64,000 nucleotides of DNA from Pirellulales bacterium (lineage in GTDB: Bacteria > Planctomycetota > Planctomycetia > Pirellulales > PALSA-1355), in assembly GCA_963733035.1 (NCBI GenBank), contig CAVTBU010000009.1, positions 192,001-256,000 on the forward strand, in the 5' to 3' direction. The notes below the pieces were generated by a model. It was not told the DNA's origin. It did no database searches and worked only from the letters and a program-made list of their open reading frames with translations. The translations under genes and the position numbers were made by a program. Positions 1 to 64,000 of this stretch are shown one piece after another (the first letter of the stretch is position 1; the number at the start of each line of letters is the position of its first letter).

Positions 1-1341
1 ATCCATCCAGGCGGGTGCATTGACCGAGTAGGGGATCAGGCCCGGATCGATTTCATGCCGGGAGGTGTTGAGGAACAGGCCGGTTTCGCTGAGCCGGATG
101 GGAAACGGTGGCCGATTCTCGCCTTGGGGAGAAGGGATCAGGCGATAGATGCCACTGCCGTGGTCGGCGATGAGCAGCCTGCCGTGCTGGTCGACGCAGA
201 AGCCGGAGAGCATGAGGCTCGTGTCGGCCAGCTCGCGATGCCAGAGCGGACGTTCGCCGTCGTGCTTCATCCCCCAGATGCGGCCGCTGGAGTAGTCGCC
301 GTAAATATAAACGCCCGCGAGGTCCGGCAAGACGTCGCCGTGATAGACGACGCCGCCGGTGAGCGAGCGGAATTCGGCATGGGAGTGTTCGATGGTCGGC
401 GGCACAATGGGCGTCGGGCCGCGCTGGCGTTCGAGATAGAACGGATGGCTCCCTTCGTAAACGCTCCAGCCATAGTTTTCGCCGGGACGGACGAGGTGGG
501 CCGTTTCCCACAGGTCCTGCCCGTTGTTCCCGACCCACAGTTGATCGGTGGCGCGGTCGTAGCTCATCCGCCAAGGATTGCGGAGGCCGTAAGCGAAAAT
601 CTCCGGCTTGGCGTCGGCCAACTTGACGAACGGATTGTCCGCCGGCACGCGATACGGCTGCGCGGCTGTTGCGTCGGCGACGTCAATGCGGAGGACGGAA
701 CCGAGCAGATCGTCGAGCGTTTGACCACTGTTCCAGCCGTCGGAGTCGCCAGTGCCATCGCCGGTGGTGAGATACAGAAAGCTATCGCCACCGAACGCCA
801 TGTCGCCGCCGTCGTGCCCGGCGGAGCGCCACGCGATGATGGCAAGCTCGGACTCCGGCACCAACCGCGCCGGCGGACCGGCATCGAACTCGTATCGCGC
901 CACGCGGTCTTGCCGTTCACTCTCCTTCGTCGGACCGTTGGTGAAGACGTATATCAGTCGGTTGATCGCGAAGTTTGGATCGAAGGCGACGGAATAGATG
1001 ATGCGATCGGGCGCCTCGTGGATTGTTTCGAAGCTGGATACGTCGGACTTATTTTCAAACCTTACGATCCGCGACGGCGTGTCGCCGGCCGCGTTCAGGA
1101 CAACCCACAGGTATTCGCTGCCGGGCTCGACGGCAATGTAGATTGGCGTCGGCAGGTCGAGTTGCGTAAAGACCTTCTCAACCGTGTAGGGCAGGGGAGG
1201 CTCGGGTGAACCGACAAGGCGAGTGTTGGCCCAAGGCGTGCGGTGTTCGATACCAAACGGCAGTGTCGTTGCGTTTTCCGCGGCAAGGCGTTGAGCAGAC
1301 GCAAATACCGCCACCAGGGAAATGAGAACTGACAACCGCAT
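1..1341 (-). CDS. PQQ-dependent sugar dehydrogenase (glucose/sorbosone dehydrogenase-type beta-propeller), runs off the left edge
   Basis: Manual translation of the minus strand (not in the ORF track because no stop is in the window): signal-like MRLSVLISLVAVF, then PFGIEHRTPWANTRLVGSPEPP, GLRNPWRMSYD, NYGW and YIYGDYSSGRIW motifs. Confidence 0.8.
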   Translation of the reverse strand, partial: MRLSVLISLVAVFASAQRLAAENATTLPFGIEHRTPWANTRLVGSPEPPLPYTVEKVFTQLDLPTPIYIAVEPGSEYLWVVLNAAGDTPSRIVRFENKSDVSSFETIHEAPDRIIYSVAFDPNFAINRLIYVFTNGPTKESERQDRVARYEFDAGPPARLVPESELAIIAWRSAGHDGGDMAFGGDSFLYLTTGDGTGDSDGWNSGQTLDDLLGSVLRIDVADATAAQPYRVPADNPFVKLADAKPEIFAYGLRNPWRMSYDRATDQLWVGNNGQDLWETAHLVRPGENYGWSVYEGSHPFYLERQRGPTPIVPPTIEHSHAEFRSLTGGVVYHGDVLPDLAGVYIYGDYSSGRIWGMKHDGERPLWHRELADTSLMLSGFCVDQHGRLLIADHGSGIYRLIPSPQGENRPPFPIRLSETGLFLNTSRHEIDPGLIPYSVNAPAWMD

Positions 1342-1556
1342 GAGAATGTTTCAGGCACGCGCCAGGCAAGGAGTGACGGAAGCGGGAGGGCGACTGCTAT
1401 TCTGGCAAACAGAACTTGCATACGCAAGAAAACCGGGTCCGATGGGCACCCTTGTGTTTGGCAAGCCGGCAGCGACACCCGGGGAACGAAGAATCGGCCG
1501 CGCCCCCTCAACTCAGCCGAGCTTGGCAATCGCAATTCAAACCCGACAGCTAGCGG

Positions 1557-3257
1557 TTATTTCGCGCTAAACTCCGCCGCGAAAGCCTTCGCGTTCAAGT
1601 CCTCGCCGGTGGCGTGCTTCGTCAGCTCGTTCCAGCTGAGCGTGGCGCCAGGCCCAAACACGCGGCTCTTCATGTATTCGCCGACGTTTTTGTTGTCGGT
1701 GTAAATCGCACCTGGAATGTCCTTGGCGTGCAGAACTTCTTTGGCGATCGTGGCGTGAACCTGGCAGGCGAAAAGCTGCCCCATCATGTAGTTGTGATAG
1801 TAGGCCGGCGCCGAGACGACGTGGATCTTGGCGGCGAAGTCGGGGGCGTTGCGTCCCTTGGGCCGCTTAATAAGCTGGTACTTCTCGACCAGGTCCCACC
1901 ACAACTTGTTGAGGTCTTGATTTGGATTGGCGTACATCTGCTGCTCGAAGCGAAGCATCACCTGGCACCAGCGCGAGAAGATCAACAATTGGTTGCGGCG
2001 CATCGTGGCGCCGGCCTTGCTGTAGGCCGCCGGGTCGGCAACCGAGACGCCCATCTCCTCGAGCCACTCACCGCTCTTGCTGAACCGCTCGAACATCATC
2101 GCCACCCCTTCGGTGCATAGAATGTGCGCGTCGGTCCGGAGCGTATAGGGGAGACTGCGCGGAATGTTCTTACTGCTGTAAACCGAATGGCCCAATTCGT
2201 GCAGCATCGTGCCCATCCAATATTCGTTGGGAACGATGTTGGCCAGCACGCGAACGTCTCCCTCGCGGTTGATATCCGTGCAGAAGGCGTGTGGGCTCTT
2301 GCCGGGTTTTTCGTACAGGTCGCTGCGGGCGATCACGTCGTCGATCGGCAGGCCGATGCCATCGTAGAACTTTCGGCAGATGGCCAAAATGTCAGCATTG
2401 GCGAACGCCTTGTCGAGGCTCACGTCGCTGATGGCCGGCGCTTCCTGAAAGAACGGGTCCTGGTAGTGCCAGGGATGCAATTCGTCGACCGAAATGCCGA
2501 AGTAATCGGCCAGCGCAACGTCGATTTCGGCCTTCGCCCGGGCGAACGGCTCGCGGGTTAATTCGTCGAGTTGGTCGAACAGCGCCAGGACCTGCTGCTG
2601 GTCTTGCTCGGCCAGGTAGAGCCGCATGGCGTGGAAGTCCTTGAAGCCCAGCTGCTTCGCGGCCTCGTTGCGATAAGCGACGAGTTGCCGCAGGTCGTCG
2701 TTGACAGCGGCGCCGACACCCTTGCTCGATTCCCATACGGCCTGCCGCTCGGCGGAGTTTTTCGATTCCTTGAGGATGCGGCGCACTTCGCTATCGGTGA
2801 TCTCCTTGCCGTTCAGCTTGGCCCGATAAACGTTGAACACCTGCTCGATCTCATTGGCCTTCGAGTTGATTCGCTGCAGCAATTCCGCCGGCACCTGCTT
2901 TTCGAGGTAAATGCGGTAGAGCACGTCAACTTGACGGGCCAGAATCGGATCGTCGAGCTTGGCTCCCTTGAGTTCTTTGAGTTCGGCAAACTGCTCGCGG
3001 TTGGTCAGGGCCGCGTCGTATTTGTTTTGGGCTTCGACCTTGGCGGCAAAGTCCTCATCCTTGCCCGTGGTGTTGGCTTTCCACCAGGCGAGATTGAGCG
3101 CGATTTCCAGCGGACGAACTTGTTTCTCGTAGCGGTCGACGAAGGCCTGTGCCGCCTTGTTTGGATCGGCCGCCTGGTCGGCCCCCCAGGTCTGAGCCGA
3201 ATGGCTCATGACACCCAAGACGATTCCACCGGCAACAAGTCGCAAGAGACCATTCAT
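1557..3257 (-). CDS. Secreted zinc metallopeptidase, M2/M3 (peptidyl-dipeptidase/oligopeptidase-like)
   Basis: HELGH motif, downstream TEGVAM glutamate, KSPHAFCTDI, YYHNYMMG, signal peptide; start chosen at MNGLLRL. Confidence 0.85.
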   Translation of the reverse strand: MNGLLRLVAGGIVLGVMSHSAQTWGADQAADPNKAAQAFVDRYEKQVRPLEIALNLAWWKANTTGKDEDFAAKVEAQNKYDAALTNREQFAELKELKGAKLDDPILARQVDVLYRIYLEKQVPAELLQRINSKANEIEQVFNVYRAKLNGKEITDSEVRRILKESKNSAERQAVWESSKGVGAAVNDDLRQLVAYRNEAAKQLGFKDFHAMRLYLAEQDQQQVLALFDQLDELTREPFARAKAEIDVALADYFGISVDELHPWHYQDPFFQEAPAISDVSLDKAFANADILAICRKFYDGIGLPIDDVIARSDLYEKPGKSPHAFCTDINREGDVRVLANIVPNEYWMGTMLHELGHSVYSSKNIPRSLPYTLRTDAHILCTEGVAMMFERFSKSGEWLEEMGVSVADPAAYSKAGATMRRNQLLIFSRWCQVMLRFEQQMYANPNQDLNKLWWDLVEKYQLIKRPKGRNAPDFAAKIHVVSAPAYYHNYMMGQLFACQVHATIAKEVLHAKDIPGAIYTDNKNVGEYMKSRVFGPGATLSWNELTKHATGEDLNAKAFAAEFSAK

Positions 3258-3452
3258 GTTCGCTAGTCCGCACGGGGTTTGAGGGAATTGCCAGTTTCGA
3301 GCACTCATAACCTTACCTTACGGGGCAGGGGGCTCAAGGCCCGTGACCGTGCGGTTGTCGTCAAAGCACAACAGAAACCACTGCCCAAACGCATCGGCGT
3401 TCGGTTATACTAGGGCCTGGCCTTCCCGCCTAAAGAAATATCAGAGGCCACG

Positions 3453-6400
3453 ATGCGGAAACTTTGCTTCGCGCTGTTTATATCCTTGGCGAGCACGCAG
3501 GCTTTGCTGGCTGCCGAGGACGCCCCGCCGCGGCTGTTGCACGACGTCGTGCCGCTGCTCAAAACACGGTGCGTCAAATGCCACGGCCCGGCCAAGACCG
3601 AGGGAACGCTGAACCTCAGCACGCCGGGTCTGCTCGCGCGTGGGGGAGAAAGCGGACCGGCCGTCGCGGCGGGTAATCTCGACCAGAGCTTGCTCTGGCA
3701 ACGCGTTGTGGCGGACGAAATGCCGCCCGAGGAACCGCTGGGGGACGACGAAAAGGAGGTCCTGCGCCACTGGATTGCCGCGGGAGCAACCGGCCTGCCA
3801 CCACAGGGAAGCGACCATCCGTCAGGCGATCACTGGGCGTTCGTACCGCTAGCAAAAGTCGCGCCGCCCAAGGTAGCGGATGCTTCGCGAGTAGCCGGTG
3901 ACGTCGACCGGTTTCTGCTCGCGGAGTTGGAGCGCGACGGACTTTCGTTCAATCCCGAGGCGGATCGGGCGACGCTGATTCGCCGGGTGGCGCTGGATTT
4001 GATTGGTTTGCCCCCCACGCCGCAGGAGGTCGCGCAGTTTCAAAACGACGCCACGCCGGACGCCTACGCGCAAATGGTCGATCGCTATTTGGCCTCACCA
4101 CACTACGGCGAGCGATGGGGCAAATTCTGGCTCGATGCGGCCGGCTACGCCGACAGCAATGGCTACTTCAACGCCGACACCGACCGGCCACTGGCCTATC
4201 GCTATCGCGACTACGTTATCCGCTCGTTCAACGAAGACAAGCCCTGGGACCAGTTCGTCCGCGAACAAATCGCCGGCGATGAGCTGTCGGGCTTCATTCC
4301 TGGTGGCGACGCGACGCCCGCGATCATTTCGCTACTGGAGGCGACGCATTATCTGCGCAACGGGCAGGACGGTACGGGCGAAAGCGACGGCAATCCGGAT
4401 GAACTCAAGAACGATCGCTACACGGCGCTGGAAACGTGCATGCAGATCGTGGCCTCGTCACTGTTAGGGCTGACCGTGCAATGCGCGAAGTGCCACGACC
4501 ACAAATTCGAGCCCTTTTCGCAGCGCGACTACTATCAATTGCAGTCGGTATTCTATCCGGCGTTCGACATCAAAAATTGGATCAAGCCCAACGATCGCTT
4601 CGTGCGGGCCAATCTGCCGGGCGAACTGGAAGAGTGGCAAGAAAAAGGACGTCGGATCGACGCTGAGATCGCCGCGCTGCGAAGCGATTTTCGCCAGTGG
4701 GTCGAGCAGCACCGCCTGACCGGCCAGGTCCTGTTTCGTGACGAGTTTGTTGAAGGCGGCGCACCCCTGGCCGACGCCTGGAGCGCCACCGCGCCGGGCG
4801 ACGATACGGCAGGCGGCATACCGGTGGTCAACCTCGACGCCGCCACGACACCGGGAGCGCAAATCAGAAACGGCGCACTGTGTGTGTTGGAAAGTGGCTC
4901 CAGCGGAGATCGGTGGCTATCGACACGTCAATCGTTCGACTGGTCGCCCGAGCCGGAAGGTGCCTGGATTCAAGTGACCTTCGATCTGATCGACGACAAG
5001 GCGGAAGAAGGGGGCATGCCGGCGGCGCGCGTTGGATACTTTGTGGCCCTGCATGACTTTGACGACAGCGGCCCAGTCTCCGGGGGCAACGTGCTCATCG
5101 ACGGCAATCCGGCCGGGGGCGCGGGCGTGCACGTCGATTACCCGGGCGCCGACGCGGACACGGCCGGCACGCTTGGCGCGGCGAAGTATCAGCCGGGTCA
5201 CAGCTACGGCCTGCGGATCACGCGTCTGGCCGACGGCAAGTGCCTGGTGGAACATCTCTACGACGGGATTCCCGAACCTCGAACGCTCACTCTTTCGGCC
5301 GAGCAATTGCCGGCCGGCGGCTTCGGCTTCGAGTATTGCTGCGGTCGTAGCTTCGTGGTCGACAATGTAATCATCGAGCAGGGAGACGCGGCCCGGGTCG
5401 AAGAGGACAAGCAGCTCCGCGTAGTGCTTACGGAGCGGCAGGAAAAGTTGACCACGGCGATTGCGGAGAAAGAGAAATCTCGCGGCATCGAGCCGGGAAA
5501 AATCTCCTGGCTGACGGACGGTTCGGCGTCACCGCCCGACGTATTTTTGCTGGAACGCGGCAGCCACGCCACGCCGGGCGAAAAGGTATTTCCGGCACCG
5601 ATCACCGCGTTGGCCGAAACGGACGAATCGCTTGACGTTGACGTGCCATTCAAAGGCGCCGGGTCGACAGGACGCCGGCTGGCCTGGGCCCGCTGGGTCA
5701 CGGCGCCCGGTTCGCGCCCAGCTTCACTCATGGCCCGCGTGCAGGCGAATCGAATTTGGCATCATCATTTTGGCACCGGCATCGTGGCGACGACGGAAAA
5801 CCTGGGCGTGAGCGGTTCGCCACCGTCGCATCCAGGGCTGCTTGAGTACCTGGCTGGCCGGCTGGTGGAAAGCGGCTGGAGCGTGAAAGCGCTGCACCGG
5901 GCGATTTTGAACTCGGCCGCATACCGGCAGTCGAGCGCGCTCAATTCCAAAGCATTCGACGTCGATCCGGAGAATCGCCTGGTGTGGCGGATGCCGGCGC
6001 GGCGGCTCGATGCCGAAGCGCTTCGCGACACGATTCTGGCCACCAGCGGCGCACTCGATTCGGGAATGACCGGGCACTATATTCCCACGACGCGCGACGC
6101 CGCGGGGGAAGTTGTTGTGAAGCACGACACACCAGGTGCCAGCCGCCGCTCGATCTATTTGCAACAGCGCCGTACACAGACGTTGAGTCTATTGGGCGTG
6201 TTCGATTCGCCGAGCATCGTGTTCAATTGCATCCAGCGGCCAGTGTCGACCATGCCTTTGCAATCGTTGAGCCTGTTGAATTCGCCGTTCATGCTGCGCC
6301 AGTCGAGGCAGTTTGCCGAGCGGCTGGCATCCGAGGCGGGGCAGGACGCAAGCGCGCGAATCGAGCGGGCGTTTCTGCTGGCCGTGTCGCGGCCGCCAAC

Positions 6401-6539
6401 GGACGCCGAGCGCCAAGCCGCATTGGAATTCGTCGCATCGCAGCAGGAACTGTACGGCGGTAATGGCGACGACTTGCGACCCTGGAACGACTTTTGCCAG
6501 ATGCTGCTGGCCAGCAACGCGTTTCTCTATGTGGAGTAA
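3453..6539 (+). CDS. Planctomycete cytochrome c / DUF1549 (PSCyt2) / DUF1553 (PSD1) protein
   Basis: CVKCH and CAKCHDHKF heme motifs, HYGERWGKFWLD, PPSHPGLLEYLA, RRLDAEALRD. Confidence 0.92.
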   Translation: MRKLCFALFISLASTQALLAAEDAPPRLLHDVVPLLKTRCVKCHGPAKTEGTLNLSTPGLLARGGESGPAVAAGNLDQSLLWQRVVADEMPPEEPLGDDEKEVLRHWIAAGATGLPPQGSDHPSGDHWAFVPLAKVAPPKVADASRVAGDVDRFLLAELERDGLSFNPEADRATLIRRVALDLIGLPPTPQEVAQFQNDATPDAYAQMVDRYLASPHYGERWGKFWLDAAGYADSNGYFNADTDRPLAYRYRDYVIRSFNEDKPWDQFVREQIAGDELSGFIPGGDATPAIISLLEATHYLRNGQDGTGESDGNPDELKNDRYTALETCMQIVASSLLGLTVQCAKCHDHKFEPFSQRDYYQLQSVFYPAFDIKNWIKPNDRFVRANLPGELEEWQEKGRRIDAEIAALRSDFRQWVEQHRLTGQVLFRDEFVEGGAPLADAWSATAPGDDTAGGIPVVNLDAATTPGAQIRNGALCVLESGSSGDRWLSTRQSFDWSPEPEGAWIQVTFDLIDDKAEEGGMPAARVGYFVALHDFDDSGPVSGGNVLIDGNPAGGAGVHVDYPGADADTAGTLGAAKYQPGHSYGLRITRLADGKCLVEHLYDGIPEPRTLTLSAEQLPAGGFGFEYCCGRSFVVDNVIIEQGDAARVEEDKQLRVVLTERQEKLTTAIAEKEKSRGIEPGKISWLTDGSASPPDVFLLERGSHATPGEKVFPAPITALAETDESLDVDVPFKGAGSTGRRLAWARWVTAPGSRPASLMARVQANRIWHHHFGTGIVATTENLGVSGSPPSHPGLLEYLAGRLVESGWSVKALHRAILNSAAYRQSSALNSKAFDVDPENRLVWRMPARRLDAEALRDTILATSGALDSGMTGHYIPTTRDAAGEVVVKHDTPGASRRSIYLQQRRTQTLSLLGVFDSPSIVFNCIQRPVSTMPLQSLSLLNSPFMLRQSRQFAERLASEAGQDASARIERAFLLAVSRPPTDAERQAALEFVASQQELYGGNGDDLRPWNDFCQMLLASNAFLYVE

Positions 6540-6542
6540 GAC

Positions 6543-7976
6543 GTGACCATGAAGCTTGAAAGTCGTCCGTCGGCAATCGACATCTCGCGTCGGATGTTTC
6601 TGGGGGGATATGCCGGGTCGCTGGGCGGTCTGGCATTGGCGCATCTACTGGCAGGCGGAAAGCCCGCGGCGGGTGCCACGTCGGACCTCAAACCGGCGGC
6701 GGCGCACCTGCCAGCGAAGGCCAAGAGCGTGATCTGCCTGTTCCAGCATGGCGGTCCGAGCCAGATGGATTTGTTCGACCCCAAGCCAGCCCTGACGAAG
6801 TACCACGGCAAACCGTATCCCGGCGGCGACCTGGAGGTGCACTTCACCAATCAGGCGGGCAATGTGCTGGGATCGCCGTTCAAGTTTGCCCCGGCCGGGC
6901 AGTGCGGCATGGAGTTGTGCGAACTGTTGCCGCACACAGCCGGCATCGCCGATGAACTGACACTCGTGCGTTCGATGAACACCGAGAGCGTCGACCACGA
7001 GTCGGCGCTGCGATTGATTCATAGCGGCAAGTTCCTGGCTGGCATGCCGACTTGGGGTTCGTGGGTAACCTATGCCCTGGGAACGGAAAATCAGAACCTG
7101 CCGGCGTACGTGGTGCTGTCCGATCCGGGTGGATTGCCCGTCGATGGCACGCGGAATTGGACGGCCGGATGGTTGCCCGCGCTTTACCAGGGGACACCGT
7201 TCGGCGCTGGCAAGTCGCCCGTGCTCAATTTGCAAACCCCTGAAGGAATGTCGCACGAAGCGCGCCGTAATCAACTCGGCTTTCTGGAGCGCCTGAATCG
7301 GGCGCACTTGGAGCGGCATCCAGAGAACACCGAATTGGCCGCGCGGTTGGCGAACTTCGAAACGGCCGCCCGCATGCAAACGGCGGTGCCCGACGTTCTC
7401 GACATTTCTGACGAAACGGCCGAGACTCGGGCGCTGTACGGTCTCGACGATCCGGCCACGCGCGAATACGGCACGCGCTGCCTGGTTGCCCGGCGATTGG
7501 TGGAGCAGGGCGTCCGCTTCGTGCAAATCTTTTTGAGCTCGCAGCCTTGGGACACGCACAGCAAAAACGCCGAGAGCCTCAAGGGGCTGTGTGCCAAGAC
7601 TGATCGGCCTAGCGCGGCACTGGTGCAGGACCTCAAAAGACGCGGGCTGCTCGATTCGACGATCGTATTGTGGACGGGCGAATTCGGCCGTCTGCCTATT
7701 TCGCAAGGGTCTGACGGGCGCGATCACAACCGCCGTGGTTTCTCGCTGTGGCTGGCCGGCGGCGGGTTCAAACGCGGCTATGTGCACGGTGCCACCGATG
7801 ATTTTGGCTACGAGGCCGTCGACAAGGTCGTCACGGTGCACGACTTTCATGCCACGCTGCTGACGGCGCTCGGTCTCGACCATCGTCGCTTAACTTTTCC
7901 GCACGACGGTCGCTTGGCAAGCCTGACGGACGCCGACGTCACGCAAGCCAAGCTGGTGAGCGACCTGCTGGCGTAA
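6543..7976 (+). CDS. DUF1501 domain protein (Tat-like leader)
   Basis: SRRMFL leader, GGPSQMDLFDPKP, WDTH, GEFGRLP, GRDH; usual partner of the upstream PSD1 gene. Confidence 0.92.
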   Translation: MTMKLESRPSAIDISRRMFLGGYAGSLGGLALAHLLAGGKPAAGATSDLKPAAAHLPAKAKSVICLFQHGGPSQMDLFDPKPALTKYHGKPYPGGDLEVHFTNQAGNVLGSPFKFAPAGQCGMELCELLPHTAGIADELTLVRSMNTESVDHESALRLIHSGKFLAGMPTWGSWVTYALGTENQNLPAYVVLSDPGGLPVDGTRNWTAGWLPALYQGTPFGAGKSPVLNLQTPEGMSHEARRNQLGFLERLNRAHLERHPENTELAARLANFETAARMQTAVPDVLDISDETAETRALYGLDDPATREYGTRCLVARRLVEQGVRFVQIFLSSQPWDTHSKNAESLKGLCAKTDRPSAALVQDLKRRGLLDSTIVLWTGEFGRLPISQGSDGRDHNRRGFSLWLAGGGFKRGYVHGATDDFGYEAVDKVVTVHDFHATLLTALGLDHRRLTFPHDGRLASLTDADVTQAKLVSDLLA

Positions 7977-7984
7977 ACGGCACG

Positions 7985-10900
7985 TCAAAGTTCGAGCTCC
8001 AGCGATTCCACATCGCCTAGCAGGACAGAAACGAGTTCGTCTTCGACTTCCTCGCCGCTCAGCACTAGCATTGGCTCAGTCTCGTAAAGTGCAGTTGCCC
8101 GCCCAGTAGCCTGTTCCACCGCCAAAGCGTTCGCTCGTAGAACCACAACGGGCGCAACTACCGGATCGGCCACGTACAAATCGTTCCTTGCAAGGGTGAG
8201 CGCGAACGCCACGGAGTCGATCGTGTCAGCTGATGCAACAACGCTCAACTCATTTGCCACCAGCGCTCCGCCCGGCGGCGGGTTGACCGGCATGTAATAG
8301 GGCCACGGTGTCGTGCTGAATGTGTCGACGACGCTCACCTGCGTGGTGAAAGTCTGATCGGCGCCCGGATACGATCCGGGAAACGTCAATTGGATAAAGA
8401 ACGCCTGAGCGCCGGCACCGGCCAACGTCGACTCGGCACGGTACATACCGTCGGGCGATTGCGGCACCGTCGTGGACGTCCAAGTGACCGACGTATATGC
8501 CTTGCGAAAGTCGCGGGCGGTGGGATTCGTGGCGCGCCATACGACGACACTCGATGGAGTCGTGGTGGCGTCGACGGCAATCTGTCCGTCGGACCGAACG
8601 GTCCACGAGAACTCCGGCAGCGGCGCGTTCTGCACCACGGAATTGAAGAAGGCGACCGTGCTCTGACCGGCAATCGTGGAGGAAATGCCGTGCCCCGAAT
8701 TGGGCACGTAGCGCACATAGTTTTGCGTGCCGGGAATGTCGCTAAAGTAAAACTGTCCCGAATCCGGTACGAAGAATTCATCGCCCGAGGCGTTCAGCAG
8801 CAACTTTGGCATGTCGTCGAAGCGCCCGTTGTTCAAGTAGAAGTACGGGTCGATAACCCGGCCGAGCTCCTGCCCCTCGGGAGTAAAGGAATCCTGCACG
8901 ATGTTGAAGCCCACGTAGTCGTTGATGGCGGATGAAAAGCCGCCGTAGAACTCGTAATGATGCTTCATCTGCTCGTCGATGTTAAGTACGTCGATCACGC
9001 CCGGTATGATGGCCCGCACCCGATCGTCGACCGCGGCGGTGAGCCAGGTAGTCCAGCCGCGTTTGGAATAGCCGGTGACGACAAAGTCGTCGACGTGGCC
9101 CGAGGGAACAACCGTGGGCACGAACGACTGGGTGGCGTCCATGGCGGCCACGGCGCTTTTGACCATCGGCAACAGCGCGGGCCAGGTCTCGTTGCCCGGT
9201 TCGCCGAGGTGGTCCATGTATTGCCGGAAAGTATACGAGAGAATCTCATCTTCCGTGCGGCTGTTGCCGGGGTCGCCGGTGAAGATCAGCGGTTGGTTTG
9301 GAACCGTGGGCAGGTCGATCACAATGCTGCCCGTTTGCTCGGCAATGCTCACCAGTTGGGAGCTGACGGAAGTGGGCGCCGTGGCTTGCGTGGAGCCGCC
9401 GTCGATAAGCAGCAGCGCCGTGTTGGAACTGAGGCTCGCGCCGTTGGGCACGATGATCTGCAGCCAGTGCTGCCAGACCGGCTTATTGACGTCGGCCGTG
9501 CTTCGCCAGGTCTGGCTGGTCAGGTCAAGCACGTAGGCCGTGTAGGTACTGCCGTTGATGGTGCGGGCCAGCGAGTAGCCGTAACTGGGGTCGGGCGTGT
9601 TGACGTAGTCCTCGAGGACCGTGTTGCCGAGCGTGTCGATCTTCAGCGAAAGCGGCGTGCTCGTCCCCTCGTTGCCAGCGGAGTCGCTTGCCCGGGCGCG
9701 AATCTGCACGTAGTAAGCGGCGCCGCCAATGTTGGCCGGCAGTGCCGGCTGCAGTTGGAAATAGCCAAGTCCGTCCCATAGGCTGGCGGTGCCGTAGTTG
9801 AGTTCGCCCGGGTCCGAAAAATCGCCGTCGTAGTTGAGGTCGACGTCGACCGTCACATTGTCAAGCGGCACGCCATCGTCCGAACCCGTGACCGTCAGGT
9901 GAGGCGTGACGTCGTTCGATACCGTGACTGCGCTGGCGGCCGTTACCACCGGCGCCGTCGTGCTGAGCGTGAAATTGAGCATCGAGATGGCGTTTTGACC
10001 GTGCGCGTCCACCAGGTTGATACGCAATTGGTAGTCGCCATCGAGCAGCGGCCCGCCGTTTAGGACTTGGTAGAGCGCGCTATCGACCGTCAACGTGTTG
10101 CCACTCAAATAGCTCGAAACGTCGACGGGCCCGAGCCCGTTCAGCTCGGCAGTGAGGCTGGCAAGGCCCTTGGGCGCGTCGATCGTCGCTACCACGGTGG
10201 GATCGCTGGTCACCCCGTCGTTGTTGGTCGTTCCGCCGGGCGCTGTGTCGTTGGACAATTGTGCGGCAACGGAAGGCAGCTCCGAGGCCACGGAAATCCG
10301 GCTTAGGTAACCACCGTTCGTGCGGGCAATGATTTGATCGGCGGCGTTAACAAACTGGTTGCGATCGAAGTCGAGCGCATTCGTCAGTCCGACGTTGAAC
10401 GCCGGATTCAGTCGGGCAGCAATCTCATCGCCCGCATTCGTGACGAACAGTGTCGGGGGCGAACCGGCAAAATTATCGCCCACGCGGTTGCCAAAGAAAA
10501 ACCGATCGGACACCGCCAGCCCCGTGTCGTCGTTGGCCACGACGATCACCTCCAGCCACTCATTCAGAATCGCGCCCGCATTCCAGGTGACCGTCACCCG
10601 GTCGGCCCCGCCTTCGCCGGCGGCGGCACGCGCTTGCACGCCCGAGGGAGCGGGGGCCGCGGACCAATTATCGAGCGTGTTCGGATCGGTACCCACGCGA
10701 AACACGAAGTCGTCGGCCGAGATGCTCGGGTGCGAGCCGCTGATGTCGACCATGATGCCGTTGATGCCGCGCGAATAGCTGGTCGCGCTGGCCGGGGTGA
10801 CAACGCCCGAACCAGGAATGTAGGCCGACTTGTCGGGGGCGATTGCGGTGTCGTCCGATGGCGACGGCCCGGGCGTCTGCCCGTCGAAGCTCGACTCGTT

Positions 10901-11098
10901 GTAAAAGATGTGCCGCGCCACGACCTCCCCGGTCGCCGCCAACAGGCGCCGCGACTCGAGCTCTTCGACGCGCGGAGAAAACGACGACCACGCGCGGTTT
11001 GCGATGGAACAAAGCGGCGCTGCGCGCGTGCGAAAAACGAAACATTGCCCGGTCTCCTGGCTGGACAAATCGAAGCGGCGGTTCGAAATCGTCAGCAT
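7985..11098 (-). CDS. Large exported protein with PqaA (PhoPQ-activated pathogenicity-related) alpha/beta-hydrolase domain and N-terminal planctomycete extracellular module
   Basis: VEELESRRLLA (LEPR-XLL-like), LTSQTW, WQHWL, GYSKRGWTTWL nucleophile elbow, GDEFF, YVPNSGH; start uncertain (11098 or 11149). Confidence 0.8.
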   Translation of the reverse strand: MLTISNRRFDLSSQETGQCFVFRTRAAPLCSIANRAWSSFSPRVEELESRRLLAATGEVVARHIFYNESSFDGQTPGPSPSDDTAIAPDKSAYIPGSGVVTPASATSYSRGINGIMVDISGSHPSISADDFVFRVGTDPNTLDNWSAAPAPSGVQARAAAGEGGADRVTVTWNAGAILNEWLEVIVVANDDTGLAVSDRFFFGNRVGDNFAGSPPTLFVTNAGDEIAARLNPAFNVGLTNALDFDRNQFVNAADQIIARTNGGYLSRISVASELPSVAAQLSNDTAPGGTTNNDGVTSDPTVVATIDAPKGLASLTAELNGLGPVDVSSYLSGNTLTVDSALYQVLNGGPLLDGDYQLRINLVDAHGQNAISMLNFTLSTTAPVVTAASAVTVSNDVTPHLTVTGSDDGVPLDNVTVDVDLNYDGDFSDPGELNYGTASLWDGLGYFQLQPALPANIGGAAYYVQIRARASDSAGNEGTSTPLSLKIDTLGNTVLEDYVNTPDPSYGYSLARTINGSTYTAYVLDLTSQTWRSTADVNKPVWQHWLQIIVPNGASLSSNTALLLIDGGSTQATAPTSVSSQLVSIAEQTGSIVIDLPTVPNQPLIFTGDPGNSRTEDEILSYTFRQYMDHLGEPGNETWPALLPMVKSAVAAMDATQSFVPTVVPSGHVDDFVVTGYSKRGWTTWLTAAVDDRVRAIIPGVIDVLNIDEQMKHHYEFYGGFSSAINDYVGFNIVQDSFTPEGQELGRVIDPYFYLNNGRFDDMPKLLLNASGDEFFVPDSGQFYFSDIPGTQNYVRYVPNSGHGISSTIAGQSTVAFFNSVVQNAPLPEFSWTVRSDGQIAVDATTTPSSVVVWRATNPTARDFRKAYTSVTWTSTTVPQSPDGMYRAESTLAGAGAQAFFIQLTFPGSYPGADQTFTTQVSVVDTFSTTPWPYYMPVNPPPGGALVANELSVVASADTIDSVAFALTLARNDLYVADPVVAPVVVLRANALAVEQATGRATALYETEPMLVLSGEEVEDELVSVLLGDVESLELEL

Positions 11099-11279
11099 TT
11101 CTATATGACCGCCTGGCCAATTCCTGGCCAGTATAGCAAAATCGCACACAACTTGCGTCGCTTCACCACGGTGCCAACAGGACCACCACCTGCAATGAGA
11201 AACGATCCTCGGCCAGTGCTGCCGAGGATCGTTTTGTGGGGTGAATCGCTTTTTTTGAGCGGACTTGTGCCCGAGCCGA

Positions 11280-14200
11280 CTACGTCAGAGCGTCGCCGAG
11301 AAGTTCGAGCGCCGTTTCGTCGACTTCGTTCGCATCGCCAGTTGAAAACAGCTCGTCGAGACCATCGGCGGCATACGACCAATCGGCCGCCAGGGCCCAG
11401 TCGACCTGGGCGGCGCCCAGCGGAGCGGCTTTCGCCAGGACTACGGCCGGAGCAGGTGACTCCGCGTCGGCGGTCACGCTTTTGGCCGGTACTGTCAGCG
11501 ACGCGGCCACGGCGTTTCGCAGGTCGTCGCTTGGTTTACTGGCCAGCGCGTCGCTTGTGCCTAACGGCCGCGCGAGCGGGGCGGGAGGGGGAGAAATCTG
11601 AATGCGCGGCAGGACGCCGGCATTGGTATGGACGATAAACCGATCGTCGAGCGAGCCGTTCCGGTTGATGTCCAAGTTGCTGGTAATCGGGAGGTTCCTG
11701 TATTGCGTCGCCGTACGCACCGCGATCTCGTCCGCCGCGTTGGTGACAAAATAATTCGCCGGCGTGCCTGCCAGCGTATCGCCAATCCGGTTGCCGAAGA
11801 AGAATTCGTCGGGGGACGAAAGGCCCGTGTGGGCGTCGGCCGCGACGATCACTTCGAGATAGGTGTTCTTGATCGCGCCGTCGGGCCAGACGATTTCCAC
11901 GCGGTCGGATCCGCCGTCTCCCTGGCCCGGCAGCACCACCACGGCCGATGGCGCGGGCGCCGCCGCCCAGGTATCGGGTGCGTTGTTGCTTCCCACGCGG
12001 AAGATGAAGTCGGCGGCCGTGATATCCGGATGCGAACCGGCGATGTCGACCATGATGCCGTTAATACCACGCGAGTAGCTGGTGACGTTTTGCGGCCCAG
12101 CCAGGCTGCCATTGGGGAGCAGGGCTTGTTTGTCGGTGGCGATGGCGAACACATCGAAGGGACCAACGCCGGAAATGTTACCGTTGAAGGTCGAGTTGTC
12201 GTAGAAAACGTGCCGGCCGGCGATGACGGTCTGAAAGGTGGCACCAGATTCAAACGCCCCGATGTCCACATGCCGTCCAACGACGCGACTGTACCCCGCG
12301 CCTCGTTGATCGAAGGGCGTCGGTGGATCGGTTGCGTTGGGATCGAACGCCGGATCGCCGGCGTTGATGGCCGGGCTGTCGTCGACAAGCTTGTGCGTCT
12401 GCGTCGGCCCGCCGTTGTCGGCCAGGTTGGTGTCGAGAATTGCGTGGACATCCAGTGCGTGCCCGCTCCCATCGCCGACTATGTTGCCTCTTGTGCCGTA
12501 CACTAAACCGCCGGCTGTTTCCGGATCGGCAATCAGATTGAACGAACTCGCCAGATCGATCTGCCCGCCATCGAGTTGGATATCGCTGGCGGTTGCTGGC
12601 ATTGCATTTGTGAGTCGATTGCCGGCAATGATCGTGCTAGTTAGCATGGTCGTTCCACCCGCCAGGTCGAGCCCACCTCCGGTACCGAACCCATCTCCGT
12701 CCGCATCCGCTTGGTTAACCGCAACCGTGGTATTTGACAGAGTTAGCTGGGTAGTGGCGCCGCCGGTATAAACCCCGCCGCCCGAGGCACCCGCCGCATT
12801 GCCTGACAGAGTGCTGCTGGCCAAGGTCGCAATGGAGCCAGCCGCGTTATAGAGGCCGCCTCCCTCGACGGCCGCCTGGTTTACCGACAAGGTGCTGTCG
12901 GCGACAGTGACCACTGCCTGGTTGGCATTGAAGATCGCGCCGCCGCTGGCCGATGCCGTATTCTCACTGAGCGTGCTACTCGTGATTTGACACTGCGCCG
13001 CCTGCAGGTTGTTGACACCGCCGCCGTATCCGTTGGTGGCCGCGTTCCCGGAAATCGTACTCAACGCAATCTGCAGCACACTGTTGTTACCCATGTTAAA
13101 AACTCCGCCTCCGCTGGCGGCGGAATTGCCGGTGAGCGTGCTACGCTCAAGCACCGTGACGCTACCGTGGGAAACTCCACCGTTATTGATTCCGCCGCCC
13201 GAATTGTTGGCCGTGTTGCCCGAGAGGATGGTGTCGGTCACGGCGACAGCTGCTATTGCTATTTGGGGAAAAACCGAATAGTTGTCGATGGCGCCGCCAC
13301 GGTTTGTCGCGGTGTTGTCTGACAGGGTACTGGCGTTTATCGTTGTCGTTCCCGCACTGATGGAGATTGCGCCACCGTTTTCCGCGACGTTGGAGGAGAT
13401 GTTGCTAGAGTTGATCGTCAATTCTCCACTGCCAGCGGCGTAGATTCCCCCACCGGACGCTGCGGAGTTGCCCGTGATCGTGCAATCGTTGATGGTCCCC
13501 CCGCCGATTTGGATCGCGCCGCCGTAACTTTCCGCAGAGTTGTTTGAAAGAGTGACGCGTGAGAACGATGCCAGACTAGCGTAAACTGCTCCGCCAAAGC
13601 GGCTCGAATTGCCCGTAAGCGTGCTGTCACTCATGGATAAGAGGCTGTATCGTGTCCCTGTGTCATCGTAGATGGCCCCGCCCTCGTCTTGTGCTGCGTT
13701 GTCGGAAAACGTGGTCTCCTCAATCGTTAGCTCCGGCAAAAGGTGTGGCGCGATTAGGCTGATCGCGCCACCAATGATTGCGCGGTTTCCCACAAATACG
13801 CAATTGTTAACCCTCACTCGGGCATCCACATCGGCTAGTGCGCCACCGCGACCGCTCCAACCGCCAGTAAGTGTGAGCCCCTCGACGTCGAGGGACGCCC
13901 CGCTGTGTGCATCGAGAATCCGGTCGCCGTAGCCGAGGCTGGGGTCAACCAGGCCGGAAGCGTCGATCGTCGTCGTGTCGGCGCCCGCGCCGACGATCGT
14001 GACGCTGCCGCTACTGAGAATGTCCAAGTCGCCCGTGAGCGCGGCATCTTCATTCGCCCCTTGGATTGTCAAGGTATAGGTGCCGGCGGGGAGCACGATC
14101 TGGTAGTCATTCGGCGAGGCGTTTGCTTCGAGCACGGCTTCGCGCAAGGAGACGAGGCCGTCGTTCGGATCGATGACGTCCTGGGTGGTGGTCACTTCGA

Positions 14201-14348
14201 CCACCGTGGCCGTCAGCAGGTGACGCTGTTCGAGGGCTTCGAGTCTGAGGCTGGAAAACCGGCTGGAAGCGAAATTGCGGGAACGTGCAAAACGCTGGGG
14301 GCGCGCAACAGCGCATGGTCCGCGCGGGACCGTTCGATAGGTCGACAT
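11280..14348 (-). CDS. Exported CSLREA / right-handed beta-helix (Pmp-like GGAI repeats) / choice-of-anchor Q protein
   Basis: LEALEQRHLL, VSLREAV, repeated NxAxxGGAI, LADNGGPTQTH…SPAINAG, DQRG…DIGAFE. Confidence 0.85.
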   Translation of the reverse strand: MSTYRTVPRGPCAVARPQRFARSRNFASSRFSSLRLEALEQRHLLTATVVEVTTTQDVIDPNDGLVSLREAVLEANASPNDYQIVLPAGTYTLTIQGANEDAALTGDLDILSSGSVTIVGAGADTTTIDASGLVDPSLGYGDRILDAHSGASLDVEGLTLTGGWSGRGGALADVDARVRVNNCVFVGNRAIIGGAISLIAPHLLPELTIEETTFSDNAAQDEGGAIYDDTGTRYSLLSMSDSTLTGNSSRFGGAVYASLASFSRVTLSNNSAESYGGAIQIGGGTINDCTITGNSAASGGGIYAAGSGELTINSSNISSNVAENGGAISISAGTTTINASTLSDNTATNRGGAIDNYSVFPQIAIAAVAVTDTILSGNTANNSGGGINNGGVSHGSVTVLERSTLTGNSAASGGGVFNMGNNSVLQIALSTISGNAATNGYGGGVNNLQAAQCQITSSTLSENTASASGGAIFNANQAVVTVADSTLSVNQAAVEGGGLYNAAGSIATLASSTLSGNAAGASGGGVYTGGATTQLTLSNTTVAVNQADADGDGFGTGGGLDLAGGTTMLTSTIIAGNRLTNAMPATASDIQLDGGQIDLASSFNLIADPETAGGLVYGTRGNIVGDGSGHALDVHAILDTNLADNGGPTQTHKLVDDSPAINAGDPAFDPNATDPPTPFDQRGAGYSRVVGRHVDIGAFESGATFQTVIAGRHVFYDNSTFNGNISGVGPFDVFAIATDKQALLPNGSLAGPQNVTSYSRGINGIMVDIAGSHPDITAADFIFRVGSNNAPDTWAAAPAPSAVVVLPGQGDGGSDRVEIVWPDGAIKNTYLEVIVAADAHTGLSSPDEFFFGNRIGDTLAGTPANYFVTNAADEIAVRTATQYRNLPITSNLDINRNGSLDDRFIVHTNAGVLPRIQISPPPAPLARPLGTSDALASKPSDDLRNAVAASLTVPAKSVTADAESPAPAVVLAKAAPLGAAQVDWALAADWSYAADGLDELFSTGDANEVDETALELLGDALT

Positions 14349-14614
14349 GGCTCTTCCTCTGTCCGTAGGAACGCGATAACGAAAATAAGACGCACTTCGC
14401 TCGGCCGGACTCTCGCGTTGCCCTCGCGAGCCTCTTCGTCCTGCCAACTGTCGACCCGATTTTCGTCCGCGTGGGCCACGCGAAAAATAAACGATCCAAA
14501 AGGAGGCGGCCCACACGCCACCCGTCAGAGTAAAGGAACCCGCTAGCTTTGTCCAGAGAATTCCGGGCAAAAAGTTCGGTGAGCCAAGCGATAGTGAACG
14601 CGACGATCAGACGC

Positions 14615-15039
14615 CTACGTCCACAGGTTCCGGTCGAGCGTGCGGTAGTTGATCGCCTCGCTGATGTGCTCGGGACGGATCGACTCGCTGGACTCGATGT
14701 CGGCGATGGTACGGGCGAGGCGCAGGATTTTGTCGTGCGCCCGGGCCGAAAGGCCGAGTTCGGTCATCGTGGCGCGAAGGAGATTCATACAGGGGTCGTC
14801 CAAGGGGCAGAACTGCCGAATCTGCCGGTGCGTCATGCGGCCGTTGTGACGGGTGCCAGTTCCGGCGAAGCGAGCTTGTTGCACTTCGCGGGCGGCTTCC
14901 ACGACCTCGCGCATCTGGGCGCTGGAGGTGCCCGGCGTTTTCGCCGAAAGTTCGCGGAAGGGAACGGCCGGCACTTCGATTTGGATGTCGATGCGGTCGA
15001 GCAGGGGGCCGGAAATCTTGGCCATGTAGCGTTCGACTT
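14615..15039 (-). pseudogene. comM: 3' part of comM (YifB family Mg-chelatase-like AAA+ helicase), interrupted by the element
   Basis: VERYMAKISGPLLDRIDIQIEV … LGLSARAHDKILRLARTIAD; joins in frame to 33281-34396. Confidence 0.95.
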
Positions 15040-15057
15040 ACGGAACCTTAGAAAACC
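15009..15057. other. Left attachment junction (comM arm + TT core + element arm ACGGAACCTTAGAAAACC)
   Basis: comM homology ends at 15039; the element arm is the inverted counterpart of 33263-33280. Confidence 0.88.
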
Positions 15058-15231
15058 TTACGCCGGAAATGATCGAAGCTTTAGGGGTCATTGATCGGGT
15101 GTTCGACGGCTCGGCTATCCCCCAGGAGAAGCCACCCAGCCCCATGCCTAAGGCAATCTAACCGTTTCCGCCGCATTCGGGGCCACGGAGGGCGCGGGTG
15201 CACCACCTACGCAACAGGGAGATTGACGACG

Positions 15232-16014
15232 ATGTGTCTAGTTGAATCAATCGACCGGGCAATTGAGTTTGTCCGTGAACATGAGCTGCTAATGACGGAG
15301 GACGATGTGGATGAGCTAATACGGATCGCGGGCAGGGTCGTCGAGTTGGCTTTCCGCAGCGGCCTTCATTATGTTCTGCCGGGCATCGACATGCGTTCGC
15401 TGGTTGAATATCCCAGCGTGTCGGAGCCTCCCGTTGTATTGTCCGCCCTCAACGTGCCGGGCGATTGGAGTCGTGATGTTCTTAACCTGGAGGGTGAAAC
15501 ACTTGAACGTGCGTTTCTGCCGTGCGTGCCGGACCGTTGGTACGAAGCAATGATGATTCTACGATCTCTGGCCTGCCGTGACGCTCCTGCGGAGGAGCCG
15601 AACCAGCCCCAACCCAAGAAGCCCAAGGCAAAGGGCATGGGCCGAGAGGAGGTATTCAAGCGACTGGTGGAGCTGTGGCAGCAGGGAGAGCCGTTCACCA
15701 CTTGTGAGGAAATGGCTGAGCGGTTTGGTTGTTCTGATACCACCGTCCACCGAGCAATCCAGCGCAGTGAGAAGCTAAAGGCTTGGGCTGCGAAAGGGCC
15801 GAAGCGTACCCAACGGCTCGATGACGTAGTGCTAGACCGGACGGCTCAGAGCCGGGAGCCCGCACCGGACGATGACGCCCAATTGCGAGAATTGATTGAA
15901 CAGGCCGAACCGTCTTTGCGAGCATTCTTACACACAGTGCCACCCGAGAAACTGCGGCAGATGTCGGCCGATGATTTGAAGCAGCTAGTAGTCAATCCTG
16001 AGTGCAGAGCCTAG
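15232..16014 (+). CDS. HTH DNA-binding protein (putative element regulator)
   Basis: TCEEMAERFGCSDTTVHRAIQR helix-turn-helix; GGGAG upstream of ATG 15232. Confidence 0.65.
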   Translation: MCLVESIDRAIEFVREHELLMTEDDVDELIRIAGRVVELAFRSGLHYVLPGIDMRSLVEYPSVSEPPVVLSALNVPGDWSRDVLNLEGETLERAFLPCVPDRWYEAMMILRSLACRDAPAEEPNQPQPKKPKAKGMGREEVFKRLVELWQQGEPFTTCEEMAERFGCSDTTVHRAIQRSEKLKAWAAKGPKRTQRLDDVVLDRTAQSREPAPDDDAQLRELIEQAEPSLRAFLHTVPPEKLRQMSADDLKQLVVNPECRA

Positions 16015-16021
16015 GCCCAGC

Positions 16022-16085
16022 AGAAACGTTTCTCAGGCATTTCTCCGCAAAAACACGGCATTTCTAGCAAAAACCGGAAACGTTT
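16022..16085. promoter_or_regulatory. Operator-like array: two AAACGTTT palindromes around two GGCATTTCT-N1-2-GCAAAAAC direct repeats
   Basis: AGAAACGTTTCT 16022-16033; repeats at 16036-16054 and 16057-16074; GAAACGTTT 16077-16085. Confidence 0.55.
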
Positions 16086-16133
16086 ACCACCTATAGAGGC
16101 CCGCGATTTTGGGCTGGAAAGGATTGGTGAACG

Positions 16134-16355
16134 ATGAACGACGGTACTGCTCCCCGGCTGCGTACGCCGGGCATTATCGCTGTGGAGTTAAAGGCTCCAC
16201 TCTCCCGAGTGCTCTACGTCTTACGCACTCGCCCCCACATTCGTCCGGCTGCCTACGCTGGCACGATCCGCCTCTACCGCGAAGACGCTGTGGCGATGGT
16301 CCGCCATGAGCTCAACGCGATTGACTCTAGAAAGGGGGGCCGAAGCGATGCCTAA
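16134..16355 (+). CDS. Small HTH protein, excisionase/AlpA-like
   Basis: 73 aa, TPGIIAVEL…RVLYVL…RLY pattern; overlaps the start of the helicase gene. Confidence 0.55.
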   Translation: MNDGTAPRLRTPGIIAVELKAPLSRVLYVLRTRPHIRPAAYAGTIRLYREDAVAMVRHELNAIDSRKGGRSDA

Positions 16356-17943
16356 GCGTGACGACTGCAGGAGGGAAGACCCTATTGCGAAGCGGCCCGA
16401 GTTCAAAAAACGCCTCAAAGAAGCTGAACTGGCATACCAGGTGCGTGACAAGAGGAGCATAGGTGAAGAGCTTACGCCAGAGGAAGAAGACATCTACCTG
16501 TTGGACGTTGCTCGACGTACGGAGCAAGCCCTATCCAAGAGAGATCCAAACGCCAAGTCACCGGCTCGTGCACCACTCCTCACGAGGCGGACGAAACACG
16601 ACTCAACCGATGAGCAAAAACTAGATCGGCTCCGACGTGAATGTGCGGAGTTTAACGGACCACCGACCCTTGGCCCGCACGGTGACCTGCGCACGATGGC
16701 CCAGGTGTTGGCTTTGCTTCAACATGCCACGCCATTGCGTGACGCGTTCCTGGAGGGAGTTGGTATTCCACCGTCCGCTCTCTCAGTCCGTGTTTGTGAC
16801 CGACTATCCCACGGGATTTTGGAGGATCTTGACCGCACGGAGGCGTCAGGAATCTGGGATATACCCTGGGAGAAGCTAGAGATTGATCGCCAGGAACGTC
16901 GTCCACGCCAAGGCATCAACACCCGTCGATTGTCGGACGTTTTGGCCCATGAAGTCGAATGGCAGTGGCCAGGCGTGACCGCCCTAGGAAAGTTGACCCT
17001 GTTCAGCGGCAATCCAGGCGTGGGTAAGACCTGGCTGGCGTTGGATATCATAGCCCGACTTACAACCGGTCGCCCTTTTCCGCTCCAGGCGAATCCGCCC
17101 AACGTTGACCGTAAATTTCCAAAGGGTGAATTACTTGTCGGCGGGTCAATCCGGCGCAATGCGTTGTTCATAAGTGCGGAAGACGCAGACGAAGATACCG
17201 TCAAGCCACGAATCGAGCTACTTGGTGGCGATTCGACGCGGATTCACACGTTGGACTTCATTTTTGAGAACCGCAATAGAAGAACCCTCTCGCTCGCGGA
17301 CCATATCAACTATTTAGACAAGTGGCTCTTTTCTGAGCCGATGGTTGAACTCGTGGTGATTGACCCGCTAACCGCGTTCCTGGGGAAAACAGACAGTCAC
17401 AAGAACGCGGACGTGCGAGCCGTCTTGGAGCCGTTATCGAAAGTGGCGGAAAAACGACGCGTAGCCATCATCGGCGTCAACCATCTCACCAAGGGAACGG
17501 AAGGATCAGCCGTACATCGCTCGATGGGCTCGATTGGCTTTATGGCTGCTGCCCGAGTCGCATGGCAAGTCACTGCCGATCCTGATGAGCCAGACCGTAG
17601 CCTAATGCTGCCCGTCAAGGTCAACATCGGGAAGACCCCACGGGGCTTAGCGTTTCGGCTCAGCGAAACGACCGGCATCGAGTGGGAACAGGAAAGCATT
17701 GATCTGACCGCTGACGAAGCCCTCAACGGACCACGCGAGAGCAAGCTTGACGACGCTAAGGACTTCTTGCGCAACCTGCTGCGAGAGGGGCCAATGCCTG
17801 CGACGGCGGTGGAGGACGCAGCCGCGAAGGCAAGAATCTTCGGATCGACACTCAAGACCGCCAAACGGCAACTCGGCATCAAGTCCGAAAAGAGCCCGGC
17901 ACCGAACGGCGGTTGGGAGTGGCGGCTACCGGAGCGTCGGTAA
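16348..17943 (+). CDS. AAA (RepA/AAA_25-type) replicative helicase of the element
   Basis: Walker A GNPGVGKT, ISAED, Walker B LVVIDPL, NHLTK, GSIGFMAAAR; RBS AAGGGGG before ATG 16348. Confidence 0.85.
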   Translation: MPKRDDCRREDPIAKRPEFKKRLKEAELAYQVRDKRSIGEELTPEEEDIYLLDVARRTEQALSKRDPNAKSPARAPLLTRRTKHDSTDEQKLDRLRRECAEFNGPPTLGPHGDLRTMAQVLALLQHATPLRDAFLEGVGIPPSALSVRVCDRLSHGILEDLDRTEASGIWDIPWEKLEIDRQERRPRQGINTRRLSDVLAHEVEWQWPGVTALGKLTLFSGNPGVGKTWLALDIIARLTTGRPFPLQANPPNVDRKFPKGELLVGGSIRRNALFISAEDADEDTVKPRIELLGGDSTRIHTLDFIFENRNRRTLSLADHINYLDKWLFSEPMVELVVIDPLTAFLGKTDSHKNADVRAVLEPLSKVAEKRRVAIIGVNHLTKGTEGSAVHRSMGSIGFMAAARVAWQVTADPDEPDRSLMLPVKVNIGKTPRGLAFRLSETTGIEWEQESIDLTADEALNGPRESKLDDAKDFLRNLLREGPMPATAVEDAAAKARIFGSTLKTAKRQLGIKSEKSPAPNGGWEWRLPERR

Positions 17944-17954
17944 TGCTATCCCGC

Positions 17955-18114
17955 GACCCCTTCACCCCCTTCGACTCCTTCGACAAATCTCCCACAAAAT
18001 TTGGGGGTAATCGAAGAAGGTGGTTTCACCCCCTTCGACTCCTTCAACTCACCAATTTTTGAAGGGGGTGAAGAAGGTGAAGGGGACGAAGGGGGTGAAG
18101 AAGACGAAGAAAGT
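17955..18114. repeat. Putative replication origin: convergent arrays of 9-bp iterons (ACCCCCTTC / GAAGGGGGT)
   Basis: Exact 21-bp repeat TTCACCCCCTTCGACTCCTTC at 17961-17981 and 18025-18045; six GAAG-led 9-mers in reverse orientation at 18061-18114; A/T runs between them; immediately after the helicase gene. Confidence 0.7.
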
Positions 18115-18226
18115 TACCCCCATCGCACACCCGGACTGACACCCTTGTTGCCTTCCCCCAGGAAGCAGTCGCTAGACGACGCTTGTGAAGGTTGCGAAGC
18201 AAACTGACCAACGGAGAAACACCGCG

Positions 18227-18445
18227 ATGACTGAACGACTCGCTAGGTACGAAGAGTTGCTGAAACGGGCTCGCCTAAATGTCCTGCTGCTACGGCGGGA
18301 GATTCTGCGAGTGGAGCGGGCGATGGGCAAAGGACTGCCCCCGCTCGACATAGAGCCTTGGCGTGTAGAGGTTTTGGACATGCGACGGATTGAGAAAGTG
18401 ATTCTGGGCCTAATCGAGTTGGAGAAAAACCGCACGCAGACTTGA
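18227..18445 (+). CDS. Small hypothetical coiled-coil protein
   Basis: GGAGA RBS, 72 aa MTERLARYEELL…. Confidence 0.55.
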   Translation: MTERLARYEELLKRARLNVLLLRREILRVERAMGKGLPPLDIEPWRVEVLDMRRIEKVILGLIELEKNRTQT

Positions 18446-18533
18446 CTTCCTGAATGGGGACATACGATTGTTATTAGCGTATAACCCACTTGGGTGGTTA
18501 GATATCCCCTCATTCATAGGAGAGACTAGCGAG

Positions 18534-19139
18534 ATGGCTATAGACTATTCAAAGTTGATTGGGAAGCGTTCAAAGTTGATCCCCATCGTCCCAACTTCGG
18601 ACCTGTACTTAGCGAACCTGGCAAGAGACTGCGCCGACGGGCACCGCTTCGCCAGAATCTTTAGGGATACATGGCGTCAGATTCCATTGGGGGATCGGCG
18701 GCGAATGGTGAAGCATTGGCACACCGATGAAAGAATGGATTCTGGCTGGTCCCACCCGCGTATATCGCGGAGGATGGAGCGGGAAAGATTTCCCATCTCG
18801 CGTTCTGATTACATTGCGAGTATCCAGCTAATTGCGGGCTGGAATAAAGAATATATCTACCCACACTATCTACCGGACGACGCCGAACATTGCGGTGCGT
18901 TTGTCACTGTCGCCGCAATGGGTCATAAGTTATGGTTCCACGCGCCATCGGTTGCACGGATGCCGGACAATGTTGTGGCGAACTTGATAGCCAAGGGGCT
19001 GGCTCATGTGTATCAGTGGGCGACAGAGCCGGAGCTGTTTGACGATCCAGATGACCCAGGCAACACGGAGTACCTTGAAGGGGACGCCAACCAGAAAGTT
19101 GAGAGTTGGGGCTTTGAACTGTACTCGATTGAGGAATAG
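18534..19139 (+). CDS. Hypothetical protein with degenerate zincin-like motif
   Basis: AGGAGA RBS; LIAKGLAHVYQ…EGDAN resembles HExxH…E with the first His and the Glu replaced. Confidence 0.55.
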   Translation: MAIDYSKLIGKRSKLIPIVPTSDLYLANLARDCADGHRFARIFRDTWRQIPLGDRRRMVKHWHTDERMDSGWSHPRISRRMERERFPISRSDYIASIQLIAGWNKEYIYPHYLPDDAEHCGAFVTVAAMGHKLWFHAPSVARMPDNVVANLIAKGLAHVYQWATEPELFDDPDDPGNTEYLEGDANQKVESWGFELYSIEE

Positions 19140-19165
19140 CTGCACTCCCGAGCTGGATGAATCGA

Positions 19166-19206
19166 CCATCTACAGAATCCAACAACCCACTACGCCTACC
19201 CCTAGC
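19166..19206 (+). repeat. 41-bp direct repeat, copy 1 (CCATCTACAGAATCCAACAACCCACTACGCCTACCCCTAGC)
   Basis: Identical to 26873-26913. Confidence 0.95.
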
Positions 19207-19261
19207 ACTCACGGCTGGCGAATCGCTTCGCTTTATCGTGTTGCAGTCAATGAAGTGCCTG

Positions 19262-20449
19262 TCAGTCTGCATCGCCAAACGCGAGCAGCTCACCGCCTTT
19301 GCTTAGAAACAGCAGTTTCCCATTGGTCATCAAACCTTCGATTCGCTCGCTATCGGAAGCACCGATCTTCCATTTCAATTCGCCGTTGGCTGCGTCTAGC
19401 CCGTAGAGCTGGCCGTACAAGGTGGCAACATATACCAACCCGCCACCGAGAAGAGGCGGATCATAAATCGGCGCACCATGACCTGGAACATAATCGCATT
19501 TGAATTTCCAGATCATCTTGCCAGTTTCTGCGTTGAGTCGATAGACGCTCCCGTTGAGGGATCCAAAAAATACAGCGTCGCCTTGCACGGCGGCAGCGGC
19601 TTCCACCTCGAAGCCGCAATGGAAATCCCATTTAACCAGGCCAGTTTCCCTGTCAAGGCAATACAAACGCCTATCCTTTGAACCGATATACACATACTTT
19701 TCAGTGACAACAGGATTGCCGTAAATCCAACCCTTGGTCTGAAAGGACCATTTTACCTGCGCCGTCTCGCAATTAATGGCAACGATTCGCGACTGATCAA
19801 AGATAGGCTGAAACAAGGTCTTTCCATCGGTGGCCGGCATCCTGGGCCTGGCTCCATCAGCGCCAATTCGGCCTCGCCTAGCATCGAAACCGGGCGGCGA
19901 CGGTGGTGCGTCCTTCAGCAAGTCGACAGTCCACTTGCAAACGCCAGACTTTGCATCAAATGCATAGACTAAGCCGTCTTCCGCCATGAAAACCAACAAA
20001 TCGCCGATCATCACCGGCACGAAACCTTGTGAGCCCGTCTCCCGTGTCCAAACCACGTTGCCGTTGGAGGTGTTAATCGCGACCACGTATTTCTCCGTCA
20101 AAAAGTACGCAACGTCGGCCATGACCAAAGATAATTTCAGTGGCGCTGCGTACGCTGGGCAGTTTGCATACCGTAGCAATGTTCCGTCAGAAGCTCGGCA
20201 TGAGCTCAGCTGCTGGCGATCCACCGAATAAAGGAGGTCGCCAGCAGGAATCACGTTCGTTCCATGCTGTCTCCAGACAACCTTTGGTTCGTGTTCCAAT
20301 TTCAGTCTCGAATCGCAATTCGTTCTGGCTTGGTCCACTTGCAAAATCGCATCCGCGCCATAAAGTAGCGCCCTCGCATCGAGAGTAAATGACAAGGCCA
20401 TGGCAAGAGCCACACTTGTGTAACGTGCGGGCCGCTTAGTGTTCAGCAT
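19262..20449 (-). CDS. PQQ-like (BamB-type) beta-propeller repeat protein, exported
   Basis: Repeated xxYAxDxxTGxxxW blades; signal-peptide-like N-terminus. Confidence 0.85.
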   Translation of the reverse strand: MLNTKRPARYTSVALAMALSFTLDARALLYGADAILQVDQARTNCDSRLKLEHEPKVVWRQHGTNVIPAGDLLYSVDRQQLSSCRASDGTLLRYANCPAYAAPLKLSLVMADVAYFLTEKYVVAINTSNGNVVWTRETGSQGFVPVMIGDLLVFMAEDGLVYAFDAKSGVCKWTVDLLKDAPPSPPGFDARRGRIGADGARPRMPATDGKTLFQPIFDQSRIVAINCETAQVKWSFQTKGWIYGNPVVTEKYVYIGSKDRRLYCLDRETGLVKWDFHCGFEVEAAAAVQGDAVFFGSLNGSVYRLNAETGKMIWKFKCDYVPGHGAPIYDPPLLGGGLVYVATLYGQLYGLDAANGELKWKIGASDSERIEGLMTNGKLLFLSKGGELLAFGDAD

Positions 20450-20643
20450 GACGATTTTCCCCAAGGTGATTAACGAGCCAAGCGAAGAGAGCTCAGCGAC
20501 AAAAGATCCTGGCAAAGATCACTATAGCGAAGGTGCGCCGAGCGGTAAGTGGGCTGCCTACCCTTGACCGCCAAGCTGCTCCCGAGCGGCAACACCACGG
20601 AGATCAGAAACAGCATTCCGCGGTCTTGCAAATCTCGGGACTC

Positions 20644-20662
20644 ACAACCCACTACGCCCACC
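20644..20662 (+). repeat. Partial third copy of the 41-bp repeat
   Basis: ACAACCCACTACGCCCACC vs ACAACCCACTACGCCTACC (18/19). Confidence 0.75.
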
Positions 20663-20700
20663 TCAATCCAGCTCCTCTCGCACGTTAGTTATAGGGCTCA

Positions 20701-20733
20701 GTAAGTCGAACGCTACATGGCCAAGATTTCCGG
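20701..20733 (+). repeat. 33-bp perfect inverted copy of the left att junction (comM fragment + TT core)
   Basis: GTAAGTCGAACGCTACATGGCCAAGATTTCCGG is the reverse complement of 15009-15041. Confidence 0.95.
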
Positions 20734-22299
20734 GGCGTTGGTGACAGGTTCCTGGTTTCGCATCCAGACGATGCCGCGCTCCAGTCGGTACTTGGACCGC
20801 TTGCCCCAGGGTCGCTTATCCGTGAAGATGTCCACGCGCGAGATTGACCCGCGGAAGAATTGCCGCAGTAGATGTGGATCGGCTTTCGTGGCAGCCTCCC
20901 TGAAGCGTCCAAACCACTCTAGAGCAGCTTCGACCCTCCTGTCTATGTCATCGCCCTTCGTGCGTGAATTGGACGCACAGGACGCCAGACGGGCTTCTGC
21001 AGCCACACGTTGTCGACGCAATCCTCTGATCTGCTCTTGTACGTCGTCAAGCAGATCGGCGTCGACTTCCACCAGACGTTGCTTGGCCTTGGCCAGCTTC
21101 GCCTCGATGGCATCAAGTTCACGACGCAGTGCCTGCGGCTCGGGTTCCCGTTTCAGTTCCTTCAGTTGGCGTCTCATCGAGGATGCCAACTGCGCCAGGG
21201 TCTCGGGGTTGTAGTACCGTTCCTGCAGGCCATCCAGCACGCCGGCAACGATTTCATTCTGGCGTAGGGTGTTGCGGTCGCAGTACGTCTTCCCGTGCTG
21301 GCGGTATCCGTAGCAGGTGTAGTGGTGCTTGCCGTTCGACAAATCGCCGATCATCTTGTGCCCACACTTGCCACAGCGCAGCACTCCCGAGAGTACGAAA
21401 CCACCGCCGCTTGGGTGCGGTGTGGAGCAGTTCCTGCGCTCGGCCAACTGCTGCTGCACCCGGTCGAACGTATCCCGGTCGATAATCGCCTCATGGTGAT
21501 CCTCGAAGACGATCCAGTCGGCCGCGTTGTTCCGTTGCTCGGGGCGGCCCTTCCGCTTGTATTTCGACATGCAGCGCATGTTCCAGATGTAGTCTCCCAC
21601 GTAGACCCGGTTGCGGAGCATTCCAGCGATTCCGTTCGCTGTCCAGCCCTTCCCCTTGGGTGATGGTCGGCCTGAGTTGTTCAGCTCGTCGGCCAGCCCG
21701 CGCAGGCTCTTGGCCGCTAGGTACTCGGTGAAGAGCCAACGAACGAGCGCGACATCCTCTGTTGGCCCCAGCAAGAGTCGCTTATTGACCGCGACGTACC
21801 CCAACGCCGGCTTGCCGGATGCCCACAGGCCCTGCTCTGCGAGGCTAGTCATGCCGCGCGTGACATTCCTCGACAGATCGGTCAGGTATTGGTTCTTAGC
21901 CTCCTGCTGAATGCCGTACAGTACTCGACCAGCGAAGTCCCCCCAATCGATGAACCCTTGGGCGACGGTCGCGAGATGTACGCCAGCCCTGCGCAGTGGA
22001 AAGATCCAGTACCCAGCCTCGAGGGAATCAAATCGCCCGAACCGATCAATATCCCAACACAGGATCGCTTGGAACTTCCGGTGTTGTCCGTCTCTGACCA
22101 TCGCTTGGAATTCACGCCGCTTGTCGGTCGCATCGCCGCTGATTCCCTCGTCGATGTATTCACGAACGATGTGATAGCCGTTGGCCTTGGCGTACTTCTC
22201 GACTGCCGTCCGTTGGTCAGGAATCGAGGTTTCCTGTCGGTCGGTGCTCATGCGGTAGTAGGCCACCGCAGGGATGTAGTTTTCATTCGTCGCAATCAC
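20713..22299 (-). CDS. Large serine recombinase #1 (catalytic + recombinase + zinc-ribbon domains)
   Basis: YYRMSTDRQ (catalytic Ser), DEGISG, DRFGR, LSGVLRCGKCG, YTC…C, coiled coil; GGAGG RBS with GTG start. Confidence 0.93.
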   Translation of the reverse strand: MIATNENYIPAVAYYRMSTDRQETSIPDQRTAVEKYAKANGYHIVREYIDEGISGDATDKRREFQAMVRDGQHRKFQAILCWDIDRFGRFDSLEAGYWIFPLRRAGVHLATVAQGFIDWGDFAGRVLYGIQQEAKNQYLTDLSRNVTRGMTSLAEQGLWASGKPALGYVAVNKRLLLGPTEDVALVRWLFTEYLAAKSLRGLADELNNSGRPSPKGKGWTANGIAGMLRNRVYVGDYIWNMRCMSKYKRKGRPEQRNNAADWIVFEDHHEAIIDRDTFDRVQQQLAERRNCSTPHPSGGGFVLSGVLRCGKCGHKMIGDLSNGKHHYTCYGYRQHGKTYCDRNTLRQNEIVAGVLDGLQERYYNPETLAQLASSMRRQLKELKREPEPQALRRELDAIEAKLAKAKQRLVEVDADLLDDVQEQIRGLRRQRVAAEARLASCASNSRTKGDDIDRRVEAALEWFGRFREAATKADPHLLRQFFRGSISRVDIFTDKRPWGKRSKYRLERGIVWMRNQEPVTNAPEILAM

Positions 22300-22381
22300 A
22301 ATCCCGAGCCTCCATGGTTGAGATCAACAGTTGACATTGAGAAAACCAGATCGGCGACAATTCGTCAAGGAAACGCCACCG

Positions 22382-23047
22382 CTAGACCTCTCCCAATCTG
22401 TGGATTGAGTAATCCTCGACCTTATCCCAAAGGATGGTCACTACGCCGTTTTGCGTCATCACCGCAATGCCCGGATCGTTGTAGAGCACGTACCCGGTCG
22501 GCCCCGCGTCGTTATGACCGATGATAACCTTCCACTGCTGGGGAATCGGAACTTTGATGCCTTCAATGCGATGGAGTTCAATAAACCGTCCACTGTTTCG
22601 CAATTCGATGCACGCCTCAGAGAATTCCTCGAGTTGCGATACAGCCGACTTGGAGAGTTGCTGGTTCACAACTGTTTCTACTAGTCCAAGCGTTAATGCG
22701 CGACTCACGACGGACGTGAACGATCCAATAAAGAAGAGCCCGCTGCTGAAACCCTTGAACTTGGCTTCGATTTGCCGCTGGATGCGTTCAGCGGCACGTA
22801 CAAAGCCAACATCGAACATGAGGATTGCAGAACAGACGTGCTCACGACCGGAAACCATTCGTATTCTGGCCACGATGGGGTCCGGTGGGACGGGCTCAGC
22901 GAGTGGTGGCTCCATGCTACCGCCGACCATTTCGTCGGTAAGGCGGACAGGCTGTTTGCACGACGGACATGACACGACCCGGCCGACTAGTCTCTGGTCA
23001 TACTTAATGCGTCGGCCACACATGGGACAATTCGTTGTGGCACTCAT
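22382..23047 (-). CDS. Hypothetical protein with N-terminal zinc ribbon
   Basis: CPMC…CPSC, Pro-rich linker, hydrophobic segment. Confidence 0.6.
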   Translation of the reverse strand: MSATTNCPMCGRRIKYDQRLVGRVVSCPSCKQPVRLTDEMVGGSMEPPLAEPVPPDPIVARIRMVSGREHVCSAILMFDVGFVRAAERIQRQIEAKFKGFSSGLFFIGSFTSVVSRALTLGLVETVVNQQLSKSAVSQLEEFSEACIELRNSGRFIELHRIEGIKVPIPQQWKVIIGHNDAGPTGYVLYNDPGIAVMTQNGVVTILWDKVEDYSIHRLGEV

Positions 23048-23123
23048 GCACGGCAGCCCTCGCGGCTTGGATTTGGAAATATATCCCCGCCCCCAGTTCG
23101 CCCAGGGGCGGGGTCAGGGACGC

Positions 23124-23384
23124 TCAAGTCTCGTATCCGCCTATCTCCTGCCCAAGACCATGTCCTGCAGGATCGGCCATGATGTCCGCAAGGGTTGCGG
23201 CCCAGCCGCCGTCATCACCGCAACCGCGATTGTAGCCTTCGATGTACGCTTGGGCTTCGAGCGCGTTGTCCGCGATGTGGAGCAACGTCGGGGCAACATC
23301 CGGCCAGCACACAAAGATGGGCACGGGTGCCTCGCGACGGTTCGGGTCACCAAGGGTCAGATCGTCATCGTTCCAACGGACCAT
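23124..23384 (-). CDS. Small hypothetical protein
   Basis: Strong AAGGAGGT RBS before ATG 23384; 86 aa. Confidence 0.55.
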   Translation of the reverse strand: MVRWNDDDLTLGDPNRREAPVPIFVCWPDVAPTLLHIADNALEAQAYIEGYNRGCGDDGGWAATLADIMADPAGHGLGQEIGGYET

Positions 23385-23649
23385 GGCAGCACCTCCTTGC
23401 GCCGCGAGGAGCGCAGCAAAACAGCCACAGGCCCGTTGATCGTTGTCTGGGTGCCGAGACACCCTGCGCAGCCTCACGGTATGCGCACCGGTCAACGGGC
23501 TTGCGGCCATTCTGTCGACTTGACGGCATGGTATTCGACTCTCGGGTTTAGACGCCCACGAATCTAACAATCTGGTCAGCGCGAGACAAGTTAACATAAA
23601 ATGCCGCGAACGTTGTTGGAACCATCCATCGAAGTAGGATAATCCCAAA

Positions 23650-24264
23650 ATGGTGCTTTCGACTGTCGATTGGCTATCCAGTGAATGGGTAATGGTGGCG
23701 ATTGCCCTAATTCAGTTGGCCGCAACTTATTTTGCTTACAAGGTCGCGGGCGAGGCCGCATCCGCAGCCAAGGACTCAGTTACGATCGGCCACCTCACAG
23801 TGGAACAGATGCAACTCGAACGGCGTGCTTGGCTGACTTGCGAAACACCTCAAATCGAGCCATTTGAAATTGGTAAGTCGGTGCGATCCACGGTCAGCAT
23901 CAAAAATGACGGAAACACCCCCGCAGTTGTCAATCGGCAAATCGCTCAGGTGCTGGTGACGGATGCTGGTGGTGATGCGCTCGCAGAAATGGTCAAGACG
24001 GTTGAGCGTGAAATAGAACAATCAATGGCGCGAGAAGATGTCGTGGCACCCAATGCTAAGGTGGTTTTCAAAGGTGATCACGGCCTCCATTTAACGAAGG
24101 AACAGATCGATGCCATTTCTGTCGGCCAATGCGCCGTATACATACTTGTCCGCGTCAAGTACTGCGACATGTTCGGTGTTCGCCATATCACCCAGGGTTG
24201 TTATGTGTACACCCCTAGTGTGAAGCAGGTGTGGGGTTACCATGAGTTCAATTTCATGACTTAG
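23650..24264 (+). CDS. Hypothetical membrane-anchored cargo protein
   Basis: N-terminal TM helix then ERRAWL…IKNDGNTPA, beta-rich domain. Confidence 0.65.
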   Translation: MVLSTVDWLSSEWVMVAIALIQLAATYFAYKVAGEAASAAKDSVTIGHLTVEQMQLERRAWLTCETPQIEPFEIGKSVRSTVSIKNDGNTPAVVNRQIAQVLVTDAGGDALAEMVKTVEREIEQSMAREDVVAPNAKVVFKGDHGLHLTKEQIDAISVGQCAVYILVRVKYCDMFGVRHITQGCYVYTPSVKQVWGYHEFNFMT

Positions 24265-24305
24265 CGTCGGTCACGGCAAGCAACCTCAATTGCATTTGGA
24301 GCGAT

Positions 24306-24908
24306 ATGGTGCCACTACCCGATGCGGAATTCTGGCTGAAGACCCTGACTCCTTGGGCTGCGATTGTCGGCGCCGTTACAGGCGCCATAGGCCTAGGGCT
24401 CGGTATCTACAACCTGGTCCTGGCGCGAAAGTCACACAGAGTTAAGGTAGTGATTGAATGCAGTCTAGGCGGGAGCAATGTAGGGAAGGCGGAAGGAGGG
24501 GAGCCGATTCCGCAAGACCGCTGGCTCACGATCAAGATTATCAACTGCAGCTACTTTCCGATTACAGTGGACCGCGTAGGCCTCTCCATTCGGAAGCGGC
24601 GCTTGGCTAGGAGTAAGTTGTTTACGGTTCCACTCCGCAAGGATGTCTTTACCAAGCAATTGCGAATCGAATCTCGAGACGCAACTGAAGTCAAGTTATA
24701 CCTGGGCCGCCGAAGTCGGTTTGAGAAGTCGCGGTCTTTCGAGTATCTCAGCCAGCACACCGAAGAGCAAATTGTCGGTGCATTCGCGCACTTACCCACA
24801 GGTCAGACTTTCGTCGGTGGACGTGAGGATGCGCGAGCGGCATTGCGAGAGATGCGTCAAGTGTTCGAGTATTTCACCGAACATCAACTTCACCACACGA
24901 AGCAGTAG
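24306..24908 (+). CDS. Hypothetical membrane-anchored cargo protein
   Basis: GGAG RBS; N-terminal TM helix WAAIVGAVTGAIGLGLGIYNL; IKIINCSYFPITV. Confidence 0.65.
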   Translation: MVPLPDAEFWLKTLTPWAAIVGAVTGAIGLGLGIYNLVLARKSHRVKVVIECSLGGSNVGKAEGGEPIPQDRWLTIKIINCSYFPITVDRVGLSIRKRRLARSKLFTVPLRKDVFTKQLRIESRDATEVKLYLGRRSRFEKSRSFEYLSQHTEEQIVGAFAHLPTGQTFVGGREDARAALREMRQVFEYFTEHQLHHTKQ

Positions 24909-24912
24909 TCCA

Positions 24913-25830
24913 TCACGAGAACGGCCCCGGGTTCAGCTGGTTCAAGTCCGCGTATGCGAACCGGTTGAACGCCAAGTAGATCGCTGGCTGGCCCTCAGGC
25001 AGGATGGTGCCATCCTCATCGAGGTTGACCGTCATCGGCTCGCCCGTCTTCCGGTCGATGACGCGCTCTGCAGGCAGGCCGGGAAACGGCCGTGCGTAGT
25101 TGCCGTAGTTCAGCGCGGTACCCTTCCAGGTGTTCTCTGCAAACTGCCCCGGGTTGTCCGGGTCTTCCCTCAGCCGGAACCGAATCCGATAGGTGACGTG
25201 CTCGTAGATATCGCCGTTCACGTCCTCCTCGTCGGTTTCGATGTCATACAGCCACGCAGTACCGACCGGTGCGCCGTAGAACTCGGTCGCGCTGATCCGG
25301 TTGTGGAACCCAAGGAACACCGTAGGGTCGAAGGGAAACAGCTCGTAGCGGGTGACCTCGCGAATGTAGTCCCCTGAGGGCCCAGTCACCACAAGCGGCT
25401 CGCCGGCCGCAGTAGCGATGGAGTCTCCGGTCAAGACATCACGGGGCAGCGCCTCGTCGACCGTCTCACACCGCCACTTGCATATCGGCCGCCGGTAGAG
25501 TGGGTTCTCATCCTCGTTCGCGTTGGTGTAGCTGATGTCGTTCGTCAGCTTGGCGGTAACATCCCACAGCAGGCCTGGCAACCCGGTAATCGGGTTGCGG
25601 ATGGGACTCACCTCGCGGGCATCGTGATCCATCACCACCATGCCACGGTACAGCGTGCCGATCTGGGGAACACCGACTGCCCCGCAGATCTGATCGTAGT
25701 CCTCGGTGAGGCTCGAGACGACCTGAAAGGTGCGTGAGGCTTCGCGCTGCTTGTACCACAGCTTGTCCTTCTTCACCAACGCGATCTTGGCCGATTCGGT
25801 TTCGGCTTTCTCGCCAAGGCTAACCGCCAT
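24913..25830 (-). CDS. Hypothetical phage protein (possibly structural or tail-associated)
   Basis: 305 aa, host-like codon usage, TGATG-coupled to the upstream CSD gene and downstream of the capsid fragment; function inferred from context only. Confidence 0.5.
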   Translation of the reverse strand: MAVSLGEKAETESAKIALVKKDKLWYKQREASRTFQVVSSLTEDYDQICGAVGVPQIGTLYRGMVVMDHDAREVSPIRNPITGLPGLLWDVTAKLTNDISYTNANEDENPLYRRPICKWRCETVDEALPRDVLTGDSIATAAGEPLVVTGPSGDYIREVTRYELFPFDPTVFLGFHNRISATEFYGAPVGTAWLYDIETDEEDVNGDIYEHVTYRIRFRLREDPDNPGQFAENTWKGTALNYGNYARPFPGLPAERVIDRKTGEPMTVNLDEDGTILPEGQPAIYLAFNRFAYADLNQLNPGPFS

Positions 25831-26036
25831 CAGTCGAGCACCTCCACTCGCTCAGCACGCGGGCCACGGCCGGTGTCCTTGCCCAGCTCGAACTCGACGC
25901 GCTTACCGACGAGGTCGCTATTGAGTCTGCACCGGACGAGCGCGGAATGATGAAAGAATACGTCCTTGCTGATGTCCGCGCAGACGATGAAACCGAAACC
26001 GTACAGGTCTTTCACTGCCGAAACCAAACCCGTCAC
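25830..26036 (-). CDS. Cold-shock domain (OB-fold) protein
   Basis: YGFGFI (RNP1), DVFFHHSAL (RNP2), VEFE…GPRA; GGAGG RBS with GTG at 26036. Confidence 0.8.
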   Translation of the reverse strand: MTGLVSAVKDLYGFGFIVCADISKDVFFHHSALVRCRLNSDLVGKRVEFELGKDTGRGPRAERVEVLD

Positions 26037-26154
26037 CGCGATGGCCCTCCGATAGTGTTTCGTGGCGGGCCGCAGTCGCCGAACTACGGACCCGCCGCAC
26101 GGCCGAGGCAACTCAATCAAGCCGTGATTTCCTTGTTAGTTTGCTACGCCTGGT

Positions 26155-26866
26155 TCAGCTGGCGTCACCGCTCGACATGATGGCGAACTGCTCATCGCCC
26201 TGTGCCACGCCGAAGTCGTGGTAGCCACGCCATTGCATGCCCAGGGTGTTGAAGTCGGTCTGGCTGGACTCGATGGTCGGAACCGCGCGGCCGTTCAGGA
26301 GGGCGACCACGATTGCAGAACCAATTGAAGGTTCGGACATCAGGAACCACACAGTGCTGCTCTGGTTGCTGATTCCGCTGCCGTCCGGCTTCTTGATGCC
26401 GGTCACGTCCAGGTACTTGCTCTTCACGGGACGGTAGCGGCCTTGGTAGATGTTCTCGGTGCCGATCTGCGATCCGTTCGCGTCGACCGACAGTAGGGTC
26501 GTCTGTCGATACAGATTCGTCGCGGTGACGATCTGGGCAGTGCCCGTGAGCAGGATGGCTGGATCGGCCATAATCGGCTTTCCTCCTGCACCGGTGAACT
26601 TGCCGAAGGCGATTTCCCCGGCCTCCAGGCCCCCGATCGACAGCACATCATCGATCAGGTTGTTGTTGCCGACCGAGAAGAAACTGCCCGTGTTCGACAG
26701 TAGGGTGTCGTACACCTCCGATTCGATGGCCCAAACAGCACCATCAGCCAGACCGTTGAGCACCTGACGGAAGGCGTCCAGGTCGTCGTTGATGATGTGC
26801 CGGCGGTCGAGCGAAAGCATCCGCCCGCGGGTCTCCGCCTGCACGGTACGCTTCGAGTCCGACAGC
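26155..26866 (-). pseudogene. C-terminal fragment of a phage major capsid protein (Mu gpT-like), 5' truncated
   Basis: TRGRMLSLDRRHIINDDLDAF…LNGRAVPTIE…LGMQWRGYHDFGV; the frame is closed by TAG just upstream, next to the 41-bp repeat. Confidence 0.75.
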
Positions 26867-26872
26867 TATTCT

Positions 26873-26913
26873 CCATCTACAGAATCCAACAACCCACTAC
26901 GCCTACCCCTAGC
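26873..26913 (+). repeat. 41-bp direct repeat, copy 2
   Basis: Identical to 19166-19206; about 200 bp upstream of the resolvase. Confidence 0.95.
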
Positions 26914-27039
26914 CGAAACCGCAGCTGATCCTCGCCCGGATCGTAAAGCGTCAATGTCGCTGCGCTAGCCCCGTCGATTCCCGAGCGTTCTGCCCCTAGC
27001 TGCCCCCTCTGACCGTAACGTTTCGGCTCTAGTCGATAA

Positions 27040-27070
27040 TTTACTACGTGTGTGGTAGAGCGTAGACTAA
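27040..27070 (+). promoter_or_regulatory. Putative sigma70 promoter (TTTACT-N17-TAGACT) with operator-like spacer
   Basis: 24/31 identical to 27770-27800. Confidence 0.6.
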
Positions 27071-27114
27071 GGGTAACGGTACGTATGTTCACTACGATAC
27101 AGGAGGGGCGAACC

Positions 27115-27714
27115 ATGAAGCATATTGCGATCTACTTGCGGGTATCCACGACCGGACAGGACACGAAAAGCCAGCTACCCGACCTGGAACGATGGGCTGC
27201 GGCTCAATCCGATCCGGTCAAGTTCTACAGCGACAAGGCGAGCGGTAAGACGATGGACCGGCCGGGCTGGGCGAAGCTAGAGGCAGCGATTCGACAGGGC
27301 CGCGTTAAGGCTGTCGTAGTGTGGAGGATTGATCGACTCGGCCGCACCGCCAAAGGGCTTACTGCGCTGTTCGACGAACTACGCGAGCGGAAGATCAACC
27401 TAGTCTCGCTACGCGATGGCCTGGACCTATCGACCCCGGCCGGGCGGTTGATGGCGAACGTGCTTGCGTCTGTGGCTCAGTATGAAACCGAAGTGCGGGG
27501 CGAGCGAGTAGCAGCCGGGCAAGCCAAAGCACGGTCGCAGGGCAAGCGTTGGGGCGGCTCGCAACCGGGAGTGCGGAAGAAGGTCACCGATACGCAGCTC
27601 AAGGCTATCCACTCGATGCGTGCGAACGGCGAGCGTATCACCCATATCGCCACCGCTCTGGGGCTCTCTCGGCCCACGATCTATGCCGTCCTACGCGAGC
27701 CCGCAGCAGCGTAA
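27115..27714 (+). CDS. Small serine recombinase (resolvase/invertase family) with C-terminal HTH
   Basis: YLRVST, DKASG, RPG, DRLGR, DLSTPAGRLM, AQYE, LGLSRPTIY; AGGAGG RBS. Confidence 0.93.
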   Translation: MKHIAIYLRVSTTGQDTKSQLPDLERWAAAQSDPVKFYSDKASGKTMDRPGWAKLEAAIRQGRVKAVVVWRIDRLGRTAKGLTALFDELRERKINLVSLRDGLDLSTPAGRLMANVLASVAQYETEVRGERVAAGQAKARSQGKRWGGSQPGVRKKVTDTQLKAIHSMRANGERITHIATALGLSRPTIYAVLREPAAA

Positions 27715-27769
27715 AGTGAGGGCCGAGTGGAGCCTACGAAATACCCCGCAGATACTGGGCAGATAACGG

Positions 27770-27800
27770 TTTACTACAAGTGTGGTAGTAGCTAGGCTAA
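27770..27800 (+). promoter_or_regulatory. Putative sigma70 promoter (TTTACT-N17-TAGGCT) for the terminase operon
   Basis: Near-duplicate of 27040-27070. Confidence 0.6.
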
Positions 27801-27824
27801 TAGTAAGCGATGGGGGTATAAGCA

Positions 27825-28220
27825 ATGCCCAGAGTCAGCAGGGGCACCCGAACCAACCAAAGCCATAAGGGCCGAGTCTTGCCTCCCAAGTACACAGCCG
27901 GGTTTCTCACAACGCTGGACGGCCGCACTGAGTTGGCCCGTGGTCTACGCGAGCGGTTTGACTCGATTGTGGCCGATCTGGGCGGACCCGGAGAGCTATC
28001 GCAAATCAAGGCATCGCTGGTTGAACGGTTTGTCTGGCTGGAAGCATCGTTGATGAGCATCGAAGCAGCGATGGCCGAGACGACCGACCCGAAGCAGTAT
28101 GCCGACCTAGTTGCCCGCTGGACTCAGGCTTGCAACACGCTGCTAGGCATCGGTAAGTCGCTCGGCATTGACCGCAAGCTTGGCTCGGCGCCTTGGCTGG
28201 CGGAGGCTAAGCAAACATGA
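27825..28220 (+). CDS. Putative terminase small subunit
   Basis: 131 aa helical protein (DGRT…DLGG…LGIDR), ATGA-coupled to the terminase large subunit; call rests mainly on position. Confidence 0.55.
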   Translation: MPRVSRGTRTNQSHKGRVLPPKYTAGFLTTLDGRTELARGLRERFDSIVADLGGPGELSQIKASLVERFVWLEASLMSIEAAMAETTDPKQYADLVARWTQACNTLLGIGKSLGIDRKLGSAPWLAEAKQT

Positions 28221-29845
28221 TCGACGCCCAACAGTACCAGCTCTATGCCTCCAATCCGGCTGCCTTCCGCGATGATCTCAACGTAGAGGTAAGCGGCTCG
28301 GTCTGTCGCTTCGGTGATATCCAGGACGACTGGCAGCGTCGTGACTTTGAATCCCTAGACCCGGCTTGGCTGCGCTGTACAGGCAGGGACCACGGCGACA
28401 ACGCAATACGGACACGCGGCTACCTGGAACGCGGACGCGGACACTCCAAGACAACCGACCTAGCGATGATGGCCATCTGGGCCTTGGCGTTCGCCACTCG
28501 CTCACTGCGGGGCTACTGCTTCGCTGCCGACAAGGATCAAGCCGCGTTGCTCCACGATGCGATGCGTACGCTCGTGCGCTTGAATCCCTGGCTGGCTGAG
28601 ATCCTAGAAGTTCAGCGGGAACAGGTTGTAAACGTCGCACAAGACCATCGGGGCAACGGGAGCCGATTAACGATCTTCACCAGTGACGTCGGATCGTCCT
28701 ACGGTATCCTCCCGGACTTCATCATTGCCGACGAACTAACGCACTGGGCTGGTGATGGCTCGCTCTGGTACTCGATCATCAGCTCTGCCGCCAAGCAGAC
28801 GAATTGCGTGCTGGTCGTTATCTCCAACGCGGGTTTCGTCGACTCATGGCAGTGGAACGTCCGGGAAGCGGCTCGCAACGATCCTAGCTGGATCTTCTCT
28901 CGGCTCGATGGGCCAAGGGCTTCTTGGCTGACCAAAGATCGACTAGCCGAACAACGGCGCATGCTTCCGCCCATAGCGTATGACCGGCTGTGGGGAAACC
29001 GTTGGAGTTCAGGCGGTGGCGATGCCTTAACGGAGGAGGATATCCAGGCCGCATTCGACAACAACCTGCGGCCGATGACCGGTCGTGAATCAGATTGGGT
29101 ATTCGTAGCGGGACTGGATTTAGGGCTCAAGCGTGACGGCTCGGCCGTGGTTGTACTGGCGGCACCGGTCAACGGTCGCAACGGCGGTAGGATTCGCCTA
29201 GCTCATCATCAACTCTGGCGTCCTCAGGATTCAGGCGGCAAGGTCAAGCTGACGGAAATCGAAGACCATATCAAAAAGTTGGATCGGCGGTTTAACCTGC
29301 GATGCGTTGGCTTCGATCCATGGCAAGCCGAACACATGGCCCAACGCCTGGAAGTCCATTCCCGGCACCGTAGCCGCAGCTCTCGCTTTCGCTCGATAGA
29401 TGGGCCCTGGATGCGGGAGGTACCGCCCACAGGCGGCAACCTTCGCACAATCGCCAACCTAACCATCGAGACGTTCACGGATCGTCGGTTAATGCTCTTC
29501 GACTGTCCGCCGTTGGAGCGTGACCTACGCAAGCTGCGAGCGGAAGAGAAGAGCTACGGCGTTCGCCTTACCAGCCCACGCGATGAACATGGCCACGGCG
29601 ATAGCTTCACAGCCCTTGCCAATGCCTTGCTGCTGGCCCATGAGATAGCCGGTGAAAAGGTAATCACGCTCCAGGCTTGGGGCAGCGGGATGCCGTACGA
29701 CGATGGCGATGAGGAAGACGACCGGCACGCGATTGACGACTACCTGGAAGAAATGGAGTACCTGGAGAGCTTGCCTGATGGACCAGAGCGAGTGATTCGA
29801 GGCATCGAACACTGGGAGAACAACACGAATGACCCACTACTTTGA
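28217..29845 (+). CDS. Terminase large subunit
   Basis: Walker A RGRGHSKTT, AADKDQA, Walker B FIIADE, ISNAG coupling motif, nuclease AGLDLG…FDPW…HGD. Confidence 0.85.
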   Translation: MIDAQQYQLYASNPAAFRDDLNVEVSGSVCRFGDIQDDWQRRDFESLDPAWLRCTGRDHGDNAIRTRGYLERGRGHSKTTDLAMMAIWALAFATRSLRGYCFAADKDQAALLHDAMRTLVRLNPWLAEILEVQREQVVNVAQDHRGNGSRLTIFTSDVGSSYGILPDFIIADELTHWAGDGSLWYSIISSAAKQTNCVLVVISNAGFVDSWQWNVREAARNDPSWIFSRLDGPRASWLTKDRLAEQRRMLPPIAYDRLWGNRWSSGGGDALTEEDIQAAFDNNLRPMTGRESDWVFVAGLDLGLKRDGSAVVVLAAPVNGRNGGRIRLAHHQLWRPQDSGGKVKLTEIEDHIKKLDRRFNLRCVGFDPWQAEHMAQRLEVHSRHRSRSSRFRSIDGPWMREVPPTGGNLRTIANLTIETFTDRRLMLFDCPPLERDLRKLRAEEKSYGVRLTSPRDEHGHGDSFTALANALLLAHEIAGEKVITLQAWGSGMPYDDGDEEDDRHAIDDYLEEMEYLESLPDGPERVIRGIEHWENNTNDPLL

Positions 29846-30311
29846 ACGTATGGCTAAAGAGGCCGAACACTTCTATGCATTTACAGACCGCATGGGTTCT
29901 GAGCCGGTGTTTGCCGGGGGATGGTGGTACTTCAAGAACGGGGCTGTAAGCGATGGTTTCCGGTCGCATCACGAACCGCCAGAAGACCCTAACGAATTGC
30001 TCAAGAACCGATACCGCTATGCCGTCACAAGACTCGACGAGCTGCTAGACCTATACATCCACAACAAAAAAGTGATCGCCGAGCAAATTGACATCCATCG
30101 CATGGGGGCAGGACCAATGCCCGCGTCGGGCTGGGACGACGGGATGAAATCGCTCCGATCAAAAGTCCAGGTCGCTAGGGCCGTCGTCCGCTTGCTGTTG
30201 AAGAGACACCTACCGGACGAACAACCTGATGACGATTACGACAAGAACGAAGCACGGCGAGAGCTGACAGACAGCGCCCGTCGCACACTCGTCAAACTAG
30301 AGCGAGAGTAG
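29829..30311 (+). CDS. Hypothetical protein
   Basis: 160 aa, overlaps the terL end, inside the operon. Confidence 0.6.
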   Translation: MTHYFERMAKEAEHFYAFTDRMGSEPVFAGGWWYFKNGAVSDGFRSHHEPPEDPNELLKNRYRYAVTRLDELLDLYIHNKKVIAEQIDIHRMGAGPMPASGWDDGMKSLRSKVQVARAVVRLLLKRHLPDEQPDDDYDKNEARRELTDSARRTLVKLERE

Positions 30312-30315
30312 AGGC

Positions 30316-31149
30316 ATGCTGACGCTTACCGTCAACCTGACCGCCGCAGCTCGCAGCGAATCAATCAACGGACGGCCCTACCTGGTCGCTCCAATGACGT
30401 TGATCGTGCCGGGAGTCTTGAACGGCAGCAGGGGCCCGTTGCTCTATCCGCCCGAAGAGATTGAACGGAGCGTAGCGGCCTGGAACGGTGTACCGCTCGT
30501 GTTGGGCCACCCTCGCAACAGCAATGGCGTTCCTATCTCGGCTCGCTCGCTGGAGATTCTGAACCGGATCGGCCTAGGTTTCGTCCAGGGAGCCCGCACG
30601 GAGAACGGCAAGCTGATGGCGGAAGGCTGGTTTGATGTAATCCGCATGAAAGAAGTCCATCCAGCGGCCCTTGCTCGACTTCAAGGCGGACTACCGCTTG
30701 AACTGAGTACGGGGCTCAACACCGACAACTATCGGGCCACGCCTGGATCAACCTACAACGGCCGAGCCTACCATGCCGTGGCTCGCAACTACGAACCCGA
30801 CCACCTAGCAATCCTGCCGGAAGACAAAGGAGCCTGTTCCCTTAACGACGGATGTGGAGTCCTAAACATGCGATATGAAGATTTCAACCAATACCCCCAA
30901 CAGCTTGTTCACAACGGAGTGGTCTACCAGCCGGTAGGTCCAGTAGCCAACGACCTGAATGAAGAGCTGCTGGAAGAGCCGACGATCAACTGGCGGGAGT
31001 GGGCCGGCTGGGAAGATCCCAAGCCCGCAGCTCAGCCTTGCTCGAATCGTGCCGCAACAGAGAACGTCCAAGCTGATCCGAACGACATCAACGCCGAGAA
31101 GCTTGAAGAGGCGGATATCAACTGGGCCGAGTGGGCGAAAGGGAATTGA
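30316..31149 (+). CDS. DUF2213-like phage head protein (prohead protease/scaffold-like)
   Basis: GVLNG, WNGVPLVLGHP, ELSTG, PDHLAILP…GACS…DGCG. Confidence 0.75.
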   Translation: MLTLTVNLTAAARSESINGRPYLVAPMTLIVPGVLNGSRGPLLYPPEEIERSVAAWNGVPLVLGHPRNSNGVPISARSLEILNRIGLGFVQGARTENGKLMAEGWFDVIRMKEVHPAALARLQGGLPLELSTGLNTDNYRATPGSTYNGRAYHAVARNYEPDHLAILPEDKGACSLNDGCGVLNMRYEDFNQYPQQLVHNGVVYQPVGPVANDLNEELLEEPTINWREWAGWEDPKPAAQPCSNRAATENVQADPNDINAEKLEEADINWAEWAKGN

Positions 31150-31207
31150 ACACGAACACAGGCGGCAAGTCAGAGCGGGAGTTGTTCCCTGACTCGCTCC
31201 TTCGCCG

Positions 31208-31518
31208 CTGAGGGGTCGGGTTGGACTTTCCTCATTGGTCTGCCCGGCCCCTCGGAAAACAACTAAGCGGGGCTTTACGTCCGTGGGTTCTGCTTGGGGG
31301 TAACGACCGGGCTGCCGGGAGCGTATCCGGTGGCTCGGTCGTCTAAATCAATTGTGACTTTTACGCCTCCTTTACCGCACATGGGGGCAGGCGAATAATT
31401 CCGAAATGGCGGCACGTGTCGGACTAATTACCCGATGCGGGCTATCTCTCTAGCGACTTCAGATAGCCAGCCGCCTGTTTTTCTCTTACCCGAAGTCGCG
31501 GAAGTCGCGGAAGTCGTA
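31208..31518 (+). ncRNA. Candidate structured RNA or long integrase leader
   Basis: Hairpins 31208-31255 and 31303-31342 whose non-Watson-Crick pairs are G-U on the + strand; hairpin GGCTATCT/AGATAGCC at ~31440-31468; tandem GAAGTCGCG x2 + GAAGTCGTA before the ATG. Confidence 0.4.
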
Positions 31519-31520
31519 CC

Positions 31521-33284
31521 ATGTCCAAGAAGCTGATGCCGGCCGCAGGCTACCTTCGTAAGTCAACGGCTGGAGAAGGTAAGGAAGGTAAAGAGCGTCA
31601 AGAAAAGTCCATCCCTACTCAAAAGGCTGAGATTGAAAAGCTGGCCAAGGCAGAGGGCTACAAGATCGTTCGCTGGTACGCCGATCCCGGCATCAGCGGA
31701 TGGAAGAGGGGCGTCAAGCGTCCAGACTTTACCCGGATGATTGCCGAAGCGCAGCAGCTTCGGGATATCCAAGCCATCGTCTGCGACGACATCGACCGAT
31801 TTAGCCGTGCGGATATGGATGAGGTCCAAGCTGATGTGTTCGCTCTGAAACAGGCGGGAGTTCAGTACATCATTACCGCAGCCCAAGGCGTCTATGACCT
31901 GGGCAGCCACGGCACTGACTTCGGTAAGGTTGTAAAGTTCATGGCCGACGTGTGGGGCTCGAATCAATTCAGTCGCAAACTGTCTCGCCGGATAGCTCGG
32001 GCTCGCCGTGATGCCGCTAGGGAAGGCAAGCGGAGCGGGGGAAGTGCCCCGTACGGCTTGGCCAACGACGGTAAGGGCGGGCTGAAATTTGGTAAGCGTT
32101 CTGAGGTGAAGATCGTTCGCCGTATCTTCGATGAATTCGTCAAGCAGCTTAGCTCGATGAACGCCATCGCCAGCCGACTCAATGCCGACAAGATACCTGC
32201 CCCCAGGGGTGGCGTCTGGCATGTCGCCACGGTGCGTGATTTACTCATGCAGCCAGCCTACGCGGGAGAGTTCACCTACAACCGCAAGCAATCCGGCCAG
32301 TTTCATATTCTTAACGAGTCGGGGGAAGTGGTTGAGGCAACTCCCGAGACTCGTAAGAACCACTGGAAACTGAACGACGCAGCGGTTATCTCCAAGCCAA
32401 AAGCCCACAAGCCTCTCGTTGATCGGACGGTGTTCAACGCGGCGCAGAAGCGGCTCGCCAGCTTCAGCCTCAAGGGAAATCGACGCCCACGTGAGAATGG
32501 CTACCCGCTGGCTGGTATTTTGATCTGCGACCATTGCGGCAAGCCCATGTACGGCTGTCATCAGAAGGGTCGCAATTACCGCGTGTACCGCTGTAGCACC
32601 CCCGGCAAGTCCGGGATGGGAACATGCGGCGCATACGAGATTCGTGAAGAGCGCATTTTGCCCTTTGTACTACAGCTACTCGGGGAGGAACTGGAAAACT
32701 TTGACCCACTAATGGTTAATCCACCGGATGAGCTTCTCCCCTCAAACCGGGATGAAAAGCGGGCAGAACTACAGGAAGAACGTGATGCGTTGGCCAAGCG
32801 AATTGAACAGGCCGAAGAGAACCTGTTGTACGCTACTGATCCTCGCACCCGCAAAAATTTTGACGTACGGGTATGCCGGTTGCGGGCTGAGCTAGACCAA
32901 CTCGATGCACAACTGAATACCCCCACAACGCGGCGTGGCTTTACTGACGATGAAATCGAGGGGCTGAACACATTCTGGAATCGTTTTCATGAGGATGCCC
33001 TTTCAATGCCCATCCCAGACGGCCGAGCAGATCCGTGGTGGATCTGCTTCCAACGCCCAATGCACGATAGTGATGCGTGGGAGCGACACATTGCGGTAAG
33101 GCCACGACAGGTGAACGAGATACTACATATGCTGGGCGCAGAGGTGCGGCTCCGGTGGAATACCCAGCATGTCACCCTAGCCAACGGTAAGACCCAGAAC
33201 CGATACACTCTTTGCCGTGGCCGTTTCCGTTTGAGCCAAAAAGCTGGGAAAATACCACGTCCGGTTTTATCGTGTTCAGCTTGA
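31521..33284 (+). CDS. Large serine integrase #2 (cognate integrase; its 3' end spans the right att junction)
   Basis: [35 protein letters not shown]…C, coiled coil; the stop TGA overlaps comM sequence. Confidence 0.93.
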
Positions 33285-33300
33285 GGTAACGTGCAGTGGC
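33263..33300. other. Right attachment junction (element arm GGTTTTATCGTGTTCAGC + TT + comM arm)
   Basis: comM homology begins at ~33280; the arm is the inverted counterpart of 15040-15057. Confidence 0.88.
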
Positions 33301-34396
33301 AATCGCGGCGCGGGTCGTTGCGATATCCGCAAGGGCAGGGGTTCAGCGCCACCAACAGCATGAACCCGCAGGGAAAGGTGGTGCTCGAAAGCGCGCGGGA
33401 AATGGTGACGGTGCCGTCCTCAAGCGGTTGACGCAGAACTTCGAGCGTGCGGCGGTTGAACTCGGGGAGCTCATCGAGAAACAGCACCCCGTTATGCGAA
33501 AGCGAGATCTCGCCGGGCGTGGGCGTCGAGCCGCCACCGACCAGGCCGGCTTCGCTGATCGTGTGATGGGGTGCTCGGTAGGGACGCGTCGCCAACAGCG
33601 GTTGGCCGGCGCCGAGCAATCCCATCGCGCTGTAGATGCGGGTGGTTTCGATCGATTCGCTAGCGCTGAGCCTGGGCAAAATGGTGGGCACGCGTTTGGC
33701 GAGCATTGTCTTGCCGGAGCCCGGCGGGCCGAGCATCAGGAGATTGTGATTTCCACTGGCGGCGATGGTGACGGCGCGCTTGGCCATCTCCTGCCCGCGG
33801 ACATCAGCAAAGTCGACGTCGTAGGCCGAGTACTCGTCGAACCACTCGTTGAGCCGCGGCGGGGTTGGATCGATCTCGATGGCGCCAGTAAAGAAGGCCA
33901 CGGCTTGCGACAGGCTGGAGACGGCGATCACGTCGATACCCTCGACGACGGCTGCCTCGGCCGCGCTGGCCGTGGGGACAACCAGTCCTTGCAAGCCCGC
34001 CTGTCTGGCCGCGGCCATGGCCATCGACAGCGCGCCGCGGGTCGGGCGGGTGCCACCGTCGAGAGCCAACTCGCCCACCACGGCAAAGCGGTCGAAAAGG
34101 TCGGAGGCAATTTGTCCGCTGCCGGCCAAGATGCCCAGCGTAATCGGCAAGTCGAACGAAGCGGCCTGCTTGGGTAGTTCGGCCGGGGCCAGGTTGATCA
34201 CGATCCGGTCGTCGGGCCGCAGATAGCCCGAGTTGACCATGGCCCGTTCGACCCGATGGGTACTTTCCTTGACGGCGGCCTCGGGCAATCCGACCAGCAC
34301 GGTTTTCGGCAGAGCGCCTGGGGAAACGTCGACTTCGACCTCCACCGGCAAGGCCTCGATCCCCACCAGCGAGAAAGTGCGAAGCTTGGCAAGCAT
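33281..34396 (-). pseudogene. comM: 5' part of comM (Lon-like domain + AAA+ Walker A/B), interrupted
   Basis: [78 protein letters not shown]. Confidence 0.95.
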
Positions 34397-34665
34397 GAAC
34401 GGATCGCCACCTGGTGAGCCAAATCGAAGGGACGCGTCAGCCCCCATTGTCGTGGCATATCACGATCTCCGCAAGAAGGGGGTCGACTGGCCGAGCTCTT
34501 CAAAGAAAAAGAGGAAAAACCTGGAGGAAAGCACTTGTATTTTCCCCCTCTTGGAAGGAATATGGTGGCACGCTGGCGAATCTGCACAGCCACGCAACAC
34601 GCGATGGCAGGACCAACGTCAGACGAAAATCTCTCTCTTAACGCACAACTTTCGAGGAGCCGCTA

Positions 34666-35790
34666 ATGACTCGGATGACAACTCTGCGACCAGCTTTGCT
34701 TGGTCGCGTATCTCAAACGACCGCGCTCTTTGCGGTCTGCCTACTGGCATCGGGAGCCGGCATCGCTCAAGCCACTCCGCTTGATTTCACGGTCATCAAC
34801 GTGAGCTCCGGCAATCAAAGCCGGATCAATATCGCCGCGACGGCAGACCTGGCCGGAACCATGCTGACCGGTAATCCGCAATTTGCGCCCGGTGGTTTAA
34901 ATGGGGACGGAAGCGCTTCGACGCTCTACAACCAGACCGGCTCGAACACGCCCAGCAACATCGTCGCCAACGTTCACACGAATAGCATCGTGTTTCCGGG
35001 CGGTGGAACCGCCATGGCTGCTAATGCCAGCGGATTCTTCGGCAGCCTTGGTATCGCGCCGGGAGTTGGTGGCACGACGGGTACTGCCCCGGCCGATTAC
35101 GGCCTCATCTTCACTTCGGCCCAGAATATCGTGATTCCGCCGATTGATGTCAGTTCGCTGAACATCCCAGGCATCACGACGCTCAATCTGGGCACCCTGA
35201 CCGGCATTAACTTGAACGTCGCCTTGCGCAATTTCACGCTGGACGCAAACAGCGGCACGATTCCGTTGTCGCCAAACAACACTTACCCAACGCAATTCGA
35301 CGCTTCGCAGGTCGACCTGGTTGCGGCGGGCACCGTGGATATGTCGCTGACGGCCACACTTTCGCAGAACAGTCTGACCGACTGGCTCGCGACCGGCGCG
35401 GCTCTCATTGCGTTGAACTCGGCACTGTCCGGTCAAGGCATCAACATTACCGAAACCGGCAGCCTGGCCACGTTGAGCTATCAGGTAGGCATCGGCTACA
35501 CGACGGCGCTGCCGGCCACGAATCTTCCCAATACCGGCGCCGGCCCCGGCACCATCGACCACGTCGGAGGAAATCTCCGCATGACGTTGCCGGTGAATTT
35601 CGACTTACAGAGCGCACTGCCTTCGTCCCTCAGTTCGTTGCTAACGGCCGACTTTTCCATGTCGGGCCAATTGATCGGGCAAACGCCGTACGTCACGGTT
35701 GACGTCCCTGAACCGTCCTCGGTCCTGCTCGGCTTGATGGGTATCGGCGCGTTTGGACTGATGGTGCTGCGGCGAAAGCGTGCGGCCTAG
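34666..35790 (+). CDS. PEP-CTERM sorting domain protein
   Basis: Signal peptide; Thr/Asn/Gly-rich body; VPEPSS + TM helix + RRKR. Confidence 0.92.
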   Translation: MTRMTTLRPALLGRVSQTTALFAVCLLASGAGIAQATPLDFTVINVSSGNQSRINIAATADLAGTMLTGNPQFAPGGLNGDGSASTLYNQTGSNTPSNIVANVHTNSIVFPGGGTAMAANASGFFGSLGIAPGVGGTTGTAPADYGLIFTSAQNIVIPPIDVSSLNIPGITTLNLGTLTGINLNVALRNFTLDANSGTIPLSPNNTYPTQFDASQVDLVAAGTVDMSLTATLSQNSLTDWLATGAALIALNSALSGQGINITETGSLATLSYQVGIGYTTALPATNLPNTGAGPGTIDHVGGNLRMTLPVNFDLQSALPSSLSSLLTADFSMSGQLIGQTPYVTVDVPEPSSVLLGLMGIGAFGLMVLRRKRAA

Positions 35791-35837
35791 CAGCCCAATT
35801 TACGGCTGCTTTGCGGCTTTAATGTTGCCCGACCATA

Positions 35838-35879
35838 AAACAGGCCGCCTCCCTTCGCTGGGAGGCGGCCTGTTTGTTT
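35838..35879. terminator. Intrinsic terminator between convergent genes
   Basis: AAACAGGCCGCCTCCC-loop-GGGAGGCGGCCTGTTT. Confidence 0.85.
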
Positions 35880-35901
35880 CCAAGCTGACAAGTGACCCGG
35901 A

Positions 35902-36624
35902 TTAATTCATCGAAATAACGCGCGTCGAATCGGCCAGACAACGGCGCCAAATGGACGGGGAGACTTGCTGCTTGAGCCAACTGCGTAGCGTGTCGCAACC
36001 CAAGGCGTGCACACAGCGGCGCGGGTCGGTTTCACCGCCGCGATAGCCCCAATGCACGGCGGCAATGCGGCCATTCCAGATCACCGGTCCGCCACTGTCG
36101 CCGGGAATCGTCACCTGCTTGTCTTGGACCCCCTGCGCCGCGATCAACGACTGCGGAACGTCGCCCTCCATCGGAATTGGATGGGCTACCGTGGCCACGA
36201 AGGAACGGAACCGCTTGGGGCCGTAGCCCCAGATCTCGACTAACTCGCCAAGGGCCGGGTTGTGTTCGGCGATCGGAACCGGATCGATTCCCCGCGGCGC
36301 ATGAATCCATAGTGCGGCCACGTCCAGCTTGGGATCGATTGCCAAGATGCGCGCGCCGGAGTCTTGTCCGTCGGTGAACTCAACGGTGATGGGCCCAATC
36401 TCCTCTTCAAAAAGATGGGCGGCGGTCAAAACCAACCCAGCATCCCCATCGACTGCCGTCAGCGTGCCGCTGCCGTTGACCGTTGGGCCGGGTTGGCGGT
36501 AGCCGCTAATCCAATTTTTGACGCGGGCGGCGGCCAGTCGAGAGCCATCTTGTTGATAGGAAACGGGATCCGCCGTGGGGCTCGCAAGCAACAGTCCCAC
36601 TAGCAGCAACGCACATTGCGGCAC
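35902..36624 (-). CDS. Trypsin-like (S1) serine protease
   Basis: TAAH, DVAAL, GDSGGP catalytic triad motifs; signal peptide. Confidence 0.88.
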   Translation of the reverse strand: MPQCALLLVGLLLASPTADPVSYQQDGSRLAAARVKNWISGYRQPGPTVNGSGTLTAVDGDAGLVLTAAHLFEEEIGPITVEFTDGQDSGARILAIDPKLDVAALWIHAPRGIDPVPIAEHNPALGELVEIWGYGPKRFRSFVATVAHPIPMEGDVPQSLIAAQGVQDKQVTIPGDSGGPVIWNGRIAAVHWGYRGGETDPRRCVHALGCDTLRSWLKQQVSPSIWRRCLADSTRVISMN

Positions 36625-36951
36625 AGTTCACCTCCCCTTCGATCGATCTCTTTCGTGACGCCTCGGCGAGAGCGAATCCGCTCACCACCGGTACCGCGAA
36701 CCGCGGTCGATCGCCGCCCCCCGCCTTCCAATAGCCGGAGCGATCAGGCGGTTCTAGGATAATTGGCGAGGCGGCCGAGCAAAAGGGGTCATGCTGTGCG
36801 CGAACACGATAAGCCCATGGAATGGGCCGAAGTGTCCGAGAATTGAGCCAGCCAGCTTACGAACTCGAAAGCTAGACGGGCGTTTCGCAAGCGATCAGCG
36901 CCGCGGCGGCGGATTGGCCGGAATGCAACTCGCGGTCGCGAACGAGGGGGT

Positions 36952-38690
36952 TTAGTAGCCGGCAGCGCAGCCGTCTTTGCGGGGCTCGGTGGCGCCCCGC
37001 AGGACCCCAAATTTCGAATCGATTAGGATGCCCTGGTAACCACCAAAGCCGCCCCCGCGGCCTTGCTCCACATGGTGCCCCTTCTGTTCGAGGGCGCTGA
37101 CGATGCTTTTGGGCACCGTGGCTTCGACCACGACTGTGCCGCCACCCGGCTCGGCAGGGCTGCCGGTGGGCGTGGCGCTTCCCTCGTGTCGAATACGGGC
37201 CTCGTCGCCAGCTTCCTGCACGTTCATGTCGAAGTCGATTAGGTCGACCAAGATTTGCACGTGCCCCTGCGCCTGCATGTCGCCCCCCATCACGCCGAAG
37301 CAAAACCACGGTTTGCCGTCCTTCGTCACCATGGCTGGAATGATCGTGTGGAAGGGACGCTTGTGAGGTTCGAGACGGTTCAGGTGCGTTTCGTCCAAAG
37401 CGAACAGTTCGCCGCGGTTTTGCATGACGAATCCAACGTCGCCGGGCACCACCCACGATCCAAAGGCGCCGAAGTTACTCTGAATGAATGAGCAACAGTT
37501 ACGGTCCTTGTCGACCACGGTGAGGTACACCGTATCGCTTTTCTCGAGCAGGGGATTCCCGGGCGGGACGTCCGTGGCGGCAATCTCCATGTTCAGCCGC
37601 TTGCGCGCTGGGCGGCATACTTTTTCGAGATTAGCTCGTTGGTGGGCAGGCTGCCGAACGCTGGGTCGGCATAGAACCTGGCCCGATCTGCAAACGTCAG
37701 TTTTTTTGCCTCGACGAACAGGTGGAACCACTCCGCGCTGCCGCGGCCCATCTTCCGCACGTCATAGGGCTCGATGAGGTTGAGCATTTGCAAGGCGGCA
37801 ATGCCCTGACCGTTGGGTGGCAATTCCCAAACGTCATAGCCACGATAGTTCGTGGAAACGGGCTCGACCCAATCGGAATGATGATCTGCGAGGTCCTTGA
37901 GCGTCAGGTAGCCGCCATTCGCCGCGCTGTACGAAGCAATTTGCTCGGCGATCGGGCCGCGATAATAGGCGGCTGGACCGTCCTTGGCAATTGCCCGATA
38001 GCTGGCTGCCAGATATGGATTACGGAAAATCTCGCCCTCGGCCGGACCGTGACCGTCAATGAGATAGGTCTTGGCCGTATCCGGGTGCTGCTTCAGTTTG
38101 GGTGTTACATGCTGCCAGAATCCGGCGATGATTTCGGTGACGGGAAATCCCTTTTCGGCATAGTCGATCGCCGGCGCCAGAATCTCTGCCAGCGGCATTG
38201 TGCCGAAGCGGCTGCGCAAATCTTCCCAACCTTGCACGCAGCCTGGAACCGACCAGCACAACAGGCCCTCGCCGGGGATGCTCTTGAGCCCCTGCTGGCG
38301 AAACACATCTCGGGTGAGTTTGTAGGGGCTGCGGCCGCTGCCGTTGAGGCCGTATAGCTTTTGGGTCTTATTGTCCCAATAGATAACGAACACGTCGCCG
38401 CCGATGCCGCAGCTCATCGGCTCTGTGAGCCCCAACATGGCGTTGGTGGCAATGGCCGCGTCGGCAGCGTTACCGCCCGCCTTGAGGATGTCGCGGCCGA
38501 CTTCCGCGGCCAGCGGAATACTCGTGGCCACAATACCATTTTGGGCCACGACAGCGGAACGACTCTGATGAGGATTGCCGAGCGGCCGATCGTATTCGGC
38601 GCCGTGGGCTCGAGGCGGGCCAGCGTCATCGTTTCCGTACATCATCAATCCTGTAAGGATGGCGGTCATCAGTACCATAAGACGTTTCAT
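36952..38690 (-). CDS. ggt: Gamma-glutamyltransferase with an apparent 1-nt frameshift near 37605
   Basis: GGNAADAAIA, GIGGD, ELPPNGQG in one frame; SDTVYLTVVD, KRPFHTIIP, GVMGGDMQAQG in the next frame. Confidence 0.88.
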
Positions 38691-38775
38691 CGATCGGTCC
38701 CTCTCAAGATCGCCCGGCCAACAAGAACTGGGTTGCAGCTCCGCGCACGCCGTTGATTCCAACGTGTCGACGCGG

Positions 38776-40350
38776 TTAACCATCGCAGACCCTGCTGATG
38801 ATACCCAGGTCGCGGGTGGCTGTCGAATTCTGGGGAACGCGAATGACAGAGGAGGACAACCAGCGGCGGTTACGCGCGGTGACCACGTCCTCGAATTTCA
38901 CGTTGCCATCGACATCGTAGAATCGCGCGGTCAGCGCGGGCTTGCCGTCGGGGCGATCGACGGTCATCGCCAAGAATCCTCCCTTGACGCGCAGGAAGCG
39001 ATGTTTTTCGGGGCGATAGTCGTCGGGATTCCAGCCCCCTGCATGCGAGTCGCTGCCTGGGCCCGACGAGTATTCTCGCACCTTGGTCTCGGGGTCGACC
39101 GACATGAACTGCCAATGCCGGTCGCCGCAAATCGTAAGCATCTGGTGCGCGGCAAGGAAGTCGCGAATCTCGCGGCCTTCGTACTGAAACCCGCTGTTCG
39201 CCAGATTGTCGTTCTTGCTTTCGCGATCGGGACCGACCAGAGGTGTCGGGCTGATCAGCACGCGAAACGTAGCATCGGAAGCTTTGACGGAATCCTTGAA
39301 CCAGCGTTTCTGTTCCGTGCCCCAAATCGTTTTCTCTGGGCTGTCAGGTTGCGGGTTGGGGCTGCGAAAGTCGCGCCCCTCGACGAGCCAGACCTGCAGA
39401 TCGCGCCCCCAGCGAAACGTCCGATACGTCTTTTGGCCCATGGGCACCTGTTCGTGAAAGATCTTCTGCCCCTGGCGAAACGTGAAGTCGCCCATGTACT
39501 GCGACGGCATCGTGGGCCAGCAATCGTTGCACCAGGTATCGTGGTCGTCTTTCATGAAATAGCTGGCCACGCCGCGATGAAACTCGACGTTGGTGGGCCA
39601 GCTATACGTTCGCTGCCAGTGCCAACGGGCCAGGTCCACGGACTTGGCCAGCTCGTCGTAGTAGATAATGTCGCCGGTATGCACGAAGAAATCGGGATCC
39701 AGCTTCGCGATGGCGCGGTACACCTTGAAGCCATCGGGCGAGTCCTGATCGTTGTTGCCAAAACAAGTTGCCGCCACGAAAGAGACGGGCCGCGCGTCGT
39801 CGGCCGATGGCGCCGTACGGAAGCAACCTGATTCCGCTGCGCCAGGCCGGCCGTCGATCCCGCGGGATTCGACGCGGACAAGATACCGCGTGGCGGGACT
39901 CAAACCGTTCACTACAAATTGCCGCGTAAAATCTCCAAGCGGTGCGACCGGCTTCCACGCGGTCGACTCCCAAGCCTCGTCGCCCTCGGCTTTCCAGAGC
40001 ACGCGCACATCTCCATCGACGCCCGGGGCTCCTTCGCGAAGGTCGCTGACCGTGCAGCCGTCGGGAAAGGTGATGCTTTTGAACGTCCGCTCGCGGCGGC
40101 CAACTTTTTCGTTCGGCACCTCGTATTCAACTTTTACTTGCGGACCGTCCGACGGATTGCGTCGCGGTCGCTTGGTGAGCCGCGCCCAAACGATCGCCGA
40201 TTGGTCGGTGACTTCGCCGATTTTAAACCCCGTGGCAAAGTAGGGACCGCCGGTCGCGAAGGCGGCCGTTGTGCAACTCGCCACGAGCACGGTGACGACC
40301 GCGAGACATAAAAGGTTCAAGCAAGCTGCACCGGGCACTCGGACCTGCAT
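38776..40350 (-). CDS. Alkaline phosphatase D (PhoD) family protein
   Basis: GEVTDQSAIVWAR, FVHTGDIIYYD, DDHD, EGRDFRS, GDRHW; both start and 3' end uncertain. Confidence 0.85.
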   Translation of the reverse strand: MQVRVPGAACLNLLCLAVVTVLVASCTTAAFATGGPYFATGFKIGEVTDQSAIVWARLTKRPRRNPSDGPQVKVEYEVPNEKVGRRERTFKSITFPDGCTVSDLREGAPGVDGDVRVLWKAEGDEAWESTAWKPVAPLGDFTRQFVVNGLSPATRYLVRVESRGIDGRPGAAESGCFRTAPSADDARPVSFVAATCFGNNDQDSPDGFKVYRAIAKLDPDFFVHTGDIIYYDELAKSVDLARWHWQRTYSWPTNVEFHRGVASYFMKDDHDTWCNDCWPTMPSQYMGDFTFRQGQKIFHEQVPMGQKTYRTFRWGRDLQVWLVEGRDFRSPNPQPDSPEKTIWGTEQKRWFKDSVKASDATFRVLISPTPLVGPDRESKNDNLANSGFQYEGREIRDFLAAHQMLTICGDRHWQFMSVDPETKVREYSSGPGSDSHAGGWNPDDYRPEKHRFLRVKGGFLAMTVDRPDGKPALTARFYDVDGNVKFEDVVTARNRRWLSSSVIRVPQNSTATRDLGIISRVCDG

Positions 40351-40410
40351 GACAAGGACTCTCTCAGGGGAACGGTTGAAATTAGTCTGGCGAGACATGC
40401 AATCCGTCGG

Positions 40411-40950
40411 CTACTCGGGCCATTTGGCCTTCGCGTCAACGTTAATGATGGCCGACGACGGCGGTACGGGAAAGCGCGGCCGCAGATACTCCAAGCCAGC
40501 CACCTTATGGCAGTTGTAGCAGCCTTGCAACAGGGCGCGGTAGGATTCACCGAAGGCGCGGAGATCCTTCTTCTCGATGGCTTCCCCGACTCGCATCGTG
40601 GGCGAACGGTCGATCGCCCGCTGAATCGTCTCCAGGTCGGCACGCCGCGTGCCGCTGGGATCGGCATCGGCGGATGTGTTCATGTGCATTTCGACCTTGT
40701 CCCAGTAGTAACCGGCCAAAGGCCAGTTCTCGGCCCGGCCGGCGAACCACAGATTTGAGGCGTGATAGTCGACCATGAACATCGCCAACTCGGCGTGCAG
40801 TTGCTCCACATTCGATGGGGCATGGGACGCAGGCGCGTCGGCGGCAACCGCCCGAGGGACGGTTCGCTCGGCGATTGCACTCCACAGCGCCCCACCGACG
40901 ATTAACCCGCCCACAAACACGGCACCGAGAATACGCTTCGAACGATTCAT
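40411..40950 (-). CDS. Exported c-type cytochrome (C-terminal CxxCH, cytochrome c'-like)
   Basis: Signal peptide, helical body, CYNCHK. Confidence 0.7.
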   Translation of the reverse strand: MNRSKRILGAVFVGGLIVGGALWSAIAERTVPRAVAADAPASHAPSNVEQLHAELAMFMVDYHASNLWFAGRAENWPLAGYYWDKVEMHMNTSADADPSGTRRADLETIQRAIDRSPTMRVGEAIEKKDLRAFGESYRALLQGCYNCHKVAGLEYLRPRFPVPPSSAIINVDAKAKWPE

Positions 40951-41169
40951 CACAAGACTCCTTAGAATGCACGAAATGGCATTGGTTAGTTGGTGTGCCC
41001 CTTCGATCTTGGACCAACTCGGCCGCAACCGCAAGGTTTTGTGGCCCAGACCTCAACAGCCCAGTTGTGCCCGGTTGGTTTCGCTTGACGCCCGCCGGTC
41101 GAGCACACAGACTCAGGTAAGCTGCAGAATCCCCCGCCACGCCGCTCCAACCGCAATGGGAAACCCACC

Positions 41170-42321
41170 ATGTCTGTCCGTTCGTCTTCCTCTGTAATTT
41201 ACGCTACGTTTCTGGCGGTTGCCGTGCTGTTCTGTCCGCGGTCGCCGGCAGCCGAGAAAGGTGCTGATTCGACCGCGTCCACTGAACGTGGAACCACCGT
41301 CTACGTCTCGAAGCTGGGAGACGATTCGGACGGTTCGTCGTGGGCCAAGGCGTTTCACTCGGTGCAACGAGCCTTGGCAGCGATTCCCAACAATCGCGGT
41401 GGCCACCGTGTCATCGTGCGCCCCGATACTTACCAGGAGGCAAATCTCTATCCAGCGCATCAGGGCGCGGAGGGCGCCTACAACGAATTAGTTGGCGACG
41501 TCGACGGCCGGCTCGGATCGGGCGCTACCGGTTGGGTGATTATCGACTCGGGAGATGCAACGCGCGGTTTCCAGAGTTACGACTGGCACAGCACGATTCG
41601 GGCCTACAAAAAAGGTTGGTCCAAAGAGCACAAGGCTGAAAGTTTTTCGGCCGTCGTGTGGGATCGTTGGTCGCTACGGCATTTGTACTGCACCGGCTCG
41701 GACGGCGGCTGGTTTTTCGACCTGGTCGACCAGGTCGTGCCGTTCTCCGTTGTCGTGGAGGACTGCGTCGGCATCGGCCGGGCGTTTGGCGGTGGCGTCG
41801 CCAATTGTCTGTCGTGCCCAAACGAGCCAGTCGTGTTCCGACGCTGCACGCTATGGTCGCTCGATTTCTGGGGCGACACTTCCGGGGCGTACGTTCGTTT
41901 CGAAAACAAGCAAATGCCGAAGAAGCACGACATCCTATTCGAAGACTGTACGCTGGTGGGTCCACAGTGCGCATTCAAGAGCAGCAATTTCGGCTTCCAT
42001 ACCTACACGCACGCCAGGCTCAGCGGTTGCCGGCTGGTGGCATTGAATTTCTCGCAGCCACACGGCACACCCACTGATGGCGTGATCCAGAGCGTACAGA
42101 ACGGCGAACTCCTGAGCATCGACTTGGAAAACTGCACGATCATGGGATACAAGGTTTTCGGCGTGATCGTGGACAAGGATTCGGTCGACAAGATCGCCTA
42201 CACCTGCCGCGGCGAGGTGAAGGCTTACGTGCAGTTCCAACAGCAGGTGCCCGAGGGAATGCAACGCTTGACGGCCTGGCCGGTCGAAGTGTTTCAACAG
42301 ATCGCGCCGCGGTCGAAGTAG
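41170..42321 (+). CDS. Secreted pectin-lyase-fold (beta-helix) hypothetical protein
   Basis: Signal peptide; YVSKLGDDSDGSSWAKAFHSVQRAL, VRPDTY, repeated FxxCTL. Confidence 0.65.
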   Translation: MSVRSSSSVIYATFLAVAVLFCPRSPAAEKGADSTASTERGTTVYVSKLGDDSDGSSWAKAFHSVQRALAAIPNNRGGHRVIVRPDTYQEANLYPAHQGAEGAYNELVGDVDGRLGSGATGWVIIDSGDATRGFQSYDWHSTIRAYKKGWSKEHKAESFSAVVWDRWSLRHLYCTGSDGGWFFDLVDQVVPFSVVVEDCVGIGRAFGGGVANCLSCPNEPVVFRRCTLWSLDFWGDTSGAYVRFENKQMPKKHDILFEDCTLVGPQCAFKSSNFGFHTYTHARLSGCRLVALNFSQPHGTPTDGVIQSVQNGELLSIDLENCTIMGYKVFGVIVDKDSVDKIAYTCRGEVKAYVQFQQQVPEGMQRLTAWPVEVFQQIAPRSK

Positions 42322-42374
42322 GCGACGCGATTACTACCGCTTTGCATGGGTCTCCAAAAGTTGAGGAAGGTTTG

Positions 42375-43340
42375 ATGATGGTACGCCGGATTGATTGGCG
42401 GAGTTGCCTGGCGATCAGCTGCATTTTGCTCGGCATGTCCGTGGTGGCCAAGGCCGCCGAGCCGGACCGGCCGGAGCTTGTGAAGCTGCCGTTTGCCATT
42501 CCCCACGCCATGGAGAATACGCCGGTGGTGTACCGCGGGCGGCCAATCTTGCTGCTCAACCATCGCGACGACACAAAGCACAACACCGATGGCTACGTCG
42601 ACAGCATGTACCTGTACGCCGTCGACTTACAAACCGGGGAGAGGCTGGCGGAGTTTGGCCAGGGGCACTCGTTCATTTCTGGCTTCGTCGATGGCGAGCG
42701 ATTACATGTTTTTGCCAGCAAAGGCTCGAACTTCGATTGGTTCGGCAGCCTGTATCACTTCTGGACGGATGACTTGAAGAAATGGCAAAGCGAACTGGCC
42801 ATCGAGAGGCCCGCGGGGGCTCACCTGTTCAACTGTTCGGTCTGCCGCGAGCCGGAAGGCGGCTACCTGATGGCCTACGAGTCGAACCAGCCCGTGGCGT
42901 TTTGCTTTCGCTTTGCCCGCTCGCGCGACCTGCACAAGTGGGAGCCTGTGGCCGATTCCCTCTTCACGGGCCAGGGCAACGAGTACAGCGCCTGCCCTGT
43001 GATTCGATACTTCGATCCCTACTATTACGTGATCTACCTGCACGCCCCGCGCGACGGCCACAATGGTTGGATTTCGTACATTGCCCGATCGCGCGACCTG
43101 AAGACCTGGCAACTCAGCCCGATGAACCCGGTGCTCGAAGCCGCGCCCGGCGAGGGTAAGAACAACTCCGACGTCGACCTGTTCGAATACGACGGCCGCA
43201 CTTACCTGGTCTACGCCACCGGCGACCAGGCCACCTGGAGTGCGGCCCGCATGGCAATGTACAACGGTCCGCTCCAGGACTTCTTCACGGGCTGGTTTCC
43301 CGCAGGCACAAAGTTCGAAGAAGTGCGAACCTCGAACTGA
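42375..43340 (+). CDS. Secreted beta-propeller glycoside-hydrolase-like protein
   Basis: Signal peptide; ARSRDLxxW twice, NPVL, NNSDVD. Confidence 0.6.
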   Translation: MMVRRIDWRSCLAISCILLGMSVVAKAAEPDRPELVKLPFAIPHAMENTPVVYRGRPILLLNHRDDTKHNTDGYVDSMYLYAVDLQTGERLAEFGQGHSFISGFVDGERLHVFASKGSNFDWFGSLYHFWTDDLKKWQSELAIERPAGAHLFNCSVCREPEGGYLMAYESNQPVAFCFRFARSRDLHKWEPVADSLFTGQGNEYSACPVIRYFDPYYYVIYLHAPRDGHNGWISYIARSRDLKTWQLSPMNPVLEAAPGEGKNNSDVDLFEYDGRTYLVYATGDQATWSAARMAMYNGPLQDFFTGWFPAGTKFEEVRTSN

Positions 43341-43414
43341 CCGAATCGCATGGCACGTTTTGCCGGCAGAAGCTACAATTCGAAGGTTCACCGGAACCCC
43401 GTTCCGGACCACTT

Positions 43415-43496
43415 GGCCGCTTGGTGAAATTGGCAGACACGCAAGACTTAGGATCTTGTGCCGAAAGGCGTCGGGGTTCGAGTCCCCGAGCGGCCA
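43415..43496 (+). tRNA. tRNA-Leu (anticodon TAG)
   Basis: Acceptor stem GGCCGCT/AGCGGCC+A, D-loop TGGCAGA, anticodon arm CAAGA-CT-TAG-GA-TCTTG, long variable arm, GGTTCGAGTCC; CCA not encoded. Confidence 0.95.
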
Positions 43497-43771
43497 CTCT
43501 TGTCAGCACAGAGGCAACTGGCAAGACTTGCCGGAGTATGGTTCGCCCCCTGGGACAAACGGCCACGACGCCTAGATACCATCCGAATCCGTCGGATGAG
43601 ATGGCCTCGAGGTCTTCGATGACGGCGCGGCGGCAATTGCCGGTGGCACATGGCTTACCGAAAAGCGTGCCCAAGCGTCCCAAGCCGGATGAAAGGTAAC
43701 CACCGCCAGGCGATAATAGGGTTGGCGTGCCCTGCGCGTCGTTGCAATTGCATCCGGGTGACTCGCCTGCT

Positions 43772-44389
43772 ATGACGCCGATCAAAACAACGCCGCCGGC
43801 ACGCTACTGGGCAACGTTCCTCGTCGCCAACTCGCTGAGTCTGGGACGCTTGTTGGCGGGCCTGGCATTTCCCTGGTTCAGCGTGGCGTGGCGGCCGCCG
43901 ATCGTGCTGGCGGCGGCGGCCAGCGACATGGTAGACGGGGCTGTCAGCCGGCGTTTCGGGGGCACGAGTGCCATCGGACAGTTGCTGGATCCGATCGCCG
44001 ACAAAACCTTTCTCTTGATGGTCATCGGCACGTTCTGGATGGAGGGCTCGCTCGCGCTGTGGCAGATCGCCTTGTTGGGGCTACGTGAATGGGTCGTGCT
44101 GTCGATCGCCCTGCTCTTGATACTCATGGGCAAATGGCAGGGCGTGCTGCGAATGGCTCCCCGCTGGTCAGGCAAAGTCGCGACCGCGGCACAGTTTGCT
44201 TATCTGGCTGGACTATTGTTCCTGCAACAGCAACTCAACTTCTTATTTCAGCTCGCGGTTGCCATGAGCGGTCTGGCCGCTGCCGACTATTTGATCAGGG
44301 CCCGTGCGCTGTTTCGGGCGGTTCACGCGAACGCTAAGTCCGTGGACAACTCATGCGACCCCCAGTCCGAACACGCCAGCATCCGCTGA
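43772..44389 (+). CDS. CDP-alcohol phosphatidyltransferase family protein
   Basis: ANSLSLGR, SDMVDGAVSR…GQLLDPIADK. Confidence 0.9.
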   Translation: MTPIKTTPPARYWATFLVANSLSLGRLLAGLAFPWFSVAWRPPIVLAAAASDMVDGAVSRRFGGTSAIGQLLDPIADKTFLLMVIGTFWMEGSLALWQIALLGLREWVVLSIALLLILMGKWQGVLRMAPRWSGKVATAAQFAYLAGLLFLQQQLNFLFQLAVAMSGLAAADYLIRARALFRAVHANAKSVDNSCDPQSEHASIR

Positions 44390-44446
44390 TCAAACGGTCG
44401 CGCGACCTCGGCCACCGGCCTGCCTAGCGCGTTCTATGGCTTAACG

Positions 44447-45014
44447 CTAAACAGCGTGATGAGGTGCGCCGACAAGGTGTACGGAGCTGGCCTGTGGGCC
44501 CTTTTCGCCCAACTCCTCGGTGAAGGCTACCTCGCAGCCGATCGACAGGGCTGCGAACTTTCCGTCGAGCACTCCGTTGGCATGAAAATAGATCTCTCGC
44601 CCGTCGGGCGCATGGATGAAACCGTACTGCGATTCTGAAAACAGCTTCACGACTCGTCCGCGCCGGCCCGGCGTGCTGCTTTACTTGACCGCGCTGGCGT
44701 CGGGTGTAGTCCTGAAGCTTCCGGGCGGCAGCATCGAAAGCGTCGCGGATGGCCACGTTCACATTCTCATAGAAGGGATCGTGTTGAGGCGGCTCGTGCG
44801 TCACGGCAATTTCCTCGCCAGGCACCGTGATGTCGAGCCGAACCTGATAGACGTTTCCCGTCTGGTGATGACGATGCGGCACGTCAATAACGACGCGACA
44901 ACTTGTAATGTGATCGCAGAATTGGTCGAGTTGCATTGCTTCTGCGAGAATTCGGTTTTCAATCGACTCGGACCGCTCGAGGTTGTGGAAGCGGATTTGA
45001 ATTGGAAGTTTCAT
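44447..45014 (-). CDS. HPF/RaiA ribosome-associated protein fused to a cold-shock domain, apparent frameshift near 44660
   Basis: IQIRFHNL…CRVVI…AIRDAFDAAARKL, then in another frame YGFI…EIYFHAN…GEKGPQAS. Confidence 0.82.
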
Positions 45015-45150
45015 GATTGGTTGCCTACAAGAAAAAGGGCACGAATTGCGACTCCAGGGCACGAATTTCAAACACGCCCGCGGGGGCGACCGTCATGATC
45101 TGCCCTCCCTTCCAAACGATCGCCTCGGGTGCTTGGCCGCCGCGCGACTT

Positions 45151-45792
45151 TCACGCGGCTTGCGGCGCAAACGTCCTGAGGATCTTCAACAACTGTTCAT
45201 CCTCGACAGTCGGAAACTCTTCGTAAAATTGGCCGACAGAACAAAAGTGGTGCGAAGGCAACAAGCAGACAACTTGATCACAGTGCATTTCCAGGTCGTG
45301 AAGCCGGTCTTCCGGCGCCACTGGCACGGCGGCAATCAATTCGAGAGGGTTTTGCGCCCGGACGGTTTGTAATGCGGCAATCATCGTCGAGCCCGTCGAG
45401 ATCCCGTCGTCCGTGACGATGACCGAGCGATTCTGGATCGAAGCCTTGGGCCGCACAGAACGGATGGATTGCTTGTGACTTGTCATGGCACGAAGTTGGT
45501 ACTGCGTCTCGCCATGGAAGTACTCGTCGGTGACACCGGACGCTTCCGCGGTATTTTCGTCCACATAGACCGCGCCGTCCTCGGAAATCGCCCCGAACGC
45601 CAAGTCCGGCTGGTCGGGCGAACGCAGTTTGCGAGTTAACACGACGTCCAATTCGGCGCGAATCTCGCCGGCAAGCGCCGCGCCGGTTACGATGCCCCCG
45701 CGAGGAATTGCCAACACTAAGGGTTTCGTTAGCACAAGTCCTCGCAACATGGCCGCCAATTGGCGGGCGGCTCCTTCCCGATCGTGAAACAT
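45151..45792 (-). CDS. Phosphoribosyltransferase family protein
   Basis: FHDREGAARQLA, LAIPRGG, VTDDGISTGST, VGQFYEEF. Confidence 0.88.
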   Translation of the reverse strand: MFHDREGAARQLAAMLRGLVLTKPLVLAIPRGGIVTGAALAGEIRAELDVVLTRKLRSPDQPDLAFGAISEDGAVYVDENTAEASGVTDEYFHGETQYQLRAMTSHKQSIRSVRPKASIQNRSVIVTDDGISTGSTMIAALQTVRAQNPLELIAAVPVAPEDRLHDLEMHCDQVVCLLPSHHFCSVGQFYEEFPTVEDEQLLKILRTFAPQAA

Positions 45793-46120
45793 AGATGACC
45801 CCCTGCGGCGGTGATTTCCACGATCGCAGATAGGAAGCACGCCCCATGCCAATTACTTCTGTTGTTTGCCTCTGGAATGAGAATTGGCCCTGGTGGTCGG
45901 TAGAAAGGCGTTCGAAGTCTACCACGGCGCGCTGCGCAGCATCAGAACTGCTGGCGCGACCGTGCGAATGAGCGCGCAAAACCGCAATTGCTGACGACAA
46001 ATCGGAAGTGTCGAATGCGCAATGTAGCGCGTGCTAATGCATGGCGCCGGCGGTTTCACACATCACCAAGCGGTCAGCCAAGGCCCCGCCTCGATGGCTG
46101 CCGCTGCTGGCCACGGCAGG

Positions 46121-46420
46121 CTACTTTGCACTTGCCGGCGCTCGTCGGCGCGGCTTCGCACGGCTCTTATCGCTCCGCTCAACTTCGGCGGCATCCATTA
46201 GTGCCGTCAAAGTCGATCCCGGCCGGGTGCCGTCCAGCAACCGGTGTGGAACATAGCACTTCTCGATCCACTCGCGCTCCGCCTGCAACCAGAACTCCAG
46301 TCCTCCGCTTTCGGGGCAACCAGCGTCAAGCCAGCGTAAGTAGGCCGACTTCTGAACCGCGTCCCTGCAGCAGGCGAGCTCCTCCGCAGTCATTTCGAGG
46401 GTTTCCAACGTGACGGTCAT
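46121..46420 (-). CDS. DUF2934-like protein
   Basis: AYLRWLDAGCP…FWLQAERE; GGAGAG RBS. Confidence 0.7.
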   Translation of the reverse strand: MTVTLETLEMTAEELACCRDAVQKSAYLRWLDAGCPESGGLEFWLQAEREWIEKCYVPHRLLDGTRPGSTLTALMDAAEVERSDKSRAKPRRRAPASAK

Positions 46421-46795
46421 CGTCGTAGACTCTCCAAATCGAACATGAAACATTCCACCTCTCCGCCCTTAGTCACTGCAGTTGCCGTGCCAACTGGCTC
46501 CGGCTCGAGGTCCCATCGAAGCCCGCATGATCGCGGCCACACGAAATCCACGTCGCAGTCCTACCGGCAGGCGTCGTGTGCCATATCGCTCGGACGTAGG
46601 TCGGTCGCGCGCAAGCTTGACCCACACGTCGGCCGCGATAAGTAGTCGCCGACGCCGGCCATAAAAATAATACGTCATACCAGCACGCGCTGCGGGGCTG
46701 TCGCGGACCCCATCTGACCGGCAGGAAGCACGGTCAATGGCGACCGTTCCGCCTCCACGCGGCAGGAAAAAAATGGCTTTTCGGACGGGACCATC

Positions 46796-47395
46796 CTAGG
46801 AAGCACACTTCCCGACCAGAAACACCGTCAGCGACCGCGGACCATGCGCGCCAATCACGAGCGATTGCTCGATATCTGCCGTTTTCGATGGCCCGGAGAT
46901 GAAGACTCCCAGACTGGAGCTCCCCACGTCGACGCGGGAGTAAGCTTCATGCATGTTGTGCACGATCTGATCGGCGGGCAGCACCAACGCCAGGTGTTGG
47001 GTGAGGAAATAGATAACGCGATGTTTCAAGGACTCGTCAGTGACCCAGACCGCGCCGTTCTCGGCCACGCCAAGCTGCGCCGGTAAGATCGCAAAGTCAA
47101 CGGACGCGAGCTGGTGTGGATCGTTGACGTCCGCCAACTCGACGGTGGATTTCACGTCCGGCAACTCAGAAACGATTTGCTTTGCAGCGGCGAACTCGGG
47201 TAATTGTGCCAGCGCAGTCGGCAGTTCGCTGTCGTTATTCAGTCGCACGACGCGGCCACCGACGGACTCGACGAGCGACCGAAACTGCGTGAGCGGGTCT
47301 TCGTAGCGCAGCCAGTCGCGCTCGAGATTGGGCAGGTCGGCGTGCGGCACCACTGGCCCCCGAATCGCTCGCAGAATGCGTTCTCGACTAGCCAT
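46796..47395 (-). CDS. lutC: Lactate utilization protein C (LUD domain)
   Basis: GVAENGAVW, ISGPSKTADIEQSLVIGAHGP. Confidence 0.9.
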   Translation of the reverse strand: MASRERILRAIRGPVVPHADLPNLERDWLRYEDPLTQFRSLVESVGGRVVRLNNDSELPTALAQLPEFAAAKQIVSELPDVKSTVELADVNDPHQLASVDFAILPAQLGVAENGAVWVTDESLKHRVIYFLTQHLALVLPADQIVHNMHEAYSRVDVGSSSLGVFISGPSKTADIEQSLVIGAHGPRSLTVFLVGKCAS

Positions 47396-48751
47396 CCCGC
47401 CCTCGCTTGAACTGTTCGCGAAAACTCTCCGCCGGAAACTCGGGAAGCTCGCGTTGGCGTCCCCAAGGATTGAACCGGTTGTACAACACGACGCGAGGTA
47501 AATGTGGTCCCACACGCCGTACGAACTTGCCAAGCACGCCATACAGCTTCGGATGGCGAAACAAAAAGCTGCCGGCCCGCATCGCCAGGCGTTTCGGCCA
47601 GGCGATCAGACCCTTGTTTCCCAATTCCCGCCGCCAGGTGAGCAACTGATGGTGTAAATCAATCTTCACCGGGCAAACATCCGTGCAGGAACCGCACAAG
47701 CTGCAGGCCTGCGGCAGGCTGTAAAACTTGTCGGGTTGTCGGGCCGGAGCGAGGATCGATCCGATCGGCCCTGGCACCGAAGTCTGATAGCTATGACCGC
47801 CGCTCCGCCGAAAGACAGGGCAAGTGTTCATACAGGCTCCGCAACGAATGCAATTGAGCGAGCGGCGGAATTCGTCATTGGCCAGAATCTCGCTGCGACC
47901 GTTGTCGACCAACACGATGTGCAATTCGCCGCCGGGCCGCGGACCGTGAAAATGCGACGTGTAGGCCGTGATGGGCTGACCCGTGGCCGAGCGGGCCAAG
48001 AGCCGCAGAAACACGCCCAGGTCCGCCACGCGCGGAATGAGCTTCTCGATGCCCAGCGATGCGATGTGGTACTTCGGCAACGAGACGCCCAGGTCGGCGT
48101 TGCCTTCGTTCGTGCAAACGACCAGCCCGCCTGTTTCGGCGATGGCGAAATTCACTCCGGTCAATCCGGCATCGGCCTCGAGAAACTTCTGCCGAAGATG
48201 GGCCCGGGCAGCCTCGGCCAGGTAATTCGGATCGGTCGCGCCGGCCTCGGTTCCCAGATGTTCGTGGAAGATGCGTCCGACGTCTTCCTTCTTCTTGTGG
48301 ATGGCCGGCAGCACGATGTGGCTGGGCGGCTCTCCGGCCAGCTGCACGATCCGCTCGCCAAGGTCCGTGTCGACCACTTCGATGCCGTTTCGCTCCAGGT
48401 ATGGGTTGAGGTGGCACTCTTCGGTCAACATCGACTTGCTTTTGACGAGCCTGCGAACGCCTCGGTTTCGTAGAATTCCCAGCACAATTTTATTGTGCTC
48501 GGCCGCGTCAGCCGCCCAGTGCACAACGGCGCCGCGGCGGGTAGCCTCGCGTTCGAATTGTTCCAAATAGTCCGCCAGGCGAGAAAGCATGTGCGCTTTG
48601 ATTTGGGCGGCACACTGGCGAAGCTCTTCCCATTCGGGAAGCGACTGCGCGGCTTTGTCGCGCTTGCGCGGACGAACCACAGTGTTTCATCATGCCACGT
48701 CGCGCGAGACCGGTCGCGTATGAATTCGGTGGCCAGCGGTGCGTGGTTCAT
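47388..48751 (-). CDS. lutB: Lactate utilization protein B (Fe-S), apparent frameshift near 48670
   Basis: MNHAPLATEF…HDETLWFVR, then in another frame KRDKAA…KSKSMLTEE, CIRCGACMNTCP, CSLCGSCTDVCP. Confidence 0.88.
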
Positions 48752-49494
48752 AAGGGATATCCCGCCAGGATTTCGGCAATATGCATGACGCGGAGCGGCT
48801 TTCGCTGCCGACGGATCAAGCCGTCCAGATGCATCAGACACGACATGTCGCCGGCCGTGAGCACCTCGGCGCCGGCCGTTTCATGATCGTGAATTCGATC
48901 GTCGCCCATCATGCACGAAACCGCCTCTTCCGCCACGGCAAACGTACCGCCAAAACCGCAGCATTCGTCGGGCCGGGCCAACTGCACGAGTTCAAGCCCA
49001 TCGAGTAGTGAAAGCAATTGTTGACTCTTGCTATATTCGGCGACCACCCGCTCGCTGGAACTTCCCAGTCGCAGCTCGCGCAGGCCGTGGCAGCTTTGAT
49101 GGAGCCCAACGCGATGAGGAAAGCGTCGGTCAATTCGTTCAACCTTCGCAACGTCGACCAGGAACTCGGTCAGCTCATACGTCTTGGCTTTGAGTTCGAC
49201 GAAGCCCGGCTGACCGGCCAGATACTCGTCGTAGTGGCAGCGCACCATGGCAACGCAACTGCCCGAGGGAGCCACCACGTATTCATATTCGCGAAAAATT
49301 TCCAGAAACCGCTGGGCCAGAGGACGGGCCTGTTCGGTGCAACCCGTGTTGGCCATCGGCTGGCCGCAGCAGGTTTGCGCATTGGGAAATTCGACCCGGT
49401 AACCGAATTCCTCAAGCAACGCGACCGTCGCCAGGCCGACGCGAGGGTAGAACTGGTCGACATAGCAAGGAATAAACAAACCGACCGTCGACAT
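48748..49494 (-). CDS. lutA: Lactate utilization protein A (CCG domains)
   Basis: LFIPCYVDQ, QTCCGQP, PSGSC, HQSCHGLR, CCGFGGTF, DMSCLMH. Confidence 0.9.
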   Translation of the reverse strand: MSTVGLFIPCYVDQFYPRVGLATVALLEEFGYRVEFPNAQTCCGQPMANTGCTEQARPLAQRFLEIFREYEYVVAPSGSCVAMVRCHYDEYLAGQPGFVELKAKTYELTEFLVDVAKVERIDRRFPHRVGLHQSCHGLRELRLGSSSERVVAEYSKSQQLLSLLDGLELVQLARPDECCGFGGTFAVAEEAVSCMMGDDRIHDHETAGAEVLTAGDMSCLMHLDGLIRRQRKPLRVMHIAEILAGYPL

Positions 49495-49880
49495 ACAGCA
49501 GGGATCCGGGGGCAAGCGGGCACGAAACCTTGAGTATAGACACTCCCCGCTTCGCTTGCAGGCCAGGGAGCTAAGCACCCCGAGATGGCGACTGTCCAAC
49601 CATCCCGAGGGGCGATGCCCCCAGGACCCACAGGAATTGAACCGCCGGCTAACAAAGTACTAATTCTTGCGGGCTAGCATGCGTGCATCACCCGTCCTGG
49701 ATCGGCGGTCTACTCGATGTGCCACGCAGTTGCTCGGCCGCCGATCCACACATCGCTGCCCGCGCGGGCTACCTGCCCGTTGGCCCGCGCGGGCTTCTTT
49801 CTTTCCCTCCCGCAAAACTTGCGGAACGCTGGATCGACTATATCCACGAGCGATGCCGGAGAAGGGGTCCTTTTAGTTGG

Positions 49881-50396
49881 CTAAGGCCGGTAATTGCCGC
49901 GGAATGCGTCGCGGCGAATTCTGGTCTCGCGTACGCGGTGGCGACCGATCGTGGCCCAGTTTCGTTGCGCTTCACCGGTGAGCATTTGCAACACCAAGCG
50001 GTGCGGATCGCCGAATGGCCCGACGACGTGTCGCAGGACCAGGCGGGCGGAAGGTTTGGCAACGCGGAGGATTTCGCGAAGCGTCGCAGGCCGCAATGGT
50101 GTACGTTCGACGAGCAGCACATCGACACTGCGATCGGCCAATGGAATGGCCTCACCGCGGCCTTGGATCAAGCGGGGAATGGGCTCACCGCGGTGAACCC
50201 CGAAGGTACGCTTGCGGCTTGGATTCAGGTTCCAGGCCTCGGCATGTCGTCCCTCGCCACCCACGTCGAGCACGAAAACTTGCCTGCTTGTCGGATGCTC
50301 GTCGCCACCCCTCACCGCGCAACCCCTTTCCAGAAAGTCAGTTATCCCGCCGTATACAATCACACTATCCGAACGCTTCGCACGAGCGAACCACAA
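49881..50396 (-). CDS. Small SAM-dependent methyltransferase-fold protein (start uncertain)
   Basis: VLDVGGEG, IPLADRSVD, LREILRVAKP. Confidence 0.5.
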   Translation of the reverse strand: MWFARAKRSDSVIVYGGITDFLERGCAVRGGDEHPTSRQVFVLDVGGEGRHAEAWNLNPSRKRTFGVHRGEPIPRLIQGRGEAIPLADRSVDVLLVERTPLRPATLREILRVAKPSARLVLRHVVGPFGDPHRLVLQMLTGEAQRNWATIGRHRVRETRIRRDAFRGNYRP

Positions 50397-50473
50397 TCCG
50401 CCAGATTCCTGTCACACTTTCCATGGCCGAGTCGTCTCTACTATCGCCTGCCGCTCATCCGGAGAACGAACCT

Positions 50474-50911
50474 ATGGAAACGAATCCGATGCCGCGCAAC
50501 CGACCGCTTATCGTATTGACCGCCCTGTTTTTGGTCCGGCTCGTGGTTAACTTCGTGCATGGCCACGCCCATGATGAATTGGCCGTACCTCTGGCTCCTT
50601 GGCAGAATGCGTTTGTGTGGGCCACGATCATAGTCGGGCCGGTTGTGGCGATAATTTGGTTGTGGGTTCGTCCGAGTGTCGCCGTGGCGTGGAGTTTGGC
50701 GGCAATGTTGGCGGCTGGCTGGCTGTTTGGGCTGTATTTCCATTTCGGCCCGGTCAACCCCGATCACGTTTCCATGCAGCCGCATACCTCAGGCCGACAG
50801 CTGTTTATCGGGACCGCGGCCGCGCTGGCGGTGGTTGAACCGTTGACTGTACTGGCAGCAGTCTGGCTGGCGCGCTCGTTGAACCGGGCAGGGGGCCCAA
50901 AGTATGCCTGA
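50474..50911 (+). CDS. Membrane protein (about 4 TM helices)
   Basis: GGAGA RBS; hydrophobic helices; overlaps the sigma factor start. Confidence 0.7.
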   Translation: METNPMPRNRPLIVLTALFLVRLVVNFVHGHAHDELAVPLAPWQNAFVWATIIVGPVVAIIWLWVRPSVAVAWSLAAMLAAGWLFGLYFHFGPVNPDHVSMQPHTSGRQLFIGTAAALAVVEPLTVLAAVWLARSLNRAGGPKYA

Positions 50912-51804
50912 CGCGACGCTCGAACAGGCTTTCCTCGAAGATCGCCCGCGATTGTTCCAAATCGCCTATCGGATGATGGGTACGGTTTCCGACGCGGAAG
51001 ATGCCTTGCAAGACGTTTTCGTCCGACTGCGGACGGGTGAATTGCAAGTAGTTCGGGCTCCGCGTTCGTACCTGACGCGGGCCATCGTACGGCGCTGCCT
51101 CGACCAGTGGAAGTCCGCGCGTCATCGGCGCGAGCAGTACGTCGGCCCCTGGTTGCCCGAGCCACTCACGGCCATTGAGGGTGGCGATCCAAGCCGGCGC
51201 CAGGAGTTGGCCGACTCGGTCTCGGTGGCCTTCTTAATTGTGTTGGAATCGCTCAACCCGGTGGAGCGGGCGGTGTTCCTGTTGCACGAAGTGTTTCAGT
51301 ACTCGTTCGAAGAAATCGCGATCATCGTCGACAAAACAGCGGCCGCCTGTCGTCAGATCGGACACCGCGCGGGAAAAAGTGCGTGAGCGCCGGCCTCGTT
51401 ATGACGCCTCACCAGAGCAACATCGCGAGTTGGTGCGGCGCTTCATGGATGCCTGCCATGCCGGCGACTTGCAGGAGCTGCAAGCTCTATTGGCCGACGA
51501 CGTCACCGTGTATAGCGATGGTGGCGGCTTGACGCCGGCGGCGCGCGTGCCGGTGGTCGGAATCGACCGTGTGACCCGATTCCTGCTTGGCCTGCGAACC
51601 AAGGCCCAGCGGTTCGGCGTATCGGTTGTGCTGAGGCCGTGTGACGTAAACGGCACGGCAGGCCTCATGCAGCTTGTCGACGGCCGGCTGCACGCCGTGA
51701 TTTCGCTGGAAGCGGACGGCGGCCAAATTCGCCGGATGTTTTCTGTCCTCAATCCTCAAAAGCTCGCCGCGATTGCCGCGCAGCATGATCTCAAAGGAGT
51801 TTGA
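50904..51804 (+). CDS. ECF41/SigJ-type sigma factor with C-terminal SnoaL-like domain, apparent frameshift near 51370
   Basis: AYRMMGTVSDAEDALQD, YVGPWLPEP, ERAVFLLHEVF; then SDGGG and NPQKL in another frame. Confidence 0.88.
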
Positions 51805-51807
51805 GCC

Positions 51808-52320
51808 ATGATTCAGGCGATTCTCAATTGGCAGATTGACAAAACGGAACGACAACTGGGCGTGCCGGCCGACGAGGCCCGCTTCATCGCCTCGGTCTCG
51901 CTGTCGGCAACCTGGCGGTTGGCAAAGTTCGTCAAGATATTGCACTCTGGCAAAGGTCCGCGGCATGCGTTGCATGTCGCGTCGCTGGTGGGCTCGATGG
52001 CCGAAGACTGCGGTTCGTGCGTACAAATTGGCGTCAACCTGGCGCGGCAAGCTGGCCTGCCCCGGGAACAAATCGCCGCCATCGTGGAACGTCGGCCGGA
52101 CGACCTGCCCGAGGAGCTTGCAGCCGTGTATCGATTCGCCGAAGCCGTGACCCTTAACTCGGAGGAGCAGGATGCGTTTCGCGAGGCGGTTCGCCGTCAA
52201 TATGGGGATGCGGGTCTCGTCGAAATTTGCATTGCCGTAGCAATGCACCGGGTATTTCCCACGCTCAAACGCGGCCTGGGCTATGCCAAGTCCTGTTCGC
52301 TCGCGCCCGTCAAAGTCTAA
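51808..52320 (+). CDS. Carboxymuconolactone decarboxylase/AhpD-like protein
   Basis: EDCGSCV, FAEAVT, YGDAGLVE; usual ECF41 neighbour. Confidence 0.7.
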   Translation: MIQAILNWQIDKTERQLGVPADEARFIASVSLSATWRLAKFVKILHSGKGPRHALHVASLVGSMAEDCGSCVQIGVNLARQAGLPREQIAAIVERRPDDLPEELAAVYRFAEAVTLNSEEQDAFREAVRRQYGDAGLVEICIAVAMHRVFPTLKRGLGYAKSCSLAPVKV

Positions 52321-52489
52321 CGGCCCGCTCGGGAATTCGGGCGTTTTTTCGCTCACTTATCTTCCCTGAACAAAACAAGTCCGTACTTACGCTTTTTGAC
52401 GGCCGCCAGCGGCACGGCCCCCGTTTTGCGCGATTGTGAAAACCGCGAACTGGAAATTGTACCCGCGGTGTGTTCGAATAGTAGACGAA

Positions 52490-52945
52490 ATGGAAGCTAC
52501 CGCTCCCTTCAACGCCGAATCCTTCGCGCACTCGGTCAGAAGTTCCGGGTGCCTGTCGCTGCGCGAGGTCGCCCGTGCATTGACGCAACTCTACGACGAC
52601 TTGTTGGCGCCGCTCGGACTGCAGGCGACGGAATTGGGGATACTGCGAGTCTGCGCGGCGTCGGGGCCACTTAACATCGCACAGCTTGCCAGCGAGCTCG
52701 AAGCAACACAGTCGCTGATCCAGAGAGCGCTCAAGCCGCTAGTGGCCAAGGGGCTCATTGCCAAGAAACGAGTTGCCGGACACCGCCACCTGTTGCTGGA
52801 ACTGACACCGGACGGTCGGCAAGCGCTCTTGGCCGGCATCGAGCGGTGGGACCAGGCGCAAGAACAGGTCGTCGACGCGCTTGGCCAGGACGGTTGGCAC
52901 CGCATCAGCCAACAATTGGCGACGCTTTGTAACGTGAATGCCTGA
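52490..52945 (+). CDS. MarR family transcriptional regulator
   Basis: CLSLREVARALTQLYD…LVAKGLI…LTPDG. Confidence 0.85.
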   Translation: MEATAPFNAESFAHSVRSSGCLSLREVARALTQLYDDLLAPLGLQATELGILRVCAASGPLNIAQLASELEATQSLIQRALKPLVAKGLIAKKRVAGHRHLLLELTPDGRQALLAGIERWDQAQEQVVDALGQDGWHRISQQLATLCNVNA

Positions 52946-53056
52946 CGTTCGCGCGGCAAATCGACCGCTGCGGTTGTGCTATCCTGGAGACGCCTTGCCG
53001 CAGGCCGTTCGCGCGAACGCACAACGATCTGCTTGCCAACCAACGGATAGCCGCCC

Positions 53057-54918
53057 ATGTTCAACGCCGCTCTCGTCGCATTCTTGGTTCTTGTCGCTGC
53101 GCCGCCCGGCGAAGCTGGAAAATACTTCGCGATCTCCGTCCTCGACGCGAGCAGTGGGCGTGGCGTTCCGCTGGTCGAACTGCGAACCGTCGACGGCACG
53201 TCGCATTGGACCGACTCGCAAGGACTCGTCGCCTTTCGCGAGCCCGGGCTGATGAACCAAAAGGTATTCTTCCACGTGCGGAGCGACGGCTACGAATTCC
53301 CGGCTGATGGCTTTGGCTTTCGCGGCAAGACGTTGATGACGACTCCTGGCGGATCGGCCACGTTGCGGATCGTCCGCCGCAATGTGGCCGAGCGGCTTTA
53401 TCGAGTCACGGGCGCCGGCATCTATCGCGATAGTGTGTTGCTGGCGCGACAGATTCCCATTGAAGCGCCGCTGCTCAATGCCCAGGTCGCCGGCAGCGAT
53501 AGCGTCAATTCGATTCTGTTTCGCGGGGTGGTGCATTGGTTTTGGGGAGATACGAACCGCCTGGCCTATCCCTTGGGAGCGTTTCATGTTCCAGGCGCGG
53601 TCTCGAAATTGCCTCTTAGAGGCGGGATCGATCCACGGTCGGGTGTGAATTTGGAGTATTACACTCGCCCGGATGGTTTCGTCGCCAATACGGCCGAGAT
53701 GCCTGGCGACGGACCCACGTGGATCGATGGTCTGTGCGTCGCCAAAGACGCCGATGGTCACCAGCAGATGTATGCCAAGTACGTCAAAGTTCGAAATGGT
53801 CTAGACGTTTACGAACGTGGACTGGTGGAATTCGACGCGCAGCGGAAGAGGTTCGAGAAAGTCGTGACGTTTGAATTTCGCGCGCCGCTCTATCCGTTTG
53901 GACACGCCTTGCCGAGGCAGGTGGCAGGCGTCGACTACATCTACTTCGGCAATCCCGAACCACTGGTGCGCGTGCCAGCTACCGAGGAAGCCCTGCGCGA
54001 TCCGGCGCGCTACGAGGCGTTCACCTGTTTGGCGCCGGAAGCACGCCGGACAAGCCGACCATCGAGCGCGATGCAAGCGGCGCTGTGCAATTCAGTTGGA
54101 AACGCAACATGCCGAAGCCGACACACGCCGACCAGGTGCAGTGGCGGCGCGACGGCAAGCTGAAACCGGGCGAAGAGCTGTTAGCGCTGTACGACGTCGA
54201 AACGGGAAAGCCCGTCACGACGCATGCTGGCTCGGCAGCGTACAACACCTTCCGAAACCGGTTCATCATGATCGCCGAGGAAAGTGGCGGCACATCGTAT
54301 CTTGGCGAAATCTGGTATGCCGAGGCCAATTCGCCCCTCGGACCTTGGGTCTATGCCCGCAAGATCGTCACGCATGAGAAGTACAGTTTTTACAATCCCA
54401 AGCACCATGTGATGTTCGATCAGGAAGCGGGCCGGCGGATCTTTTTTGAAGGGACGTATTCCACCTTTTTTTCCGGCGTCGAACAGCCTACGCCGCGATA
54501 CGACTACAACCAGATCATGTACTCGCTGGAACTGAACGATCCGCGGTTGAATCTGCCAGTACCGGTGTACGAAAGTCGGAAAGCGAGCGGGCCACCGCTT
54601 GCGCTCGACGGAACGGGAACACCCATCTGCATGGCTTGCGACCGGTTGACGAAGGGACTGGTCGCCGTGGGAGAAGCGGCCAGCCTGCCGGGGCGTCTTG
54701 TGCTGGGAGCGAACCCGGCGGCCTTCTATGCATGGCCTGCCGATGATAGCGACGCCCCCGCGACGACGGTGAATTTGTTCGAGTGGGAAAACACCGACGA
54801 CGGTCAGTATCAGTATGCCATCGAGGGTGAAACGGCGCCGGCAGGATTCCGCCGGGCTGAAAAACCACTGTGCCGGGTGTGGCGGTATCCTCTGCTGTTC
54901 GATTTGCCGCGCGAGTGA
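53057..54918 (+). CDS. Secreted hypothetical protein, apparent frameshift near 54037
   Basis: Two overlapping ORFs (53057-54163 and 54085-54918) join with one added G (…CLAPGSTPDKPTIERD…). Confidence 0.7.
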
Positions 54919-55065
54919 TGACGGCTGAACTGCCCTTCGTCCGGCTTGCTTTTGACCATCGACTGGAACCGCGCGACAAGGGCGTCTACTTTACCCAGTC
55001 GAGCATTGGGTGGAAAATGGGGCCATTGCCCCCTGAAGCCGCATACCCCCACATTGCCGATCCGC

Positions 55066-56112
55066 ATGGCGTTGCAAACGAATTGCCCGCACTGTCAGAC
55101 GCCTCTGTTGTTGCCCGACGGTTGCGGCAGTCAGACAACTCGTTGTCCCAGTTGCATGCAAATGTTCGTGATTCCTGGCGCGGCTCCGCAGGTGGCGGCT
55201 CCGCCGACTTCGGACCTCGCCCCCGTGGGCGACGAGGAGTTGACCGAAGACGACTTGAAGCGCGCCGAGGAGCGACTGGCGGAACTCACTGCCGAAAACG
55301 TGGGTTTGCAATTGGAGCTGGCCCGGCGGTTGCGACTGCGCAACAAGCTGACGATGCAAACTGTCTGGCTGCGGCGCTTTCAGATGGGCCGCCGGACGCT
55401 CGACCACTCGATCGGTCGCATCGGCGGATTCTTCGTGTCGATCGTGTTGGCGGCGGCACTCGCGATCGTGCTGTTCAGCATCATCGGACTGTCGGCGTTT
55501 GGCTACTTCGTGGTGGTCGTGTTGGCGATGATCGTCACTTGCGTGGTCTACATCCCGTTTTCGTTCTATCCGGACGACGTGCAATTGGCCTTGCTGCTTC
55601 CGCGGCAGGAAGAGCGACTGGCCGATACCACGGCGTCGTACAATCAAATGGTGGCTACGGAAGCCGCCCAGCGCGAGCACCTGGTAGCAGCGGAGGACGA
55701 GTTCAAACGGGTTCGCGCGGCCGTGTCGAGCCGGCTGGCCTGGCTGCGTAAGTGCCAGTGGCAAGCGATGAATGCCAAGACACTGGTCCGGTTCTTGGAG
55801 CAAGTCTTTCAGGAACACGGCTACGCGGTCGAGCAAACCGGCAAGATGGGCCAACAGGGGATCGACTTGGTCGTTACGCGGAGCGGCTCGCGTGTCGCGG
55901 TGCAAGTGAAAGGCATTCAGGTGGGCACCGTCGACGCCCAAGTCGTGCAGCAGACCGACGACGCCAAGGGGCGATTTCAGTGTCCGCGCGCGGCCGTGAT
56001 CACCAACGCCCAATTTCTGCCGTCAGCACGACAATTGGCGGATAAGCTGGGCGTGCAATTAATCGACGCCGGTGGAATTCCGGATTTGATCGAAGGGCAA
56101 GTTGCGTTGTAG
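55066..56112 (+). CDS. Membrane-anchored Mrr-like restriction endonuclease domain protein
   Basis: CPHC…CPSC zinc ribbon, coiled coil, two TM helices, GIDLVV…AVQVK, VITNAQF…LIDAG. Confidence 0.8.
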   Translation: MALQTNCPHCQTPLLLPDGCGSQTTRCPSCMQMFVIPGAAPQVAAPPTSDLAPVGDEELTEDDLKRAEERLAELTAENVGLQLELARRLRLRNKLTMQTVWLRRFQMGRRTLDHSIGRIGGFFVSIVLAAALAIVLFSIIGLSAFGYFVVVVLAMIVTCVVYIPFSFYPDDVQLALLLPRQEERLADTTASYNQMVATEAAQREHLVAAEDEFKRVRAAVSSRLAWLRKCQWQAMNAKTLVRFLEQVFQEHGYAVEQTGKMGQQGIDLVVTRSGSRVAVQVKGIQVGTVDAQVVQQTDDAKGRFQCPRAAVITNAQFLPSARQLADKLGVQLIDAGGIPDLIEGQVAL

Positions 56113-56139
56113 CACGGATGGTTGGCGGGACCAAAATGC

Positions 56140-57504
56140 TCAGATCAATTCGCGAATCGGTTCACCGGTCGAAAGGATGTGTTGTGGCCGGCCGCTGAAG
56201 TCGGGGATCGTGGCCTTGTAGTCGATGCCGAGGTGCCGGTAGATCGTGGCCAGCAGGTCTTGCGGCGTAAGGGGACGTTCGACGGGGTACTCCGCCTTGG
56301 AGGTTGTGGCGCCGATGACCTGGCCCATGCGAAGTCCGCCACCGGATACCAGCGCGCTCTGGGCGGCTGGCCAATGGTCGCGGCCGAGCACGCCCTGGGG
56401 GCTGGCCAGCCGCGGCGTGCGGCCGAACTCGCCGACCGCCACGACAAGCACCTGTTTGTCGAGCCCTCGCTCGTAAACTTCTTCAACGAGCGCCGAAAGC
56501 CCCTGATCCATGAACGGTGCGCGCCAGCGCATCGCTCCTTCCAAATTCCAACCGGTGGCCGGATTGGAGTGGTCGTCCCAGCTGAAATAAATCGGGTTGG
56601 TCGGCACCGGCGAAAGTGCGTCGATCGTGATCACGCTGACGCCGGCCTCGGCCAGGCGGCGGGCAAGCAGGCAGCTTTGTCCCCAAAGGTGCCGGCCGTA
56701 GCGCTCGCGGGTACGATCCGGCTCTTGTGTCAGCGCGAAGGCGTCGGACACGGCGGTGCTGGTGAGCAATTGAAACGCCTGCTGGCGAAACGCGTCGGTG
56801 GCCTCCACGGCCCCGTGCAAATCGTGGGCGCGGCGGTAGCGGTCGAGCTGCGCGACCAGGCCGCGGCGGTCGTCGAGCCGCGCGCCGTCGATGTCGGCGT
56901 CAAGCGTGAGGTTTGGCGGTTTGAAGTCCGCAACAGACGGATTGCCGGCCGCGAACCCGGCGTGCGTCATGCCCAGGTAGGTCGGCTGCACCATGAACGG
57001 CACGCGTGGAATACCAACATAGCCGGGCAGGCCGTCGGGCGTGCCGCCGCGGAGATGGCTGGCAATCATACCGAAGTCGGGATGGTCGCTCTTGGCGGTC
57101 GAGGTGGGATCTTCCTTGAGCGGGGTCTTGCCGGTGAGCAGCTCGATCGAACCGTCGTTGTGGCTCGACATGTTGTGATGCAGCGACCGGATGAGCGAAA
57201 TGCAGTGCCCCAGTTTCGCCTGCATCGGAAACACCTCGCAGACATCGAGCCCCGGCACCGTGGTATGGATCGGCCGCAGGGGACCGCGGTATTCGCTGGG
57301 AGCGTCAGGCTTGCAGTCCCAGGTTTCAAGCTGGCTGGGGCCGCCCCACATCCAAAACAGAATGACCGACCTGGTCGACGCGGAACCACCAGATGCGGCG
57401 CGGGCCTTGAGCAGCGCCGGCAGCGTAAGCCCGCCGAGCGCCAGCGAACCGATACGCAGAAATTCACGGCGACGAATCGGTCCGCGGCAATAGATGGGCT
57501 GCAT
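56140..57504 (-). CDS. DUF1501 domain protein
   Basis: RREFLRIG, GGPSQLETWDCKP, WDDH, GEFGRTP, GRDHW. Confidence 0.9.
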   Translation of the reverse strand: MQPIYCRGPIRRREFLRIGSLALGGLTLPALLKARAASGGSASTRSVILFWMWGGPSQLETWDCKPDAPSEYRGPLRPIHTTVPGLDVCEVFPMQAKLGHCISLIRSLHHNMSSHNDGSIELLTGKTPLKEDPTSTAKSDHPDFGMIASHLRGGTPDGLPGYVGIPRVPFMVQPTYLGMTHAGFAAGNPSVADFKPPNLTLDADIDGARLDDRRGLVAQLDRYRRAHDLHGAVEATDAFRQQAFQLLTSTAVSDAFALTQEPDRTRERYGRHLWGQSCLLARRLAEAGVSVITIDALSPVPTNPIYFSWDDHSNPATGWNLEGAMRWRAPFMDQGLSALVEEVYERGLDKQVLVVAVGEFGRTPRLASPQGVLGRDHWPAAQSALVSGGGLRMGQVIGATTSKAEYPVERPLTPQDLLATIYRHLGIDYKATIPDFSGRPQHILSTGEPIRELI

Positions 57505-57560
57505 CCACGAGACTCCCGAAAGGATTGACCCGCGGAAATCAGTGTAGCAAAACCACGCCG

Positions 57561-59012
57561 CTAGTTCACATCCCCCAGCCCGGCGCGATCGGCGGCTTGT
57601 ACGGCCCAGCGCCAGACAGGATAGACGGCGATGCCGGAGCCGACGACAGCCAGCGCGATCGGCAAGAACTTGAATTGAGCCACCAAAACGAACATCCAGC
57701 CCAGAGCGGCAATGATGCTCGGCAGCGGATAGAGCCACATGCGAAACGGTAGTGCCACATCGGGCCGCGTTTTGCGCAAAAGGTGTAAGCCGGCAATCTG
57801 CCCCAAGAACTGCACGACGATCCGCACGACGACGGCGGCGCTAATCACGGCATCAAGCGAAAAGAAGCAGAATACGCCCGTCAGCGCGCCGAGTGAGACG
57901 AGTGCGACCGTGGGGTAACTTCCGCGCGGGTTCAGATGGCCAAACGCGTTAAAGAAGTCGCCATTGCGGGCAGCGGCGTAGAGAATTCGCGAGTAACCCA
58001 ACGTCATCACGAACACGGAGGCCAATGCCGCCCAAATGATAAAAAAGCTGAAGCCGACGGCCACGTTTCGTCCGTAGAGAATCTCCATGAAGTCGGCCGC
58101 GATATTCTTCGATTCCATCACGCGTTCCCACGGCACCACGCCCATGATGGCGATGTTCATGGTCATATAGATCGCCGCCACGACAAGTACTGAGAACATC
58201 ACAGCCCGGGGAATCGTCTTCTCGGGCTCGACGACCTCGTCGCCCATGTGGCAGACGTTGTAGTAGCCGAGGTAATCGTAAATGGCGATCAACATTGCGC
58301 CGCCGAGGCCCACCGCGAACGCCTTGTCGAGCCGGAATGCATCAGGTGGAAAAGTAATCAGTTCGGCATTGAAATTCAGCAGGCCGGCCACAATCACGAT
58401 CAATGTCGTGATCAAGGTACCGGCACAAAGCACCACGGCCAGCCAAGCCAACGAGCGAATGTGACGGCACAGCGAGATACTGATTGCCACCGCGCCCAAA
58501 GCCGCGATAACACTCAACCAGGAGACGCCGCTGGTGACAAGTTCGCCGTCCGCTCCCGTGGTTTGCCATTCGAAGAGTGAAACATCAATCGACGGCACGG
58601 CGTAGGCCAGGTATCCGGCGGCACCAATGTAGCCGGAGGCGAGCTCCAGTGTGCCGCTAATGAGAAACTGCCAGATAAACAAAAACGCGATCAGGCGGCC
58701 GCCGCGATAGCGACCGTAGATTTCGCGGAGGAAGTGATACGTGCCGCCGCTGCCGGGCATGGCTGCACCCAGCTCGCTCCACACCAGACCATCGCACAAC
58801 ACGAGCACGGCGGCGACGATCCAACCAACCAAGGCTTGCGGCCCGCCCATCGAAGCCACAAACAGCGGAATGGTGATGAACGGCCCCACCCCAACCATGT
58901 TGGCCACGTTAAGCGACGTGGCTTGCACCAGACCGATGCCGCGAACGAGATGTTGCGGTTGCTGGTTGGGATCGGCAGGGGAGGGGGCCGGGGCGGACGA
59001 AAGATCGGACAT
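57561..59012 (-). CDS. APC family amino acid permease
   Basis: NMVGVGPFITIP, ELGAAMPGSGG, GDEVVEPEKTIPRA; about 12 TM helices. Confidence 0.9.
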   Translation of the reverse strand: MSDLSSAPAPSPADPNQQPQHLVRGIGLVQATSLNVANMVGVGPFITIPLFVASMGGPQALVGWIVAAVLVLCDGLVWSELGAAMPGSGGTYHFLREIYGRYRGGRLIAFLFIWQFLISGTLELASGYIGAAGYLAYAVPSIDVSLFEWQTTGADGELVTSGVSWLSVIAALGAVAISISLCRHIRSLAWLAVVLCAGTLITTLIVIVAGLLNFNAELITFPPDAFRLDKAFAVGLGGAMLIAIYDYLGYYNVCHMGDEVVEPEKTIPRAVMFSVLVVAAIYMTMNIAIMGVVPWERVMESKNIAADFMEILYGRNVAVGFSFFIIWAALASVFVMTLGYSRILYAAARNGDFFNAFGHLNPRGSYPTVALVSLGALTGVFCFFSLDAVISAAVVVRIVVQFLGQIAGLHLLRKTRPDVALPFRMWLYPLPSIIAALGWMFVLVAQFKFLPIALAVVGSGIAVYPVWRWAVQAADRAGLGDVN

Positions 59013-59097
59013 GCGCGTTCTCAACGGGGCCGAGCGGAAAGGCCCAGTATACGCGCGCGGCGCGGCAGGTTAAATCGCAAACGGCTGACGCCGGCGA

Positions 59098-60108
59098 CTA
59101 GTAATCCAACTCGCCGAACGTCCGCACGGAGACGAATAGCACCACGACCGCGAATGCCAGCGAGCTGAGCACCGAAAGCGTCATTGAGAAGCCGTGGTCG
59201 GCCAACAGGCTTGGGTCAAACAACTCGCCAAAGTGGTCCTGAGCTCCGAGCGCGTCGTAAAACAGCACACCCAGGTCCGCGGGTTTCGGCAGAATCCAAT
59301 AGCCCACGTCGATAACCCAACTCAGCAGCGGCGAACGTATTGCCTCGCCCGCCATGTCAGTGGAGGTAAAGAACGCATGGCGGCCGAAGTTCATGCTCCA
59401 GGCCACGCACCAGAATACCAGCGAACCGAACACGCACACGACGGTGCTGCGAGTGCAAACCGCCAACAGAACCGAGAACACAAAGAACACCGAAAAGTGC
59501 AACAGCAAAAGCGGAATTGAAAGCAGGTAGGTTGCGTCCCAAAATCCGGTCCGCAGACCGATGGCCGTCCAGGTGCCAACGACAAACAGCAGTGCGTAGG
59601 CTCCGACGAAGGCCAACACACCCAGGTACTTGCCCAGCAGCAGAACCCAACGGGGCGCAGGCTTGGCCAACAGCACGCTGATCGAGCGGGCATCAAGAAA
59701 CGTAGGCAGAAAACCGGCCGTCCAAATCAGCGCCAGCATCAACCCCAGGGTGTCGGCAACGCCCCCGGCCAACAGAAGCTCCAGAAAGTGAATGGCTCCC
59801 GGCTTGTCGCGGGCGATCGGCACGCTAATCGCCCCAAATGCCAGCGTGAGCGTGCCGCCGGCCACGGTCACACCCGATTGCTCAAGCTTGCGAGTTTCAC
59901 CGGCTTCGGCATCGATGCGCGGCAAGAAGTCAGGCGGGTCGCCGCCAATCGACAGCGTATCGGGCCCGGTCACCCCAACTGTCGCGCAAACCGCGATTGA
60001 GAGCAGACTGATTGCGACCAGCACCACCAGAATTCCATTGGCTCGCGCTTGGCGAAACGTGTCGACAACGAGCCAAGTGAGCGTGGATCGAACCGGAGAG
60101 TCCTTCAT
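59098..60108 (-). CDS. ABC transporter permease
   Basis: MKDSPVRS…DTFRQA, LLAKPAPRW…GKYLG; fused in frame to the ATPase in this assembly. Confidence 0.8.
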   Translation of the reverse strand: MKDSPVRSTLTWLVVDTFRQARANGILVVLVAISLLSIAVCATVGVTGPDTLSIGGDPPDFLPRIDAEAGETRKLEQSGVTVAGGTLTLAFGAISVPIARDKPGAIHFLELLLAGGVADTLGLMLALIWTAGFLPTFLDARSISVLLAKPAPRWVLLLGKYLGVLAFVGAYALLFVVGTWTAIGLRTGFWDATYLLSIPLLLLHFSVFFVFSVLLAVCTRSTVVCVFGSLVFWCVAWSMNFGRHAFFTSTDMAGEAIRSPLLSWVIDVGYWILPKPADLGVLFYDALGAQDHFGELFDPSLLADHGFSMTLSVLSSLAFAVVVLFVSVRTFGELDY

Positions 60109-60885
60109 CGTTTCGCTCCCGCGTAGAGGGCCTCGACGGCGACTTTCGAGCGGCTCGTCCGAGCCATCGTGAGTATTTTCGTGTCCCGCCAAACCGGTGA
60201 TCGTTCCCAGGTAGGCCAAGCGTCCACCGCGGAGCACGGCAACGCGGTCGCACAACCGTTTGACATCGGCCAGCGCGTGCGACACGAGAATTACGCTGTG
60301 GCCCTGACGGCGCCGCTCGCAGATGACTTCGTCGAGCAAGCGCCGGGCAGGCAGGTCCATGCCTTCGGCTGGTTCGTCGAGCACCAACAATCTCGGGTCG
60401 TTGACCAAGGCCTGTGCCAGCGCCAACCGCTGCAACATTCCTTTGCTAAACGTTTCGATGGTTTCGCGGCTGCGGTCGGCCAGGCCCACCCGGTGCAGCA
60501 GCTCTTCGGCCCGTCGGCTCAGCACCCCACGGTCGACGCCCGACATGCGGCCGTAGCCTTCGACCAGTTGCCGGGCATTCAAATAGCGCGGGAAGGCAGG
60601 GTTCTCATGCACATAGCCAACTTGCGCCAACGTGGTGCGCTGCGCGATGGACTGCTCCAGCCGCATGACACGACCTTCGCTGGCGCGACAAATCGACAGC
60701 AGGACCTTGACCAAGGTCGTTTTACCAGCTCGGTTCGGACCGATCAGGCCCAAGACTTCGCCCCATCCCACCACCAGGCTCACGTCGTCCAGGGCCACGA
60801 CCGATCGCTGGCTCCAGCCAACGCGATAGACCTTGCTGACATTCTTGAAGACTGCCGCGGCGCAAGCGCCGAGCCGAATATCCAT
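60105..60885 (-). CDS. ABC transporter ATP-binding protein
   Basis: GPNRAGKTT, FSKGMLQR, LVLDEP, VSH; probable true end LEVAVEALYAGAKR* with ATGA overlap. Confidence 0.85.
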
Positions 60886-61069
60886 ATCTCGCTCCTTGTT
60901 CGCGGGTCGAAATGCAGTCCGACCCGTGACAAGGTTAGCTTAAAAATGTCGCGAGAATCGGGCGGGAAGCGCGGCCCAACTGGAAAAACCGCTACGATTG
61001 AGCGACCGGCGGCGCGTGGCGTTTCTCAAACGGCACGGCGCCTCGGGTAAGTCGACGGAAACCGAAAAC

Positions 61070-61438
61070 CTAGCGGCCCGCTCGTGCGACCGCCTGCGGC
61101 TCGAGGATGCCCATCAGCGAATCGATGGTCAGAGGCTTTTGGAGGTGCTTGTCAATTGCCGCCTCTTTCCACTTCTGCTCGTCGATCTGGTTGCCGCTGA
61201 CGGACACGAAAGTCGCCTCTTTGAGTCCGGGCACGTCGCGCAACCGGATTGCCAGTTCGTATCCGTTCATGCCGGGCAGATGGATGTCGATGAAGACCGT
61301 TTGCGGCTTGAACTCCCGCACCATGCGCAATGCCGAAGAGCCGTCGTAAGCGACTTGGGTACGATGACCGTACGCTCGAATCAATGCGGCGAACGTCAGA
61401 GCAACGTCGGGGATGTCTTCAACAACCAAAACGTTCAC
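61070..61438 (-). CDS. Single-domain response regulator (receiver)
   Basis: VLVVED, FIDIHLPGMNG, LQKP. Confidence 0.88.
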   Translation of the reverse strand: MNVLVVEDIPDVALTFAALIRAYGHRTQVAYDGSSALRMVREFKPQTVFIDIHLPGMNGYELAIRLRDVPGLKEATFVSVSGNQIDEQKWKEAAIDKHLQKPLTIDSLMGILEPQAVARAGR

Positions 61439-61542
61439 AATGCCCCCCCTCTCTCACCAACTGTATTATACATTGGAGGCGATGGGGCCAATCCCTGATT
61501 TTGTCAGGGCCTGACGCGTTGCGGTCGCAGACAAGCGCGTAT

Positions 61543-63522
61543 TTACTCGCCCGCTTGGGGGGACACTTTCGTTGGCAACTGCCAGCACTCGTCGAAGAAC
61601 CCCGCAGCGACGACACGCCCCGGGTGCTCGGCGTCGGGAGCAAGGCGGACATCAACAATCGCCCAATCTCCCAGCTTCGGATTCTGCAGCGAATTCGTTC
61701 GATCGTGAGCCTCGCGATGCGTGGGCCCGCTGTTCAGGACTAAGTATTTCCGTGGATTGAGCGGGTTTGGATAGATCGCCAGCGGAATGCAGATATCCCG
61801 GTCGCAACGATGCCCGCCCAGCGTGAAGTCGGCATCCACCCAACGGATGGGAAGCCGGCTTGCGACTTCGCGCAAAATGCTGTTCGACCGCGGATCGCCC
61901 CAGCAGATCAGGTGGTATTTCTCACAATCGCTCGGCTTCAGGTCCACGTCACGTACGGTGCGCGGCTCGCCACGGTAGACGTTCTTCCAGCGCTTGCGAA
62001 AGTGCTCGAGTTCGAACGCAACCCAGCGATCAATCTGGGGAGACGAGTCGCCGGTAGGAACGACAACCAAGAACGGCTCGAGAAAGATGTCGTCGATCGG
62101 ACCCTGCAAGCCGGGGCGTTTGCGGAGCTGGCCGCCGCCGAGCGGCCGCGCCGGGACCCACGTTTCCCCGTCTCGCTCGTACACGAGTGGCCCGTCGCTG
62201 ACGAGCACGGCCTGACCATCGATCATGAGTTGTTTGGGCTGCTCGGGGGGCTCCAAGCGCAGTTTGCGAATGTTTCTGGTGACCACGACCAGCCGATCGT
62301 CATCGGTGTAGCGAGTGTCGATACGACTGTCCTGCCAGTGCCGGTCAAGTTCCAGTGCCTCGATCCAATGCATGCGCGGGTAGCGGAGGGTTTGCGTCTG
62401 CAAGGAGAGCTGGCGCAAGGCCGGATTGCGGCCTTCCGCGACGGCCGCGTGCATCCGCTGCATGACCTCGGCCAACACGGCCGGATCGTATTTGTGTCCC
62501 ATGCCCGGCCCGATCAAATGCACCAGCTCGTGTCCCTCCTGACGGAAGGCCTCGGCCATGAAGTCGGCGGCGTCCTTTTGTTTGTCGACTTCGCCGCTGT
62601 AGGCCACAACCGGCAGGTTAAACAAATTGCGCACGTATTTCGGCACGTCGTACACGTTCCACATTTTCTGTTCGTAGGTAGGCGGATATTGCTCAGGCGA
62701 GAGCTTCTGATAGCGTTTCACGTCGACAAATCCAGCCCCCGCGTGCACGGCGGCAAACTGATCGGCGTAGTGGGCGCCAATGTGCCACGCGCCGGCGCCA
62801 CCCATCGAGAAACCCATCAACACAATCCGGTCTCGATCGATCGGATAGCTATCGCAGACCGAGTCGATCGCTTCGAACACGTCGATTTCCGCCGTGCTCT
62901 TCCAGCCGATGCAACTGCGGCCAAATGGGTGCAGCACGATGGCATCGTCCGGTCGAATCTGACCCGGCTTGCTGCTGCGTTCCGCAATAAACTGGAGGTC
63001 GGCCAGTTTGTCGTTGCGGCCGTGCAACCAGACGTATAGCGGCACGGGTTTCGACAAGTCGAGATCCGCGGGAATCACCAGTCCATAGGGTTGAGGCGAG
63101 CCGTCGACCTTCGATCGGTAGCCACGAACAATCGTCCCGCTTTGGGTTGCCCAAGGCGACTGCCCCGCCGCCAAGTCTTCAAGCCTTCGTTGGGCGGTCG
63201 ACAGTAAATCTCCCGCAGTCTCGATGTCCTGTGGTTTGAAGAACTCCGATTCTTCCAAGGCGAAGCGCAGGGCCTTGAGATAAATATCGACGTCGATAAC
63301 GAGCGAAGCCATTGCGTCTGATAGATCGCCCGCCCGCAGCGCGTCACGCTGCTTTTCGAGTCGTTCAAGGTGCTTTGTCAGTCGTTGGCGATCGTCAGCC
63401 GGAACTTCGATCCCCGCCGGGGGCAAATGTCGTTGAATCGGCTGCCAGGGTTCGGCCGCACACCGTGGCGCGGCGACGATCGCGCACACCGTCAGTAACA
63501 GGGCCTTGAGTCGTGCCGTCAT
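61543..63522 (-). CDS. Secreted alpha/beta-hydrolase (esterase/prolyl oligopeptidase-like)
   Basis: VWLHGR, GFSMGGAG, GEVD, GMGH. Confidence 0.82.
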   Translation of the reverse strand: MTARLKALLLTVCAIVAAPRCAAEPWQPIQRHLPPAGIEVPADDRQRLTKHLERLEKQRDALRAGDLSDAMASLVIDVDIYLKALRFALEESEFFKPQDIETAGDLLSTAQRRLEDLAAGQSPWATQSGTIVRGYRSKVDGSPQPYGLVIPADLDLSKPVPLYVWLHGRNDKLADLQFIAERSSKPGQIRPDDAIVLHPFGRSCIGWKSTAEIDVFEAIDSVCDSYPIDRDRIVLMGFSMGGAGAWHIGAHYADQFAAVHAGAGFVDVKRYQKLSPEQYPPTYEQKMWNVYDVPKYVRNLFNLPVVAYSGEVDKQKDAADFMAEAFRQEGHELVHLIGPGMGHKYDPAVLAEVMQRMHAAVAEGRNPALRQLSLQTQTLRYPRMHWIEALELDRHWQDSRIDTRYTDDDRLVVVTRNIRKLRLEPPEQPKQLMIDGQAVLVSDGPLVYERDGETWVPARPLGGGQLRKRPGLQGPIDDIFLEPFLVVVPTGDSSPQIDRWVAFELEHFRKRWKNVYRGEPRTVRDVDLKPSDCEKYHLICWGDPRSNSILREVASRLPIRWVDADFTLGGHRCDRDICIPLAIYPNPLNPRKYLVLNSGPTHREAHDRTNSLQNPKLGDWAIVDVRLAPDAEHPGRVVAAGFFDECWQLPTKVSPQAGE

Positions 63523-63541
63523 GGATAACCTCACCGAATCT

Positions 63542-63582
63542 AAAAAAAGAGGCCGGTTACCGTTTCCAGTAACCGGCCTCTT
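63542..63582 (-). terminator. Intrinsic terminator
   Basis: AAGAGGCCGGTTAC / GTAACCGGCCTCTT stem followed by a U-tract on the minus strand. Confidence 0.85.
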
Positions 63583-63618
63583 GGCATGACAAATCTACGC
63601 TTCGAGACCGCGACCGAC

Positions 63619-64000
63619 TCAGACGACCTTGGTCAGGCCGGGGACTGGAAGCTGATACATTCCATTGGAATCGGGCAGGGACTTCGGCGTGGCGTCGAAG
63701 GAAAATTCTTCCGGCGCCAGGCTGATGTTCGAGGCAAGGGCATCATCCCAACTGATCTCCTTGCCCGAGTAGGTGCACATCCGGCCAAGAATCGCGGTCA
63801 TCGTGCTCTTAGCGCCGTACTCGGCTTCGTTGTACGGCTGACCGTTGCGGATGCTGGCGAACAGGTCGTCGTGCTCGACCTGGTAAGGGTCGGGCCGGTC
63901 GCCACGGTAGCGCCACGAGTCGCTGCCGGTGGGGTTGATCCTAGCGCCGCTGATGTCTGCGGTGCCATTGGTGCCAATGGCGTGCTCCGAAACGCTATTC
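63619..64000 (-). CDS. Gfo/Idh/MocA oxidoreductase, C-terminal part (5' end outside the window)
   Basis: PYQVEHDDLFASIR…NEAEYGAKSTMTAILGRMCTYSGK…W. Confidence 0.8.
   Translation of the reverse strand, partial: NSVSEHAIGTNGTADISGARINPTGSDSWRYRGDRPDPYQVEHDDLFASIRNGQPYNEAEYGAKSTMTAILGRMCTYSGKEISWDDALASNISLAPEEFSFDATPKSLPDSNGMYQLPVPGLTKVV

Follow-up and report, generated by a model that had tools for sequence, protein, structure and literature searches.

A phage-like element in a planctomycete comM gene with its attachment site embedded in its own large serine integrase gene

The closest described arrangement is that of Mx8 IntP/IntX, where, according to the available accounts, integration gives the now recombinant gene a new 3' end and the prophage-form enzyme is altered without being inactivated (PMC6070905, PMC4383910). 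In the SSV-type ('suicidal') archaeal integrases, the recombination site is also described inside the integrase ORF (PMC7253208). In integration-dependent immunity, reported for the BPs/Brujita mycobacteriophages, M. abscessus prophages and the corynephage CyranoPS, attP is positioned close to the 3' terminus of a gene, and in the published descriptions the lost piece is in many cases an ssrA-like degradation tag (PMC8092301; 10.64898/2026.10.29.762952). The BPs-type precedent, to which the original prediction for the present locus appealed, is a real one, in which, as the cited source presents it, the genes affected are those of repressors and the integrases are of the tyrosine type (PMC8092301). 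The sr1WO serine recombinases of phage WO are reported to integrate into a 'magnesium chelatase' gene that is split across the prophage (PMC9203015). A search of the freely accessible literature returned no serine integrase with attP in its own gene. Its matches were tyrosine integrases, repressors and a filamentous-phage regulator. The 'magnesium chelatase' target of phage WO is presumably a gene of the comM/YifB type. In canonical serine-integrase phages, attP adjoins the int gene and is not known to lie within it.

In the window, the whole 64,000-nucleotide stretch of Pirellulales DNA analysed here, an 18.2-kb phage-like integrative element very probably entered comM through the action of its own large serine integrase (Table 1). 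On the minus strand, a single cAA (Q) codon bridges the two comM halves (34447-33283 and 15037-14618) into an intact gene. The C-terminal fragment is 62-87% identical to comM of relatives, and the N-terminal part is 64-77% identical to comM genes adjoining related integrases. The empty site is found at exactly the same point, comM being uninterrupted in all seven relatives examined (three of the same genus), where it reads ...DCHCT[LV]P[QV]/IERYM... with the insertion point at the slash. The only sequence common to attL and attR at the junction is TT. Around this dinucleotide, the two ends of the element are imperfectly inverted copies of each other (symmetric at 18 of 32 positions, and at 16 of the inner 23), the form expected of a serine-integrase attP; attP and attB share only the 2-bp core, and the imperfect repeat of attP spans about 50 bp. 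None of the public sequencing runs searched holds the stretch, the best share being 0.10, in contigs of other metagenomes.

Table 1. Positions of the element, its attachment sites and its genes in the window
Feature	Position	Strand	Remarks
comM C-terminal fragment (host, B arm side)	14618..15037	-	translation starts VERYMAKISGPLLDRID
attL core dinucleotide TT	15038..15039	.	cAA codon restores comM
40 codons + TAA by which the integrase ORF is extended only on joining of the element ends (free/attP form)	15039..15161	+	
Phage-like element	15040-33280		18.2 kb; splits comM at TT core
P' arm of attP (element left end)	15040..15062	.	dyad symmetry with 33258-33280
Conserved tail motif I-D-R-V-F-D-G	15090..15110	+	codons in window
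HTH protein, first element gene past the tail	15232..16014	+	HTH_11 E 4.7e-05, under Pfam cut-off; ATG at 15232
AAA_25 primase/helicase-like replication protein, common core gene	16306..17943	+	51% identity in L056/L084
Variable/cargo region	18000..27750	.	missing from 11-12-kb relatives
PQQ beta-propeller protein	19262-20515	-	in cargo region
Second large serine recombinase	20713-22299	-	in cargo region
Capsid/protease fragment	26155-26844	-	in cargo region
Small resolvase	27052-27714	+	in cargo region
Cold-shock protein	within 18000..27750		in cargo region
Packaging/head module: 131-aa protein, TerL, 160-aa protein, DUF2213 protein	27825..31149	+	common to L005, L056, L062
TerL	28217-29845	+	in packaging/head module
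DUF2213 head-protease-like protein	30316-31149	+	in packaging/head module
Large serine integrase, integrated form, 587 aa	31521..33284	+	Pfam Resolvase, Recombinase, Zn_ribbon_recom
P arm of attP	33258..33280	.	within last 8 codons of int
attR core dinucleotide TT	33281..33282	.	second T is first base of TGA stop
comM N-terminal part (host, B' arm side)	33283..34447	-	translation ends ...DCHCTLP

The integrase ORF ends with the codons gct-TGA, the core consisting of T33281 and T33282, and comM supplying G33283 and A33284. The predicted origin of the stop codon, from the last core T and two host bases, can thus be read directly at 33282-33284. Joining the element ends in silico produces a 627-aa integrase ORF, and translation of the 40-residue extension from 15039-15161 matches the sequence given in the original prediction. 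Because the attP core lies inside the last codons of the integrase gene, insertion or excision swaps the tail of the enzyme; the ORF and the in-silico join agree with the predicted exchange of C-termini (587 versus 627 residues). Once the element is integrated, the 40 tail codons are shut off by an in-frame TAG (15027-15029). The proposed course of events is that, in the free (attP) state, the gene would encode 627 residues with the crossover TT 40 codons short of the natural stop, that attP x attB recombination in comM would shift these codons 18 kb away, to attL behind the in-frame TAG, and that the integrated gene would then close at the hybrid TGA after 587 residues.

The integrated ORF retains all Pfam domains and 587 of the 627 residues. 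The catalytic domain spans residues 8-170 (PF00239, E 7.8e-19), with R13, K14 and S15 invariant in an alignment of 26 sequences (A1), and is accompanied by PF07508 (E 1.8e-20) and PF13408 (E 7.2e-13). A PDB sequence search with the integrase finds the SPbeta integrase (E 4e-13), and Foldseek matches of the fold include the SPbeta (9dxf, E 4e-20), Bxb1, phiC31 and LI integrases, with E values from 4e-20 to 1e-07. The AF2 model of a relative, P0022, displays long helices at residues 398-457, in keeping with the coiled coil embedded in the zinc-ribbon domain of large serine recombinases. At residues about 486-565 it has an additional beta-rich domain, C-terminal, whose end coincides with the crossover.

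A metagenome scan covering at least 51 loci provided, among the matches listed, one contig in the attP form (L005, integrase 45% identical); a scan of viral contigs gave three loci, none in the attP form. In L005 the attP is contiguous and the integrase gene runs uninterrupted through the tail, and the order TerL, DUF2213, int, tail, next gene is that of the window, circularly permuted. In an element integrated at ispH (L062, 47% identical), a tail with DVDRVFDG is found at the other element end, 9.5 kb upstream, and the frame stays open across the common TTCCG.CA when the ends are joined. A further integrated relative, L056/L084 (44% identical), occupies a peptidase gene at its 3' end, with a VDVVFDG tail at the other element end. 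Aligning its junction on GGTT or on a G-run gave ambiguous or out-of-frame joins and was discarded; the empty-site ortholog L087, which backs its attB, leads to the common core TGGCC, across which the joined ends are in frame. TG is the centre of a perfect 10-bp inverted repeat. The integrase frame is therefore open over the joined junction in all three integrated elements with both ends in hand. The comparison that the original prediction had suggested thus came out in its favour, the extension being open and its amino acids conserved in one attP-form contig, three of three integrated elements and ten database proteins.

In the wider family, the conserved part of the protein stops at the crossover, and integrated copies then carry arbitrary host-derived tails. 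The C-terminal domain motif is present in 122 of the 250 proteins compared, with tails that are comM-antisense read-through in 20, free-form in nine according to the family regex, and other in 93; P0154, a free-form tail that the regex missed, was added to the nine. About 10 of the 122 database proteins therefore bear the motif tail, and nine of these 10 (P0037, P0072, P0073, P0082, P0138, P0147, P0154, P0156 and P0165) are known from protein sequence alone. Clustering by shared 4-mers resolves the 93 other tails mostly into low-complexity Arg/Ala/Pro-rich read-throughs, with three small clear groups. Besides comM, the family targets include the start of ispH and a peptidase gene at its 3' end, among others. 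On these comparative grounds, the embedded attP is a trait of a whole planctomycete serine-integrase family with varied protein-coding targets.

Forty open codons are by themselves within chance, as the original prediction had cautioned for GC-rich DNA: the probability of at least 40 open codons is 0.46 over all window frames and 0.26 in shuffled sequence. The extension could accordingly be a chance open frame devoid of function, at an element end that merely falls near the integrase stop. The conserved motif, however, exceeds chance. L..[IV]D[RV][VA]F[DS]G is common to the tails of 13 relatives whose integrases are only 35-50% identical, and the window has a single copy of it among 127,996 six-frame residue positions, exactly at the tail. 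In L062 and L084, its sole occurrences are the corresponding element ends, and in L005 the gene is continuous. A chance frame is thus already disfavoured, and we consider it extremely improbable. A relaxed motif scan of 12 loci returned seven matches, of which the one in L084, placed at an element end in fitting context, was kept and six, inside unrelated ORFs or lacking context, were set aside.

Conservation could also act on the DNA: the stretch past the core might bind the integrase, a host protein or a directionality factor at an accessory site, or act as a left-end promoter or operator, and the frame would then cross it by accident. The left-end genes run in one direction, beginning 0-290 nt past the tail, and TTC-GAC-GG (TTCGACGG) is unchanged in all four tail DNA sequences, although GC-rich preferred codons would give the same result. 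Six of the seven motif codons are identical between L005 and L084. The motif DNA of the window moreover resembles the P and B arms by the core (GTGTTC.A.C), but this resemblance is absent in L005 and L062. The motif also lies 17-25 residues (about 55-75 bp) past the crossover, beyond the symmetric arms and the attP of about 50 bp, and beyond the 40-50 bp given for known serine-integrase attP sites in the descriptions available. At the codon level, it varies synonymously (GAT/GAC, CGG/AGG, GTG/GTA/GTT, GGC/GGG), with third positions differing in four of seven codons and Arg encoded by CGG or AGG, and substitutions across the 13 tails are protein-conservative (I/V, R/V/E, V/A/T, D/S/G). With the frame open across the junction in three of three integrated elements, an origin of the conservation in the DNA alone seems unlikely to us.

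From tail to int, every element is a single co-directional gene array, and in L005 the integrase stop overlaps the start of the next gene (ATGA). Such an organization would fit a role of translation through attP in coupling the integrase to the first left-end genes, as an operon rebuilt by circularisation, the tail peptide itself being irrelevant. However, the next start lies about 70-290 nt past the tail stop in the window, L062 and L084, so that coupling is not general, and it would leave the amino-acid motif conserved in the middle of the tail unexplained; we regard this explanation as very unlikely.

Conservation of the tail as a peptide is the reading that we consider likely. In the AF2 model of P0022, the body has a pLDDT of 88, while that of the tail is 55, falling to 38. 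As the tail is predicted to be disordered, it is probably a short linear motif. Complex prediction between the P0022 body (residues 1-565) and tail (566-605) gave a score of 0.01, which is evidence for neither side. A uniform ssrA-type degron seems doubtful, since of the 14 tails only those of P0037 and P0156 have a terminal -AA; that of the window ends in -KAI. The consensus of beta-clamp-binding motifs is QL[SD]LF, and this candidate was dropped because [IV]D[RV][VA]F does not fit it. Only integrase produced from the unintegrated element would bear the disordered motif, so that the free-form and prophage-form enzymes would differ. Among the roles weighed, a docking peptide that tunes integrative activity or directionality is judged the most likely, and we propose it tentatively; a stability signal or degron is judged less likely, and appears doubtful. 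By analogy with Mx8 IntP/IntX, loss of the tail on integration would alter the activity of the prophage form, and excision would restore it.

Serine integrases are models of unidirectional recombination and widely used genome-engineering tools; coiled-coil contacts, together with a directionality factor encoded apart from the enzyme, are regarded as setting the direction in which they act. It is conceivable, although on balance we lean against it, that large serine integrases sense their own recombination state through gene structure, the free-form-only motif acting as a switch of directionality, activity or lifetime beside a directionality factor or in its place. An enzyme that bears its own tail before integration and lacks it afterwards would offer a testable extra layer of control, and the family supplies natural pairs of enzyme forms for comparison. 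Integrases mined from the integrated prophages of such families would not be the form that performs integration. Gene callers furthermore assign them meaningless host-derived tails, as with the antisense comM ends in 20 of 122 family proteins.

Compared with the canonical large serine integrases (SPbeta SprA, phiC31, Bxb1, A118/LI), the present enzyme has the same domain architecture, fold, 2-bp crossover and dyad-arm attP, whereas the planctomycete family has the extra C-terminal beta-rich domain. For TnpX of Tn4451, a clostridial serine recombinase, the circular joint creates the promoter of the recombinase gene, and expression follows the state of the element; that junction alters transcription, while the junction described here alters protein sequence. 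The sr1WO system differs in its host, Wolbachia, an unrelated lineage, and the portions of the report considered do not mention an attP inside the recombinase ORF (PMC9203015). In the SSV type, as described, integration splits a tyrosine integrase gene in two, whereas here every catalytic and DNA-binding domain stays intact and only the last 40 codons are exchanged. In the BPs type, the free and prophage C-termini differ, as they do here, where -AA ends are found in the two tails out of 14 mentioned above; on the published account, however, that system rewrites a repressor and uses a tyrosine integrase, while here attP lies in the integrase gene and the integrase rewrites itself. Mx8 IntP/IntX is the closer precedent, since in the available descriptions attP also lies within the integrase coding sequence and the C-terminus is changed by integration. 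The Mx8 enzyme is described as a tyrosine recombinase with tRNA-linked sites; the present integrase contains serine recombinase domains only, uses a 2-bp core and belongs with protein-coding targets, and the piece swapped here is a short, predicted-disordered tail with a conserved motif. Taken together, the integrase with embedded attP is a counterpart of Mx8 IntP/IntX among the serine integrases: it resembles Mx8 in the layout of the gene and is not a member of its type.

The large serine integrase had been predicted to overlap its own attachment site, and re-reading the sequence returned the proposed ORF end, TGA composition and TT cores. T33282 together with G33283-A33284 supplies the TGA that ends the integrase, and a single cAA codon links the two comM halves into a normal comM. 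In all seven relatives examined (three from the same genus), the empty attB is preserved, with comM passing unbroken from ...DCHCT[LV]P[QV] to IERYM... at the exact insertion point. Together, the comM junctions and empty sites delimit the element as 15040-33280 plus one core copy, about 18.2 kb. Read outward from TT, its ends make up an imperfect inverted repeat, with symmetry at 18 of 32 positions and at 16 of the inner 23, as is typical of the attP of a serine integrase. The integrase gene spans this attP: joining the ends in silico yields an ORF of 627 aa, whose last 40 residues, translated from 15039-15161, are those of the original prediction. In the integrated state, these 40 tail codons are shut off by an in-frame TAG at 15027-15029. 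Even when integrated, a 30-residue motif-bearing peptide (15069-15161, + strand) could start from an ATG within the tail, at 15069; this start is probably incidental, as the L062 tail lacks one.

Features of the element and its comM junctions (window coordinates)
Feature	Position	Strand	Remarks
Large serine integrase ORF, integrated form	31521-33284	+	587 aa, ends ...PVLSCSA
Core TT, right junction	33281-82		read in sequence
Core TT, left junction	15038-39		read in sequence
comM N-part	34447-33283	-	translation ends ...DCHCTLP
comM C-part	15037-14618	-	translation starts VERYMAKISGPLLDRID
Second large serine recombinase	20713-22299	-	528 aa; 32% identity to the first integrase; in extra stretch
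PQQ beta-propeller protein	19262-20515	-	in extra stretch
Small resolvase/invertase	27052-27714	+	in extra stretch

By itself, the open 40-codon frame is not beyond chance, as the original prediction had cautioned: the probability of at least 40 open codons after a random codon position in the window (60% GC) is 0.46 over all frames and 0.26 in shuffled sequence. Conservation in relatives therefore decides whether the tail is real, and there the prediction held, with motif-bearing tails found in relatives and the open frame rebuilt by joining the ends in all three integrated elements with both ends visible. An 8.9-kb metagenome contig (L005, integrase 45% identical) has the order TerL, 160-aa protein, DUF2213 and integrase, which, judged from gene order, is that of the window circularly permuted, i.e. 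the unintegrated arrangement. Its integrase ORF passes through an attP-like site (agc-TT-ac, resembling that of the window) into a tail with VDVAFDG, the stop of which is overlapped by the next gene; operon coupling is one less favoured rival explanation for the frame that crosses attP. L062 (likewise L013 and L012; 47% identical) is integrated at the ispH start; its far end, 9.5 kb upstream, carries ...LDSLDVDRVFDGG... in a frame that continues the integrase across the shared TTCCG.CA, and the junction shows an 11-bp inverted repeat centred on CA. A further one (L056/L084, 44% identical) interrupts a peptidase-like gene (777 aa) within its final codons, and its far end carries ...SLLAKVDVVFDG...; an element-free ortholog (L087, 93% identical) gives the shared core as TGGCC, where joining lets the integrase frame run on into the tail, with a perfect 10-bp inverted repeat centred on TG.

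Ten database proteins have the tail (P0022, which is the L005 protein, P0037, P0072, P0073, P0082, P0138, P0147, P0154, P0156 and P0165), and P0136 matches it weakly. Thirteen tails align on the motif L..[IV]D[RV][VA]F[DS]G, 17-25 residues past the crossover. As to chance, another rival, the strict motif matches once among 127,996 six-frame positions of the window, at the tail location, and the sole places where L062 (strict expression) and L084 (relaxed expression) have it are the equivalent ends of their elements. A constraint on the DNA itself is a further rival. The motif lies about 55-75 bp from the core, beyond the symmetric arms, and its codons vary synonymously across four DNA sequences (GAT/GAC, CGG/AGG, GTG/GTA/GTT, GGC/GGG); TTC-GAC-GG is invariant in these four, and L005 and L084 have six of seven motif codons in common. 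Taken together, L005, L062, L056/L084 and the database proteins show that the tail of the free form is genuine and under conservation.

A word-indexed search returned 164 relatives, of which 120 were considered; among these 120 matches, about 93 are 37-56% identical, and the named ones are labelled Planctomycetes. The analysis also drew on the best 150 hits of a profile run against 1.84 billion representatives. The family domain, scored by regular expression, was recognised in 122 of the 250 proteins in hand. All these relatives have in common a C-terminal domain ending R-F-R-L-G-Q..G..P..VL..SA, right after which they diverge, and the integrases of four loci (L001, L006, L011 and L004) adjoin the identical comM position, placing the crossover family-wide within the gene, shortly before its 3' end. 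Antisense comM in another frame (compare the frame-3 reading of the window) forms the tail in 20 of the 122, a distinct, recurring tail is present in 9, and the tails of the remaining 93 are of other kinds or very short. So, across the family, integrated copies finish in whatever sequence the host DNA provides.

An AlphaFold2 model of P0022 (58-sequence alignment) is confident, with a mean pLDDT of 88, and shows an additional, equally well modelled beta-rich domain spanning residues 486-565. In the tail, pLDDT values are 55, 48 and 38 and only short helices are predicted, so the tail looks like a disordered stretch with a short linear motif, outside any fold. As read from the joined ends, integration swaps this conserved tail for 0 to ~25+ arbitrary residues (none in the window), and excision would restore it; the motif would then act only on enzyme that is made while the element DNA is free, once it has infected a cell or been excised. 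Our preferred reading, held tentatively, is that the motif may be a docking site tuning integrative synapsis or directionality. A stability signal is a somewhat less likely candidate, and some other role is a third. An -AA ending occurs in only 2 of 14 tails. A comparable C-terminal swap can alter integrase behaviour in Mx8 (PMC6070905) and can strip a degradation tag in BPs-type systems (PMC8092301).

The window integrase has Resolvase, Recombinase and Zn_ribbon_recom domains and, in a sequence comparison with the PDB, matches the SPbeta integrase (E 4e-13); by fold, the AlphaFold2 model of a relative matches the SPbeta, Bxb1, phiC31 and LI integrases (E 4e-20 to 1e-07). The element encodes an HTH protein, an AAA_25 primase/helicase-like protein, TerL, a DUF2213 head-protease-like protein and a capsid/protease fragment; AAA_25, a 131-aa protein, TerL, DUF2213 and the integrase are common to the 11-12-kb relatives. 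The extra stretch (~18.0-27.7 kb, about 9.7 kb), absent from these relatives, also holds a cold-shock protein; it may represent cargo or an element nested in the first. Elsewhere in the genome of the window (G000), contig C5 bears two or more additional genes for large serine recombinases (79262-108280; L066-L069 and L083; open frames 667 and 591 aa long), and C4 has one further match.

In the ispH-integrated relatives (L062 11690-12658; L012, L013), no stop codon separates the integrated-form integrase ORF from ispH: the ORF enters ispH in frame at its start codon and closes only at the ispH stop, and gene prediction would therefore yield a fused integrase-IspH protein. At L059 (10001-12162), a frameshifted integrase relative (~49% identical) precedes a sense-oriented C-terminal part of comM, which indicates an element at the comM position of the window in reversed orientation; such an insertion would require a complementary core dinucleotide. 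Distant large serine recombinases at L071 and L072 (G315:C1 and G285:C4), 26% identical to that of the window, adjoin an antisense comM N-part at an earlier position (residues ~346-365). comM seems to be a recurrent target of several serine-integrase lineages in the phylum. In a same-family genome (G439:C1:5093804-5095301), two matches to the comM C-terminus lie ~650 bp from each other, in open frames of 619 and 178 aa; a different insertion at this site may have left such a duplication behind.

An attP within a gene is known for the tyrosine integrases of Mx8 (PMC6070905) and of the SSV type (PMC7253208), and within repressor or regulator genes (PMC8092301; 10.64898/2026.10.29.762952). A serine integrase with attP in its own gene was not found in the literature, of which subscription journals were mostly outside coverage, so its absence is unproven. 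Whereas Mx8 and SSV use tyrosine integrases, the family described here consists of serine integrases that target protein-coding genes and have a defined, conserved motif.

Follow-up and report, generated by a model that had tools for sequence, protein, structure and literature searches.

Large serine recombinases (LSRs) are known to insert elements within coding genes in several bacteria. A118/phi10403S occupies comK in Listeria and SPbeta (SprA) occupies spsM in Bacillus, while the skin element (SpoIVCA) in sigK and the Anabaena XisF element are further gene-splitting examples. The attachment (att) sites of LSRs span ~40–50 bp and consist of imperfect inverted repeats around a 2-bp core. LSRs recombine attP with attB, and a directionality factor is required for the reversal. 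Two other kinds of island serve for comparison here: the SCC composite islands, with tandem or composite units at rlmH, and the phage satellites or PICI, which are small, helper-dependent islands carrying integrase, replication and packaging-redirection genes without virion structural or lysis genes.

The closest described class is that of LSR elements in Mg-chelatase-like genes. In the available text of Durrant et al. (2022; PMC10083194), this gene is the target of 12.4% of predicted site-specific LSRs, the target is shared by diverse LSR clusters, and DNA competence genes are enriched among targets. A preliminary description of the present locus had called comM a recurrent integration hotspot, which agrees both with that text and with the five different break points in comM found here within the LSR family. 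The window, i.e., the whole 64,000-nucleotide stretch of planctomycete DNA that was analysed, contains a comM gene interrupted by a phage-related mosaic element, which very probably entered by conservative site-specific recombination through its own integrase, LSR#2. Measured against the same available text, comM insertion is the commonest known LSR target class, and the element is an ordinary new example of it. The following features are referred to below:

14615–15039, minus strand: comM 3′ fragment, codons 372–512 and stop; end of the AAA domain and Mg_chelatase_C; TIGR00368 positions 368–499
15013–15064, plus strand: attL; host arm, TT core (15038–15039) and element P′ arm (15040–15057, with GAAC and AAAACC boxes)
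15040–33282: inserted composite element, 18,243 bp; G+C 0.53–0.61 versus 0.59–0.64 in the flanks
15091–16014, plus strand: HTH-domain protein (weak HTH_11 match), a left-end regulatory candidate
16306–17943, plus strand: AAA_25 / primase-helicase-like replication protein
17952–18111: cluster of direct and inverted 9–24 nt repeats directly after the replication gene
19166–19206, plus strand: 41-bp direct repeat, left copy, identical to 26873–26913
19262–20515, minus strand: PQQ-like beta-propeller protein (cargo)
20701–20733, minus strand: fossil junction, 33 nt, exact inverted copy of 15009–15041
20713–22299, minus strand: LSR#1, large serine recombinase, 528 aa; last six codons and stop within the 29 nt derived from comM
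25830–26120, minus strand: cold-shock-domain protein
26155–26844, minus strand: phage capsid gene fragment lacking ~74 N-terminal profile positions; stops at the right 41-bp repeat
26873–26913, plus strand: 41-bp direct repeat, right copy, ~140–200 bp upstream of the small serine recombinase gene
27052–27714, plus strand: small serine recombinase (resolvase/invertase type)
27825–28220, plus strand: 131-aa protein, conserved in adjoining the terminase in related cassettes too
28217–29845, plus strand: terminase large subunit
30316–31149, plus strand: DUF2213 / prohead-protease-like protein
31521–33284, plus strand: LSR#2, large serine recombinase, 587 aa; gene runs across the attachment site
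33256–33307, plus strand: attR; P arm (33263–33280, with GGTTTT and GTTC boxes), TT core (33281–33282) and host arm
33283–34396, minus strand: comM 5′ fragment, codons 1–371; ChlI and AAA/Mg_chelatase domains; TIGR00368 positions 4–363

The interrupted comM gene and its attachment sites

The comM gene lies on the minus strand, and removal of 15040–33282 (18,243 bp) yields a 1,539-nt reading frame of 512 aa with a single terminal stop. The clean split proposed in the preliminary description was thereby reproduced exactly by script, and all of its coordinates and strings were verified. The Pfam families ChlI, Mg_chelatase and Mg_chelatase_C were recognised on the two pieces, which align to the 499-position YifB/ComM model TIGR00368, and neither piece contains a stop or frameshift. 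Only one copy of comM was found in the source genome; given this single copy, and a 5′ piece without the C-terminal domain, comM is presumably inactive while the element is in place.

A comparison with the comM of relatives, which the preliminary description had proposed as a check, bears out the junction: in 18 of 19 loci the alignment is gapless and the protein reads CHCT(L/V)PQ followed by (I/V)ERYM, with zero missing or extra residues. The nineteenth locus, in the congener G003, has a contig end at the comM junction.

The TT dinucleotide is common to both junctions, and no bases are duplicated beyond this core. The element arms (33263–33280 and 15040–15057) form an imperfect inverted repeat that matches at 12 of 18 positions. 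Random window pairs average 4.7 matches and 0.04% of 200,000 reach 12, a chance of ~4e-4, and only 39 of 63,800 window positions are equally palindromic; the reconstructed host site is far less symmetric (10 of 25). The sites thus combine the imperfect inverted repeats, the 2-bp core identical in attL and attR and the absence of target duplication that characterise serine-integrase att sites. Both attB and attP can be reconstructed in this layout, as had been claimed. No copy of the attB or attP 30-mers representing the reconstructed junctions was found in the 10-contig assembly.

On the comM strand, the core is the last two bases (AA; TT on the plus strand of the window) of the Gln371 codon, which is CAA in the host and CAG in 15 of 20 related comM genes. 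The crossover bases fall on a synonymous (wobble) codon position.

A probable integrase gene that spans the rebuilt attachment site

LSR#2 is full length relative to its family, with a catalytic domain (PF00239, residues 8–170, E 7.8e-19), a Recombinase domain (PF07508, 194–313) and a zinc ribbon (Zn_ribbon_recom, PF13408, 329–386). It matches a PHROG integrase at 2.5e-87 and the SPbeta integrase in PDB at E 4e-13, while its match to the XisF model is far below the cut-off. The Y, R and S of the catalytic motif Y-x-R-x-S are invariant in an alignment of 73 sequences that includes LSR#2. The AlphaFold model of a 41% identical homologue, P0071 (mean pLDDT 89.3, with a tail at 596–613 below 50 and hence uninformative on any structural role of the circle-form tail), contains two long helices at 409–439 and 444–470, in the coiled-coil insertion region.

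The P arm at 33263–33280 doubles as coding sequence for the last residues of the integrase, and the TGA stop consists of the second T of the core and GA of comM. On the circle, the frame would extend to 627 aa. In 18 of 97 LSR#2 homologues (20 of 97 at a looser setting), the C-terminal tail is a translation of antisense comM that begins at the junction or close to it. The extension of the circle form across the rebuilt attP aligns with the tails of four of the 97 homologues, and of a fifth by eye, with the same spacing and an IDRVFDG-like motif (best E 2.6e-4), so that the integrase gene finds its natural continuation in the left end of the element. An LSR that reads outward at the end abutting the comM 5′ piece is likewise seen in genome G016 and on contig L049. 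LSR#2 is the likely integrase, and the choice of the gene at 31521 in the preliminary description agrees with a gene that spans the rebuilt attP and with homologues that read into antisense comM. A literature search for LSR genes spanning attP found nothing specific among the entries listed; such genes may still have been described.

On this basis, LSR#2 would have exchanged strands at the two-base core, TT on the plus strand. The attachment site of the element falls within the 3′-terminal part of the integrase gene, with the P arm encoding the last integrase residues, and after integration the core and two comM bases provide the integrase stop codon. The integrase gene is thus remodelled by integration. 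Use of this comM position is seen across the family. With LSR#2 undamaged and its two outer sites preserved, the full 18.2 kb could still excise precisely, given a directionality factor; none was recognised.

Because the integrase gene spans attP, two integrases can be envisaged: a circle form of 627 aa with a conserved tail, and an integrated form of 587 aa cut at the crossover. We consider it very unlikely that two such forms operate and that the tail senses the integration state. If true, the tail would favour integration when the element is free and, once integrated, silence the enzyme or hand it to a partner, so that directionality would be controlled at one more level, in addition to any separate directionality factor. 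As a corollary, the position of the core dinucleotide at the wobble position of Gln371 would mean that a synonymous change decides which hosts are open to the element.

Mosaic structure and distribution

The 18.2-kb element of the preliminary description stands in its borders and not as one unit, since its three serine recombinases are accompanied by a fossil junction and a capsid gene that has been truncated. It is a mosaic. The core of ~10.5 kb comprises the HTH gene, the replication gene, the small serine recombinase, the 131-aa protein, the large terminase, the protease-like protein and LSR#2, and within it lies a 7.7-kb block with the 41-bp direct repeats at its ends. The block holds the cargo, the truncated capsid gene, LSR#1 and the fossil junction. 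In the core, the repeats at 17952–18111 are possible iterons or an origin, and the 131-aa protein may occupy the position of a small terminase. No portal, tail or lysis genes were recognisable in the element, in which many reading frames match no family and may hide such genes; with its truncated capsid gene, the element falls short of a complete phage and may be in decay. The 41-bp repeat has only two copies in the genome, with a 14-nt partial copy at 20645, and is absent from related cassettes; that the small recombinase encoded nearby acts on it is no more than a guess.

The fossil junction consists of 29 nt of comM, the core and a further 2 nt, followed by a diverged P′-like arm at 20689–20700. 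Relatives of LSR#1 also sit in comM, and LSR#1-type junctions lie ~30 nt from the TT site, at CCGG (match starts 116–125 versus 148–150). The fossil records an earlier tandem of two elements, one of the LSR#2 type at the TT site and, beside it, one of the LSR#1 type at a comM site ~30 bp away. Attempts to derive the present order of the mosaic from simple canonical steps (integration, excision or one inversion) did not succeed.

The best identity to LSR#2 found anywhere is at most 56%, and this enzyme and site pair is thus without a second natural instance. A search of 41 relatives (E ≤ 1e-40) returned only the source genome itself and a 34% match in G036, while seven loci were found in genome contigs, the best of them 45% identical and cut inside the gene. 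For LSR#1, a search of 401 genomes of the phylum (E ≤ 1e-60, three candidates scored per genome) returned only the source genome. Viral contigs gave no match to LSR#2 and two to LSR#1 at 24–25%. The large terminase matched six records in the phage collection at 27.5% or less, and the 260 records matched in the plasmid collection were all under 60%.

A cassette of resolvase, 131-aa protein and terminase, with an LSR further along, recurs in G016 and G003 without the 7.7-kb block. The cassette on contig C17 of G003 was considered as a comM insertion and rejected, as it adjoins an amidohydrolase gene. Elsewhere in G003, an overlap of 119 nt is shared by two contigs, one of which begins exactly at the core position; this points to an assembly branch at this very site, and a search for a third contig with the 119-mer returned only these two.

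Alternative readings and comparison with known systems

The junctions leave a next to negligible probability that the element was mis-joined into comM during assembly. Nothing specific speaks for such an artefact beyond the draft state of the genome (10 contigs), whereas both junctions fall at the same dinucleotide, the exact reading frame is rebuilt, the stop codon of the integrase gene arises where element and comM meet, and relatives of the integrase share that junction. The presence of three serine recombinases, together with LSR#1 relatives that also occupy comM, raises the question of whether LSR#1 (20713–22299) or the small serine recombinase (27052–27714) made the insertion. This is extremely unlikely: LSR#1-type junctions are offset by ~30 nt, at CCGG, LSR#1 itself is internal and inverted, the small enzyme has neither the recombinase domain nor the zinc ribbon by which att sites are recognised, and it is the LSR#2 gene that spans the rebuilt attP. 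A more serious contender accepts insertion as described and holds that the mosaic is now an immobile relic, with comM permanently lost in the lineage. The truncated capsid gene, the missing portal, tail and lysis genes, the internal rearrangement with its fossil junction, and the lack of a second copy or free form in the assembly are all consistent with this. However, LSR#2 is full length (587 aa) with its invariant catalytic residues, the two outer att sites remain intact and retain their symmetry, and the comM pieces have not decayed. Small cassettes of the same gene content also recur in other genomes, so the missing structural genes may be the normal, satellite-like state of the family. 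We regard a dead relic as possible, though doubtful.

The converse proposal, made in the preliminary description, is that physiologically controlled excision and re-integration turns ComM, and hence natural transformation, on and off. Such control would have its parallels in the comK prophage of Listeria or in SPbeta and the skin element of Bacillus. Precise excision in silico does give an intact comM reading frame from pieces free of stops and frameshifts, and LSR#2 is intact, as are its two outer sites. In G003 the assembly breaks exactly here, as it should in a population with both occupied and empty sites, but this may reflect a strain mixture instead, and the 10-contig assembly holds no attB or attP 30-mer. 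Neither a directionality factor nor a regulator was identified. Homologues of DprA and ComEC are kept in the genome, yet both also match in non-competent controls such as E. coli and therefore say little on competence, which to our knowledge is not established for planctomycetes. The wide targeting of competence genes by LSRs is explained at least as well by elements profiting from blocked transformation, or by conservation of the site. A competence switch is thus a hypothesis, and an unlikely one.

The reading of a mosaic, phage-related element inserted by LSR#2 places a planctomycete clade among the comM-targeting serine integrases, a well-documented class; it opens no new question. Its side observations, namely the two integrase clades at sites ~30 bp apart, the fossil of tandem occupancy, the crossover at a synonymous codon position and the remodelled integrase gene, are of modest use for understanding how several such elements come to share, or compete for, a single target gene. 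Now that attB and attP are placed to the base, they could be put to trial for orthogonal integration in this phylum, for which genetic tools are scarce. As a distinguishing merit, the genome-engineering value claimed in the preliminary description did not hold up, being generic to thousands of predicted LSR and att sets.

Like the comK, spsM, sigK and XisF elements, the present one has an LSR, lies within a reading frame and leaves an intact gene upon precise excision (here in silico). Regulated excision and a physiological role have been demonstrated for those systems, whereas this element is known from sequence anatomy alone. It resembles the SCC islands in having several recombinase-bearing units in one target gene with internal hybrid junctions, but here the two cores are ~30 bp apart and the second unit survives within the first as a truncated fragment in inverted orientation. 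The ~10.5-kb core, with its integrase, replication protein, regulator and packaging genes and its recurrence as a cassette in other genomes, is reminiscent of phage satellites; unlike these, it carries a large terminase, its integrase is of the serine and not the tyrosine type, and it is accompanied by a capsid fragment. As far as the available text of Durrant et al. (2022) describes their class, this element belongs with it: an LSR element inside a Mg-chelatase-like (YifB/ComM) coding sequence, with precise att sites and related LSRs placed likewise. It differs from that class, on the same text, in an enzyme ≤56% identical to anything found, in its planctomycete host, and in two LSR clades at sites ~30 bp apart, with a fossil of their tandem occupancy kept.

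Interruption of comM and the rebuilt attachment sites

The preliminary description held that comM (YifB family) had been cleanly split by an 18,243 bp element at 15040-33282. Both pieces of the gene aligned with TIGR00368, the YifB/ComM model of 499 positions:

33283-34396, minus strand: comM 5' piece, ChlI and Mg_chelatase domains; TIGR00368 positions 4-363
14615-15039, minus strand: comM 3' piece, end of Mg_chelatase plus Mg_chelatase_C; TIGR00368 positions 368-499

Joined by script, they gave 1,539 nt encoding 512 aa, with a single stop at the end. The 5' piece was searched against 41 genomes (the window's own and 40 relatives), matching in 37, and the best 20 loci were retrieved. The claim of a clean split held up when the relatives' junctions were inspected for missing or extra residues: 18 of 19 relatives' loci read without interruption from ...CHCT(L/V)PQ into (I/V)ERYM..., with residues neither lost nor gained, and in the remaining one, the congener G003, comM is broken at the junction because a contig begins there. 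The window's genome holds only one comM, and its 5' piece is missing the C-terminal domain, so that ComM most likely has no activity for as long as the element stays inserted.

The reading frame of the 5' fragment (32987-34447, minus strand) continues past the junction through ~98 codons of the element, antisense to the integrase gene, and could yield a shortened ComM that ends in foreign residues. As read from their translations, the neighbours of comM are a 1,096-aa repeat-rich secreted protein (11280-14570, minus strand) and a 374-aa protein with a PEP-CTERM-like anchor at its end (34666-35790, plus strand).

The dinucleotide TT is present at both junctions (15038-39 and 33281-82), within a wider common identity of CTT. 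The rebuilt attP arms (33263-33280 and 15040-15057) carry GGTTTT/AAAACC and GTTC/GAAC boxes symmetrically about TT and are complementary at 12 of 18 inner positions. Pairs of positions drawn at random from the window averaged 4.7 complementary bases, with at least 12 in 0.04% of 200,000 pairs, and only 39 of 63,800 window positions were equally palindromic. Symmetry was much lower in the rebuilt host site (10/25), attL (9/25) and attR (8/25). The arrangement is the one expected of large serine recombinase (LSR) sites, as had been proposed.

The TT core corresponds to the final two bases (second and third positions) of the Gln371 codon of comM, CAA in the window. On the sense strand, the core reads AA in the window and AG (15), AA (4) or TG (1) in 20 related comM sequences (loci L002-L020, L029 and L049 compared); codon 371 is CAG in 15 of the 20. 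LSR recombination is known to require identical cores, and by that rule the element's TT core would be rejected by most relatives, among them the congeners examined. A synonymous change at codon 371 would make a comM site incompatible with that core.

The probable integrase and its predicted alternative C-termini

The open reading frame at 31521-33284 (plus strand, 587 aa), here LSR#2, had been put forward as the integrase. It contains Resolvase, Recombinase and Zn_ribbon_recom domains, matches PHROG 95 integrase (2.5e-87) and SPbeta integrase structures (E 4e-13), and keeps the Y-x-R-x-S residues that are invariant in a 73-sequence family alignment. The gene also runs into the attachment site: the P arm, one of the two element sides of the core, encodes its final seven codons, and its TGA stop is formed by the second core T and GA from comM. 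Across the rebuilt attP, the frame would continue for a further 40 codons to give 627 aa.

The protein database held 97 LSR#2 homologues besides the window's own (30-56% identity), many from sources labelled Planctomycetia or Planctomycetota. Antisense-comM C-terminal tails starting at or near the junction were found in 18 of the 97 at E<=1e-3 and 20 at E<=1e-2; the other 77-79 had no such match, and many of these, as in the window, end shortly past the junction. Four homologues (P0021, P0036, P0071 and P0081) have tails that align with the predicted circle-form extension, as does P0072 by eye. These tails lie at the same distance from a conserved RFRLGQ block and have an IDRVFDG-like motif in common; E values against the extension were 2.6e-4 for P0071, 0.08 for P0081 and 1.9 for P0021. 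The longest recorded contigs are 9-11 kb for three of the four and ~3.9 kb for P0071. The alignment of these tails shows that, before integration, the integrase gene runs on into what is now the left end of the element, and this lends the rebuilt attP independent support. The antisense-comM tails and the circle-form-like tails are two family-wide tests in favour of LSR#2 as the enzyme, with a gene that spans attP.

We consider it very improbable that the two forms of LSR#2, free (627 aa) and integrated (587 aa), sense the state of the element and so control directionality. Four to five homologues keep the circle-form tail, but its modelling carries no confidence: in P0071, pLDDT is below 50 at residues 596-613, against an average of 89 elsewhere in the protein. 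The tail could also have been conserved through constraints on the DNA itself close to the left end of the element.

Mosaic structure and a fossil junction

The element encodes three serine recombinases and is a mosaic. A perfect 41-bp direct repeat occurs at 19166-19206 and 26873-26913, the only two copies in the genome, with a partial 14-nt copy at 20645-20658. The right copy closely precedes the small serine recombinase gene, and we would only guess that this recombinase acts at the repeat. The bracketed block of 7,707 bp holds a PQQ-propeller gene, the fossil junction described below, a second large recombinase (LSR#1), small ORFs, a cold-shock gene and a capsid gene missing ~74 N-terminal profile positions.

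Without one repeat unit the element measures 10,536 bp. This core comprises an HTH gene, an AAA_25 replication protein, the small serine recombinase, a 131-aa protein, the terminase large subunit (TerL), a DUF2213 protease-like protein and LSR#2. Directly 3' of the AAA_25 gene, 17952-18111 is dense in direct and inverted repeats of 9-24 nt, with TTCACCCCCTTCGAC-type words and their complements, and looks like a cluster of origin iterons. The cassette of small recombinase, small protein, TerL, two or three ORFs and LSR recurs in G003, where it adjoins an amidohydrolase gene on contig C17, and in another relative, G016, in a 12.7-kb element that also lies within comM (L030, G016:C87:557-13297) and in which no portal or capsid match was found.

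At 20701-20733 lies an exact inverted copy of 15009-15041; its 33 nt are made up of 29 nt from comM, the core and two further bases, and after it comes a P'-like arm that has diverged. The LSR#1 gene (20713-22299, minus strand, 528 aa) terminates within this comM-derived piece. Its arrangement is explained by the metagenome contig L049, where an LSR#1 homologue (66% identity over residues 123-528) reads antisense into the 5' part of comM; there comM is unbroken through the TT position, and its fusion with the integrase does not come until past ...YMAKISG, at CCGG. Among the 119 LSR#1 homologues listed of 750 found, four have antisense-comM tails, and the match starts at 116-125, as against 148-150 in the LSR#2 family on a common scale, that is, ~30 nt earlier. 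The L049 protein, P0108, has an end resembling the window's LSR#1, and the other 114 of the 119 have neither feature. From the earlier start and the L049 fusion it follows that each of the two LSR clades has its own comM site, ~30 bp from the other's. Precomputed Pfam domains add two listed homologues with DprA and one with Mg_chelatase_C (P0182, P0185 and P0193), probably junction read-through in dprA and comM; the LSR#1 clade would thus probably target several competence genes.

The internal stretch is a fossil composed of an LSR#1-type right end, 29 bp of comM and an LSR#2-type left junction, and it shows that elements of two types once sat in tandem in comM. Its 29 nt are identical to the window's host comM and have two to three differences from G003 and L049, so it was probably within the window's own lineage that the tandem array arose.

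comM as a hotspot and the fate of the element

Beyond the TT and CCGG sites, comM is broken at three further positions: ~aa 220 in G016, with the common core CATCAGCA; ~aa 257 in G006, between RIYSA and MGLL (L076/L077); and ~aa 350 in G023, inside NPCPCG (L073). Two contigs of G014 (L074/L075) overlap by 126 nt, one beginning at the G016 break position. With five break points among the window and related planctomycetes, the view of comM as a recurrent hotspot is borne out. In the G003 assembly (30 contigs, 6.4 Mb), the end of C24 (L029) and the start of C5 (L028) are the same 119 nt, with C5 opening precisely on the comM core, which reads CT there. A contig break at this base by chance is unlikely; the shared end suggests an assembly-graph branch, with occupied and empty comM sites coexisting in the sample, and no third contig for the branch was found in the G003 genome.

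That excision of the element turns ComM on and off, as a switch, is improbable: the assembly of the window's genome contains no empty-site or circle junction, and DprA and ComEC homologues are present but are also matched in non-competent control genomes. An insertion that has become a fixed relic is more probable, though still less likely than not. The remaining probability falls to an element that is still mobile but plays no regulatory part in its host.

Gene-restoring LSR elements are known from Listeria, Bacillus and Anabaena. One paper that deals with natural transformation and intragenomic conflicts (PMC11472951) names comM 42 times. Compared with the LSR catalogue of Durrant et al. (2022; PMC10083194), which includes Mg-chelatase-like gene targets, an LSR element in comM is an already known kind of insertion.

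Follow-up and report, generated by a model that had tools for sequence, protein, structure and literature searches.

Analysis of a 64,000-nucleotide stretch of DNA (the window) from a Planctomycete (Pirellulales bacterium) revealed an 18.2-kb element, at about 15047-33281, that interrupts the host comM gene. We consider it probable, though well short of certain, that this element belongs to a family, not described so far, of compact integrative elements in Planctomycetota that resemble phage satellites, and sequence comparison with its relatives supports its being a conserved member of a compact family rather than a one-off deletion remnant. The initial annotation had read the locus as possibly an undescribed satellite; that interpretation gains from the existence of a conserved compact family with its own terminase large subunit (TerL), and loses from a portal gene in one relative, a Mu-F gene in another and the composite make-up of the window copy.

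Insertion into comM and the composite window copy

The true borders of the element lie where it meets comM, near 15041-15047 and 33276-33282; the intact comM of relatives aligns across both (Table 1). The two comM halves map to adjacent positions of the relatives' intact gene, indicating precise insertion; the C-terminal fragment aligns to the intact comM of L002, L003, L005, L007 and L008, and the N-terminal part shows 83-93% identity to the eleven best-matching uninterrupted copies in relatives. When attL and attR were aligned with the intact attB of four relatives, the two halves overlapped on attB by ~2-9 nt. The stop codon of the large serine recombinase LSR2 abuts attR, a layout with the integrase at one end beside the att site as in PICIs, but with a serine- rather than a tyrosine-type enzyme, and LSR2 is 44-47% identical to the recombinases at the corresponding end of two relatives (L015 and L017). 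With the recombinase domains present, a precise insertion and junctions that share few bases with attB, the locus has the features of an LSR-type integrative element, and LSR2 is the enzyme by which it entered comM. GC content is 53-59% over most of the element, compared with 59-64% in the immediate flanks (11-15 kb and 33-37 kb).

Table 1. Features of the element and its comM flanks, in window coordinates
Feature	Position	Strand	Basis or remark
comM/yifB (Mg-chelatase-like) C-terminal fragment	14615..15046	-	severed by insertion; translation MAKISGPLLDRIDIQ...
attL junction	15009..15053	.	comM-derived sequence stops near 15041-15047, where element begins
HTH-containing candidate regulator, 307 aa	15091..16014	+	HTH_11 E 4.7e-5, below family cut-off (weak)
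73-aa ORF between regulator and helicase genes	16134..16355	+	59% identical to L016:6186-6401
AAA_25 (RepA/DnaB-like) replicative helicase/initiator	16306..17943	+	PF13481 E 3.8e-27; PHROG primase/helicase families
Iteron block, candidate origin	17952..18110	.	short repeat units, two inverted arrays
86-aa ORF	18185..18445	+	ORF list; Pfam and PHROG searches empty
223-aa ORF	18468..19139	+	not conserved in relatives; Pfam and PHROG searches empty
41-nt direct repeat, left copy (perfect)	19166..19206	+	bounds foreign block
Foreign block, 7.7 kb	19207..26872	.	enclosed by 41-nt repeats
PQQ/BamB-like beta-propeller	19262-20515	-	foreign block
attP-like site	20689-20733		beside LSR1, foreign block
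LSR1, second large serine recombinase	20713-22299	-	foreign block
Three unknown ORFs	22521-23567, 23650-24264, 24306-24908	+	foreign block
Unknown ORF	24913-25830	-	foreign block
Cold-shock-domain (CSD) gene	25830-26120	-	foreign block
Truncated capsid gene	26155-26874	-	Phage_capsid_4 positions 63/74-250 of 262; foreign block
41-nt direct repeat, right copy (perfect)	26873..26913	+	bounds foreign block
Small serine recombinase (resolvase/invertase type)	27052..27714	+	PF00239 E 2.6e-40 plus HTH_7
TerS-like protein, 131 aa	27825..28220	+	stop codon overlaps TerL start
TerL, terminase large subunit	28217..29845	+	TerL_ATPase PF03354 E 1.8e-10; phrog_9 E 3e-29
Post-TerL protein, 160 aa	29829..30311	+	directly after TerL; family alignments
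DUF2213 protein, prohead-protease-like, 277 aa	30316..31149	+	PF09979 E 2.3e-5; phrog_760, phrog_530 ('head maturation protease')
LSR2, integrase of whole element	31521..33284	+	Resolvase, Recombinase, Zn_ribbon_recom domains
attR junction	33270..33290	.	junction sequence and comparison with relatives' comM
comM N-terminal part	33283..34447	-	ChlI and Mg_chelatase domains (Pfam)

Pfam and PHROGs searches recovered the gene order and content of the core proposed in the initial annotation. Its iterons also proved real, and some of its details were corrected. The regulator ORF begins at 15091 and not at 15232, and it remains an HTH candidate; its protein shows 41% identity across 122 aa with L016:5183-6079. 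The designation of the 73-aa ORF as 'xis/AlpA-like' is unsupported, with no Pfam match even at E up to 1; no AlpA-type regulator or excisionase was detected by Pfam in the window, and an HTH_17 protein is present in one relative, L150. The AAA_25 helicase is 51% identical to L017:5785-7155 and is followed by iterons made of the repeat families D2 and D3 and the inverted pairs I2, I4 and I7. The PICI-like feature of a replicase with an adjacent origin is therefore present, and its layout is shared with three relatives (L017, L016 and L149), in which analogous iteron arrays of unrelated sequence lie directly 3' of the helicase gene. Helicase and iterons make up a replication module of the element's own. 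For the 223-aa ORF, the protein atlas gave only leads to M48/U49/ImmA-like peptidases (scores 0.90-0.92).

The 18.2-kb window copy exceeds the four relatives for which both flanks were seen (about 12.5 kb to at most 13.5 kb). The core of ~10.5 kb given in the initial annotation holds once 19207-26872 is counted as an insert, which is supported by the perfect 41-nt direct repeats on either side; no such match occurred in 100 shuffles, and the repeat was not found in any other locus examined. Proteins of this foreign block other than the recombinase have no match in compact relatives, and the adjacency of a capsid and then a CSD gene recurs in another compact element, G603:C26. Beside LSR1, the attP-like site carries an inverted copy of 33 nt of attL. 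The sole capsid signal of the element is the C-terminal fragment in this block, whose homology ends exactly at the edge of the 41-nt repeat and whose closest relatives belong to another element type. The window copy also lacks a ~92-aa gene that eight relatives carry upstream of TerS. Judged by its make-up, the window copy is evidently a composite, which would have gained the 7.7-kb block later from other comM-targeting or capsid-bearing elements, recombining at the 41-nt repeat, and because of this uptake it may be impaired.

The packaging module and its missing partners

The small resolvase is a conserved member of the packaging module, with homologues 70-78% identical immediately 5' of TerS in L040, L140 and L158/159 and weaker ones upstream of TerS in L148/149, L150, L152, L153 and L163. 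The next protein, annotated initially as TerS-like, found no HMM match in Pfam or PHROGs, but its model (pLDDT 70) has the HK97 small terminase as its two best structural matches (Z 9.5 and 8.9; for the top match, 6z6e_C, rmsd 2.6 across 86 residues), the next unrelated structure reaching Z 7.2. Homologues sit upstream of TerL in relatives, and a local HMM matches 44 loci. TerL is apparently intact and functional, as judged from a Walker A-like GHSKTT, a DE Walker B and three nuclease Asp motifs kept in eight aligned sequences and from a dN/dS of 0.15 (L144 vs L150), indicative of purifying selection. Its identity to isolated phages does not exceed 27.5%, across only part of the protein, and no close relative is present in IMG/VR, where the best TerL match (42% identical) lies in a phage-like contig.

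The 160-aa protein encoded after TerL has no HMM family support. Its family, with 1394 unnamed representatives at E<=1e-3 (50% identity clustering), lies directly 3' of TerL in 26 of 171 TerL-bearing loci and is the hallmark of the compact elements. The model (pLDDT 75.8) comprises a helix, a small beta hairpin and a long antiparallel helical hairpin, for which the structural matches were generic coiled coils only. The DUF2213 protein has 452 homologues; His65, Ser131, Asp162-His163 and the motif GACSxxDGCG do not vary among 29 sequences.

The lack of portal, intact capsid, tail and lysis genes noted initially was borne out by the Pfam and PHROGs scans. No portal, tail or lysis family was found among 29 ORFs (Pfam) or 28 ORFs (PHROGs) of the window, tblastn with three portal queries returned nothing in the window, no recognisable Pfam or PHROG family of head-tail adaptors or connectors was present in the window ORFs, and the element contains no intact capsid gene. 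A self-sufficient miniature virus, with capsid and portal hidden among unannotated ORFs, is the least probable of the explanations that we considered. ORFs without a family that could harbor them are the post-TerL ORF, the 223-aa ORF at 18468-19139 and three ORFs of L017 between DUF2213 and the recombinase. However, the unknown ORFs of the core encode only 73, 86, 160 and 223 aa, short for a portal or HK97-fold capsid protein by typical sizes; the post-TerL protein is modelled as a helical hairpin; and the L017 ORFs are not conserved in other relatives. The missing tail and lysis genes also argue against such a virus.

A clade of compact relatives

We annotated 13 distinct TerL-clade elements with Pfam (the window element, L015, L016, L017, L040, L142, L144, L146, L149, L150, L153, L159 and L163). 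Portal, Mu-F and capsid genes are all absent in 11 and tail or lysis genes in all 13, with absence valid only for the covered sequence, several relatives being short contigs. One 20-row TerL clade (SH-aLRT 96) contains all 11 portal-less rows. The five best-delimited elements span about 10.5-13.5 kb, and the gene order common to the clade is (resolvase)-TerS-TerL-helical ORF-(DUF2213). A DGOK gene is interrupted by the 12.5-kb insert L153, which shows the resolvase-TerS-TerL-ORF-DUF2213-LSR order of the window, and L015, L017 and L040 have host genes on their flanks within 13.5 kb or less. The integrases are of tyrosine or serine type, the replication modules AAA_25, Toprim-AAA_25, DUF3987 or DUF3854, and the insertion sites include comM, ispH and DGOK. 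One relative carries a gene with a TIR (CAP12/Pycsar-type) domain; defence cargo such as TIR-domain genes is often carried by satellites.

In 14 loci whose TerL is more distant (38-46% identical), a lambda-type portal gene comes after TerL, and several of these loci have Mu-F and capsid genes as well; the post-TerL gene occupies the slot in which the sister TerL clades have the portal. There are two exceptions within the clade. In L159, which is nested in it, the post-TerL ORF is immediately followed by a Phage_portal_3 gene, and L144 carries a Mu-F gene, so some members may be phages or fresher remnants.

These comparisons bear on a reading that we regard as very unlikely: an ordinary prophage in decay, from which deletions have removed the portal, capsid, tail and lysis genes. 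It would account for the truncated capsid gene and the rearranged foreign block of the window, for L159, in which the portal is retained and followed by several recombinases, and for a second orphan TerL, on contig C8. The initial annotation had named full prophages as closest relatives, with no conserved compact synteny, as the mark of such a remnant; instead, the compact gene set recurs in the 11 elements, which differ in integrase, replication module and insertion site. Further arguments against decay are the intact TerL under purifying selection, the place of the truncated capsid outside the core, in a block whose capsid relatives come from another element type, and the position of the post-TerL gene in the portal slot.

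A second alternative, which we consider unlikely, is an autonomous integrative element whose terminase does not serve its own helper-dependent spread, either as an anti-phage island that cuts or mis-packages phage DNA or as the partner of a domesticated GTA-like host head-tail cluster. A chromosomal head-tail cluster with a lambda-family portal, a cement protein, a Phage_capsid_4 capsid and a tail tube does exist on contig C6 of the same genome, and a related TerL is found in 16 of 20 genomes of one planctomycete family, with a portal adjoining in only 3 of 11 loci examined. The TIR-domain gene would suit a defensive role, and element sequence was present in one public run only, as low-depth contig fragments, with no helper, excised circle or virion-packaged copy seen. 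On the other side, the integrases, replication modules, iterons and varied insertion sites are typical of self-mobile elements, and TerS together with a TerL that keeps its ATPase and nuclease motifs point to true packaging.

For the satellite-like reading that we prefer, we infer that the compact elements depend on a helper, and the C6 cluster is a possible one. A helper phage would induce the element, leading to excision and replication from the iterons; the element's TerS and TerL would recognise its DNA, cut it and drive it into helper-made procapsids, the motor docking on the helper's portal. The helical post-TerL and DUF2213 proteins may influence how helper procapsids are assembled, in a role such as adaptor, scaffold or protease, and the small element size would be compatible with a reduced capsid or with packaging of concatemers. 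We tentatively propose that these elements form a new, widespread satellite family with a complete terminase holoenzyme, a conserved helical protein in the portal's genomic place, often a prohead-protease-like enzyme and no capsid, whose motor might dock on the portal of a helper procapsid (possibly of a lambda-type-portal phage or the host head-tail cluster) and package only satellite DNA.

Comparison with described satellites

As far as the available portions of their descriptions reach, the compact elements match no described satellite family. The initial annotation had likewise placed the element in neither the PICI nor the cfPICI pattern, which agrees with the presence of TerL and the failure to find portal, capsid, adaptor, connector and AlpA genes. 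Like PICIs and SaPIs, the element is of similar size and has an integrase, a regulator, a replication gene with an adjacent origin and then packaging genes, including a TerS-like gene, which in PICIs and SaPIs redirects packaging. A PICI depends on its helper for TerL and in most cases encodes AlpA and a tyrosine integrase; in contrast, the compact family brings an intact TerL, and the window element uses a large serine recombinase and has no detectable AlpA. PLEs also borrow the helper's large terminase.

VEIMEs and PLEs resemble the compact elements in their serine or tyrosine integrases, primase/helicases, TerS homologues and lack of a major capsid gene, according to the part of PMC9618062 consulted. 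Serine integrases are already known in PLEs and in VEIME module 3 (same part of PMC9618062), so that LSR2, although of serine type as annotated initially, is less atypical than was thought. VEIMEs carry TerS and 'motor-like ATPases', and their large terminase is expected from the helper; a TerL-plus-DUF2213 module is not described for them in that part of PMC9618062. Pfam and PHROGs scans of the window element gave no hint of P4-like or PLE core genes (e.g. Sid/Psu/Delta for P4).

The likeness to cfPICIs lies in integration, a size of about 10-15 kb, replication genes, TerS and TerL of their own and a prohead-protease-type gene. The cfPICI core, in the portions of PMC10085698 and PMC10690885 that define it, also requires a major capsid protein, portal, head-tail adaptor, connector and HNH, whereas portal, adaptor, connector and an intact capsid gene were not detected in the window element. 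The phage head modules of the sister clades (IMG/VR contig L070; metagenome loci L181 and L189) have homologous TerLs, 38-46% identical, and share the repertoire of DUF2213, Mu-F and Phage_capsid_4 gene families. They differ in what comes after TerL: a lambda-family portal, Mu-F and a capsid gene in the sister clades, but in the window the helical 160-aa ORF and then DUF2213, where the module ends.

The satellites in the descriptions consulted follow one of two strategies: P4, PICIs and VEIMEs take the large terminase from the helper, whereas cfPICIs and the Streptomyces satellites bring a whole head. If our proposal is true, a motor-only family would represent a third satellite strategy, raise the testable question of how a foreign TerL recognises the helper's portal, and give Planctomycetota, a phylum with poorly known phages, its first defined satellite-like family. 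The comparison also marks the uncharacterised ~160-aa family as a packaging-linked gene.

Insertion into comM and gene content of the element

Analysis of the host gene comM/yifB, encoding a Mg-chelatase-like protein, revealed that it is split by an insert in the genome of the window (6.6 Mb in 10 contigs; the window is C9:192001-256000). Alignment of five uninterrupted comM copies placed the two halves at adjacent positions, with anything from a 9-nt overlap to a 2-nt gap, and the insert therefore spans about 15047-33281, or 18.2 kb. Most of it has a GC content of 53-59%, compared with 59-64% in the immediate flanks. Of 31 genomes searched, 28 gave a comM match, that of the window (G000) among them, and comM is also split or fragmented in the related genomes G016, G014, G002, G003, G006, G011, G012 and G015. 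The two comM pieces in G016 (C87:108-548 and 13325-13999) are separated by about 12.8 kb of the same contig, suggesting that comM is a recurrent insertion hotspot in this family.

Scans of the window's ORFs with Pfam (29 ORFs) and PHROGs (28 ORFs) confirmed the gene order and content described in the initial annotation, which had reported a satellite-like core with TerS, TerL and DUF2213 genes, and matched no portal, tail or lysis family. The 73-aa ORF had been called xis/AlpA-like, a label left unsupported by Pfam, which gave no match even at E values up to 1. The TerS-like label of the 131-aa ORF also calls for caution: no HMM matched, and its AlphaFold model (pLDDT 70) resembles the HK97 small terminase, with 6z6e_C as the best match (Z 9.5, rmsd 2.6 over 86 residues), a second HK97 small terminase, 8pop_A, at Z 8.9, and the next unrelated row at Z 7.2. 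Because the protein is helical, this predicted fold is suggestive, short of proof, of a small terminase.

A promoter and terminator scan returned fewer sites than in shuffled sequence. Elsewhere in the window, 3 kb at 57001-60000 show a strong AT skew of 0.23-0.36, unlike the remainder.

Features of the element and its comM flanks (window coordinates)
Feature	Position	Strand	Remarks
comM C-terminal part	14615-~15046	-	translation MAKISGPLLDRIDIQ...
attL	15009-15053		
HTH-containing protein	15091-16014		weak match
73-aa ORF	16134-16355		
AAA_25 helicase	16306-17943		
Iterons	17952-18110		
ORFs	18185-18445 and 18468-19139		
41-nt direct repeats	19166-19206 and 26873-26913		perfect
Foreign block	19207-26872		7.7 kb; PQQ/BamB-like propeller gene, LSR1, four unknown ORFs, cold-shock-domain gene, capsid C-terminus
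Site beside LSR1 stop	20689-20733		
Small resolvase	27052-27714		
131-aa TerS-like ORF	27825-28220		stop overlaps TerL start
TerL	28217-29845		
160-aa post-TerL ORF	29829-30311		
DUF2213	30316-31149		
Large serine recombinase LSR2	31521-33284		stop codon adjoins attR
comM N-terminal part	33283-34447	-	ChlI and Mg_chelatase domains (Pfam)

Terminase phylogeny and compact synteny among relatives

The window's TerL keeps Walker A, Walker B and the three nuclease Asp motifs, and dN/dS was 0.15 between the TerL genes of metagenome loci L144 and L150, the other pairs being saturated. TerL-based searches recovered three loci in reference genomes, one in a further genome (L040) and 80 in metagenomes, the closest named relatives being MAGs of Thermoguttaceae and Planctomycetaceae, which makes the label "Planctomycete" a reasonable one. 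Matches among isolated phages were confined to six records, at no more than 27.5% identity and with less than 80% of TerL covered in each, and a PDB sequence search with TerL gave no match.

From the close clade, in which TerL is 53-66% identical, 20 metagenome loci were inspected by tblastn; they contain five duplicate pairs (L141=L015, L211=L016, L148~L149, L158~L159 and L154~L155). A homologue of the post-TerL protein was placed directly after TerL in 18 of them; an HMM added L164, and L152 had none. In seven loci DUF2213 follows the post-TerL ORF, and in L164 it is found upstream; a resolvase sits just upstream of TerS in nine and several kb upstream in L150; and six carry a large serine recombinase downstream. 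Pfam annotation of 13 distinct elements of the TerL clade, the window's included, revealed no tail or lysis genes in any and the absence of portal, Mu-F and capsid genes alike in 11. In L159 a Phage_portal_3 gene follows the post-TerL ORF, with several recombinases after it, and in L144 a Mu-F gene lies near the contig end.

Both borders are visible in five elements, those of the window, L153, L017, L015 and L040, and the window's copy is the larger, the four relatives measuring about 12.5 to at most 13.5 kb. The L153 element (12.5 kb) lies inside a split DGOK gene and has DUF2213 directly before the recombinase, as in the window, and the L015 recombinase reads into ispH. Integrases differ between elements, as do replication modules (AAA_25, Toprim-AAA_25, DUF3987 or DUF3854) and cargo, examples of the latter being a protein kinase, SHD1 proteins and a protein with a TIR domain of the CAP12/Pycsar type. 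In L017, L016 and L149, the helicase gene is followed by iteron arrays particular to each element. Eight distinct relatives also encode a protein of about 92 aa (motif W.RS.KGNLWR.W) between the replication module and TerS. This gene is missing from the window's copy (best E 0.049 in the window), which may be a damaged family member.

In a 46-row TerL tree, built by a quick IQ-TREE search without bootstrap, all 11 portal-less rows fall together with L144 and L159 in one 20-row clade (SH-aLRT 96), in which L159 is nested with weak internal resolution. Searches by tblastn with five portal, two Mu-F and three capsid queries over 81 loci revealed that, outside the close clade, a lambda-family portal adjoins TerL in 14 loci, of which four also carry Mu-F and six a capsid gene; these loci include IMG/VR contig L070, which is phage-like. 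Because the compact portal-less synteny recurs in the TerL clade and these portal-bearing loci lie outside it, the relatives argue for a conserved compact family and against the alternative raised in the initial annotation, that the element is a deletion remnant of a full prophage.

The window's genome encodes a second TerL, 37% identical (C8:64000-83999; L013), near a tyrosine integrase and an Hsp70 gene and with unknown ORFs downstream; neither Pfam nor tblastn detected a portal there. In a planctomycete family, 16 of 20 sampled genomes carry a TerL 36-46% identical to the window's (family f16; loci L041-L051). An ABC-type ATPase lies upstream in the three such loci annotated with Pfam (L041, L042 and L047), one of which also has a ParB_N protein, and a lambda-type portal lies beside TerL in three of the 11 fetched; this locus looks like a conserved chromosomal island.

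The nested foreign block

The 41-nt direct repeats that bound the block are perfect, and no such match arose in 100 shuffles. The block's own large serine recombinase, LSR1, is 31% identical to LSR2, the integrase of the whole element. Its capsid fragment represents the last 229-236 residues of a capsid protein, and the homology (Phage_capsid_4 positions 63-250) ends exactly at the edge of the 41-nt repeat. We read the block as captured foreign DNA, which may have entered through recombination at the 41-nt sequence, either homologous or mediated by a resolvase. The repeat was also considered as a conserved resolvase site, an idea that was dropped, as it occurs neither upstream of the L040 resolvase nor in any other locus fetched.

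The site beside the LSR1 stop forms a 45-nt inverted repeat with attL, 33 nt being identical, which suggests that LSR1 derives from another comM-targeting element. The comM-derived side of attL has TAA where relatives have CAG, which together with the inverted repeat points tentatively to an earlier exchange, by recombination or gene conversion, between two elements that target comM.

The capsid fragment has homologues in 58 genomes out of 301 from the class, and most of these form the ends of open frames of about 650-850 aa. In one (G603:C26), PHROGs revealed a protease domain at the N-terminus, joined to the capsid domain; this 699-aa fusion is followed by a CSD gene, the same capsid-CSD order as in the window. 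The surrounding compact element of about 12 kb (C26:15716-27716; L064, L065) encodes a tyrosine integrase and an AAA_25/DnaB helicase, and no TerL or portal was detected in it; it is a possible "capsid-only" counterpart to the "terminase-only" family. A single protease-capsid gene, split into the DUF2213 ORF and the capsid fragment, was considered and dropped because DUF2213 lacks similarity to the N-terminal parts of the intact fusion homologues.

Candidate procapsid partners, lifestyle and known satellites

The post-TerL gene sits where sister TerL clades carry the portal. The model of its product (pLDDT 75.8) combines one helix with a small beta hairpin and a long helical hairpin; it had no BFVD match at E≤0.001, and a wide fold search of the PDB returned only generic helical hairpins (Z≤7.5). 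A profile of 11 members matched 1394 representatives at E≤1e-3 (794 at E≤1e-10) among 1.84 billion proteins, the ten looked up being all unnamed or "hypothetical", and a word-based homologue search found only the family's own members (three proteins). Local HMM searches of the fetched loci placed the family in 26 of 171 TerL-bearing loci, all in the close clade.

At E≤1e-5, a search with DUF2213 gave 452 homologues, 152-485 aa long; identity across the N-terminal domain is 41-61% for the 120 listed. All 29 sequences compared retain His65, Ser131 (in ELSTG), Asp162-His163 and a GACSxxDGCG motif, and related PHROGs families are labelled "head maturation protease"; the His and Ser presumably parallel the His/Ser dyad of HK97-type prohead proteases. 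The DUF2213 C-terminal tail carries INW(R/A)EWA twice (window 30976-31005 and 31108-31143), and the motif occurs once in L016:12348-13148. INWxEW was dropped as a shared signal, having been found besides this tail only in one L016 ORF and in none of the other relatives scanned. An L017 protein, ORF264, gave a low-confidence model and no usable match in an atlas structure search.

We propose that the element spreads with the aid of a helper: its TerS and TerL would package element DNA into the helper's procapsids, and the post-TerL and DUF2213 proteins would act in procapsid interaction. The window's genome contains a head-tail cluster (C6:455000-470000; L068, L069) with GNAT, a Terminase_6C-type TerL, a lambda-family portal, a cement protein, a Phage_capsid_4 capsid and a tail tube, its portal and capsid families being those that accompany TerL in sister clades. 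This cluster may represent a resident prophage, a cluster resembling a gene transfer agent or a candidate helper; on circumstantial grounds, it could supply the element with heads and tails from within the genome. One soil DNA run yielded short, near-identical contigs of core parts and comM at low depth, with no cover over 19.2-26.9 kb, a gap that carries no weight at such a depth, and no RNA run is listed as containing the sequence; public run data, consisting of low-depth contigs only, showed no excision product or packaged DNA. In sum, the satellite interpretation of the initial annotation is partly supported: the element belongs to a real, conserved and compact family whose members most likely live as phage satellites that bring their own terminase.

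In full-text literature searches, neither portal-less satellites with a TerL nor any satellites of Planctomycetes were found described, which leaves absence in print unproven, and the family is apparently undescribed. To our knowledge, PICIs lack TerL. The cfPICI core is reported to comprise terL plus capsid, portal, adaptor and connector (PMC10085698, PMC10690885); a portal, an adaptor, a connector and an intact capsid gene were looked for but not found in the window's element. VEIMEs are described as combining serine or tyrosine integrases with TerS and "motor-like ATPases" and as lacking a capsid gene, and their large terminase is assumed there to come from the helper (PMC9618062).

Follow-up and report, generated by a model that had tools for sequence, protein, structure and literature searches.

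Elements integrated by a large serine recombinase (LSR) are bounded by attachment sites built from P and P' arms and a core, and resolvases of the Tn3 and gamma-delta type carry out cointegrate resolution at res sites. Listeria A118, found in comK, is described as a prophage placed inside a gene via an LSR (PMC3556126). PLE of Vibrio cholerae is described as a phage satellite that uses an enzyme of this class (PMC9410903, PMC9638900), and tycheposons are presented as an example of tandem arrays and decayed remnants at one attachment site (bioRxiv 10.1101/2020.12.28.424599).

We analysed a window of 64,000 nucleotides (the whole stretch of DNA under study) from a Pirellulales bacterium. An island of 18.2 kb (~15040–33279; 18,240 bp) splits the comM/YifB gene (Table 1), the halves of which are contiguous in most of 60 relatives, e.g., G009 (G009:C105). 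The island has an LSR gene, LSR#2, at one end, terminating 1–2 nt beyond the CTT core, and LSR#2 would have integrated the element at this core. A second LSR gene, LSR#1, lies further inside; the two proteins are 31% identical. Homologues of both interrupt comM elsewhere: an LSR 54% identical to LSR#2 is inserted in comM in genome G107, and one 62% identical to LSR#1 abuts comM in genome G085. Judged from these two genomes, the LSR#1-type and LSR#2-type crossovers in comM lie ~24–28 bp apart.

Table 1. Features of the comM locus, by position in the window.
Feature	Position	Strand	Evidence
comM/YifB C-terminal fragment (Mg_chelatase_C)	14615..15039	-	Pfam E 2.7e-32; joined to N-terminal part in relatives
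attL of A: comM, CTT core (15037-15039), P arm CTTACGGAACCTTAGAA	15009..15053	+	Comparison with intact comM of G009 and attL of G107
HTH protein of A	15091..16014	+	Weak HTH_11, E 4.7e-5, below Pfam cut-off
AAA_25 / DnaB-like replicative helicase-primase of A	16306..17943	+	Pfam AAA_25 E 3.8e-27; PHROG primase/helicase families
9-nt periodic repeats, imperfect palindrome; candidate replication origin	17950..18111	.	Repeat scan; TRF array 18060-18111
Orphan ORF, last gene of A left module	18468..19139	+	No Pfam/PHROG match
M1a, AGCTGCACTCCCGAGC	19138..19153	+	12 nt before copy 1; only M1a and M1b match in the window, 0/100 shuffles
41-bp repeat copy 1	19166..19206	+	Exact match, genome-wide copy count
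Secreted PQQ/BamB-like beta-propeller gene (cargo)	19262..20449	-	Pfam PQQ_2 E 3.7e-36
M1b, AGCTGCTCCCGAGC, diverged second M1 copy	20574..20587	+	Sequence match in window
Partial repeat copy pR, ACAACCCACTACGCCcACC	20644..20662	+	18/19 match; three matches in 0/100 shuffles
Site X	20689..20733	-	Inverted repeat I1 with attL; junction comparison with G085 and G107
Large serine recombinase LSR#1 (528 aa)	20713..22299	-	Full domain set: Pfam Resolvase, Recombinase, Zn_ribbon_recom
Zn-ribbon ORF	22382..23047	-	48% identical homologue in G024; Pfam matches weak
Tail-module ORF	24913..25830	-	37% identity to G014 prophage ORF; no Pfam match
Cold-shock-domain (CSD) protein	25830..26120	-	Pfam CSD E 4.8e-13
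Protease-capsid fusion, C-terminal 236 codons	26155..26865	-	Pfam Phage_capsid_4; PHROG 133/4523
41-bp repeat copy 2	26873..26913	+	Exact match, genome-wide copy count
Recombinase upstream region	26938..27076	+	GTAAAG-type family motif (26943); conserved in G003; putative function
Small serine recombinase (catalytic domain + C-terminal HTH)	27115..27714	+	Pfam Resolvase E 2.6e-40, HTH_7
ORF131, candidate small terminase	27825..28220	+	Conserved beside recombinase and TerL
Large terminase (TerL)	28217..29845	+	Pfam TerL_ATPase E 1.8e-10; PHROG 9 E 3e-29
DUF2213 protein	30316..31149	+	Pfam DUF2213; PHROG 760 (unknown function, E 5e-23)
Large serine recombinase LSR#2 (587 aa), integrase of A	31521..33284	+	Pfam domains; 54% identity to G107 LSR
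attR of A: P' arm, CTT core (33280-33282), comM	33262..33300	+	Junction comparison
comM N-terminal fragment	33285..34447	-	Pfam ChlI + Mg_chelatase E 9e-80

The island contains a block of 7,666 bp (7.67 kb) between two direct copies of a 41-mer, identical and sharp-edged, with starts 7,707 bp apart. Two such matches occurred in 0/100 shuffles, and these are the only copies in the whole 6.65 Mb genome. Removal of the block with one repeat reduces the island to 10,533 bp, hereafter element A. The anatomy proposed by the sequence-only reading was borne out: the exact repeats and their partial third copy, a 10.5 kb core with all confident genes outside the repeats on the plus strand, mostly minus-strand genes inside (PQQ, LSR#1, the Zn-ribbon ORF, the ORF at 24913–25830, CSD and the capsid fragment), a capsid gene truncated beside copy 2, and a small serine recombinase gene about 200 bp downstream of that copy (measured, 201 bp from its end to the ATG at 27115).

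Gene content places A close to phage satellites, as it combines an integrase, replication genes and packaging genes with no virion structural genes once the block is set aside; the same holds for its relative in G003, a genome of the same genus. On this content A would be a satellite-like, capsid-less element. The repeats next to the helicase gene are a candidate origin, and the orphan ORF that follows has, besides its own genome, weak matches in 2/301 genomes of the order. ORF131 is modelled as all-helical (pLDDT 72); its fold matches are weak, none at E <= 0.001, with small-terminase names on 15 among the 50 matches listed. The DUF2213 protein has a second PHROG match, to family 530, named head maturation protease (E 1.6e-6). 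The right half of A, from the small recombinase to the LSR, recurs block-free in G003 (amino-acid identity 83% for the recombinase and 72% for TerL) and in several metagenome contigs. Among the 34 contigs with at least 1.5 kb downstream of a recombinase homologue, ORF131 follows in eight, TerL in five and DUF2213 in three. In these last three (L050, L057 and L074), an LSR gene lies downstream of the DUF2213 ORF, and the ORFs scanned between the two gave no capsid family match.

The block is a degraded wreck of foreign origin. Its capsid fragment comprises the final 29% of a protease-capsid gene and is 51% identical to residues 574–807 of the 812-aa fusion in the G014 prophage; homology begins with the codon directly after a stop that lies <=7 nt from copy 2. 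The CSD gene is all that separates the fragment from the tail gene here, whereas in the G014 prophage head and tail genes spanning ~6 kb lie between the two homologues. There, the homologue of the ORF at 24913–25830 sits just downstream of an 800-aa ORF, which we take from its size and position to be a tape-measure gene. At the other end of the block, the PQQ gene starts at 20449 with an ATG, and the N-terminus that it encodes resembles a signal peptide. Transposon target-site duplications are short (2–14 bp), with a transposase encoded within and defined element ends; the 41-mer was rejected as such a duplication given its 41 bp and a block with no transposase family match and no terminal repeats. 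One end of the block falls at a broken gene and the other at an intergenic point.

Site X links the block to the host gene. Together with attL of A it forms inverted repeat I1 (45 nt, 91%), and it consists, in order, of the LSR#1 3' end with a P' arm, 31 bp of comM (CCGG...CTT) and an A-type P arm, CTTACTGAGCCCTATAA. The 31-mer is identical to comM of this genome and has 6–10 differences in comM of 12 other genomes. By this arrangement, site X appears to be the inverted attR(B)–comM–attL(A') junction of a former tandem array, B being a prophage and A' a second A-type element.

Such local content bears on the explanation that the assembler joined a distinct molecule or locus into the contig via a shared 41-mer. 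A short shared repeat gives this pattern in graph assemblers, and the junctions were read from the assembled contig. However, the block, with its comM-targeting ends and local comM sequence, belongs at the locus, and exact repeats as long as 2,144 bp are resolved inside contigs of this assembly, which contain no N. We consider an assembly artefact most improbable.

The third, partial copy of the repeat (pR) has the same direct orientation as the other two, and all three sit at module boundaries. Its similarity to copy 2 ends with the match itself: for the flanks, 1065/2000 shuffles equalled the score. The M1 motif and the repeat core are paired twice in the window, as expected if A-type elements have a spacer unit in which the two are natively linked. 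Low G+C (0.53) characterizes both the stretch at 18185–19139, within which the orphan ORF at 18468–19139 lies, and the PQQ gene, thereby spanning copy 1; this would equally suit a copy 1 placed within a single native unit and counts against the account preferred below.

In the account that we prefer, and to which we give roughly even chances, the block is an inverted relic captured in the spacer of A, and the two 41-mers would therefore be junction scars of one capture event, with no dedicated recombinase site. A would provide the frame, with a replication module (HTH protein, helicase and origin-like repeats), a packaging and integration module (small serine recombinase, TerS-like ORF, TerL, DUF2213 protein and LSR#2) and the 41-mer as a stretch of its own spacer between them. 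The 7,666 bp of older mobile DNA would have entered this spacer, leaving the 41-mer on both sides. This DNA would derive from a tandem array once present in comM of the same lineage and hold the right end of B, heavily deleted with LSR#1 kept; the attR of B would join the 31 bp of comM, and these the attL end of A', carrying the PQQ-propeller gene and its own diverged spacer copy (M1b and pR). As for the duplication, an illegitimate or replicative insertion could have copied the target, or a shared stretch of 41 bp could have served for a single crossover. Whereas the anatomy, the comM junctions, the foreign and degraded character of the block and the lack of the 41-mer elsewhere are observed, the sequence of events and this mechanism are what we infer.

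Several points count against the preferred account. To our knowledge, there is no standard bacterial mechanism for a 41 bp target duplication, and the single-crossover version needs an incoming 41-mer already placed between two illegitimate junctions. Furthermore, pR lies beside M1b inside the block, and the 41-mer could therefore be a functional site that A-type elements share and have used more than once; this would speak for a site-specific reading.

The single crossover can also be framed as a Campbell-type event, in which a circle with the block and one 41-mer, acquired earlier from an A-type element, recombined through RecA at the 41-mer of A. The topology is exact, as a 7,707 bp circle needs a single crossover to yield both the order seen today and the inverted orientation, and A-type sequence (P arm, M1b and pR) is indeed found inside the block. 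An identity of 41 bp is about the lower limit for RecA-dependent exchange. Yet the spacer version inside the block has diverged strongly, which makes A's own sequence the likelier source of the perfect 41-mer, and the position of the circle's 41-mer between two illegitimate junctions requires extra prior events. We regard this route as unlikely.

The sequence-only reading had proposed a different role for the 41-mer, namely that of a resolvase-type crossover site through which foreign DNA was captured or co-integrated. The capture part of this proposal is supported by a foreign block nested in a collinear element whose right half occurs block-free elsewhere; the crossover site is not supported by the sequence comparisons. 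In favour of a site that is, or contains, the crossover point of the small recombinase, and that let the block enter or held it, one can cite the three direct copies at module boundaries, their perfect identity and sharp edges, and the proximity of copy 2 to the enzyme gene. Copy 2 ends 30 bp before a GTAAAG-type motif, roughly where a distal res subsite could sit, which also counts against the preferred account. GTAAAG is found at -200..-105 in 34/60 distinct metagenome upstream regions, and a promoter-like TTTACT-17-TAGACT at 27040–27076 is repeated at 27770–27806. In addition, the last 14 nt of copy 2 plus one resemble a similarly placed 15-mer (14/15; 1/1000 shuffles) in L038, the closest metagenome relative, the nine other relatives tested for it being not significant.

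Against this, the 41-mer does not look like a site built from the half-site motif of the enzyme: it has no GTAAAG-type motif, no inverted repeat and no dyad symmetry. Folding was likewise not detected (z-scores -0.8, 0.0 and -0.9), and there was no match to RNA families. Nor does it travel with the recombinase gene. The sequence-only reading had suggested checking whether it always accompanies this resolvase around variable cargo; no copy turned up in G003, in 401 genomes of the order, among the viral contigs searched, in a contig collection of 185,579 species (where the core had three chance-level matches in unrelated taxa) or in 80 metagenome contigs with recombinase homologues 60–80% identical (longest match 12 nt). 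Serine recombinase sites can diverge between relatives past recognition. Accessory sequence is one-sided: the motif region flanks copy 2 alone, whereas the sequence to the right of copy 1 is the 3' flank of the PQQ gene, with none of the recombinase upstream region. No duplicated upstream region was found in the relatives, which favours the captured-relic account. The left edge of copy 2 is a break in the middle of the capsid gene and reads as an illegitimate junction. Among solved structures, the enzyme, by its catalytic domain, is closest to the Gin invertase (E 4.7e-25), followed by the gamma-delta and Tn3 resolvases. Finally, resolvases favour intramolecular deletion, so two working direct sites would have been resolved. 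Taken together, we find a crossover-site role quite unlikely.

The terminase genes raise another alternative, in which packaged A would have the 41-mer as its short direct terminal repeat, or as its cut site, and a chromosomal fragment was joined between the linear ends before recircularisation and integration. Pac or cos sites often lie upstream of the terminase operon, and the repeat is so placed in A, which encodes its own TerL and a TerS-like ORF; both ends of the block also resemble random breaks, one of them within a gene. However, no comparable repeat was found in relatives, pR is left unexplained and the TerS assignment is weak, as noted above for its fold. We hold this to be very improbable. 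A broader version would see in A-type elements undescribed, widespread, capsid-less satellites with their own terminase that share comM with a B-type helper. Since the two LSRs cut ~24–28 bp apart, helper and satellite would then sit in tandem, and the block would be a fossil of the pair, its capture between the satellite's terminal repeats of 41 bp having taken place at packaging or on entry. This version is speculative and, to us, decidedly unlikely.

Under the preferred account of a captured relic, the repeats are probably idle today, apart from letting the block be lost on rare occasions by RecA-type recombination, and LSR#2 may still be able to move the island as a whole. The 41 bp repeat is probably an inert scar, so its practical weight is modest. 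The case shows how neighbours competing for one attachment gene supply small integrative elements with cargo and with wreckage, and the attR–comM–attL junction of a lost tandem array is kept as a rare molecular fossil. Two serine-integrase lineages with crossovers this close in comM may be of some use for choosing orthogonal integrases.

Compared with LSR-integrated prophages, the locus shares the split host gene that is intact in relatives, a terminal LSR gene whose 3' end extends into the att site, the very short core (CTT) and the imperfect dyad of P and P'. It differs in that two LSR lineages target the same gene and in that a former tandem-array junction is preserved, inverted, within another element. 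As in tandem-array systems, several elements have used one site and truncated relics of older occupants persist, but the relic here is nested, inverted, in an inter-module spacer with a perfect 41 bp duplication around it. The resemblance to Tn3 and gamma-delta res systems lies in a small serine recombinase gene preceded by repeated motifs and in direct repeats around a segment, whereas the 41-mer lies outside the motif region, lacks a dyad and is not conserved with the enzyme, and the motif is one-sided. Like PLE and PICI-like satellites, A is small (10.5 kb) and carries integrase, replication and packaging genes with no capsid, portal or tail genes; unlike them, it has a full TerL, a DUF2213 protein and an extra small serine recombinase.

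The Mg-chelatase-like host gene comM (yifB) is split by an island in the window (Table). The two parts of comM are contiguous in most of 60 relatives, for example at positions 13298-14838 of contig C105 in genome G009, and the island was thus delimited to 18,240 bp. Subtracting the block between the two copies of a perfect 41-bp direct repeat (the 41-mer) and one of the repeats leaves 10,533 bp. The gene for LSR#2, a large serine recombinase (LSR) and the integrase of the island's satellite-like element A, ends at the right junction. The attL and attR sites have nothing in common beyond a CTT core, and the arms beside this core form an imperfect dyad, which we take to be the pattern expected for a serine-integrase attP. 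In genome G107, comM is occupied by an LSR 54% identical to LSR#2, with the core shared and a left arm resembling the one seen here. Among the papers listed by a literature search, none on comM as a serine-integrase target was found. In the part of the window scanned for tRNAs, none was detected.

Coordinates of the features in and around the comM island (window positions)
Feature	Position	Strand	Remark
74-nt stretch	14500-14573		just downstream of comM
attL	15009-15053		45-nt inverted repeat with site X, 91%
comM, C-terminal part	ends ~15039	minus	
Island	about 15040-33279		
Rfam matches	17937-18128		on the palindromic repeats
9-base periodic repeats	17950-18111		GAAGGGGGT and similar
Motif M1a	19138-19153		16 nt; 12 nt before copy 1
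41-mer, copy 1	19166-19206	plus	
PQQ/BamB-like gene	starts at 20449		
Motif M1b	20574-20587		14 nt; 56 nt before partial copy
41-mer, partial copy	20644-20662		18/19 positions match
Site X	20689-20733		
Site X, part 1		minus	LSR#1 3' end and P' arm like that of G085
Site X, part 2		minus	31 nt (CCGG...CTT) matching comM of this genome exactly
Site X, part 3		minus	A-type P arm CTTACTGAGCCCTATAA, versus CTTACGGAACCTTAGAA in A
Block ORF	24913-25830		
41-mer, copy 2	26873-26913	plus	
Recombinase-to-LSR module	26914-33284		
GTAAAG-type motif	starts at 26943		right of copy 2
Promoter-like sequence	27040-27076		precedes small serine recombinase gene
Small serine recombinase	27115-27714	plus	
Promoter-like sequence	27770-27806		precedes ORF131
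9-nt tandem repeat	31492-31516		GAAGTCGCG, 2.8 copies, perfect
LSR#2	31521-33284	plus	
comM, N-terminal part	starts ~33283	minus	
Second comM insertion point	~33735		within N-terminal fragment

The second insertion point in comM was seen in three relatives (G016:C87, G014:C24/C30, and G032:C1 4713384-4726233), where the comM match breaks at query ~19235-19240; ~12.8 kb separates the halves in G016 and G032. The same break is probably also present in G025, G006, and G010. Short comM-like pieces of ~44 nt from just before the break occur elsewhere in G006, G026, and G045, and one of 37 nt from just after it in G024; these stray pieces perhaps lie on element att sites. In G004 (C1 5094902-5095305), a second copy of the comM C-terminal part, 71% identical, lies ~700 bp beside an intact comM and may be the leftover of an element carrying a replacement gene end. 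The 74-nt stretch downstream of comM in the window is 100% identical to positions 307025-307098 of contig C4 (G000) and 78% identical to a place on C5; a tRNA scan covering it found none.

Outside the repeats all element genes are on the plus strand, as the sequence-only reading had claimed, and the mostly minus-strand layout that it described inside the repeats was likewise confirmed. Their order in A is HTH protein, AAA_25/DnaB-like helicase, palindromic 9-nt repeats, orphan ORF, small serine recombinase, ORF131, TerL, ORF160, DUF2213 protein, and LSR#2. In a genome of the same genus (G003, C17 about 116900-123460), homologues of the recombinase (83% amino acid identity), ORF131 (64%), and TerL (72%) are accompanied by three small ORFs and an LSR. 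In 34 metagenome contigs the sequence continues for 1.5 kb or more past a recombinase homologue; an ORF131 homologue followed in eight of them, TerL in five, and DUF2213 in three. The last three (L050, L057, and L074) have an LSR downstream of the DUF2213 ORF, and no capsid family match was found among the ORFs scanned between the two. As the right half recurs elsewhere without the block, A is complete without it, and its gene content is that of a phage satellite. A capsid fragment lies in the block; that it is a capsid gene missing from A, inverted, was rejected, as the stretch from DUF2213 to the LSR is free of capsid genes in relatives and an N-terminal capsid piece is present nowhere else in the genome.

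The module of small serine recombinase, ORF131, TerL, small ORF, DUF2213, and LSR, lacking portal, capsid, and tail genes, recurs in G003 and in metagenome contigs of varied sources (L038, L050, L057, and L074). It may represent an undescribed satellite-like family, and these A-type elements may be worth separate study. The ORF131 model is all-helical (pLDDT 72), with weak fold matches, none of which had E ≤ 0.001. Of the 50 listed, 15 bore the name small terminase. Directly 3' of the helicase gene, the 9-base periodic repeats form a long imperfect palindrome, a candidate that is likely the replication origin of A; the sole Rfam matches, two sub-threshold hits to miRNA models, fell on these repeats and were spurious. 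A tandem repeat directly precedes the LSR#2 start codon. Searches of viral contigs with LSR#2 and ORF 18468 gave no matches.

The block itself is of another origin. The capsid gene reported as truncated next to copy 2 is indeed cut: what remains aligns with residues 574-807 of a protease-capsid fusion (812 aa) from a prophage in G014, at 51% identity, and homology starts at the first codon past a stop located no more than 7 nt from copy 2. In the G014 prophage, ~6 kb separates the capsid gene from the homologue of the block ORF listed in the Table, which lies just downstream of an 800-aa ORF taken to be the tape-measure gene by its size and position. A single cold-shock-domain gene separates capsid fragment and block ORF in the window. 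The block is thus a heavily deleted remnant of an older prophage, B, whose integrase LSR#1 has kept its full length. The complete genome G085, from the same order, has an LSR 62% identical to LSR#1 that abuts the comM N-terminal part and closes an 11.4 kb element; relative to the LSR#2 crossover, its own lies ~24-28 bp deeper into the comM C-terminal part. This G085 element (L036, C1 117447-128868) also encodes a DnaB/AAA_25 helicase and a tyrosine-integrase-like ORF beside the LSR. In viral contigs, LSR#1 had two distant matches only (24-25% identity).

The inverted repeat between attL and site X had been missed in the sequence-only reading. The comM 31-mer within site X has 6-10 differences in comM of 12 other genomes. 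The three-part build of X and its local comM match indicate a preserved attR(B)-comM-attL(A') junction, A' being a second A-type element, from a tandem array formerly present in this lineage; the junction now lies inverted inside A. Site X as attP of a circular block was rejected because its right arm matches the B' side of comM without a difference, whereas the P arm in the G085 relative is a distinct one; by LSR half-site logic, a comM-identical right arm presumably makes X an attR-type site. The half-site was also considered as a right (P') end, since the G107 P' arm matches at 11-12 of 12-13 positions by eye; this was ruled out, the core and the joined comM strand being those of attL. The A' stub carries a PQQ/BamB-like propeller gene, for which a frameshift was excluded by an in-frame ATG with a signal-peptide-like start.

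Both exact 41-mers described previously were recovered, two matches occurring in no shuffle, and the partial copy was likewise beyond chance. Homology extending from the partial-copy flank to the copy 2 flank, seen by eye, was not significant (1065/2000 shuffles). Because this assembly resolves exact repeats as long as 2,144 bp within contigs, an assembly artefact is an unlikely source of the duplication. The whole 6.65 Mb genome contains these two copies only, and the search of other genomes that had been proposed found the repeat nowhere else. A 24-mer of it, with three mismatches allowed, matched in 2/400 other genomes of the order (three mismatches each), and a degenerate 21-mer core matched three contigs of unrelated taxa in a collection of 185,579 species; no relatives of island proteins were encoded at these five places. 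Viral contigs gave no match, and the best match in 80 recombinase-bearing metagenome contigs was 12 nt. The 41-mer had no dyad or fold, no Rfam match, and no predicted promoter or terminator, the latter two scans performing at chance level.

Motif M1 occurs twice in the window, each time before repeat sequence, so that M1 is linked with the repeat core as one unit, of which A has one copy and the A' stub a diverged one. The last 14 nt of the repeat plus one matched, at 14/15 positions (1/1000 shuffles), a 15-mer similarly placed in L038, the closest metagenome relative; the same comparison in nine other relatives was not significant. Judged from these sequence comparisons, this suggests that the 41-mer belongs natively to the spacer of A.

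A rival explanation is that the 41-mer is a resolvase-type site. Copy 2 lies 201 bp from the small serine recombinase gene, the spacing previously noted, and the closest solved structures to the enzyme are Gin invertase, followed by the gamma-delta and Tn3 resolvases. Upstream of recombinase homologues, the recurrent element is a GTAAAG-type motif, often AAGTGTAAAGnGTCAAT, located at -200 to -105 in 34/60 distinct upstream regions, with a second copy and an inverted one at fixed spacing in 4/60 by strict pattern and in more by eye. This motif is absent from the 41-mer, and in the roughly 40 contigs that were 3 kb or longer the region upstream of the recombinase gene was never duplicated. A promoter-like 37-nt sequence (TTTACT, 17 nt, TAGACT) is present in two copies (76% identical) in this part of A and is conserved in G003.

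Overall, the nested topology of the block and its origin as captured foreign DNA, both put forward in the sequence-only reading, were supported, and its entry as a cassette through the small recombinase was not: the block is the wreckage of earlier occupants of the comM attachment gene. Given the repeat edge at the gene break and the strongly diverged spacer of the block itself, both perfect 41-mers most likely descend from A's single copy, which points to duplication at insertion or to a single crossover on a short shared stretch. We know of no standard mechanism for a 41 bp duplication, the main weakness of this reading, and it competes with Campbell-type homologous recombination and with capture of the block between terminal repeats of packaged DNA. 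A double inversion via the 45-nt att repeats and the 41-mers, restoring a collinear tandem array, was no more economical than a single insertion. Following insertion into A, the composite would probably have moved into an empty comM via LSR#2, since attL and attR are clean.

Integration inside genes is already known for LSR elements, as are tandem arrays that include decayed remnants and satellites using LSRs. Particular to this island are the offset crossovers in comM by two LSR lineages, the fossilisation of an array junction within another element, and the perfect 41 bp duplication flanking that fossil junction.
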